Assembly (NCBI GenBank): GCA_001929475.1
Contig: LXFE01000586.1
Coordinates: 1 to 37,522, forward strand
DNA length: 37,522 nt
Origin: Neolecta irregularis DAH-3
Lineage: Eukaryota
Reading direction: 5' to 3'
Shown here: positions 1 through 37,522 of the stretch, in pieces
How positions within the stretch are numbered: position 1 is the first letter of the stretch
Layout: every line of letters starts with the position of its first letter
Program-made: the position numbers and the translations under genes
The notes under the pieces: generated by a model
The model's input: only the letters and a program-made list of their open reading frames with translations
The model's database searches: none
What the model was told of the DNA's origin: nothing

Positions 1-264
1 CGCTCTGGGTGTCACGGACGAGATTGACTTCTCCTTTGAGCTGCCGTGCTCCTCTTGCGGGTATCGCGTTCGATCGCTGGTCAATGGGATGGCCACTCCC
101 ATTGATAAGGGAGCGGCTAACATCCCTATTGAGCTGTCTAGCTCTACTTGCGGATGGAAAGGTCGATCTCGCTTTGAGGATGTCCTTGGTTCGTTTGCCG
201 GTGGCGGTGGTTATCCGTCTGTGGTGGCTGTGGGGGTTCCGGGGATCCCCACACTAATCAATTG

Positions 265-766
265 ACACCTGGAAAACCGCGACACTACCACCACTCGCAG
301 TTGGCCACCTGTAAAACAGCCCATTATACATTTCACCACTACCTCACTGAGCATCTACAAAATGTAAGAGCTTTGCATAAATTTGAGTTCTCATTAAGAT
401 AATATTTCTTAAGCACAGTATTTCTTATTCCATACAGCTCATGGTACTTATTTTCCCCTAGAACCTAGAACCTTCTTATCACCCACTTGTTGCTTTGGCC
501 AATTGAGCAAGTTGCAGTATTGGGTTATCCATATCTCACTAAGAATCTTCTCATTTTTTGATTGGTTCTCAAGATAGTACTGGAATGCTTGGATAGAAGA
601 TTGGGTAAATATCTCCACTGGGTAGGGTGGCAGCAAAGAATCATGAATCTCAGCAACAGACATGATGGGTGGATTTGATAAAACTTTTGGGGTGGGCGTG
701 ATGTGGCTGATGGATTTTTAGTGGTGAAGCTGGTAGATTTTCCAAGTATCGCGGTTTTCCAGGTGT
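265..766. mobile_element. Non-autonomous DNA transposon / MITE-like element with 22-bp terminal inverted repeats
   Basis: ACACCTGGAAAACCGCGACACT (265-286) vs reverse complement of 745-766, ACACCTGGAAAACCGCGATACT (21/22 identical). Subterminal TIR-like copy CACCTGTAAAACAGC at 306-320. AT-rich interior with no intact transposase. Confidence 0.75.
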
Positions 767-1319
767 ATCAGAACAATTGTTTTCTGTCTTAACGAATATT
801 ACTTGTATCTCTCTATCCACAAGTCTTCATGAAGACAATAATGTATACAAAGTACCAGTGTACACAAGTTACTTATCTTCAAGGAAAAAATCACTATAAT
901 TATTCAACATATAGATCCCCATTTCTCTAAAATACCAAAGAAAAAGAGGATACACGTGAAGAAACTTTTCACTCCCTAAAAGAATATGTACACCTCCCAC
1001 TCCGGTATAATTAATCGGGATCCTATGTCTCCTCATGTGATCAATGGTGTACTTGATATTTTCTATTTTGAGGGGAAAAGATGACTTAACTATAGGTAGG
1101 AGTGAAGATAAAGGCAGTTCGGGAAAAACGACCGCTCGGGTCCAGTTCTCGTTAGAACATCCAGAGACTAGTTCTATATTAATGGTATACTATATAGTAA
1201 CTACTTCTTGGTCTATATATTTTTCATGTACTAGTTTGGAAGAATAGAACCCCCTTCAGAATTACCTGCTCGAGTGACAGGTGAAGTCTTCCAACTCCAG
1301 CTATTCACAACTACCAATT

Positions 1320-4300
1320 ATGCTATCCGCCAAACAAAAAGAGAGACAAGTTCTGCCTACCAATGTTCGACCAAGTACTTCGGAGCCCAATTGAAGAATC
1401 CTGACTTTCTTAGGAAATTACAAATTAACTCTGAACCCCGATTTCAAAGCATTCGATTATGACGGAACTGTTGTCGTTACTCTTGATGTCAATGAGACTA
1501 CCAACACTATCAAATGCAACTCTACGGAAATTCAGATTCACAAAGTCAAGATTGAGCAGAATGGTCATACGTACGGCTTAACTCAATTGGTTCGATTCTG
1601 ATAGTATAGCCAAACTTCCAGCTCGATTACTTTTCTCGATGATGATCAGTCAGCCACATTCACCTTTGATGAAGCCCTCAAACCTGGCTGCGAAGCAAAA
1701 TTAACTATCAAATTCACGGGACAAGTATTCACATTGTTCATATGCATACGCGTTTTAACAATCCTTAGTTAAACGATAAGATGGCCGGTTTCTATCGATC
1801 AAGCTACATCGATAACGTCACTGGGGAGAAGAAATATCTCGCTACAACTCAAATGGAACCGACAGATTGTCGACGGGCATTGCCTTGTTTTGACGAACCT
1901 GCTCTGAAAGCGACCTTTGATGTATCTCTTATTTGTGATAAGAACCTTGTAGCACTTAGTAACATGGATGTCATTGAAGAAAAGGATTCTGAAATCGAAG
2001 GGAAGAAGATCACTACTTTCCGGACTACTCCGTTGATGAGTACATATGTATTGGCTTCAGTTAATAATGACTGACGACTTAGCTTCTGGCATTTATTGTT
2101 GGTGATCTCAAATATGTGGAAACCTTTACTTCTGGAGAGCATGGAAAACCAATTCCCGTTCGGGTTTATGCTACTGCAGGCTATGAAAAGCAATCTCGGT
2201 TTGCTCTTGATCTCGCTGCCAAGACTCTTGATTTCTTTTCTGAAATCTTCGGAATTGTATATCCTCTACCAAAATTGGATAACGTCGCAATTCCAGACTT
2301 CTCGTAACTCTCTAGAGATTGCTCGTGTGACTGTTTAGCGCTGGAGCCATGGAGAACTGGGGTTTAGTTACCTATCGAGTCGTTGATCTTCTTTATGATG
2401 AGGATAAAGCTTCTGCTGCCACTAAGCAGCGAGTGGCAGAGGTTGTTCAACATGAACTCGCCCATCAATGGTTCGGAAACCTTGTAACTATGGAGTTTTG
2501 GGACGGCCTTTGGCTGAACGAAGGATTTGCGACCTGGATGAGTTGGTTCAGTTGCAATAAGTTTTTTCCAGAGTGGCGGGTATGGGAGAGTTATGTGACA
2601 GATAACCTACAGCAAGCTTTGAGACTTGATGGTATGTGTTGTTGTGTATCAGGTTTTTACTTTACAGCACTGAGAAGTTCTCATCCCATACAGGCGGAAG
2701 TCTTTCGCGCAGACGAGATTAATCAGGCAGAGTCCTTGTGAATAAGCTCATTGCTTATTATTAGATTTTTGATGCGATCTCCTACTCCAAAGGATCATGC
2801 GCTATTCGAATGGTTTCCGTATATCTCGGCGAAGATGTCTTTCTTGCAGGTATCCGCAGATATCTCAAAAAACATGCATATGGAAATACCAAGACATCTG
2901 ATCTCTGGGATGCGCTTTCCTTGGAAAGCGGTAAGGATATCTCCAGAGTCATGAGTATCTGGACGATGAACGTTGGATTTCCAGTCATCACTGTCACTGA
3001 AGACTCAAACTCTATCAAACTTCGACAAACCCGATTCTTATCGACAGGAGATGTTAAAGAAGAAGATGACACAGTTCTATACTGGGTTCCTCTCGCAATG
3101 ATAAATAACGATACTTCAAGCCATCATATCGAGAGTTTCTCTGAGAAAGAAGTCACAATCCCTATATTAGACCTCGAATTCTACAAGTTGAATCTTGCTC
3201 ATAGCGGAATTTATCGAACCAATTATCCTCCAGAACGCCTCCAGAAGCTTGGGCAAGCTGGTAAGCGAGGCCTTTTGAATGCTGAAGATCGCGCTGGTCT
3301 CGTCGCTGATGCTGGGGCTCTATCAGCGAGTGGTCATTCGAACACTAGCTACTTTTTAAATCTCGTCTCCCAATGGACTGAGGAATCAGAATTCGTGTAC
3401 GTTGGTATCTAAACTTTTTCATGATATACTAGTGTTTGGGGAGAAATGCTCGCTCGAATTGGCGCAATTAAAGATGCGTGGGGTTTCCAATCTCCAGAGA
3501 TCGTTCGAGCACTAGAGAAACTGACAATTGCTCTGACTGGTCCGAAGGCCAAGTCTCTCGGATGGGAATTTTCAAAAGACGAAGACCATATCAGTGCACA
3601 ATTCAAAGCTCTACTGTTTGGTGTTTCTGGTATGGCAGGTGACCCGGAGATTGTCAAGGCTGCTCAGGATATGTTTGAAAAATTCGTTTCCGGCCAACAA
3701 TCTGCGATACATCCGAATATCAGAGGGTATTACTATCTCATCCTGTGGAATACTGACGTGATAGATCCGTGTATAGTATTGTTCTGAAGAATGGAGGGGA
3801 AAAGGAATGGAATGAAGTCCTTAATATCTACAAGAACCCTTCAAGCATCGATGAGAAAAACATAGCCCTCCGATCTTTGGGACAAACTCGAAAATTAGAA
3901 TTGATCAAGAAAACATTAGATCTTGCCTTGTCGGAAGATGTCCGGGAGCAAGATATCTATCTACCATTCCAAGGGTATCTTTTTGACCATCACAGTCTTT
4001 TGCACTAAACATCAAGTGTGCGATCCCATGCCAAGGGAATAAAACAACTTTGGGAGTTTGTACAGATCAAATGGGATACCATTGCTGGTCGACTTCCACC
4101 AGGCCTGTCCATGCTGTCGACAGTGGTTCAACTCTGTACTATAGGCTTCTGCAGCGATGACGCTATAAAAGACATCAAGGCATTTTTTTCCACTAAGAGT
4201 ACCAAGGGTTTCAATCAAGGGCTTCAGCAGAGTCTAGATAGTATCCAAGCGAAGGCCTCATGGGTTAAGCGAGACGGGGAGGACGTGCGAGCTTGGTTGC

Positions 4301-4326
4301 AGATGAAGGGCCACCTTGCCAACTGA
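1320..4326 (+). CDS. APE2: M1-family alanyl/puromycin-sensitive aminopeptidase (Ape2/Aap1-like), multi-exon
   Basis: ATG 1320 gives [18 protein letters not shown]. Motifs [42 protein letters not shown]...LWLNEGFA (HEXXH-X18-E) and [10 protein letters not shown] are present, followed by an ERAP1-like C-terminus. About 9 introns of 35-45 nt; stop at 4324-4326. Confidence 0.93.
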
Positions 4327-4618
4327 TCGGCTTGCTGGTCGAAACGGCGGGTATGCTACCAGAGATGAGTGGTAGAAATAGTAGAGGTAGTTTATGCAAA
4401 TGATACTTATTCCTGATTATCGGTAGCCGGTGCTAGACAAGGCTTGGTGTGGTATTTCTGGTGGAACGCCTAATTACGTATGAGCACAAGTCCAATCGAA
4501 CATTTGTCGCGTTCGGATAGGATTGCCAACTTTGACTCGGGCTTTGATAGTTGGCAATCTTATATGACATCACCATCTTATATTTGCTTGCAATTAACCT
4601 CCGACACTCAAGCAGGCC

Positions 4619-5368
4619 ATGAATGAACCCCTTGACTCGGGCATAAAAGCCCATGACATCCGTGCTTTGCGCTTCCCTTGTATGATCCAGCTGAGCGGCC
4701 TTTCATTAGAAATAATCATCCATGTTCTAGGATGTATCGACCAAGTCGCATCCCTCCTTAAACTGCGATTACTAAATCGATTCTTCAATTCGGTAGTCGT
4801 ATCAAACGAATCAGTCCTCGCCGCGGCAATAATCTCGCGTTTGCCAGATCACCATGTCTACGCGATGAAATGCATGAAGCCTCAGGATCCAATTCTCCGG
4901 TACAGATATACCAATCGTCTTGTGTCGATAACCAAATCTATTGAAACAATCATGTCGCATTCATTCATTGCAAAGTCTATGTATCCGGGCCTAGCAGAGA
5001 AACTTTACGCTGTTGGAGAGGAGCTTCTTCTGTTCTCAAAGTGCGAGGCACTTCCCCGCCGTATCAATGCCAGTCAAGATATAGACGATCCAGATGGCGA
5101 AATGTTTCGTCTGATATCCCACGCAATGAAGATTACGTTCACCACATTTAAAGATTATACTTGGACGTCTATGGACATAGCCACTATTTTCCTTGAGGGG
5201 CCGGAGCTTTGGGCTCGGATACTTGGCGGAGAAATTAATGAAGATGAGTTGAGGCAGGAACTAGGAAAGAGTAGGGGCAGTATTAGAGGAATCCGGGCGA
5301 TACGGTCCATATGGCCGTATCTTGGCTTCCAAACGGTGTTTGAAATAGTGGGAGTTGCAGCGGCCTAG
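4619..5368 (+). CDS. Intronless protein with an N-terminal F-box-like motif
   Basis: 249-aa ORF. LSGLSLEIIIHVLGCIDQVASLLKLRLLNRFFNSVV fits the F-box pattern (L..LP.EI...I...L....L..L..V.R.F). The start could instead be the ATG at 4682. Confidence 0.6.
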   Translation: MNEPLDSGIKAHDIRALRFPCMIQLSGLSLEIIIHVLGCIDQVASLLKLRLLNRFFNSVVVSNESVLAAAIISRLPDHHVYAMKCMKPQDPILRYRYTNRLVSITKSIETIMSHSFIAKSMYPGLAEKLYAVGEELLLFSKCEALPRRINASQDIDDPDGEMFRLISHAMKITFTTFKDYTWTSMDIATIFLEGPELWARILGGEINEDELRQELGKSRGSIRGIRAIRSIWPYLGFQTVFEIVGVAAA

Positions 5369-6184
5369 GTGTCAATGTATGGTTCATAATCTTCAAAAAA
5401 CTAAGTACTGAATTAGAATCCACATTGTGTAATTACAACGAGATCGGCTATCGAGGACATTCTCGTTGAATTAATGTCGGCTCTTATCGAGGGTGTTCTT
5501 GAATTCTGACTAATGGCTTCCACTCTGAAACTTTTGCCCGTGGTTTCATTCCAAGGCGTTATCATTTCTTTGGGAGAGGAGCCTTATATCATAATGAGGT
5601 CATCTGTTTGTAGCTTTAGAGAAAACATGGCCGATCGGACGTTTCGAGTGTCAAGTTGACCCCGAATATTTAACTGAGAGCTAAAAAAAAGAACCCAAGG
5701 TTACACCGCTCCCCATTTGCACCTAAGAACAACTTAGAATTTGTACGAGCAGGGGATGTGACGAATGGAACCACGCATCATAAAGCAGTAAGAAAAAAAT
5801 ACACCAGTGTGCATCTTTGAACAAAATCAGCATGGATCAGAGAGTTTCCATTTTAGATCGTTGTTTCTGGAATGACGCTGATAATGCCACGAGCGAGGAT
5901 AGTTGTAATCTCTGCAGCGTCATCGTTTATTAGGAAATCTCTGCTAATTTCACACCCGACTTGCAGATTCGGCTCGAGGCCTTGGAATTCACACCCAAAA
6001 TGGATATCCGGCAGGCGAGAATGAGGCTGAATCGAATTAAGTGTCGGGGTCCCGCAAGATAAGGAAGGAATGACTATTGCACCAATAAACCGACTTTTGC
6101 AATCGAGATGTATTGAGATTGAATCATAATGATTTTATTTACTCACTATCGTTCAGATTTACGATTCAAAGGCGCCTTGTCGGT

Positions 6185-7357
6185 CTAAATTTTACACTCC
6201 GTCATATCGAAGCACTTCGAGGCTTTTCTTTCAATGACCCCATTTTCAGTAACGATCGCGTCGATATATTCAGCAGGCGTAACATCGAATGAAGGATTCC
6301 ATGTTGCAATGCCTGGTGTAGCAATGTGAACAGTCTTAATTTCATTTGTATCAACTTTACCATCTTTTAATACCGGCCCGCGAAAGGTAACAACTTCTTC
6401 TCCTTTCCGTTCTTCTATCTCGATATCTTTTCCAGTGTCAGTCGTAAGATCAACCGTGGTAAGGGGAGCAGCAACGATGAATTTAATTCCATGATGTTTT
6501 GCAAGAATAGAAAGCTGATAAGTTCCAATTTTATTTGCGGTATCTCCGTTCTTGACAATTCGGTCTGCTCCTACGATAACGGCAGTAATATCATGTTGGC
6601 ATAACAATGAAGCAACCATAGAATCTGTAATAAGTGTACTCGGTATTCCTTCGTGTACCAGTTCATATGCGGTCAATCGTGAACCCTGGTTGTAGGGTCT
6701 AGTCTCGGTACAATATGCCCTAGACAATCGTCCGAGTTTGTGAAGTGAGCGAATAACCCCGAGAGCAGTACCATATCCAGCCGTAGCCAGCGACCTGTCC
6801 TTCAGCCGAGCTCTATTGCGAATCTTACCCTGTGTTACAATGAGTCAGTACTGCGATTTTCTTATCAGATGGTAGATCTTTTAGTAACCACTCTGCACCT
6901 CGGTCTCCAATGGCCGTATTGTCCCGAACATCATCCAATAGCATCTTTTCGGCAGCGCCTAAATATGCCTTTCGTTTCCCTTCAGATGTTTGGCAAACAA
7001 GATTCGTTAGTCGGCGTGCAGCTTCCGAGAGATTAACTGCCGTCGGCCTCGCCCGGACCAAATAATTTAATTTCTTTATAATAAACCTTTCAGTTTCCTC
7101 CTCTGATAGAGGTTCTAGAGTTGAGAGCTCGACAGCCAATGATAGAGCTGCTACAATTGCGATTGCAGGCGCGCCACGGACAGTCATGGACCGGATCGCA
7201 TGGAAGCCATCTTGAGCATTTAGGATCTATAGAATTAAGATTTCAGAGACACTTGGAGACATAAATCCACGTATACCGACTCATGCGGGAGTATGAGCTG
7301 ATCCAGGATACGGAGATGACCTGGGGTGTATTTTATTGCCTGCAATGAAGCGCACAT
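6185..7357 (-). CDS. MRI1: Methylthioribose-1-phosphate isomerase (methionine salvage), 3 exons
   Basis: [101 protein letters not shown]. Confidence 0.95.
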
Positions 7358-7769
7358 GGTTACTTGATACAACAAAATTCTGGCAACGCACGCGACGAAT
7401 GTAGCCCAATATTCTCAAAATTTAAGAATGCGCCCAGAGCTATCATACCTACTCGTGCACCTTGTGGAATAAAGCAAGAGGAAATGGAACCAAAGAAGGG
7501 CTCAGTCTATATATCATATATACAAGAATAACCTATTCACGTCGCCAGTGTTGTGGATGGGCCAAAGCCAACGGGCTCTACACGTGGCCAGATCGCGATT
7601 GGACCAAAGAATCAAGCTCTATAGCCTGCCGTCGTACTTGGGGGCTTCCACTTGCACAAAATATTAGAGTGTTCAAGCTCGAATATTGTATACTGAAGTT
7701 ATAATCAATTATAATTACAAAAGGACCTTACACCAAGTGTCCCTTCCATAGCCATAAACATGTTCGTTC

Positions 7770-9886
7770 CTAACTTTCAGTCAGTCTTTGAAATTTCTCT
7801 TCTTCGGCATCATCCTCTCCAATTTCAAAAGAACTACGAATATCCTTTACATCGTCCAAATCAGCACGTTGTGGTATCAAGCTTGGTGAAAGGATCTGGC
7901 CCATCTTTCTCATCAATCCTGCTCCGCTACCCTTGATGTTTGCTAGGTGCGATGTAGGAGGCGCTTCCGACAATACAACAGTCGGAGAAGCTATCGGCGA
8001 ATCCGTTCTTGTCCATGAACGAGAAAAGAAACCCCTGGACGATGACAAAGATGTGCATATGTCCTCGGAAGAACTGTTCGGAGTTCCTGATTTCTGTCGG
8101 AATCGAGAGAACAAATTCGTTGCAGACTCTCGCAGATTGTCGGACTTGGGGCTCATAGCAGCTTCCGAGGAGTTAGCAGACCAAGTACCGTTTGATGCTT
8201 TTATATTGATATTTTTTAAGAAGGCTGCTTTGGAACGGATCGTATTGAGAGAGGTGCGGAAACCATGCTCTTCGTTGCTCTGGTATGGTTTAAATGAAGA
8301 GCGTATGATATCTAGCAACGCTTTGGACCCAGACAATCGGTAATCTCGAAGAATATAAGATTTCGCAAGAATGGGGCCAATATCGGATAATGGGTAGCAT
8401 TGAAGCATTTTCACGATTTCGGCGAAATTGAGTTGCAGAAGGTCATCTCGAATACATCTATACTCCATCAGAATTCAACTTGCAGAAAGAAGCAAAACAG
8501 CAGCATTGCACAGCAATAATCGTGGAGAAAATGAAATCCCCCGCTTTGGACTTTCATTGAATCAACATTAGTCATGGTTTGCCGAAATATATCGTAATCC
8601 GCAAATACTGAATCCCATATTCTTATCACACTAGGTAAAGAAAATTCCTGGCAGATCATGCATGTAAACCAGCGCAATGCAAAGTATGTTGGATGCACTT
8701 GATTTGAATCCTTTCATGTAAGCGTCTTCAAGATCAAAAATATACTAAGTGATCGGACAATTCTGGATCAACTGTCTTCATATGTTCCATAAATCTCCCC
8801 ACAATCGCGCCAATTCCTTGATCCTCGTCGAAATCGGAAGTTCTGATAAAAACTTCTCTGATTTCGGACATCACACTGCTGAAACACCAAAAAGTATCTG
8901 GTTCGGCACCAACTTCCCCACTTTGAGCAAGAACCTTTCGTCAAATTAATTTTGGACGGCTCCTCACATAGTACAACGGACCAATAATTTCGTTCATGCC
9001 TTGACAATATCCAATTCCGGGATTTAGTTTTGCATAGAGAAACAAGATGCGCTCGACCACTTCCCAATGATAATCATCAATTTGAGGGTCGTCTACATCA
9101 GTTTTGCTTATTATTGATTTGGAAGAGGAATTTTGACGATAATCAGATCCAAAATTTCGATTAAGATGTTGTATTCTACGAAAGAGCGATCGTCTAGTAT
9201 TAATAGGTCTGACATCCAAAGGAGGAGAAGAAATCCTCGAGGATAGCGGCGAAGTGCTATGCCGTTCCCCTGAACTCGGGGCTTGTGAATCTGATACGGC
9301 AGAAGTATGGTTGTTTTTCATTTCAGGCTGACCGATTGAAAGTTGATCCATTGACAATCGGCCAAAGACATCATCCATGCTAGACCTGGATTCTTCCTCT
9401 AGCACATTGTATGTCGCAGTTAATACAGGTGATAGCGGACTTAGAGGATCTCGACGGACCAGCTGTTGGAAAAAGGCAATGTCGGGCAATGTTCTCTTTA
9501 TATCTTTATCAATTTGTTCCAGAGTGTTATTATCTTCAAAAAATATCCCCCATTTCGAGCTAGCAGAGGAATTAAGCGGGTGATCTTGTGGATCGCCGTC
9601 TGGATCTTGGAGAAGATCTCGTAGATAATCATAATACGCATCGCGCTTTGAAGTGAGCGTCGCATTCCATTGATCTTTCTCTAGAGGTATATATCCAAGT
9701 AACAACTTCCAAGTTAGAGGACGAAGATTATCATCTGGGATTCCTACAAAGCATCAGCCAGTATTTCTGGGCAAGGATCACCAGACCTCGTAGACTCAAT
9801 TCTCGAAGCTGCGATAAATCAACGATCACTGCCCCTGACGATCCCAGAAGCCGCCTCAGCTTCGATAATCGCTCTTTATAGTCCAT
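7770..9886 (-). CDS. TBC-domain Rab GTPase-activating protein (TBC1D13-like), 5 exons
   Basis: ATG 9886 gives MDYKERL...LRGIPDDNLRPLTWKLLLGY. IDKDIKRT (R finger), YCQGMNEI (Q finger), YFALRWFTCMICQEFSLPSVIRIWDSVF. Ser-rich C-terminal tail. Confidence 0.9.
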
Positions 9887-10163
9887 TCAAGGCGTCCTAG
9901 CTGAGGCGGAACTTCCCCCTGGTTATTGGAGGAGTACGAGTAGGATCAAGCGAAAATGGGGATCGAAGATTATAGTCGCCTCAAGGGTGAAGTCGAACAA
10001 ACTACCACGGGACCTATTCGCCTATCAAGTTCTTGCGATAACACGAGTCAGCATCAACTGTCCAAACTCCGAGACTTCATTTCAAGATCCTAGATAATTC
10101 TGAATGGCAGTGGCACAGTGACGGTGCTTTTGTAATAATTATATCTGCTTTTTCGACTGCACT

Positions 10164-11204
10164 ATGAGTATCGACAATCTCAGATTAATTGTGTGGGATG
10201 GCATTATACCAGTACGGATAATTCTTGACCCAGAGGAGAGTCGAGTATATGATCAGGCCAACGCTTATTACGTATTTCGTCGAATTTGAGTTTGGACGGG
10301 AATGCTAAGGATTTAGTTAGCCGTACCCCGCGTCAGTTATCTCTCTCTATATAACAAATCAATCATCAATTTCTTCTGGGAATATCTTCTTGAACCAGAA
10401 GCAGCAACAGATATAAACCTATGGTTTGAATTTGAAAATGCACCTCTCAAATGGTAATGTTATACGATCAAAGGTGTTAAATTCTAGGCATTGGCCAATC
10501 GGCCTTTTGTATGATCTTCATAGTGGATTCAACCCGGAAAGGCCAGGATCTGAGCCAAAGATCCCATTCACTTTGATACTGCATTTCAAAGATTATCCTA
10601 CAGCTCATTTGCCGCTTCGACATACATCATTTGCTATCTACGATGCATTTATGAATTTAGTAAAAGAGGTTTGCGTCTAATTAATCAAACTTTTCCTCAT
10701 GCGCTAAGGCAGACTTTATGAGAAACGGAAATGCGAAAGGTGTCCTGTCATTATCGAAAGAGATGTCAAATCAGCTTTGGGAAGGATTATCCAAGCGTAT
10801 GTAACTTTGGAGATATCTTATCTAAGCAATGACAGATGAATACGATCAATATTATTCTGTTGCTTCTCGTATTTTCACATATGACGCCGAAACGAGGGTA
10901 TTACCGGTAAGGATATATTTGCCCTCTGGAGCACCAGTGGTTCAGAAGATTATCAATAGCGGGAAGGGTATTTCACTGCTAGTACACTGTCTGTTGACAT
11001 GCAGAAGAAACAATTGGGACGATGTTGCATGTTACTCTTCCAGCTCTATTCCCATCGAGGAAAAGTTTATTCTTTGCCAAGCCTATGATCCATGGCATAA
11101 TTTTGGATTTAGACATGCCTCTATTAGAAGTAGGAAGCCAATTGGCATACCCAGATGGTTGGATGCATATTGTGATACTTATGAAAGAGAAAAATAAGGG
11201 TTGA
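10164..11204 (+). CDS. ATG5: Autophagy protein 5, multi-exon
   Basis: Spliced translation: MSIDNLRLIVWDGIIPVRI...PRVSYL...[22 protein letters not shown]...FMNLVKEADFMRNG (contains the Atg12-conjugation Lys)...LAYPDGWMHIV. Confidence 0.95.
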
Positions 11205-11961
11205 TCTGAGAATATCTCAACGAAACTCGACATATTCTGAAGAGCATTGGGTTCCCTAAGTTTGGTAGCCGACTACAACAATGATTCTTGACCTTTATTT
11301 ATTCAGTAAACTACTTGAACTCATTCTTGGCCATGATGGGATTAACAGTATATCAGTACACAAAATTCCTATCGTTATTCTTCAGTATCAATGTATGCAT
11401 CCCTCAGCTAGTTGCATGCCCGTGAATAACAACTAATGCAAATTCTTCTTCGGGAACCATCATGATTTCATGCTTCTTCGTCCGTAACCTTACCAACCTT
11501 AACCCATCCTGCATTACGGTCAGCCGAACTCTGATTTGTCTCATGCCCCTTCATCTATTCCCTTGGTTACATCTTGTGCAGAATCTAAAAACGCCCTAAA
11601 CATCGATGCATAAGTCTTAGATAGATCGTCGTCAAGGGTGGATCGTATGATTGCTCCTGAGGGATTCTCGATAACTAGAACACCATGGACCTGATGTTTC
11701 TGGGATATACGGGTTATCAAATCCTCAGGGGAAATCGGAGAGCCATTTGTTAAGGACTTTGTGGGTTAAGTTTGGCTACAGAGGTATATTGGTACCATTT
11801 TTTAGTTGGAAGAGGTTCGGTTGCTGATCTCATATGATCGGCCTGGTTACAAATCAATTTCATTCTAAAGCAACATATTTACAGATTTGAATGCCATTAT
11901 TTGTGTTACAAGCTGTAGGAACATAAATGGATGAGGGAACTCAAACGTCATTATGATACTT

Positions 11962-13518
11962 CTAATATTCCTCATCACTGTCGATCGTAATAGTCACAGC
12001 AGCCGGTCTTTCTGTTCTAGCCCTTTTCCGTCTTCGTGGATTAATCACTTGAACAGTTGCATGAACGTCTTCGCTGTTGCTATCATCTTCTCGTAAATCT
12101 CTTGAAGAAAAGTAATTAGGACCCCGACCTCTTAGTGGACCGGAATCGGAGTTAATTTCGCTGGCTTCGCTGTCTGCGACTTCTAAGTCATTGCATGAAA
12201 GACCCCGACTTTCACTTTGCTCTTCATCTCCATCCTCTTCATCGGTAGTATTTATGACTGGCCGTCGACGTATTGTACGGGGAACGATATGCGGAGTGGT
12301 ATGAGTCGAGGAAACCAGACTAGGTTGGCCTTGCTGAGGAGGGTCATCACAATCCAATTCGTCTTCTTGATCCGAGGAAATAAAAATATGCGAAGGTTCT
12401 TGGTTTTGCCCGTCTTCGTCCGAGTAAGCATGCCCAAATTGCTCACGGCGAAGTTCTTCCATCATCGAGTCGTCATACGGCCCCCCATAACCTTCAGTCT
12501 CACTCAAGCCCTCCCGTATCTCATCAAACGTATGATCGCCACCCTCCACCTCGCTGGTATTTCGATGATCAATGAAAGCTAGAAGTTCTGGGTCCATCTC
12601 ATCGGCATGGATATCGCTGCTGTAATCCGTTCCGTCCTCGTCAATCGCATCGATGTGAAACCAATGACGAGTGTGATGGTCATACTCGTCATGTTCAATA
12701 AACCCTGCAAGAGACCCTTCGCTCTCGTCTTCATCTTCGGCCTGCTCGCTGTCGCCGTTGGAAAACGACTCCTCATCGAAAGCATCGGAGAATACTAGCC
12801 CGCAGTGTCCACACTCACGACCTTCAGTCTTGACACTTAGTCCTCTAAGATAGGGAGATAAAGATCACCTCGTAATGACACCTTGAACAGCGCCAAACAT
12901 TGTCTTCGTCATCTCTAATACGATGACTGGGAATTTCAGCGAAGATTCCTGGAAATAAATCTTGTTTGTCTTTCGTGACATCATCATCCTGTTTTTTCTG
13001 ATGTTTACGCAGAGTTGCCCCCTCACCATGGGGATCCGCAAGTTCGGCACGAGCAATCAGAATTTCTACCATTTCTTTGATCTGTGCTGGTCAATTGGGC
13101 TCCTGTATCATATGATTTACCATGTATGTATAGATGGGTTTACTGGAAACTTTTACGCGACATGTTGGGCAGGTTTTCTTGTTCCAGAGCCATCCGTTGA
13201 TGCACTACTTCACATAAGATTGCTCTGGATAAAATAGTGTGTGGGCTCACAGTATAGCAAAACACATGGCCGCACTGAATAGTGAAAGGTTGAGAAATAA
13301 GTTCAGTACAAACAAGGCAGGTCAAAATTTTCTGAAGCCTTTCGAGGTCTGCGATTTGTGTATTTATAATCTGTAATGTCAATTTGACTTGCAACATTTT
13401 CGTATTCGTCTACCTCATCTTTGTATCGGACTTCTTTTCTGAAATTCCCTATTTCTTTTAAATCGGGTGTGGAGCTTGGCTGCTGTTGGCTAGCTTGATT
13501 TTCGCGTCGGCTTGACAT
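11962..13518 (-). CDS. C3HC4 RING E3 ubiquitin ligase, Psh1-like (RING + C4 motif + acidic tail)
   Basis: RING CLVC...CGHVFCYT|CINGW...TCPTCR. Second Cys cluster DDEDNVWRCSRCHYE|TEGRECGHCG. Long D/E-rich tail ending in a SIM-like VTITIDSDEEY. Confidence 0.8.
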
Positions 13519-13646
13519 AATAAGAAAACAGTAGGTACGTCGGTGGTAAGTGGTGGAGTTGGAGCACTGGACAATCAATCGACTGTCGGTCGGGGAATTT
13601 CCCCGGTTTACTCCGAAGTCCAAACTACACTATACACTATCCTAAG
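13519..13646. promoter_or_regulatory. Compact bidirectional promoter between the RING E3 gene and VMA10
   Basis: Only 128 bp separate the divergent start codons. Confidence 0.55.
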
Positions 13647-14179
13647 ATGGTATATATTTACTCCCTGACCAAAGAATGTAACTAGTACAGTCTGCAGCAA
13701 ACTCTCGAGGCATACAGACACTTCTCGAGGTGCTGCAAGTGATCTACTCGATTATTAATTAAGTAGGCGGAGAAAGAGGCCCAAAAGATTGTCCACAAGG
13801 CTCGCGAATGTACGATTACCTCTAGCACTTAGCAGAGTCTTGATGCAGTTGTATAGATCGAACACAGCGGCTGAAGGATGCACGCTCTGAAGCGGCCAAG
13901 GAAATTGAAGCCTACAAAAAGCAGAAGGACTTGGAGTTTCAGAATCACCAGAAACAAGTACGTCATGGTTATTTCACCCATGTTTTCATTCTCAGTTAAC
14001 CAGCCCAGTATGAGGGGAAAAAAGAGCAACTAGAAGCTGAAGCCCAAACAGAGATAAAGCAGAAACTAGATGAAATTAGAAGAAACGGAATAGAAGGACG
14101 CGCCAAAGTTGTTGACGAATTGTTGAAAGCAGTCGTCACTGCTGAAGCAAAGCCTCACAGGAACTTCAGGAGCGGATGA
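13647..14179 (+). CDS. VMA10: V-type ATPase subunit G, 5 coding exons (first is ATG only); absent from the ORF track
   Basis: ATG 13647-13649, intron 13650-13690, then SAANSRGIQTLLE|AEKEAQKIVHKARE|YRTQRLKDARSEAAKEIEAYK...VVDELLKAVVTAEAKPHRNFRSG*. Confidence 0.93.
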
Positions 14180-14309
14180 CCCTGTAATGCGTTGGAAGCA
14201 CATTACAAGTCTTGATTAATTACATACAGATATAGTTACAAGCTATCACATTCATTCTAGGGTCACATTCAAGTTATCACTGTCGACGGAATAATAAACT
14301 CAGGCATTC

Positions 14310-14563
14310 ATTTATATATCCACTGGATTTGTGAGACCTTGGATGCAACCAATTCATGTGGAATATTGGATGCCATATACTACCACACCCACAGCAGCTT
14401 TTTTGGAACTAAATCTTCCATCTTCCAAATCTCCGATAGCTAATTGTATCACTTGCTTGTGATTTTCATTTTTAATAGATGGTGTTGGAGAAACTATTGT
14501 ATTTTGAAATTTATTTTTCTTTGGGAAGGGTGTCAACTTCTCGGGAGTGTTGACTCCCCGCGT
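14310..14563 (-). mobile_element. Truncated, decayed pogo/Fot1-like transposon 5' end (HTH-psq remnant)
   Basis: Minus-strand IQLAIGDLEDGRFSSKKAA....YGIQYST*IGCIQG resembles the HTH-psq N-terminus of fungal pogo/Fot1 transposases, with an in-frame stop. TIR-like end carries a hairpin and direct repeats at 14528-14558. Confidence 0.6.
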
Positions 14564-14681
14564 CACGAGCTTCATAAAAAGTTCATGTCCATTTGTTTCA
14601 CCTGATTTCTTGTGGAATTCAGATATCGAACAACGCAAAGTTAGAAAGGGGCTCCAGCACAGCCAACCGTGATTTATCGTC

Positions 14682-16715
14682 ATGACCATCCTGATTGATA
14701 ATCTTGAGCTCAGGAGACTTTACAGCTATGATGACATTACTCTAACCGGAGCTTTTGTATCTTTCCTCGCTGTGATTGCATTTTTACTTTCCTTCGGTTA
14801 TCTCAAAAATTCCAAAGAACGCGAATGTGTTCCTTATAGCGTTGATATCCCTTTGGAAAGTCTCGTGGAGTGGAAAGGAGAAATCCTTGATTCGCCAACT
14901 ATCAAAGTATCTTCGTTTGAACTAATTGTTCTAACTGTTGAGACTCTGCAAAAGGATGAGATCCAGTGTTATAATCCAGCAAATGGCATGCTTTTAAAGA
15001 CCTTAAAAGCACATTCGCTGGAAGATATCGATCTGCGCATTGAAAATGCTGGTGTCGCTCGTCAGCAATGGAGGAAAACTACGTTTGCTCAGCGAAGGCA
15101 AGTTCTTCGATCCATGTTAAAATTCGTTCTTGAAAATCAGGAGACAATTGCTCGTATTGCGTGTATAGACTCCGGGAAAACAATGTATGTCCAAGATATC
15201 TTAATACTACGAAAATTACAATTGACTTCCTCAGGCTAGATGCAGCGTTGGGGGAGATATTAACTATTGTTGAAAAGCTAAACTGGACGATAAAGCATGG
15301 TGAAGCTGCACTAAAACCAGAAAGGCGGCCTACTTCAATGATCATGATCTATAAACATGCAGAAGTCTGGTACGAACCTCTCGGCATAATAAGTGCGTTC
15401 GTCTCTTGGAATTATCCTGTATGTTATTTACCAGGAATTTAATCAAGCGCTAGTTTCACAATGTATTCGCTCCAATTATCACAGCCATTTTTGCTGGAAA
15501 TGCAGTTATCATCAAAGGTTCAGAGCAAACCGCATGGTCTTCTCGGTTTTTCACCAATATTGCTAAAAAGGCTCTCGAAGCGTGTGGACATTCCTCGGAG
15601 ATTGTTCAGGTTTTGGCCTTGTGAACTTACATGCTGATAATAGAACGTTATTGCTCTGCCAGAACAAGCATCCTACCTCTTGATGCATCCATCGATTAGA
15701 CATGTCACTTTTATTGGATCTCACGAGGTTGGTATTAAGGTTGCTAAACAAGCGGCGGAGATCCTTAGGCCCGTCACTATTGAGCTTGGAGGGAAAGATG
15801 CAGGTACTTAGGGTTGTCATTCGGCGCTGATTGATAAGCAATAATCCTCGAAGAGGTTCATGACATAAATGCCGTAACCGCTACATTAATGCGGGGGACT
15901 TTTCAATCCGCAGGACAAAATTGCGTTGGTATTGAAAGAATAATATGTGTCGGTAAAATCTACAATCAAGTGATCGATCTCGTAGATCCGCTCGTCAAGA
16001 ATCTTAGGGTTGGATACACTCTAGACGAAGAAGTGGATATGGGTGCTATGATAAATGATCGAACCTTTGATCATCTAGAAGAATTGATCAATGAAGCTGT
16101 AATGCAAGGCGCACGGTTAGTCTATGGAGGGTTGCGATTTCACCATCCGAAATACACGAAAGGGCATTACTTCATGCCAACTTTATTAGTCGATGTTACA
16201 ACTTCCATGCGGATTGCGAACGAAGAGGTCTTTGCGCCCGTTATGACCTTCATGAAAGCCTCCACTTTAGACGAAGCTATCGAAATTACAAATTCTAGCA
16301 AATATGGGCTTGGCGGATCTGTTTTTGGAAAGAACAACATGCACGTTGAACATGTAATCAGTTCTGTTGAAACTGGGATGATGTCTGCGAACGATTTCGC
16401 CTGCTATTATCGTAGCTTCCTCCCAACGCAGTGCTGATTCGCTTAGTGGCTCAACTTCCATTTGGAGGAACTAAAGGATCGGGCTACGGAAGATTCGGGG
16501 GAAATGAGGGCCTTCGTGCTGTTAGTAACTTGAAATCTGTCTGTACCGATATCACGAATCTTGTACAGACGAGGATTCCATCAGTTGTTCAGTACCCGAT
16601 TCGGGACCAAGATAAAGCTTGGTGTTTTCTTCAAGGATTATTAGAGGTCCTTTATGCGACAAATCTTCGGCAACGAGCACAGGGTTTGATGAGCCTTGCT
16701 CGAAACTCTGTTTAA
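14682..16715 (+). CDS. MSC7: Aldehyde dehydrogenase-like protein with N-terminal TM anchor (Msc7-like)
   Basis: N-terminal hydrophobic segment; IQCYNPANG, EPLGIISAFVSWNYP, FIGS, IELGGKD, FQSAGQNCVGIER (catalytic Cys), EEVFAPV, LPFGGTKGSGYGRFGG. Confidence 0.88.
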
Positions 16716-17122
16716 AGAATTAGATTTGATAGTCATCTAGGGTTATGAAACTGCTTCTGTTTGTGTCAAATTAGATCAATAATACATAAGAGGACAGGAC
16801 GATCCCATTTTAGCGCAGATCCAGCAAATTTGTTCAGGATAACCCCCGGCATTAAGGTGTCGCCAGCAAGGATTCTGTGCAGTGGCCTCCGATGACTGAG
16901 ATAGATACCGAAAACATACCTTCCCTCCTGTTAAACCCTGCCTTTAGTAGTGCAGGCTGTCTGTATGATATGCACCTTACGAAGTGTCCGAAACGAGTGA
17001 TGGAAAATTCCATTTTCCATGTTATAAATTGCAAATAGAGTCTGAAAAAAAGACAGTGTAACCCTAATTTAGAACCCCAAAAAATAACCGATTGGAAATG
17101 TACATGGCTTGGACTGAACTCA

Positions 17123-18245
17123 TCAACGTGAACCATCAATGCATTCCATTCTCTTTTCTAAAAAGGACCATAGTTTTTTGGCATTAGCCGGTTCACTCAG
17201 ATCCTTCCGGCATTCTCCTACTCTTGTCCCCGGCACAAAGTAAGCCCCATTCATAGTTGCGGCCTCTGAAGAAGTTGCAGCATACAGAGGTGTGAGAACA
17301 CCTTTGTAACAGGGTTGTTGTCTAGGTTTCTATAACATCAGCAAAATTGATCAATCTCTATTTAAGCACGTGAAGCAATTTTTCGATCTTGGGTATTGTC
17401 TCGAATAGCCCAGTATTAATAGAGCCGGGATGTACAGCATGGCTGATAATTTTCTTTGGATATATCGCAGCCAATGCTTTCGCTTGAAGAATATTTGCCT
17501 GTTAGTCAATGAATCTGCATTGAAGAGATAGTACAGCTTTAGACTGGACATAACGAGGATCCACCGTTGATGTGAGTTTGTCTGTCATAGCGATATCTTC
17601 GAAATTGATACCGCCTTCTACCGATAGGCGATGGTCTGAGCTAGAGATCCAAATGACCCTTGGTCTCCCTGCACGCTCATCCAACTCATGAGTGGCAAGC
17701 ATTAACGGTAAAAGCAGCTTCGTGAGGAAAAATGGTCCAAGAACATTCGAGGCCCACGTTAATTCTTCTCCTTTTGAGTTGAATTGAAGGTTTTGATCCG
17801 TGACAATTAATCCCCTTCTCATGAGCTTGCATAGTACACTAAGAAAGCCATACGCATTATTAATCAGCAAATGTAAATTCGTTTCTCGATTTTTGATGAT
17901 CTTGACGAATGATCGGATACTGGAGATTTCCGAAAGATCGAGCTCATAAGCAAGGACATTATCGTTACCGGTTGCCATTCTAATTTTCTCAGCAGCCTTC
18001 AAAGACTTTTCAAGATTCCGGGATGCGAAATAAACACGAGCGTTTTTATAGGCCAAGATCCGGACAATCTCATAACCTATCCCGCTGTTTCCTCCTGTGA
18101 TAACAACAACCTATTTTGTCAACAGAAAGAGGGCATGCAATGGAAGTACCTTTCCCAACATATCTGGCATGTCCTTTTCGATTGACCATCTAGACTTTGG
18201 AGGGAATATCGGCTTCAAGAACCGAAGTTCACAGAACTTGGACAT
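17123..18245 (-). CDS. Short-chain dehydrogenase/reductase (RDH/WWOX-like classical SDR), 5 exons
   Basis: MSKFCELRF...PDMLGK|VVVITGGNSGIGYE, LDLS, LINNAG, YVQSK (YxxxK), VHPGSINT, TPLYAATS, LWSFLEK; stop at 17123-17125. Confidence 0.9.
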
Positions 18246-18887
18246 GATAAATGAAAACAGAATATCATTGATGCGGTAGGAATGGGGAGTTTTTATGCAG
18301 CTTCTTTGTGAAGAGAAACAACCAAGCGCTCAGAGCTAGCGTCACACGCTTCTTCGACGCTATATGTCATACATGCCATTTGCCGGTGAAGTCATCGTTT
18401 ACGATTTTCTCTTCAAAGGCTTTGCGTTAGCCTAAGGCAAGTATGACATGGATTTGTAGGGATGTGACGGTGAAATCGATTTTGGACTAATTATTCTAGG
18501 ACTAGGTAATTCCGGGTAGCGGACTTCAGCACGAATTTCTATTCCATTATTAAAACAGACAAGATGAAACGTCTCATTCATGAAACATAGTCCTGAACTA
18601 AAGGGAGAGGAATTTGTCCTTGATCCTTAAGACGGTATAGATTCGACTTTTTAGGTTAAGATAGCGGAGGAAACTGAAAATTTGTTATTTTATATGGCTT
18701 ATAAATAAGGCAATTCGGTTACAGTGTTTGCCGAAAACAAACTAATGATGAAACTTCACTTGACGGAATAAATAGCTCTGAGGATTATACCAGTTGAATA
18801 CCAGGAAAAGTGTTTGCTTTGAGAATATTGATTTTCTCCTGAGTAAGGCTTCAAGATATCATGATCGCAACGCTAACTCTAATCCTT

Positions 18888-19921
18888 TCAAACGTATTCA
18901 AAATATCCGTCCGAGATATATCCCGCCTTCCCTGTCAAGTAATTTCGGACGCTGCCTTCCAGATGATCCCAGATTTCTCATGAAGTCGAAGAATTACAGA
19001 GGTCTTCTCGACACTTGGTGAATTTCGCAACAGCTTCCGAAGAGAATGCTGCAAATAAAGGAGTGACTGCGCACATCGATTCTGACAAGATGAGCCGTTT
19101 CTCATGTCAATATGTCACAGGAAAATGGTACACGTGGTATTTTCCGGTTATCTGATGGCCTTTCTCTTCCTTGGTTTACTACAATGACGTGGCTCATACT
19201 TGTCTACAAGTAGTCCTCTATCTGCACATTTGTAGGACGGATGGATAATGCTCTATTCATGCCGCTAAGAATCAAAGAATTGTTTCCTCTTTTTCCTCTA
19301 TGTTTCCAGAATCCTAATACCTCAAAGGCTCTACAACTACAACCTGTGTGTAACAAGTACTTGCCAATCCAGATTACCGGCGGGGGTTCTGTACTAATTT
19401 CCGTGGCGAATAAGGCAGGCAACAATCTAGTCAAGAGATATGGACCAAATACATTAGGCGCCCACGTAACCTAGGTTGACCATTTTAAGGGAAGACGGAT
19501 CTAACTCTACTAATCTCTTTGATGCGAGAACAAGAACCCGTTATTAATGAAAACCTGGAGTGTTGTTTCCTTCTCAAAAAAGGTTTTTGGCAAAGACTTT
19601 CGTGCTATCAAAATCTGAAAGATCCTTAATGTCATCTGACGAATGATGCCCTTGACTGTGCACCGACGCATAATCGCAATAGCAGCATCTCCTTTTATGA
19701 GATCTCTCGATTTCATAAAAGACAGTGGCATTCTTCTTAAATAATCCCAAGCACAACTCATAGCTGATACCACGATTTCCTCCAGTAATGACTATGATCT
19801 GAGACTATTAGTCATTGAAAAGATGAAATTTAACGATTCTTTATCAGTTAAATCAGGGAGGGCATTCAACGTCCAGGTCGATTTGGAAGGGCGCGATAAC
19901 TACAAAGCAAGATGATAACAT
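18888..19921 (-). pseudogene. Decayed tandem paralog of the adjacent SDR
   Basis: Collinear fragments PSKSTWTLNALPDLTDK|IIVITGGNRGISYE, DLSDFDS, FINN, VTWAPNVFGPYLLTRLLP, VIWIG, VTPLFAAFSSEA, CREDL...*EIWDHLE. Several frameshifts, an in-frame TGA at 18978-18980 and internal deletions. Ends are approximate. Confidence 0.85.
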
Positions 19922-20780
19922 TCAAGAACACGAAGATGGCCTAGAGTAAATAGTTGCCCTTTAAGAAGCATAGGAGTACAAGACTAAGAGTATTTGTCAG
20001 AAAGAAATACTAAACTGAGAATTTTCGCCTAATGCAACACTATCGGGACTCCTCACTCAAGCTCCTTCCTCCCCTCACCCTCCACGATTTTTATTATCAC
20101 CAATCTCACTTACAATTCACTATCCTATCTATTCTGGCACGGTTCTGCTTCCAACGTCGGTTCTCTGTTTTCTCGAGAGTATCTTCGTACCGGGACTATG
20201 GGGCGTGCGGACAGGTGAGTAGTAGCGGGTAGGCTTCCTAAGGTTGTTCTTGTTGATCTTTGATATTTTGTTGCGAAGAAAGAGGGGCGGTGGACTGCTG
20301 AATACTTGCAGAACACAACATACTTCCTTCCAGTACACGCTGTAGGTAAAAAAGGAAAAGCTAAGCTAAGTCTCGTTTACATACCTACCTACGTTTATCA
20401 AGACACCTTAGGCTTTGAAGATCAGCCAAGTGGTCTAAAGTCGAGCCAGGGGGTTAATAGGCACATGTGTTTATATCCACTGAAAGGATTTTGGTTTAGT
20501 CACCAAGGAGGAAAATCCGGCTCTTTCAGACGTTCAGAAAGCAGTGAACACCACTTAATATACAGTGTTCGATAACTCATGAAAATAGTCTTCACAATAG
20601 GAAAATAATGACCATCTTATTAGATAGAAGCAATGGGCCAATGACATTTGTTGCCTCGAGAAAATTCCACAATCCGTACACTGAACCATTGCTGCCGAAA
20701 AGAATAGGCGGAGCTGAATAAAAGGAGAGGAATCATTTCTAATTCATCGATGTACATGTTCAGTTTCAACTCTCATTTCT

Positions 20781-21094
20781 TTACTTTTTGCTCTTATGTG
20801 TTGATTCAATAACTTTGACGCTCAAACCTAGTGGTCAGCAAGTTCAAGATAGCGCACTCGCACTCGGGGGTAATGACTGTCTAATCTTATCGGCTTTCTC
20901 TGCATCACTGACGACGAGAGTATACAGGTATCGACTACATCTGATCTTGAATTTGATTTGCTTGTCGCTGGTTTTCTTAATCCGCGCAGCTACACCGGTG
21001 TCAAAAGCTGTTAGATGAAAGAGGTAGTACAGGTAGCATCTTTCCTTCTGGCAACTTCCAGGAAACGTTTAATATCTGTGATCTGTTGAGGCAT
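20781..21094 (-). CDS. RPL38: 60S ribosomal protein eL38, 3 exons; absent from the ORF track
   Basis: Introns 20990-21030 and 20828-20863. Spliced protein [78 protein letters not shown]. Confidence 0.96.
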
Positions 21095-21255
21095 CTTTCA
21101 CAACAGTGGGTATATAACTGGTGGTGAGAATTGATTCAACCAGTGCTTCACCAGTCCCAAAAGTCGCTAATTTCTCCCGAAACGGAATTGAAAACGACCG
21201 TTAAATTCACACCCGCCTCCATCGACAATCGATAAAGCTACAGGTTGTCGGGAGA
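21095..21255. promoter_or_regulatory. Compact bidirectional promoter between RPL38 and the microprotein gene
   Basis: 161 bp separate the divergent start codons. Confidence 0.5.
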
Positions 21256-21652
21256 ATGATATCCCATGAGACGGCATCCAAAATCGATAAAGTATCGAAA
21301 GGCTTGTTATTTGTATTTGCTGGATTAGTCGTCCTTGCCTCAGTTGCATCGTTCATACTTCCAAATGGTATTTCGGATATCGCGAGTACGAATCCTGCAA
21401 GTGAAGGTATATCGTGATAGTTCTATTACCAACGAATGATGTAGAAGAGACTCTATTAGATATATCGGGTTGGTCTACAGACCAATTGAGAGAATATCTG
21501 CAAAATGTACATCTGGCTTTCAGATGAGACTTACTATGAAGCATGGCGTTGCGTATAACTCATTGGATAACAGGGAAGCTCTTATCAATCTCATTCGCTT
21601 TACTATGGCTGATATTCGTGAGCAGTATCAAAGTCGAGAATTTCGAAGGTAA
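21256..21652 (+). CDS. 107-aa single-pass membrane microprotein with a C-terminal Ish1/HeH-like motif, 3 exons
   Basis: Exons 21256-21406, 21445-21506, 21542-21652, joined by GT-AG introns of 38 and 35 nt. TM segment GLLFVFAGLVVLASVASFIL, then WSTDQLREYLQNHGV....NREALINLIR. Confidence 0.75.
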
Positions 21653-22022
21653 GGATGAGTATATTGGCTTCGCAATGTTTGGTGATATTAGGTTGGATAA
21701 AAATATATTTATTTTAGATATGCGTCTTGTGAAAGTTCGTCTTCGCGAATCTTGAGCGAACACGTTGTCGACTTTCAACACCCGAAAGGGCACTAAGGCT
21801 GTTGAACGAAATTCAACACGCTATTTATGCTCTTTCAAGTCAGTCTTGCATCTTCAAGTGCCTTCAGAGCTATTAAATCAGCCCATAAGGGTTCCGTAGT
21901 GATGCTTTTTCACATCAGACAATTTGAAGATGTAAAACCTGTCTATAAAATCCGGGATTAAGAAAGAGACTTGACCCAGAATAATGAAACAAAAGAAGAA
22001 GAGGTTTGCCTTACTAATAGAC

Positions 22023-25000
22023 TCACAATGTATTCGAGGCCGTTGGTTGAGAATCTTCACTTTCCGCTGGAAGACTGAATCCCCACTCAAGTATCTTCCA
22101 CCTACTCTGTTCTGCAACCCAAGGTTTCATTTCACCCAGAACTGCAATACTTGCTTGTTCACTTTGGTCAATAAGAAACTTTTGAGCAGCTTCTTGAATA
22201 TCATTTGCGGTAACACCCAAAAGCCGCTCTCTTCTCCTGAAAGGTCAGCCATTTACCTCAGGAGTCATGCCTCTGCCTCATGTCGTATGTGATCCCATCA
22301 ACAAATTGAATCATTCCCTCCTGATTGACACTGATAGGGGCATCGATTTTCTGGAAAACACTTAGCTTGCTTTCCTCTAACTCCCGCTTCGTCCAATCTT
22401 TATGGATTGCCCATTTACCTGATTCCTTCATTATCGTTAAGCTATTTCTAGCATCTGGGTCGCGGTAGGAATAAAACCCCAAGATACCGCCTTGGCCACT
22501 ATAAGAGGCACCACCACCATACGCACCTCCCTTCTCGCGAATTTCGCGGTGCAGATGGCGGTGAGTTAAAAGATTTGAGAGAATCTGTAGTGAAGGACCC
22601 AAATGATGTGTATAAGGTACACCTCTAAGACATAGAGCTGTGTAATTTACAGAGAAAGGGAATGGAAAGAAAGCATTTTGGGACGGAACTGCTAGCGGTG
22701 CTGATGAAAGTGTAGTAGATAAGGAAGCTATTTGATTCGGGAACGATTTGAGGAATTTGGATAACTCAGCAGAGTTTGATTTTATAGACTCGTCAGCACA
22801 CGTAATCGCTGTTCGAACGGACGATTTCTGGAACACAATTCGAGATATTTCCTAACTGTCAAGCCAACTTTCCAAAAATAAAAGACACTTTTAATTTCGC
22901 GATTGTTTCCGAAAGATCATGCATTCCAGCCAACTGAGTCATAAATTTCATCTGTGTCATACCTCCTTGAACTTCGGTAGCCCTCTTCCATTAACTTGAA
23001 TCACGGATAGACATACGGCACCAGGGGTCAAACATGAACTCGCAAATGCTCGGGCAAATTTGTGGCCGCTTGCAGCAATATTATTAACAGCATCAGAGGC
23101 ATTTCCTCTGATCAAACTTTGTAGCTTTTCGACATTATCAAAATTCGTTTGAAAAAGGAGGATTTGTAGAAGGTTGAACATATGGTGAACATTATGATCT
23201 AGGCAGTGTCCAGAAATTGTTAATCCTTCCTCAATTTGATCGAGATCTACAAAGTTAATGGCTTTGGTGAGCAAGAGTACTTGAATGATTGGTAGCAACC
23301 AATGTTCCAACTCGTAATCCGCCGGTTTTCAATCTTATTTCACCCTCCAGTTCACCCATTGATCGCTCCTTCGTTCCAAGATTCGTAATACACTCTGCAA
23401 ATAAGGGTAGATATATCTTCAGATCATCGGGTATGTTTTTTAATGTATTGACAGCCCGAAAATAAGTAAGTCCATTCGTCCCAGTGACGCGCCACTGAAC
23501 ATCTATGTCTTCAATTTTTCCAAATTCAAGTTTCGTTTTCTCCTTAAATTTTTGGATATCCGTGACGTTTAGGGTAGGCAAGCAGTCAACAATCTCTTGC
23601 GCTTCTTGTTGTTCGAGTAATTCAACTCCCTGTTTACCAATTGCCGTTAGATCTTCGGAATTTAGCGACCCGATCTGCTTTGATAAACGTTCTTTCTCTT
23701 CCTGGACGATGGCATCAGTGAGGGATGAACTGGGTCTCATGGTAAAGATCAACTGCGACTGATTTTGAAGGAAATACTCCTCAATCAACCCTTCAAAATA
23801 TCCACCTTTTGCAACTTCCCTTTTGAAACTATCGAGAGTTTCGTTCCATGACAAAATTGAAAAAGGATCAACTTGGTTGAACCATCCGGGCAGGATGCTA
23901 TACATAATACCCATACCAAAATGTGCAGTTTTCTACAAAGTTAGAGATCACGCATGACAGCGAAACAAAACACACATGTTTTAATCCCAGCTCCAGTTGG
24001 TGTAACACTCCTTCAATTTTCTTCACCTCGAATCCCTTTTCCCTCACCTCTCGCAAAACCTCAAATATTTTCTCATGAACAGCAGTTTCGTTTCCCTCCT
24101 GGACGCCTTGAAGGCCAATTGAAAACACGGCCGTCTTGGTACTCGAATCATAGCCTGTGTTAGGTGACCAATCGCTTCCCAGGCCTGTATCGATGAGAGC
24201 TTGATACATCGGCGAGGAATGTCCATCAGTAAGAAGATGTGACAGGATTTTCAAAGAGAAAGTCTTAAAAGTATCCGTCGTATCGTTTGCGAGGAAAGAA
24301 AGGGAAATTTTGAGCTGCTTTTTGGGATCTGACACTGGAAAAAGTTAATCACCAATAGATATAGGGAAAAACTTGGATCAACTGGAAAAATGCTCTCGAC
24401 AGCTCTAGGCCCGTCAAATCTTTTGACTTCTTTCTGGGCAGGGATAGGATCGATTTGTGAAAAGTTTTTAATCTTAAGATTAGCAGCCTGCAGATGATCT
24501 TCAATCTCGAAATTTCCATAGGTCAAAACCTTCGAATTGCTTGGATGATAATATCTTTTATGGAAATCGACGAGGTTTTTCCAAGTTAATGTAGTAATAT
24601 ATTTCGGATCTCCTCCACTGTCATTTTCATAGATGGTATTTCTATACATGTTCTTTTGAAAGTCGACATAGAAGAGATACGAAGAGTCAGACTCGATATT
24701 AGTCTCAGCGAGGAATAACAGATACTTGTTGGCCTTTCATCTCGTTATAGACAACGCCTTTGAAGACGAGGGGTGTAGAAGTGTCTCTGAGTCAGGTCAG
24801 CTTGGATGAAGAGAGCACCTCTAGGATTTTCATGCTCAAGCCTCCAGCCCTCCTGCCGAAAATCCAGCTGCTTAAGATTTGGAAAAAACACAGAGTCTAG
24901 ATAAACATCCTGAAGGTTCGCATAGTCTACAGCATTCGTGGTTGCGAAGGGGTAAAAAGTGTGATCACTCGCTGCTCTTAGGATGTGTAGCAGAAGGCAG

Positions 25001-25400
25001 CACACCAGTCATAGCATTCATGAAATTTGCCAGTGACCGATTCAGCATTTTGAAGAAAGGATCTCGGACGGGATATTTCGTGCTTCCACATAGCGTTGTG
25101 TGTTCGAGGATATGGGGCAGACCAGTATGGTCATAGGGTGGGGTTTCGAAGCCTATTGCAAAGACATTGTTCGGGTCGTCTCTTGCAATATGCAGATGCT
25201 CAAGGCCTGTTTGGTCGTGGCGGAGATGGATTGCGTCTAGCTGTAGTTCCGGGATGTGTTTTGTCTTGAGCGTGAGCAAGGATTTGCGCGAGACAGAGTA
25301 CGCGGGCGACTGTATAGCCGTGCAGCGAGTCGCCGACGCTGGGCAAACTGCGGAAGCGGGTGGCAGTGGAGGTCAATCTGCGGAGAGGAAACACGGGCAT
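22023..25400 (-). CDS. CYM1: Mitochondrial presequence protease (M16C), multi-exon
   Basis: Presequence-like [55 protein letters not shown] (HXXEH); [41 protein letters not shown]. Confidence 0.95.
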
Positions 25401-25554
25401 GCCGAAGAAGGATTGTATATGGCGGGAGACCACGAGTCGTGCGGGTTCAGGGAAGGTGGGATCAGGGAAAAAAAGATCCGAGACTTGGCTTCCGCGACCA
25501 GATTCGGCCCTATTCCGCGCTTTGCCCGTTCGTTCTTGTTCAGACTCGAAATAT
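25401..25554. promoter_or_regulatory. Compact GC-rich bidirectional promoter between CYM1 and taxilin
   Basis: 154 bp separate the divergent start codons. Confidence 0.5.
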
Positions 25555-27180
25555 ATGGCTCCCGCGCTTCTTCCGCCTCCGTCTTTCCATAATCCCCAAC
25601 AGCTCGACTCGGAGGAGGAATATGCAGAGGAAGAAGACAGACTATCTGATTCTCAAAAATCTACCCCGCCCCAGAGTCCCGCTTTTCGTTCCCAACCTAT
25701 CAACCAGCTCCAGACCGCAGGCCAATTGAATGGAAAAAAGACAAAGGGCTTGGAACCTACAGAAGTATATACTGCAAGATATAACATTTTTGATCTGCAG
25801 CTCAACACCCTGATCCAGTCAAAAATTTGCCAGCTGGAGACAGATGCATCGATTGAAGAAGACTCTGAAAAAGCTATCGGTATTTCTTGTCATCTCGATA
25901 TTTCTAAATTTCAAGCTCGAGCAGTGCGTAAAGCCAATAAAGAACTATCCAGTCTCGTTTCAGCCCATGATAACCACATCGACAAAATTAATATCCTCCA
26001 ACAGAAATACACGGAACTTTTCCAAGATATGAAGAAACTCGAACAGATACACCTTAGATCTAGACAGAAGACAGATCTCCTACAGAAGGGGAAAGATTCA
26101 GCAAAGAGTGAGGTTGCTAAAGCTAATAATGTTCGTGTGAAACTGGAGACTTTGTGCAGGGAACTTCAGAAAGAAAATAAACGCATCAAGGTTGCTCTTT
26201 TTCCTGAGGATACTGATGATTAGGATGAGAGTAAAAGGCTAGCGAGAGATGAACAGGCCAAGCGAGAAGAACTTTCCTTAAAATTCGAAAGTACAATTCA
26301 TGAAATCAAGAATAAAATGGAGGAAGAAGTATTCGAACGGAAAAAATCACCAATGCAAGAAACCGAGCTGTACCGTTTCTCTCTCCTACAAATCTTACTT
26401 GTGACAGTCTCCAGGGCAAGTTCAAAAGTTTCCTGGATCAGTACTCCCTTCGCGAACAACACTATACCGTAACTCTCCGGTCAAAAGACCTAGAATCAAA
26501 GATATTCCAAGCCCAGTTCGAGAAGCACCGTCGTTTATACGAAGAAGAAAAGGAAAAAACGGCAATATTGCAAGATCAAATTAGTATGTTTACACACACA
26601 GAAACTGAACTCCGGTCACAACTAAACATTTACGTGGAAAAGTTTAAACAGGTAGTACGAATATTCGGGGGTTTCCAAAATGGATTACTGACAAATCGTT
26701 AGGTTGAAGATACACTAAATAATTCAAATGACCTATTCATGACCTTTCGCAAGGAAATGGAACAAATGACCAAGAAAACTAAGAAATTTGAAAAGGAAAA
26801 TGCGACTTTACGAATGAAACATGATAACATGCATCGGAATGTAATTAAAATGGCGGAAGAGGTAAGTTTTTCTTCTCTATTTGAGAGATCCTAACTAGAA
26901 GCGTACCAAATTCGAGAAAGATATCGCTCAGTATCAGAGGAAACAGGCTAAACTGGAAAATTTGTGTCGTGCTCTTCAAAGCGAGCGAAGTATGCTGGAA
27001 GCAAGACTTGCACAGTATGAACAAGCTGGGAGCGAAGAATACGATTCTGATGAGTGCACAGAGGATGAAGAGTGTGCTAGTGAGGAGGACATTGCAGGAA
27101 CAGAGGACACAGAAGTCACTGCTGAAACCGAGAAGGAAGCGGAACTTCCTGAACCTCTAAATATACATTCCTCCAATTGA
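25555..27180 (+). CDS. Taxilin-family coiled-coil protein, multi-exon
   Basis: KLETLCRELQKENKRIK; ETELRSQLNIYVEKFKQ|VEDTLNNSNDLFMTFRKEMEQMTKKTKKFEKEN; KLENLCRALQ; acidic tail. Confidence 0.88.
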
Positions 27181-27529
27181 CTTTCTATGTAAGCCCAGAA
27201 TGGCATCTCACAAGCTTGTATAATTCCAAAAAGCATATTATCAAATGGGCCCTTCAAAGGCAAGTTGATGGATACTTCCAGAAAAGACGCAGACAACAAC
27301 TTTAAAAGACATGCAAAGCAAATGATTAAAGCCAGACCAATTTTGCATAGTGCTCCCAGACCCCTTTACATGATGTCGAATGCAAATACCGACAATACTT
27401 TGACAAAGGCTATCGGCAACACACAACAATCCTGCATCCAACATAAACAAAAAGGAGTACAGAAAGCATGATTTAAAAAGGCCAACGATGAAAACGAAAG
27501 AGCAAGCTGTCATCCCAGAACTCATCCAA

Positions 27530-27730
27530 TTAAAATCCCATGAATGCTGCTGCAATCAGGAGTAGAGCTCCTGCAAAGGCGCTGTTATGCATAACCACAG
27601 TGCCAGAACCAGTATGTGACGAGTTTTTACCAATAGAACCAGAACTGATTCCGGTAGTAGCATTGAGTGCTTGTGCGAATGCCACGCAAAGGGCAACGAC
27701 GAAAAGGATGTGTGATGCTCGAGAGGCCAT
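27530..27730 (-). CDS. 66-aa secreted, putatively GPI-anchored micropeptide
   Basis: Signal peptide MASRASHILFVVALCVAFAQA, S/T/G-rich core with NAT and NSS sequons, small-residue GSG omega region and hydrophobic C-terminus AFAGALLLIAAAFMGF. CT-rich leader and TATA-like CTATAAG about 105 nt upstream. Confidence 0.7.
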   Translation of the reverse strand: MASRASHILFVVALCVAFAQALNATTGISSGSIGKNSSHTGSGTVVMHNSAFAGALLLIAAAFMGF

Positions 27731-29820
27731 ATTAGGGACTGTTGACGTATTAGGATTGGATGGAGTTGTGGCTAGAGCGAGAGTGAGGGAAGAGTAAGAG
27801 TAGGATAAGAATTAGAAAAGCGGAAGGGGGGTTCTTATAGTCCGCAGCAGAAAAAGGAGTGTCATTATATGCGCTATTACGAAATAGGCTAGATAGCGCA
27901 CAGCCGCGAGAGACGATCGAAGCGTTTATGCACAGCCTTTGCTTTGGTTATTTCGGTTCCCGTCCCGTCTCCTGATGTTTAAAAATGTTCTATGTCGTTC
28001 TGGATAGACAACTCGGAACTGTGCACCTCTCCCTCGTTGTATGGAAGAGACCTCTTGATTCAAAAGGAAAATAAAAGAAAAACCCTAAGAGGATTTAACA
28101 ATCTAATTGATTTTCTTAGCTCCTTTCTTTGCCCTTTTCTTTCGTCAGATCGACTTAAATGTCTTCTAGCCGGCTCAACAGTATCATGTTGACAAATTGC
28201 TGACTTGTGCGCGCGCGAACCAAAATAGTCACCCGAGATAACAAATGATAAGCAACGAGAATTTGATCTTTCCATTTCTATTGCTCACTAGCTCTTCTTG
28301 GAAAATTTTTGGCAACCTAAGAAGCTGCTACGGACCGAAGGCAAAGACAACGCCGAGGAAAATAGGGGTCAGGTTTGTTTCTAATTTCAGAAATAATTTG
28401 TGGCAATCAATGTTACCTACAGGTTTACAAACCAGGCCAGTTTGGACTACTACTCAAATCAAAAGATAGCTATTCGCTGTTGCAACAATATTGACATATT
28501 GTTCTTCGGGCAATGCGGCTTTTGTTCTATTGATGTTTTCCTGAGCATATGCTGATTAAAGAACGACTCCGACGCCAAGACATTGCCCGGCGGAGTTATC
28601 AAAACCAAACCAAATTAGCACAGCCTCCGTTTGCGCAATTCCGTACTTAGGCCCTGTAATCCTAAATCAATTTTGTGATTGAGATCTCTTCCTAATTCGC
28701 TCCTTGCTCATATTCATTTCCACAGAGAAAGCTAGTAGTAAGGTTGCCGCTTTGTGATGGAAACTGTACTCGATCACGCATTTTTTCGTTGTTTTTGCCA
28801 AGTCAGATTGTTTGACCTGATATCAGACGAGGAGGATCATTGATCAGAAGAGCATTGCCAAAGTTGAGAATCGATAGTGTTCGTTCCTTAGTTAAGCCGC
28901 AGGGGTGAAGCTCATTCGAGCGGGTTCAAAAATTAAGGATTATATATGTAGATAGAATTTAAGGGGGTCTTTTTTTCCTTTCGAAGGGCATGTTAGCACA
29001 CAGGTTCCAATCAGGGTTCACAGTGAATTTTATTGTTTATACATATTGGGTTCTTGGTATAAAATGAGTTTGAATTTGTTGTGCAAGGGCGGGCGGGGTC
29101 TTGTAGCGTGGAATAAAGTTATCAAAAGACAAGACTTGACTTGCTATTCAGACAGTGTCCTCGTCTGTGGAAAAGAAAGCTACGCCCTTTATCCTATCCG
29201 CAGAACACACGGTAAATCAAGTGGCTCGAAAAACAGAAATAACCGGCCGCATTCCCCTATAGGAGAAACCTATGACTGGCCGGACCGATCCAATGACCTA
29301 ATTCTTCAAGGTTAACCTCAGAAACACGTTGTTTGGCTGACCGCGTGCTGTGACTTCTAAAAATGCTGTGCAAGCTAGCTGAGGTAAATGATGTGACGAT
29401 ATGGGATAACGATAGGAGTTCCGAAGGAGCTGGAGGAGATAACTGTTGGGGGTGGAGTATAGAGGATAAGGGAGGAGATGAGGTTTTCTGGTGTAACTGG
29501 AAAATGAAGGTGTTGCCATGTTACTCGCGACAGGCAGATCATTCGTGCTAATCCTACTGACGCTTGCTGAAACCCGTAGTATTCTCAGTTCTGTTATTTT
29601 TTGATCTCAATAAGTATTTTCTAAGTATTCGTAGAGTCGTATGAGTCTCTTGTCGCCAAATGATAAACTAACCAACAAGCCTATCGTGTAAATATTCGGC
29701 TCAAGACAAATACGTGAGCATATATTTCTTTGAAACATCTGAGAGAATCATTCAAAAAACCAGGCACCTTTCCAATTTCAGGTTCTGCTCCTGAACGTCA
29801 CTCCATCTCTAAACTTTCTC

Positions 29821-31488
29821 ATGGCTTCCTCGACCATTCTTTTCTCAGATAGCCCTGAAAATAACCTCCTTCGGCCACCAGGCTATGATCACTCAGCCCG
29901 AAATTATATCCGTGATTCAGTAAGTTATTCACCTCTTCCAGCTCTCCGCGATTCCTTGATTCTGAAAGAACGAAACTATCGCCAACAATATGCAAACATA
30001 TACTTTCTGCGGCTCGCAAACCTAAAGCCAATTATCGAGGAGAGAGCGAAAAACGAATGGGGAGGGATCGAAGTCGATGGTCACAAGGCGAGTTTTGTAG
30101 AACGAGTTCTTGATGTTAAACAAGGCGAGCTCTGTTGGATTATCGGAACGGTGTATATGGATATGCCTTTAAAGCCTAATATCTTAGAAGACATATCGAA
30201 AGATGTATTATTATTTTTCCAGCCCAACAGATGGCTAATTGGATAGCATTGGGTCGCTGCACCTGTTCCTCGGGCGAAATATACATCTAAACAGGATTTG
30301 GTCATGCTAGAAGATGAATCTGGACGCGTGACATTTTCCGGACTTAGAATCTCCCAAGAGAAACTGGTTACTGGCTGTGTTATCGGTGTTCTTGGAACAG
30401 AAACGCCCGATGGAGAATTCGATGTTGTAGATATATGCTATCCGGAGATGCCGCCTCAGAAGAAAAGAGACGTAATGGGTACTTGCTTGTTTCTAGGACG
30501 AGAAATTGATTTCTAGACGACAGCACATCTAGATATGTTGTTCTTGCATCAGGATTACATATGAGTGGGGAGATTCATGAATCGATGAACACGTGTTTGC
30601 TGCTTGAATACCTTACAGGAGAACTTTGTGGAGCGAACGTATCTTGTCTCATTATGGCATATTCTTACAATCGAGGATGCAGATCTTTCTTCTCGTATTG
30701 TGAGGCTAATTCTTGCCGGAAATTCCCTAGCAGATCAACGACCAGTCCACGACGAGAATTCTGTTAAACAAAGAGTATATTCCCACTAACAATACATACT
30801 GACAATTCAGAAAAAATATGGCTATGACGCATCCCTTTACAACTCCAGACCGACAGAATCGCTCGACTCCTTCCTTTCTGATTTATGTCCCCATTTAAAT
30901 GTCGACATGATGCCCGGTCCAAGCGATCCAGCGAACGTAACGCTTCCGCAACAACCAGTCCATACAGCGATGTTCCCCACTGCAAAAGCATTCCTTGGGA
31001 GTTCATTTCAGAGTGTTACAAACCCATATTGGTGTGAGATAGAGGATGTTATTTTTTTGGGTACAAGTGGACAAACTATTGACGACGTCTACAAGTATGT
31101 TGAGGGGGAGGATAAATTGACGATGATGGAAATGAGTTTACGCTGGAGACACTATGCTCCGACTGCTCCAGATACTCTTTGTATACTTATCTCTCCCTCT
31201 CCTTATGTTGATAATAGGGTGTTACCCATTTCAAGATCAAGATCCATTTCTACTAGAGAATACCCCACATGTATATTTCCTCGGAAATCAAGAAAAATTT
31301 GAAACAAGATTAGTCGAGGGTACGTCAATCTTTTATCATCCAAATTAACCCAAGGCCATGACGGTCAAAGAACACGATTAATAGCTGTTCCAAAATTTTC
31401 AGAAACAGGAACTGTAGTCCTCCTCAACCTCTCGACGTTAGGTTGTGAGCCATTAACCTTTTCCTTACCTAAACGTACCTTCCCATAG
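29821..31488 (+). CDS. POL31: DNA polymerase delta small (B) subunit, multi-exon
   Basis: QQYANIYFLRL, GTVYMDMPLKPNIL, LEDESGRV, LILAGNS, MPGPSDPANVTLPQQP, GTSGQTIDD, WRHYAPTAPDTL, CYPFQDQDPF, PHVYFLGNQ, VPKFSETG; stop at 31486-31488. Confidence 0.95.
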
Positions 31489-33425
31489 GAGCCATCGCCG
31501 TAAACAGATTCATCGGTTTTCTACTTTGCTTGCCGTATTCCAAGTCTGTTCCAACCTTTGCTTTGGCGATCACCCTATTTTCGAGAGGAACGTCAAGTGC
31601 GTTGAGTGTGTCGGTCATTTTGTTGGGCATGATTGGTAATAGCCATATTGCTGAAATTCTTATGGCTTCAACTGCGTGATAAATAATTGATTCTTTTAAC
31701 ATTGCATCAGTTTTTAATGTCCAAGGTTCAGTTTCTTGGAGATACTTATTTGCCTTGCTATGAGCTTCATTTTTAGGAGATGACTTACGGCCAGAAAAAT
31801 TCGAGAAGCTAGATAGATATATTGCGATATATCTCCTTCTTTCATTGCTTTTGGACACATCTTTGCTGCTTTGTTGATCACTGAGAGCAAATGTATACCT
31901 GAATTTCCGATCGGCGAGATTTTTCGTGTTCGCGCAAGCTCCAGTGAGGTGGGTATATTAAATGTCGTCGAGAATACTCTGCATATCAAGTTTCCGAACT
32001 TACCCATCAACTGTTTTCTGTTGGTCGTCAACATACTATCTGTCGAAAAATCTACCAGTTGATTATATTGTTGAATGACGGGACATGCCTGAATCTCGCC
32101 CAAGCTTTCCTGCCTCCATTAAATAATATCTCACAGCGTCAATATCGACATATTCAACCAGTTTCAATGGATCAACCACATTTCCTCTACTTTTCGACAT
32201 TTTCATGTTATTCATCATCCAGTGAGAGTGAGTCAAGATTTTCTTCGGAGGCTGCATTCCCAAGGCTAGCAAAAAGGCAGGCCAATGAATACAATGGAAT
32301 CTTCTCATCAGCTTCCTAAAGAGCAAAAAGATACCTCGTGATATCTTTGCCGACGACATGGATATCAGCTGGCCATTCGGTTATCCCTCCAGGATACCCC
32401 AGGCACGAAATATAATTTATTAATGCATCCAACCAAACGTAAATTGTATGCTCTTCATCTCCAGGAACCGGAATTCCCCAGCTTAATCGGCTTGTCGGGC
32501 GCGATATGCTTAGATCATCTAATCCAGAGCGTACGCTCTCGATTATCTCTTGGTATCTGCTGTCTGGGAGAACAAAGTTGGGGTTCTGGTCATAGAATTC
32601 AAGCAGTCTATCTTTCATTTTGGAAAGCTTGAAATGGTAATTTGGTTCTGACGTCCAATGAACTTGACTCCCTGATTCCCTTGAAAACTAAAAATTACAT
32701 TTTGAGCAAGGATAAAACATGCTGTTTGAGTGATGTTTGCCGTTGTGTCATGTCGTTCTTCGACTTGCACTTTGGGGTAGAATGTTTCGTCGGAAATCGA
32801 ATACCAGCCTTGATGGTTTGCTTTATATATATACCCCTTTTTGTAGAGTTCGTTCTAGATATGAGGAAATACAAGGAACTGGCGGGTACCCAGAAATGTT
32901 GCACGGAAGTTTTGTGACGGGAATCCGTTGTTCTATTGAAATGTTGACAATCTACATGGGCAAACTCGAGGAGATTCTGGGGTCACTTTTGTGATCGTAG
33001 AAGGACGGTACTTTGAACTTTTCTGAACCCTTGTCGCAAAATATTTTCGTGGGAATTCCGGCCGCAGTTGCTGCTTGATAGACCTGATGTCGGATCAATT
33101 GTGTTCATGTCCCATAGGTACTTTTAAACCATACTCGTCTGTTCCAGTCGACAGAATTGCTTTTCTTCCGTTCAGCCTTTGGAATCGAGCAATAACATCA
33201 GCTGTTATCAGAGAATATAGATGGCCTATATGAGGTTCTTATTGGTCAGAGTCGGCTATTTTGGGGTACCTTTCCTCCATTGACATAAAATATTGGAGTT
33301 GTTATATAAAATGGTTTTTGTTGTAAATCCGTGGAACTTGAACGCCTGCCAAGACATGACTTGCAAGTCCATGATCTTTTGGATAACAAGGGAGTGATTC
33401 TGGGAAAATTCCGGGAAACCAGCAT
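31469..33425 (-). CDS. MSM1: Mitochondrial methionyl-tRNA synthetase, multi-exon
   Basis: Presequence MLVSRNFPRITPLLSKR; ITTPIFYVNGEPHIGH (HIGH), TGTDEYGLK, GWYSISDE, DLSISRP, WGIPVP, IYVWLDALINY, GKDITRFH, KMSKSRGNVVDP. Confidence 0.95.
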
Positions 33426-33923
33426 TACGATGTTTTATTTTGACAAGGTATGGTGCGCAAAGAAAAATGTTTCCTGCAACACTAGCCATGGGTCACCTTT
33501 TTGCATCTCGACTTAATTTCTACACGAGGATTACTTTTTGCCGATCTACTGAAGGCGGATGAGCATGATTTCTTGGAGGCGACAAAAGGCAGTAGAACTG
33601 AGCATATTGAATGAAGATACCGTCCGCTTTATCTATCCGAGGTCATCACATTACAGTCTTGAATACAGATATCTTGGCGATACTCTCGAGATGACTCCAT
33701 GAACTAATTTCCTCCTCACTGGTCTAACAGGCTGTTGCTAACCTGGGCTGAGCACCCTCACAATCAAAATTCAAGCGTTTATTGGATACATATTCTTCAA
33801 TCTTTTCTTCGTCTGTTGATGTGCCTTGTACTTTTCGAATTGTTCGTGTAGCGATGCGTGTTTGATATGGCAGGCATTTTGCATATCGCCTTTCAAGCAA
33901 TTGCCACAAAACTTCCAGTCGAC

Positions 33924-36900
33924 ATGCCACTTGTACTTTCAAAGAATCCGGCTTTCAAGACCGTGACCGAGTTTGATACGATCTATGGGAACAAGATTAG
34001 TCAATATCGGAGCGAAAATACCGGGTTACAAATCGTAGTTGTTGATGTGGAGGGCCCAGTCATCTCATGCCATTCGGTACTTGCTACTGAGAGTATGTAC
34101 CTCATTCGCTTCAATTGGCTGATGCAGGCAGTTTCCGATGACTCTGGATGTCCACATACTCTTGAACATTTGGTATTCCTCGGCAGTACTAAATATCCGT
34201 ACAAGGGAATTCTCGATCTGCTTGCAAACCGGGCGTTTGCGCAAGGAACGAATGCTTGGACAGCAGTTGATCATACGGCATACCACATCAAAAGTGTCAG
34301 CGAGGACGGCTTTCTTCGGATACTGCCAATCTACCTCGACCACATTCTATTTCCAACTCTAGAAGAAAGCGCGTTTACCACAGAGGTGTACCATATGAAT
34401 GGTTCTGGCGAAGATGCTGGTGTTGTATTCTCAGAGATGCAGGGAAGAGAGAATACGAGTGTCTCTCTGATGGCCGCCGCGTATGCCGCTGTGTTTTAAA
34501 TTCTTATCCTAGAAATCAGCGGGCATTGTATCCTGAGGGAAATGGCTATCGGAGCCAAACAGGTGGCTTGATGGAAGCGCTTGGAAAGCTCGACAATGAG
34601 ACGATCCGGGCTTTCCATAAAAAGGCCTATGTTTCTCGAAACTTGTCTGTAATCGTGATTGGAAAGTTGGATCATTCGCAACTTTTACAAGCTGTGCAAC
34701 CTCTGGATGAAGAATTAGCAAAGCGGTTTCCTCTTGGAGAGAATTACAAGAGGTGCGTTTGTTCAAGCAGCCGCTTATAATAGACCTTGGGTTGATTCTG
34801 CACCCACCGAGGATCTCGCGACTTCAGTTTTAAGAACGGTCGAGTTCCCGGACAGGGATGAAAGCATGGGTGACGTAAGAATTGGATGGTTTGGACCATC
34901 GGTATGGGTGTGTACTCATTCTCGATCGACGCTTATTATTTAGGATATCCAGGAAATAGCCGCTATTGATATGTTGGGGGTTTATCTCTGCAATTCTCCG
35001 ATTGCTCCTCTCAGGAAGGCATTCATTGAGATTAGACAACCCCTTTGCACAGGTGATATCGAAAATAAAGTTGCTAACTCAAGGCATCTCACTCCATACT
35101 ACCGAACGACTCAAATCCGAGATCACTTGTCAATTCAAATCTGTACCTTTTGATATGATAGATTTAGTAGAGTCAAAGTTCTTTCAAGTCTTAAATGATA
35201 TTTCCATTGACCTAGTTCGTATGAAGATGTTGATTGAGAAACAGATATTGAAGGCAGGATCTCGTTTGAACCTAGCTAACTGTAGAATTACGATGCAGCT
35301 GAAGTTGATCCATACGCAGGATTCAACTATGCCATAATTACTGCATTCGTGTACGGTGATACAGAAGGAAAAGATCTCAAGAGATATCTCGAGGATCTCA
35401 AAGCGTTTGAACATCTTTTTTCGTGGACGGAGGAACAATGGGCCGGCTGCATTAACAAGTATGTCGCGTTTACCTGTCTGCTAACTCCCAGATGGCTTAT
35501 TGAAGCGCCGCATGTGGCGATTCTCGGAAAACCGTCAGCGGTTATGGCCGATCGGCTAGTGGAAGATAATGCCGCTCGTGTTAAAGACCGGGTTGAGCAA
35601 TTGGGAAAGCAAAAACTCGAACAACTTCAAAAGAAAGTAGACGATGCGCAAGCCCTGAACGAACGACCTGTTCCGGATAAAATACTTGAAGATTTCAAGA
35701 TCCCTGGTATTGACTCGATCCGGTTTGTTGACATTGAAACGGCAAGAGTGGGGCTCGCTAGACTTGACGGAATCTTGTATTTTCAATTCTGAATGATCTA
35801 ACCCCAGCGACAATTCAACTCAAAAAGCACTAGATTCTATGTCTAGTGGTCTGTGGATGCAACTGGACAGTATTGAAACCAATATTTAGAGCTGACCGCA
35901 GACATCAAATCGCAATTCTTCAATATCTCACTTCATTTGTCGACCGCGAATTTCACGCACAAGCAACGGCTTTACAGTTCTTTATTCCTGTATAATATAT
36001 TTGTAAATCCTGTGAAACGAAACGACGGCACGACGCTCGATTGGATGCAAGTCGTTGAGCAACTGGATCAGAATACAGTGAATTACAGTGCTTCCTTTGG
36101 CGTAGCCAATGGATTCAAAGATTTGATGACGATAAAGTTCAAGGTTGATGTATGCAGTTTTGCAACGAATTACTAATTTGAGAAAACCAAGTACAAGGAA
36201 GCGGTTGAATGGATGTACGATATTATCAAGGTAAATTTGACAGAGATATAATTAACCTGTAGGGAACGATTTTTGACCCTGCGAGGCATGCGCTTATCTG
36301 GGCAATCTAACGATGCAGAGTCGGTGTTACGTTGTCAAAAATGCTAAACGATTTACCCTCTCAAGCGCGAAACGGGAGCGGAATGAACTGGGCTCTGTAT
36401 CATCATTTGATCTTTGATGAAGAGTCTACAGCAAAAGCAGTAAATCTTGCGACTCTGGCCAAATTCCTCCCTCAAGTCGAAAAAGTCCTGCAGGAAAACC
36501 CAGCAGAGGTCATCCAGATGCTCGAGGGAATTCAACAACTAGGTATGTATTTGAAAGTTTATATTGACGTCAGTTTGCCGGCCGGAGAATCTTCGGGTTC
36601 ATATTGTTGGACCGGTGTTGTTCCAAGATCCTGTTGCCCCGTGGAATCGATTTTCACCATGTGCTACAGATATAACTCCAATCCGATACGCGCGCGATCT
36701 GCTCTCGCCGATTGGCCGCAATCCGTGTCGATACGCGACTATTCTGGCGCTTCCAAGCATTGAATCATGCTTCTCTATCCATTTTTCTCGGGGACCGCAG
36801 GACTACAACGACCCTGATCTTGCGCCGCTGCAGGTTTTGATTGAATATCTCAGTCTTCTCGAAGGAGAATTCTGGAAGAAGATTCGAGGTGCGGGGTTGG

Positions 36901-37504
36901 CTTATGGGGCCTCACTTGGCCTCCGACTGGAAGAAGGTATTGTTGAATTTTCAGTGTATCGCAGTCCGAACAGTGCTTTGGCGTTTTCCAAGGCTAGGGA
37001 AATTGTGCATGATTTCAAGAGTGGGAGAAAGGAGTTTGAGCAACTGGCGCTGGATAGCGCCAAGAGTTCATTGGTTTATTCTACTGTACCGAGTGGTATG
37101 GAATCTGCTGACGGTAGGTTTCTGTGGAGAGCAGTTTGTTGAAAGCGGTAATTGTTGGGGTGGATGTATTTGACTGGTAGGCTAGTTCTGGGTTTCTGAC
37201 GCAGGTGTTGCAAAAGCGGCCGGCGGGGTACCGAAGGGATTTCCTGGACAAGATCTGCGTTTGTTGTTTCTTGTTTGATTCTAATAGTAGAATGTGACTA
37301 TTGACGAACTGAAGAAGATGTTGGACAAGTATATTAGCAAGATTTTTGAGGGGGAGACGTCGCGGGTGGCAGTAGTTTGTAGTGGTGGGAAATCCGAGGT
37401 ACGTTGATCAAGAGCTGTAATAATTTTAGATTTTGGAAAAGGATTATCGAGAGCTGGGGTTTGAGGTGAAAGTTGAGAGTCTAGAGTCATTTTACGCGAT
37501 ATAA
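33924..37504 (+). CDS. M16C-family zinc metallopeptidase (yeast Sdd3/YOL098C-like), many exons
   Basis: LATEISDDSGCPHTLEHLVFLGS (HXXEH), LANRAFAQGTNAWTAVDHTAY, AGVVFSEMQGRE, GYRSQTGG, FWKKIRGAGLAYGA, FSVYRSP; stop at 37502-37504. Confidence 0.88.
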
Positions 37505-37522
37505 ATAATATGACGATATTAA

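Follow-up and report, generated by a model that had tools for sequence, protein, structure and literature searches.

A local excess of putative GC-AG introns in a contig of Neolecta irregularis

GC-AG introns in fungi and algae

GC-AG introns account for 1.009% of annotated fungal introns (PMC7072748, Table 1), for 1.0-1.2% in some ascomycetes and for at most 3% in basidiomycetes (Rep 2006 and Misiek & Hoffmeister 2008, as cited in PMC4500085). The shares given in PMC3033335 reach 39.6% in Aureococcus anophagefferens, 22.2% in Micromonas pusilla and 7.7% in Chlorella sp.; the 5' end of U1 snRNA looks normal in these GC-AG-rich algae, and the cause is called unexplained by the authors of that report. 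Introns with A at +2 have been described as well, GA-AG introns occurring in Eurytemora affinis and Oikopleura dioica (PMC7072748).

The window analysed here is an entire contig of Neolecta irregularis DAH-3, 37,522 bases long. Our tally of its introns is 81, with 73 GT, 7 GC and 1 GA donors, so that GC-AG introns make up 8.6% (about 1 in 12); the total is approximate and may lie between about 75 and 90. They share with fungal U2-type GC-AG introns the GC donor, the AG acceptor, a normal branch site, stronger other donor positions and the property of being overlooked by gene predictors restricted to GT-AG. They differ in frequency, which is about 8 times the fungal mean of 1.009% and about 3 times the highest cited fungal figure, and in length, which is only 32-38 nt. 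The likeness to Aureococcus, Micromonas and Chlorella would be that of a lineage-specific GC-AG share far above 1-2%, although the algal figures are genome-wide whereas that of Neolecta comes from one contig. The algae also have 64-70% G+C (PMC3033335), whereas the assembly of this fungus has 44% (PMC5309816) and the contig 40-46% (2-kb windows). The very high genomic G+C of the GC-AG-rich algae is not found in Neolecta, and the excess is not accounted for by base composition. One junction in the contig resembles the GA-AG introns of Eurytemora and Oikopleura in having A at +2 with a normal AG acceptor; unlike in those two species, it is a single candidate case that could be an assembly error.

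Homology support for individual introns

Candidate introns (Table 1) were tested by scoring all GT/GC...AG intron sets of a local region against HMMs of homologues. The HMMs were built from 70 of the best 150 listed proteins, 43 of the best 120 and 45 of the best 120, Neolecta's own proteins being left out.

Table 1. Putative GC-AG introns and candidate GA-AG intron of the window. Scores and margins are in bits; GN means that GA and GG donors were also permitted.
Intron	Position	Strand	Length (nt)	Donor	Phase	Gene	GC vs best GT-only (isoforms)	Margin	Scores with GN donors	In-frame stop-free GT-only alternative
1	2727..2764	+	38	GCAGAG	0	M1 aminopeptidase (APE2-like)				2700-2764
2	22270-22237	-	34	GCATGA	2	presequence protease (CYM1-like), final intron	362.3 vs 315.1 (67)	+47.2	76.5 vs 31.2	22302-22227
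3	32722-32688	-	35	GCATGT	0	mitochondrial methionyl-tRNA synthetase (MetRS; MSM1-like)	265.8 vs 250.9 (33)	+14.9	85.5 vs 71.5; runner-up 75.7	32718-32672
4	32088-32052	-	37	GCATGT	1	MetRS	141.3 vs 134.0 and 132.0 (1257)	+7.3	35.7 vs 28.4	32079-32040; 32079-32052
5	35254-35285	+	32	GCAGGA	0	M16-family protease-like NEOLI_001494	138.2 vs 129.8 (3167)	+8.4	84.3, next 79.4	35264-35298
6	36286-36318	+	33	GCATGC	2	NEOLI_001494	159.1 vs 127.8 (917)	+31.3	63.4, next 55.4	36215-36318
7	11546-11509	-	38	GCATGA	0	Roadblock/LC7				11570-11509 (62 nt)
GA candidate	33274-33238	-	37	GAAAGG		MetRS

All seven GC intervals, read directly, start with GC (+1/+2) and finish with AG, and retention of any of them leads to a premature stop. 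Their removal restores an orthologue-colinear frame better than the alternatives, as judged by profile at five sites and by residue count or Pfam continuity at two. An earlier note on this DNA had listed introns 1 to 6, with NEOLI_001494 named SDD3-like. Its positions, strands and donor hexamers are correct and all six introns are supported by homology, while its count of six is an underestimate because intron 7 was absent from it. It had also held that nearby GT sites give a frameshift or a stop, which is not so: each site has at least one GT-only alternative that stays in frame and is free of stops, and it is homology, not frame, that rejects these alternatives.

At the five profile-scored sites the lead of the GC model over its best GT-only rival is +7.3 to +47.2 bits, and all GC alignments are gap-free. 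The widest margin is that of the CYM1-like gene; a PDB search with its last exon gave no match. In the MetRS gene, intron 4 has the smallest margin of the set and its removal brings back a conserved D-x-D-[YF]-S stretch. Intron 5 of NEOLI_001494, with a similarly modest margin, gives the spacing of the homologues, the GT model being one residue short, and carries a CTAAC branch site 6 nt upstream of the AG. Intron 6 follows a 23-nt micro-exon (36263-36285) that brings back a conserved F-D-x-x-R stretch; the interval contains no GT, readthrough meets a TAA, and the annotated splice scores 122.2 bits.

For the two remaining introns the evidence comes from spacing and domain continuity. Exon 2340-2630 of the APE2-like gene aligns end to end with residues 298-394 of the puromycin-sensitive aminopeptidase 8sw0_A and the exon from 2765 on begins at residue 415, while the Pfam M1 profile ends at position 132 and picks up at 153. 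Both breaks indicate that 20 residues are missing, and exactly 20 are added by the GC model, in which a 59-nt exon (2668-2726) precedes intron 1. When GN donors are permitted and both anchors retained there are 327 isoforms; 8 of them supply 20 residues, and none of these 8 is GT-only. PDB and Pfam searches with the 20-residue mini-exon gave no match. In the Roadblock/LC7 gene, reading through intron 7 meets a stop two codons on. Of the Pfam Robl_LC7 profile, positions 3-61 fall in the exon before it and 62-90 in the one that follows, so that coverage is contiguous; the in-frame GT alternative would cost 8 residues.

As a control, GA and GG donors were also permitted. At 23 of 24 GT junctions no other donor then scored above GT, and at the remaining one GT lost by 1.0 bit; GC remained best at all 5 HMM-tested GC junctions. 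Non-GT "bests" at 35073, 36245 and 37110 were false, coming from too few introns or too narrow bounds, and were resolved by fuller runs. The junction at 33274-33238 behaves differently, since none of its 6 GT/GC isoforms stays in frame. With all 16 donor dinucleotides (73 isoforms) GA is best at 98.6 bits, the next scoring 93.1, and only the GA site reproduces, with no gap, the N-x-x-P-H spacing seen in homologues. A GTACCC lying 5 nt downstream of the GA donor looks good as a donor but breaks the frame. The junction seems from these alignments to need a GA donor, the alternative being an assembly indel.

The in-frame GT sites raise the question of whether some or most GC sites are artefacts, either because transcripts use a nearby GT at the price of small indels or because there are T-to-C or indel errors in the assembly. 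GT-only solutions are found in NCBI models, the margin is only 7-8 bits at two sites (introns 4 and 5), and the GA junction could itself be an indel error. Against this, the GT alternatives remove residues from conserved stretches or add residues to them and require introns of 62-216 nt or odd acceptors, whereas the tested introns measure 31-43 nt; behind the micro-exon, at 36286, there is no GT whatever. The non-random donor context described below also argues against error, and seven independent T-to-C changes at +2 are implausible in a 199-fold assembly. We regard an artefactual origin as very improbable.

Several other GC calls were discarded. GC 6854-6830 in the MRI1-like gene was a false ab initio call for which GT 6828-6795 is the better solution, and GC 15668-15699 in the ALDH gene was another, the frame not needing it. 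For GC 13825-13856 in the V-ATPase G gene, GT 13810-13856 was preferred on reading by eye of the sequence, on donor quality and on what we take to be the family spacing; the GC site may nevertheless be an eighth GC intron. A signal-only scan of the coding strands gave 76 GT, 24 GC, 45 GA and 25 GG candidates scoring at least 0. These counts do not discriminate and, together with at least three false ab initio GC calls, indicate that sequence signals alone are unreliable.

Frequency, donor context and possible mechanism

Of the 81 introns tallied, 34 were tested by homology, in genes preselected because they had been flagged in the first reading of the sequence (a selection bias), and the other 47 come from an ab initio model or from reading by eye. 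The first ab initio gene finders were dropped because they overran intergenic DNA and picked wrong introns; a version limited by region, in which introns were recognised by a trained model, served for the tally only. Introns of the contig are 26-51 nt long (median about 36, most of them 31-44 nt). Rfam and tRNA scans of the contig gave no match.

Finding 7 GC-AG introns among about 81 has a binomial probability of 1.9e-5 against the 1.009% baseline and of 2e-5 to 6e-5 over baselines of 1.0-1.2%; against 3%, at least 7 of 81 has a probability of 0.011. The introns could accordingly be real and the genome-wide share an ordinary 1-3%, the contig being a chance cluster picked from very many windows. 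A probability of 0.011 carries some weight when a genome of 14.5 Mb (PMC5309816) offers a few hundred windows, one contig is a small sample in which such a count would turn up now and then at a true 3%, the intron total is only approximate, and the genes tested had been preselected. The low probabilities at 1.0-1.2% speak against chance, as do the spread of the GC introns over 5 different genes and the disturbance of the paralogue NEOLI_000842 at homologous junctions. A chance cluster is, on balance, unlikely. We privilege the reading, with a probability of about 0.72, that the seven are GC-AG spliceosomal introns of the ordinary (U2-type) mechanism that are unusually frequent in this contig. 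On the sequence evidence they would be spliced in vivo.

U12-type introns have donors of the ATCC kind. None of the seven donors listed in Table 1 has a likeness to this type, for which PMC3033335 gives the consensus ATATCC. A yTnAy motif is present 4-14 nt upstream of the AG in 7/7 GC introns, as in GT introns; for the introns of the contig in general the branch site is yTrAy, at 4-12 nt from the AG.

GC-AG introns usually compensate by stronger remaining donor positions, and the donors of the contig conform to this. G is found at -1 in 6/7 GC donors against 29/72 GT donors (p=0.027) and at +5 in 6/7 against 27/72 (p=0.019), and matches to the donor consensus average 4.43 for GC against 3.14 for GT (MWU p=0.0036). 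Exonic AG at -2/-1, reported by the earlier note for five of its six introns, is indeed present in 5/6, the exception being 32722. Its remark that GT donors are very degenerate also stands: GTTTTG occurs at 15610 and GTCTGG at 9786 (both ab initio only) and GTGCTC at 24818 (profile-tested), and GT donors as a whole are weakly conserved, with G at +5 in the proportion just given and T at +4 in 39/72. From this the note had proposed relaxed donor recognition in a tiny-intron system. Tiny introns, weak GT donors and one GA candidate agree with it, while the better-than-average context of the GC donors does not, suggesting rather that C at +2 is accepted only in donors that are otherwise strong.

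Such introns may be recognised as whole units, through their length, branch site and acceptor, in which case the donor would carry little information, and GT donors are indeed degenerate. C at +2 would cost one base pair with U1 snRNA and would be tolerated where the neighbours -1G, +3A and +5G pair well. This U1/U6 pairing logic we infer from established knowledge of 5' splice-site recognition. Alternatively, GC donors could be deliberately weak sites serving regulated splicing, in which retention is coupled to mRNA decay, rather than a by-product of loose recognition. GC donors have been linked with regulated splicing in other organisms, and retention of any of the seven introns introduces a premature stop. 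The affected genes, however, encode housekeeping enzymes with no obvious common regulation, and the positions flanking the GC donors are strong, not weak, making this explanation improbable.

Extended to the genome, the U2-type reading would mean that the major spliceosome of Neolecta accepts C, and sometimes A, at +2, with GC-AG at about 5-10% of its tiny introns, which would number tens of thousands, and some GA-AG introns beside them. That the excess holds across the genome is a tentative proposal to which we give slightly less than an even chance. The earlier note mentioned that atypical splice signals had been noted for Neolecta, which we could not trace in the text searched: the main text of the genome paper has 0 matches to "intron" or "splic" and one supplement has none, and the literature searched for Neolecta introns, splice sites or GC-AG yielded no statement on donor types.

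Public gene models

Neolecta holds a key position in the study of how fungal multicellularity arose and in reconstructions of intron evolution among the Ascomycota. Its assembly (14.5 Mb genome, 44% G+C, 199-fold) is accompanied by RNA-seq support, at the gene level, for 99.4% of genes (PMC5309816), and the annotated proteome is reused in comparative work (e.g. PMC7940399, PMC8476143). If 1 in 12 introns has a GC donor that the annotation could not use, many gene models would be wrong. Were the genome-wide reading true, Neolecta would be the first fungus of moderate G+C for which this is shown, and hundreds to thousands of public Neolecta proteins would be truncated or mis-spliced, affecting comparative studies. 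It would also offer a natural system of moderate G+C for asking how a spliceosome comes to admit C at +2, a question that the algal cases left open.

The two NCBI models checked, those of the CYM1-like gene and of NEOLI_001494, use 0 of 3 GC donors, a point against these introns in view of the gene-level RNA-seq support, and mis-model all 3 sites, so that the missed GC introns result in faulty proteins. Model P0272 (CYM1-like) runs on into the intron as far as a stop at 22261 and loses the final exon (about 68 residues). The NEOLI_001494 model lacks a 170-nt exon and a 23-nt exon, and leaves out all of 35070-35285. Its annotated paralogue NEOLI_000842 is disturbed at the homologous junctions.

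Gene content of the window and basis of the intron tests

Pfam matches on stop-to-stop frames reveal about 17 genes on both strands of the window, whose G+C content is 40-46%. They code for an M1 aminopeptidase (APE2-like), an IF-2B-family isomerase, a RabGAP, ATG5, a Roadblock/LC7 protein, a RING protein, V-ATPase G, an aldehyde dehydrogenase, short-chain dehydrogenases, RPL38, a presequence protease (CYM1-like), a taxilin, the DNA polymerase delta small subunit, the mitochondrial MetRS and the M16-family protease-like NEOLI_001494. Single-exon searches found two annotated proteins of the window, NEOLI_001494 (P0001, 923 aa) and "Mitochondrial presequence protease" (P0272, 939 aa). The 256-codon open frame at 4598-5368 (+) has neither a Pfam match nor a predicted intron, unlike most other genes of the contig, which are intron-rich. 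The region 18400-19900 (-) holds a weak short-chain dehydrogenase match (19577-19804) for which the gene finder gave no coherent model; the introns of this gene are left out of the census presented below.

All intron tests are based on protein homology and on the DNA sequence itself. Profile HMMs for three genes were built from homologues, Neolecta's own proteins being excluded: 70 of 150 listed proteins for NEOLI_001494 (those of 950-1110 aa), 43 of 120 for MetRS (those of 540-640 aa) and 45 of 120 for the CYM1-like gene (of those with 990-1065 aa, the first 45 in id order). At each site all GT/GC...AG intron sets that leave the frame open from one anchored exon to the other were enumerated, translated and scored against the profile; as a control, the enumeration was redone with GA and GG donors added. 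With these donors allowed GC remained best at 5/5 profile-tested sites, and at 23 of the 24 GT junctions no other donor outscored GT. GT was best at all eight junctions of the CYM1-like gene and all 11 of NEOLI_001494; among the five of MetRS it was best at three, exactly tied at one and beaten by GG at one. This single loss, by 1.0 bit, puts the noise of the method near 1 bit, compared with margins of 7-47 bits.

Genes and non-GT junctions of the window (scores in bits of the translated intron set; isoforms, number of intron sets compared)
Feature	Gene	Position	Strand	Score	Best rival	Isoforms
Gene (Pfam)	CYM1-like	22023-25400	-			
Gene (Pfam)	NEOLI_001494	33867-37404	+			
Gene (Pfam)	Roadblock/LC7		-			
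Gene (Pfam)	V-ATPase G		+			
Gene (Pfam)	mitochondrial MetRS		-			
GC-AG intron	APE2-like	2727-2764				
GC-AG intron	CYM1-like	22270-22237	-	362.3	315.1 (GT-only)	67
GC-AG intron	MetRS	32722-32688	-	265.8	250.9 (GT-only)	33
GC-AG intron	MetRS	32088-32052	-	141.3	134.0 (GT-only, 40-nt intron); 132.0 (GT-only, 28-nt)	1257
GC-AG intron	NEOLI_001494	35254-35285	+	138.2	129.8 (GT-only)	3167
GC-AG intron	NEOLI_001494	36286-36318	+	159.1	127.8 (GT-only); 122.2 (annotated splice)	917
GC-AG intron	Roadblock/LC7	11546-11509	-			
GA-AG intron or assembly indel	MetRS	33274-33238	-	98.6	93.1 (next of all 16 donor dinucleotides)	73
Third intron, GT (favoured)	V-ATPase G	13810-13856	+			
Third intron, GC	V-ATPase G	13825-13856	+			

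GC donors and other non-GT junctions

The earlier note had reported six GC-AG introns in the APE2-like, CYM1-like, MetRS and NEOLI_001494 genes. Their coordinates, strands and donor hexamers all match the sequence, with exonic AG at -2/-1 in five of the six. Its argument that nearby GT sites always lead to a frameshift or a stop does not hold: full enumeration shows that each site can be spliced with GT donors only and without a stop, and in-frame GT alternatives were picked at several of them by the first gene finder. Since such solutions exist everywhere, the choice of donor had to rest on homologues. The CYM1-like junction aligns residue for residue with 12 fungal homologues. In MetRS, the GT model at 32722-32688 loses four residues together with a conserved S-x-E-[ST]-G stretch, and only the GC model at 32088-32052 gives a gap-free D-x-D-[YF]-S. 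The GC model at 35254-35285 of NEOLI_001494 retains a spacing of five residues ahead of a conserved E and is similar to F-D-A-V-E of a paralogue. Further downstream in this gene a 23-nt micro-exon (36263-36285), coding for a conserved F-D-x-x-R stretch, has a 32-nt GT-AG intron before it and the 33-nt GC-AG intron after it; there is no GT between this micro-exon and the next exon, and read-through leads to TAA.

The APE2-like site was assessed by the spacing of its flanking exons. Over its full length, exon 2340-2630 aligns with residues 298-394 of the puromycin-sensitive aminopeptidase chain 8sw0_A and the alignment of the exon starting at 2765 begins at residue 415, while the Pfam M1 profile ends at position 132 and restarts at 153. 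The gap is of 20 residues, exactly what is supplied by a 59-nt exon between a GT intron (2632-2667) and the GC intron. Eight of 327 GN-donor isoforms keeping both anchors, that is isoforms with any donor starting with G, give 20 residues; none of those eight is GT-only.

The Roadblock/LC7 frame stops two codons after GCATGA at 11546. Removal of the 38 nt from there to 11509, which carry a CTGAC branch site, joins positions 3-61 of Pfam Robl_LC7 to positions 62-90. This intron is the seventh of the GC-AG class and was absent from the earlier list. The high GC-AG density is both confirmed and extended. At the first tested MetRS junction the reading frame is lost with every GT or GC intron. The GA isoform scores best, and it is the only one giving the gap-free homologue spacing from N to P-H of the class I signature region; a good-looking GTACCC 5 nt downstream of the GA donor breaks the frame. 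This junction can be read as a GA-AG intron or as an assembly indel. The third V-ATPase G intron has two in-frame solutions, a GT intron of 47 nt and a GC intron of 32 nt. We favour the GT intron because of its donor quality and of the family spacing, which we take to agree with it; if this choice is wrong, the GC solution is an eighth GC-AG intron. In two genes the first coding exon seems, on inspection by eye, to consist of just the start codon, with a GT intron directly after it: ATG|GTACCA in Roadblock (11796-11798) and ATG|GTATAT in V-ATPase G (13647-13649).

Frequency and context of the GC donors

An intron model trained on 38 introns (29 from profile walks and nine APE2-like, most of these ab initio) was run gene by gene, then partly hand-corrected. 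The resulting census holds 81 introns (80 tabulated plus the Roadblock first intron), with 73 GT, 7 GC and 1 GA donors. Homology tests cover 34 of them (26 GT, 7 GC, 1 GA); the other 47 come from the ab initio model or were placed by eye, one at the 3' end of NEOLI_001494 being doubtful. Introns are 26-51 nt long (median about 36), the 29 profile-tested ones falling in the narrow range of 31-43 nt, and have a branch motif yTrAy, sometimes CTTAT or CTCAT, 4-14 nt before the AG. The GC-AG share is 7/81, or 8.6% (95% interval 3.5-17%), in a census whose model penalised GC donors, and so may have missed some, and also made false GC calls.

Table 1 of PMC7072748, whose species table does not include Neolecta, gives a GC-AG mean of 1.009% of introns in annotated fungal genomes, and figures cited in PMC4500085 are 1.0-1.2% in some ascomycetes and up to 3% in basidiomycetes. 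The binomial probability of the excess is 1.9e-5 at 1.009%, 5.7e-5 at 1.2% and 0.011 at 3%. Higher shares are given in PMC3033335 for Aureococcus (39.6%), Micromonas pusilla (22.2%) and Chlorella (7.7%), all of very high G+C, where the abundance is described as unexplained; Neolecta, in contrast, has a moderate G+C of 44% (PMC5309816). The main text of this genome paper and one of its supplements do not mention introns or splicing, though its PDF supplements, outside the search, may carry intron statistics. Nothing on donor types in Neolecta came up in literature searches on its introns, splice sites or GC-AG.

GT donors are weak, with +3A in 51/72, +4T in 39/72, +5G in 27/72 and +6T in 41/72. 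Among GC donors -1G is found in 6/7 (29/72 for GT donors, p=0.027), +5G in 6/7 (p=0.019) and +3A in 7/7, and the mean number of consensus matches is 4.43 versus 3.14 for GT donors (p=0.0036). As the seven GC sites were picked by homology and not by donor positions, this context is independent support for them. Compensation at other donor positions is a known pattern of GC-AG introns, and the strong context found here is that pattern. The relaxed 5' splice-site recognition suggested earlier fairly describes the weak GT donors and may also fit the GA case, but a GC donor is accepted only where its context is strong. Mechanistically these are ordinary GC-AG introns; the unusual feature is their frequency in a moderate-G+C fungus with tiny introns. 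Extrapolation from this one contig suggests that the excess may extend across the whole genome.

Public gene models and a paralogue

The public annotation is mis-modelled at the three GC sites that could be checked. The NCBI model of NEOLI_001494 (homologues have about 1000-1060 aa) jumps from 35069 to 35286, omitting exon 35084-35253, which aligns with 12/12 homologues shown. It jumps again from 36214 to 36319, omitting 18 nt of exon and the micro-exon, and follows an incorrect frame around 36557-36670; there, a GT intron at 36543-36573 agrees with the homologues. In the NCBI CYM1 model translation runs on past the GC donor and stops within the GC-AG intron, and the last exon (22236-22026) is missing; our rebuilt model is of homologue-like length, 1007 aa.

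The closest relative of NEOLI_001494 is NEOLI_000842 (P0003), a paralogue of the same genome on another contig. Its annotated protein is disturbed in the stretch matching the 36231-36318 region, which contains the micro-exon, and precisely where the 35254 intron falls it carries an 11-residue insert with V first and K last. From the protein alone we infer that this insert is probably an in-frame 33-nt GT...AG intron left in the model. Such an unspliced GT intron would mean that the intron position is common to the paralogues and that the donor varies between T and C.

What the first reader, a model, noticed from the sequence alone, without database searches (positions are those of the whole stretch)
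33238..33274. Apparently obligatory GA-AG intron immediately before the HIGH motif of mitochondrial MetRS
Seen: the minus strand reads GTC AAT GGA G|GAAAGGTACC...CTGACCAATAAG|AA CCT CAT ATA GGC CAT. Removing this 37-nt GA-AG intron gives YVNGEPHIGH, the class-I synthetase signature at normal spacing. The nearby GT (AAG|GTACC) puts HIGH out of frame, and read-through hits TGA. Known: GA donors are very rare for U2-type spliceosomes. Inference: this spliceosome tolerates A at +2 (GAAAGG resembles GTAAGG) in a gene needed for mitochondrial translation.
Basis: partly seen in the sequence, partly recalled or inferred. Interest (0 to 1): 0.8.

Follow-up and report, generated by a model that had tools for sequence, protein, structure and literature searches.

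The report
Real GA-AG intron in fungal MetRS
A 37-base intron that begins with GA instead of the near-universal GT is really spliced out of a fungal mitochondrial methionyl-tRNA synthetase gene; it is a rare but known kind of exception, in a genome that seems unusually tolerant of such exceptions.

Summary
On the minus strand, 33274..33238 is a 37-nt intron, gag|GAAAGG...CTGACCAATAAG|aa. Intron-less, cDNA-like contigs of public run X2 skip exactly these 37 bases. An independent re-assembly of genomic run X1 (depth about 410) reproduces the window without a difference, so the A at +2 is not an assembly error.

Removing the eight transcript-confirmed introns gives a 556-aa mitochondrial-type MetRS with HIGH and KMSKS motifs. 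It aligns without gaps to homologues.

In 36 of 80 related loci an intron sits at the same codon position and phase. All 25 distinct copies are GT-AG. The GA donor is therefore a derived T-to-A change in an ancient intron.

The window matches a Neolecta irregularis contig. Of 34 supported introns (31-44 nt, median 35), 28 are GT, 5 GC and 1 GA. Non-GT donors carry exonic AG far more often than GT donors. Public gene models are garbled at the GC-AG introns, and no public protein found holds the HIGH exon.

GA-AG introns are already known, in fungi at about 0.04%. This is a new member of a known kind, of moderate interest.

The parts
33238..33274 (-). Intron 1 of the MetRS gene: 37 nt, GA-AG, phase 1, splitting the Glu codon G|AA just before Pro-His of HIGH.
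   Evidence: X2 cDNA-like contig skips 33238-33274. Sequence. Orthologous intron position in 36 of 80 loci.
33269..33274 (-). Non-canonical 5' splice site GAAAGG, preceded by exonic GAG (33277-33275).
   Evidence: It matches CAG|GTAAGT at 6 of 8 positions outside +2, second best of 34 donors.
33264..33269 (-). Unused canonical-looking donor aag|GTACCC, 5 nt downstream of the GA. Its use would give ...GGKNLI* (frameshift, early stop).
   Evidence: No joint from this site appears in X2 contigs, but contigs drop rare forms.
33245..33249 (-). Putative branch site CTGAC. The branch A is at 33246, 8 nt before the last intron base.
   Evidence: Sequence motif only. Of 34 supported introns, 33 have a xTxAY motif 4-11 nt from the 3' end.
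31469..33425 (-). Mitochondrial-type methionyl-tRNA synthetase CDS: 9 exons, 556 aa, ATG at 33425-33423, stop at 31471-31469.
   Evidence: Pfam PF09334 and PF19303 match the exons.
33221..33232 (-). HIGH motif codons, residues 53-56 of the spliced protein.
32189..32203 (-). KMSKS motif codons, residues 337-341.
33084..33121 (-). Intron 2: 38 nt, GT-AG, donor aaa|GTACCT.
   Evidence: X2 joint (cut +2).
32977..33011 (-). Intron 3: 35 nt, GT-AG, donor aaa|GTACCG.
   Evidence: X2 joint.
32855..32889 (-). Intron 4: 35 nt, GT-AG, donor tgg|GTACCC.
   Evidence: X2 joint.
32688..32722 (-). Intron 5: 35 nt, GC-AG, donor aca|GCATGT.
   Evidence: X2 joint. Orthologous introns in L012 and L035 begin GT.
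32301..32334 (-). Intron 6: 34 nt, GT-AG.
   Evidence: X2 joint.
32052..32088 (-). Intron 7: 37 nt, GC-AG, donor cag|GCATGT.
   Evidence: X2 joint.
31754..31788 (-). Intron 8: 35 nt, GT-AG, donor gcc|GTAAGT.
   Evidence: X2 joint (cut +1).

Best explanation
Positions 33274..33238 (minus strand) are a genuine, constitutively used spliceosomal (U2-type) intron with a GA-AG boundary. It lies in the nuclear gene for the mitochondrial-type methionyl-tRNA synthetase of a Neolecta irregularis-like ascomycete. It is an ancient intron, shared in position and phase with other Ascomycota. Its donor changed from G|GT to G|GA in this lineage and is still cut at the same phosphodiester bond.

Inferred mechanism: the loss of U at +2 is offset by an otherwise strong donor. 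That donor has exonic AG at -2/-1, G+1, and A+3, A+4, G+5, which can pair with U1, U5 and U6. The intron also has a good CTGAC branch site 8 nt from the 3' AG, and the very short, tightly spaced architecture (about 35 nt) typical of this genome. The spliceosome of this genome appears generally lax at +2, since GC donors are frequent.

Shown: exact removal of the 37 nt in mature RNA, A at +2 in genomic DNA, and an intact 556-aa MetRS reading frame after splicing. Inferred: U2-type chemistry, compensation by the flanking consensus, and the essential role of the gene in mitochondrial translation.
For::
- X2 contig 4 skips 33238-33274. On the plus strand the ends read CT..TC, which is GA..AG on the gene strand.
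- The same contig removes 7 other MetRS introns and 2 introns of the convergent gene, with 0 mismatches.
- X2 depth in bin 33144-33277 is 48.2, which equals 66.6 x 97/134. So no X2 contig covers the intron.
- X1 genomic contig (depth 410) is identical to the window.

removing the 8 introns gives one 556-aa ORF with YVNGEPHIGH and KMSKS. It is gapless against 7 homologues at junction 1.

homologues have N-x-x-P-H spacing.

80 related loci:
- 36 have an intron after 'aat gcN g|' at the same position and phase (25 distinct sequences, all GT-AG, 49-69 nt).
- 36 have no intron there.
- In 8 the motifs were not found.

- Exonic AG occurs in 5 of 6 non-GT donors against 5 of 28 GT donors (Fisher p = 0.0047).
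- The GA donor matches the consensus at 6 of 8 positions outside +2.

known GA donors in Eurytemora and Oikopleura have obligate exonic AG and A at +3, as here.

34 supported introns, 31-44 nt, with branch-like motifs 4-11 nt from the 3' end.
Against: - X2 is recorded as 'DNA?' with no library description. That it derives from RNA is inferred from the exact removal of 14 introns in two convergent genes.
- X1 and X2 come from one study and are probably the same material as the assembly, so they are not independent of the window's source.
- Contigs hide minor isoforms. The share of transcripts using the GA site, the GT 5 nt downstream, or retaining the intron is unknown.
- The joint can be placed in three registers (GA..AG, GG..AA, AG..TA). 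GA-AG is chosen from the AG acceptor and from orthology.
- The compensation argument uses the general CAG|GTAAGT consensus, which I recalled. This organism's own U1 was not available.
- Only one GA donor was found among 34 introns, so a general tolerance of A at +2 is not shown.
Confidence: 0.9

Rival explanations
1. GT-assisted selection. U1 first docks on the canonical-looking aag|GTACCC five bases downstream (33269). That site resembles three real donors of the same gene. The cut site is then set upstream at the GA when U5 and U6 take over. This would resemble the human FGFR GA donors, which depend on a nearby GT. Transcripts cut at the GT would be frameshifted and removed by nonsense-mediated decay.
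For: GTACC donors start introns 2, 3 and 4 of this gene. The downstream site matches the consensus at 5 of 9 positions. Introns of 31-32 nt exist in this genome, so a 32-nt GT-AG intron is sterically possible. Frey and Pucker describe the FGFR GA site as dependent on a canonical site 6 nt away (passage). Erkelenz et al. list 3 human GA sites at -4 and +6 from a primary GT (passage).
Against: No X2 contig shows the GT junction, although contigs drop rare forms. In FGFR the GT lies upstream of the GA; here it lies downstream, at a different distance. GA donors in Eurytemora and Oikopleura need no neighbouring GT. Outside +2, the GA site itself matches the consensus better than the GT site (6 of 8 against 4 of 8 positions; one search gives 5 of 9 for the GT site with +2 counted).
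Confidence: 0.2
2. Assembly or sequencing error: the true genomic donor is GT, or a base is missing or extra nearby.
For: A single-base error is the commonest cause of apparent non-canonical splice sites in draft genomes (general knowledge).
Against: Logan's independent re-assembly of run X1 at depth about 410 covers 31000-33759 with 0 other letters and 0 gaps. The 118 nt or more of exon on each side are identical in X2. An error inside the intron could not change the frame problem (sequence logic).
Confidence: 0.02
3. The junction is an artefact: reverse-transcriptase template switching, or an assembler jump in the X2 contig.
For: The two ends share 2 nt ('both' = 2). Frey and Pucker list template switching as a possible source of GA-AG calls.
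Against: Two shared bases are too few for efficient switching. The contig at depth 66.6 is the only X2 form, and no X2 contig covers the intron. The junction restores the frame and the canonical N-x-x-P-H spacing. It coincides to the base with an intron position conserved in 36 of 80 related loci.
Confidence: 0.02
4. The gene is a decaying pseudogene, or the frame is restored at translation by frameshifting or ribosomal bypass rather than by splicing.
For: None beyond the broken genomic frame.
Against: The mature transcript lacks the 37 nt. After splicing the whole 556-aa frame is open, with HIGH and KMSKS, and it aligns along its length to homologues.
Confidence: 0.02
5. It is a U12-type (minor spliceosome) intron.
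For: Minor-class introns tolerate non-GT ends (general knowledge).
Against: The donor GAAAGGTACC and the branch region GACTCTGACC do not resemble the recalled U12 consensus (RTATCCTT, TCCTTAAC). The branch and 3' end look like those of the other 33 introns.
Confidence: 0.01

Closest known systems
GA-AG (and GG-AG) introns of the copepod Eurytemora affinis and the tunicate Oikopleura dioica
   Same: U2-type introns with G then A at the donor and AG at the acceptor. They carry obligate exonic AG at -2/-1 and A at +3, and are used constitutively in conserved genes. Sources: Robertson 2017, PMC5714493, part 1 of 2 of the full text read, through most of the Results and Discussion; Frey and Pucker 2020, PMC7072748, passages. 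This donor is gag|GAA.
   Different: In those animals GA donors are 3-12% of introns, and many of the introns are recently gained. Here 1 of 34 supported introns is GA, and that intron is ancient and has changed its donor. Intron length here is about 35 nt.
[quoted passage not shown] 2003, EMBO J)
   Same: An efficiently used GA donor lying a few bases from a canonical GT.
   Different: FGFR: GT 6 nt upstream, alternative splicing. Here: GT 5 nt downstream, and GA is the only form seen. The paper itself is not held. I saw only how PMC7072748 and PMC5714493 describe it, and its entry in the reference list of PMC6280755.
Rare GA-AG junctions reported in fungal transcriptome annotations
   Same: The same dinucleotide pair in fungi. 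Ganoderma lingzhi has 35 GA-AG junctions, 0.038% (PMC11590231, table passage). Fusarium graminearum lists GA-AG among the 0.31% 'other' sites of 2604 introns (PMC3577648, passage).
   Different: Those are bulk counts without gene-level or evolutionary context. Here the intron is obligatory for an essential-type enzyme, and GT orthologues are identified.
GC-AG introns (the major non-canonical class)
   Same: A change at +2 tolerated by the major spliceosome and compensated by a stronger flanking consensus. F. graminearum GC donors are also flanked by AG. Here 4 of 5 GC donors and the GA donor have exonic AG.
   Different: C at +2 is tolerated in about 1% of introns in most eukaryotes. A at +2 is about 25-50 times rarer in the fungal data cited (0.038% against 1.85% in G. 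lingzhi).

Membership tests
Spliceosomal GA-AG (U2-type non-canonical) intron | The sequence is exactly absent from mature RNA but present in genomic DNA. | tested here: met
   X2 contig skips 33238-33274. X1 genomic contig contains it.
Spliceosomal GA-AG (U2-type non-canonical) intron | Intron begins with G-A and ends with A-G. | tested here: met
   There is a 2-nt register ambiguity. It is resolved by the AG acceptor and by 25 of 25 distinct orthologous introns cut after the same G.
Spliceosomal GA-AG (U2-type non-canonical) intron | Context typical of GA donors: exonic AG at -2/-1 and A at +3. | tested here: met
   The donor is gag|GAAAGG. The rule comes from PMC5714493 and PMC7072748.
Spliceosomal GA-AG (U2-type non-canonical) intron | Branch-site motif at the distance from the 3' splice site usual for the host genome. 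| tested here: met
   CTGAC has its A 8 nt from the intron end. Of 34 supported introns, 33 have xTxAY at 4-11 nt. This is a motif match only.
Spliceosomal GA-AG (U2-type non-canonical) intron | Lariat formation and dependence on U1, U2, U5 and U6. | not testable with these tools
   No raw reads, no genome and no snRNA gene in the window.
U12-type (minor) intron | Donor RTATCCTT and branch TCCTTAAC (consensus recalled). | tested here: not met
   The donor is GAAAGGTA and the branch region is GACTCTGACC.
Class I methionyl-tRNA synthetase, mitochondrial/bacterial type | Catalytic domain PF09334 and anticodon-binding domain PF19303. | tested here: met
   Exon translations hit PF09334 (E 3e-12 to 3e-22) and PF19303 (E 5e-8). 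Best full-length relatives are named mitochondrial MetRS of Ascomycota.
Class I methionyl-tRNA synthetase, mitochondrial/bacterial type | HIGH and KMSKS signatures at normal spacing. | tested here: met
   PHIGH is at residues 52-56 and KMSKS at 337-341 of the spliced protein.
Class I methionyl-tRNA synthetase, mitochondrial/bacterial type | Mitochondrial import and aminoacylation activity. | not testable with these tools
   There is an N-terminal 35-residue extension rich in R, S and K. This is inference only.

The most novel reading that the evidence does not exclude
The major spliceosome of Neolecta irregularis has genome-wide relaxed recognition of donor position +2. Roughly one donor in seven would be GC and a few per cent GA. 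This would be coupled to an ultrashort (about 35 nt) intron architecture with the branch point hard against the 3' splice site. It would be the first fungal counterpart of the Eurytemora/Oikopleura condition. It would also mean that a sizeable part of the public gene set of this 'living fossil' ascomycete is mis-modelled at non-GT introns.
Probability: 0.35. Interest if true: 0.65.

Novelty: new member of a known kind. Interest (0 to 1): 0.45.

Why it matters
A-at-+2 donors are usually considered dead ends for splicing. Here one is the only way to make an enzyme of the kind needed for mitochondrial translation. Its GT-bearing orthologues are at hand, so the evolutionary step (T to A at +2 in an ancient intron) is explicit.

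Practically, GT/GC-only gene callers miss or garble such genes:
- No protein holding this gene's HIGH exon was found in a 5.8-billion-protein collection.
- Two neighbouring public models are wrong exactly at GC-AG introns.

If the high rate of non-GT donors holds genome-wide, Neolecta offers a natural system for studying how very short introns and strong flanking signals relax the +2 requirement. My searches found no paper on Neolecta splice sites. The main text of the genome paper has no occurrence of 'intron' or 'splic'. Its supplements could not be seen and may hold intron statistics.

Tried and rejected
- No RNA holder listed. Only two runs were offered, both as contigs.
- No whole genome is held, so U1, U5, U6 and Prp8 could not be examined.
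- The Rfam scan of the window gave 0 matches.
- The metagenome scan for close relatives found nothing above 62% identity. No sister-species copy of the intron could be compared, and the loci served only for intron-position comparison.
- My ab initio gene finder is crude. It recovered 6 of 14 transcript-confirmed introns exactly and missed the 5' half of MetRS. It predicted 58 introns (5 GC, 0 GA). I used it only as a starting model for genes then checked against homologues.
- Two 'ORF-rescue' scans for further non-GT introns were uninformative. Dinucleotides that cannot be donors gave 6-16 hits, the same range as GC (14) and GA (13). None of the supported non-GT introns passed the filters. No further GA candidate is claimed.
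- A sixth GC-AG candidate in the presequence-protease gene (22237-22270, or 22234-22270) stays unresolved. The upstream exon aligns to human PreP 831-964. The downstream 69 aa found no solved relative.
- RNA folding of 33310..33215 showed no unusual structure (z = 0.44), so a structural explanation for avoiding the GT was dropped.
- Brackenridge et al. 2003 is not held.
- One literature query failed on syntax and was replaced.

Full report
WHAT IS THERE

On the minus strand the window reads ...TAT GTC AAT GGA G|GAAAGGTACCCCAAAATAGCCGACTCTGACCAATAAG|AA CCT CAT ATA GGC CAT.... The upstream frame encodes KPFYITTPIFYVNG and runs into TGA. The downstream frame, shifted by one base, encodes EPHIGHLYSL....

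Pfam places the downstream piece at positions 14-53 of the class I MetRS catalytic-domain profile PF09334. It places other exons in PF09334 and in the MetRS anticodon-binding domain PF19303. The best full-length relatives are mitochondrial MetRS of Ascomycota, at about 60% identity. Those relatives have exactly two residues between the Asn of YVN and Pro-His. Only removal of the 37 nt 33274..33238 reproduces that spacing.

One search enumerated all 268 single deletions that keep the frame open and PHIGH in frame. Only three are GT-AG or GC-AG of 30 nt or more, and all three delete the conserved TTPIFYVN strand. The GT five bases downstream (33269) gives ...GGKNLI*, and read-through gives ...GGKVPQNSRL*.

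DIRECT EVIDENCE

Two public runs hold the stretch, both kept as contigs and both from one study.

Run X1 behaves as genomic DNA. A 4626-nt contig at depth about 410 covers 31000-33759 with no difference and no gap. So the A at +2 (33273) survives an independent re-assembly.

Run X2 is recorded as 'DNA?', but its contigs lack every intron.
- Within 31000-35000 it shows 14 joints of 31-39 nt.
- Eight are in MetRS, two are in the convergent upstream gene, and four are in the downstream M16 peptidase gene.
- One of them skips exactly 33238-33274. On the plus strand the ends read CT..TC, which is GA..AG on the gene strand.
- That joint has 118 matching bases on the shorter side and a 2-nt placement ambiguity.
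- The contig's own coordinates leave 407 letters between 32687 and 33275. That is 587 genomic bases minus the five introns (180), so no extra letters are hidden at the joints.
- X2 depth in the bin holding the intron is 48.2, which equals 66.6 x 97/134. So no X2 contig covers the intron.

I read X2 as a transcriptome. One contig runs through two convergent genes, each spliced in its own orientation, which a retro-copy could not do.

Limits of this evidence: both runs probably derive from the same material as the assembly, and contigs cannot show minor isoforms.

THE GENE

Removing the eight confirmed introns gives one open frame from ATG 33425 to the stop at 31471-31469. It encodes 556 aa.
- The N-terminus is a basic, Ser-rich extension.
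- PHIGH is at residues 52-56 and KMSKS at 337-341.
- It aligns without a gap to seven homologues at junction 1.

THE INTRON IS OLD; ITS DONOR IS DERIVED

A scan of metagenome contigs returned 80 loci encoding relatives at 52-62% identity.
- In 36 of them the YVNxxPHxGH motif is contiguous.
- In 8 the motifs were not found.
- In 36 (25 distinct sequences, 11 duplicates) an intron of 49-69 nt interrupts the gene after 'aat gcN g|'. That is the same codon position and phase as here.
- All 25 distinct copies are GT-AG.

This fixes the register of the joint at GA-AG. It also shows that the Neolecta-type donor g|GAAAGG descends from a g|GTAAG-like donor by a change at +2.

The same holds for the GC-AG intron 5. 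Its counterparts in L012 and L035 begin atg|GTATAA and acg|GTATGT, against aca|GCATGT here.

THE GENOMIC SETTING

A public protein named Aminopeptidase 2 [Neolecta irregularis DAH-3] is 99% identical to a window exon. It sits on a contig of 37522 bases, the length of the window.

I checked my models of that gene and of the M16 peptidase gene against homologues. That adds 20 introns supported by gapless alignment to the 14 seen in X2. The 34 supported introns are 31-44 nt long (median 35). Of them, 33 have a xTxAY motif 4-11 nt from the 3' end.

Donors are 28 GT, 5 GC and 1 GA.
- Leaving out the flagged GA intron, 5 GC of 33 is far above the 1.3% non-GT-AG reported for fungi. The binomial p is 6.5e-5. 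With transcript-confirmed introns only, it is 2 of 13, p = 0.012 (the rate is from PMC7072748, passages).
- Non-GT donors have exonic AG in 5 of 6 cases, against 5 of 28 GT donors (Fisher p = 0.0047).
- The GA donor matches CAG|GTAAGT at 6 of 8 positions outside +2, second best of the 34.

These counts come from one 37-kb window chosen because of the GA intron. The consensus used is the general one, which I recalled, not this organism's U1.

CONSEQUENCES FOR ANNOTATION

- The public aminopeptidase model is garbled exactly at the GC-AG intron 2727-2764.
- The 97%-identical M16 model retains the transcript-confirmed intron 34093-34131. It also skips or frameshifts the regions around the GC-AG introns 35254-35285 and 36286-36318.
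- No protein of 84-2000 aa in the 5.8-billion-protein collection holds the HIGH exon at more than 74% identity.
- No protein of 217-2000 aa holds the 123-aa exon at more than 64% identity.
- So this MetRS seems absent or truncated in public gene sets.

HOW IT PROBABLY WORKS

The intron has the features reported for GA donors elsewhere: exonic AG, A at +3, and a good branch site. I therefore think the major spliceosome recognises it through the flanking consensus and the tight 35-nt architecture. A at +2 would be tolerated in both catalytic steps. This is inferred, not shown.

A variant model cannot be excluded with contigs. In it, U1 docks on the GTACCC five bases downstream, a sequence that starts three other introns of this gene, and mis-cut transcripts are degraded. 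I give it 0.2.

No local RNA structure stands out (z = 0.44).

COMPARISON WITH WHAT IS KNOWN

GA-AG introns are rare but documented.
- Eurytemora affinis: 3-12% of introns. They are also frequent in Oikopleura dioica.
- Humans: 14 of 222,263 introns, as cited in PMC5714493.
- Ganoderma lingzhi: 35 junctions, 0.038%.
- Fusarium graminearum: listed among rare 'other' sites.

Searches for Neolecta together with 'intron' or 'splice site' found no description of its splice signals. The genome paper's main text contains neither word, and supplements were closed.

The finding is a well-supported new member of a known kind. The more interesting lead is that this genome may be generally lax at +2.

VERDICT

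- Observation: confirmed.
- Interpretation: supported.
- Confidence in a real GA-AG spliceosomal intron: 0.9.
- Novelty: new member of a known kind.
- Interest: 0.45.

Noticed in passing
window 32688-32722 (-) and 32052-32088 (-): Two GC-AG introns (aca|GCATGT and cag|GCATGT) in the same MetRS gene. Both are removed in the X2 cDNA-like contig.
   Followed up: yes
window 2727-2764 (+), 35254-35285 (+), 36286-36318 (+): Three more GC-AG introns, in the aminopeptidase and M16 peptidase genes. They are supported by gapless alignment to homologues. The public models P0121 and P0241 are garbled or skip exons at exactly these places.
   Followed up: yes
window 22234-22279 (-): The last junction of the presequence-protease-like gene has no GT-AG solution. 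The candidates are gag|GCATGA...TTTCAG or ...CAGGAG (34 or 37 nt). The upstream exon aligns to human PreP 831-964. The downstream exon found no solved relative.
   Followed up: partly
whole window; 34 supported introns: Introns are extremely short and uniform (31-44 nt, median 35). A branch-like xTxAY motif lies only 4-11 nt from the 3' AG. I found no paper describing this for Neolecta.
   Followed up: partly
window 33121, 33011, 32889 (-), pseudo-donor 33269 (-), and 37086 (+): Donors beginning GTACC are clustered. Three of the eight MetRS introns, plus the unused site inside intron 1, start this way. Yet GTACC is not enriched in the window as a whole. The reason is unknown.
   Followed up: no
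window 34093-34131 (+) and 2632-2667 (+): These two introns have lengths divisible by three (39 and 36 nt) and no in-frame stop. The first is removed in X2 but kept as coding sequence in the public-like model P0241.
   Followed up: partly
window about 31000-33644: One X2 contig (3454 nt) runs through the 3' part of the plus-strand DNA polymerase delta subunit-like gene and the whole minus-strand MetRS gene. Each gene is spliced in its own sense. So the convergent transcripts overlap at their 3' ends, or are merged by the assembler.
   Followed up: no
L012, L026, L035 and other loci against the spliced MetRS: Several further intron positions of this gene (after residues about 89, 142, 186, 303 and 462) coincide with breaks in tblastn matches to other ascomycete loci. 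Most of its eight introns may therefore be ancestral. Only intron 1 and intron 5 were checked at base level.
   Followed up: partly
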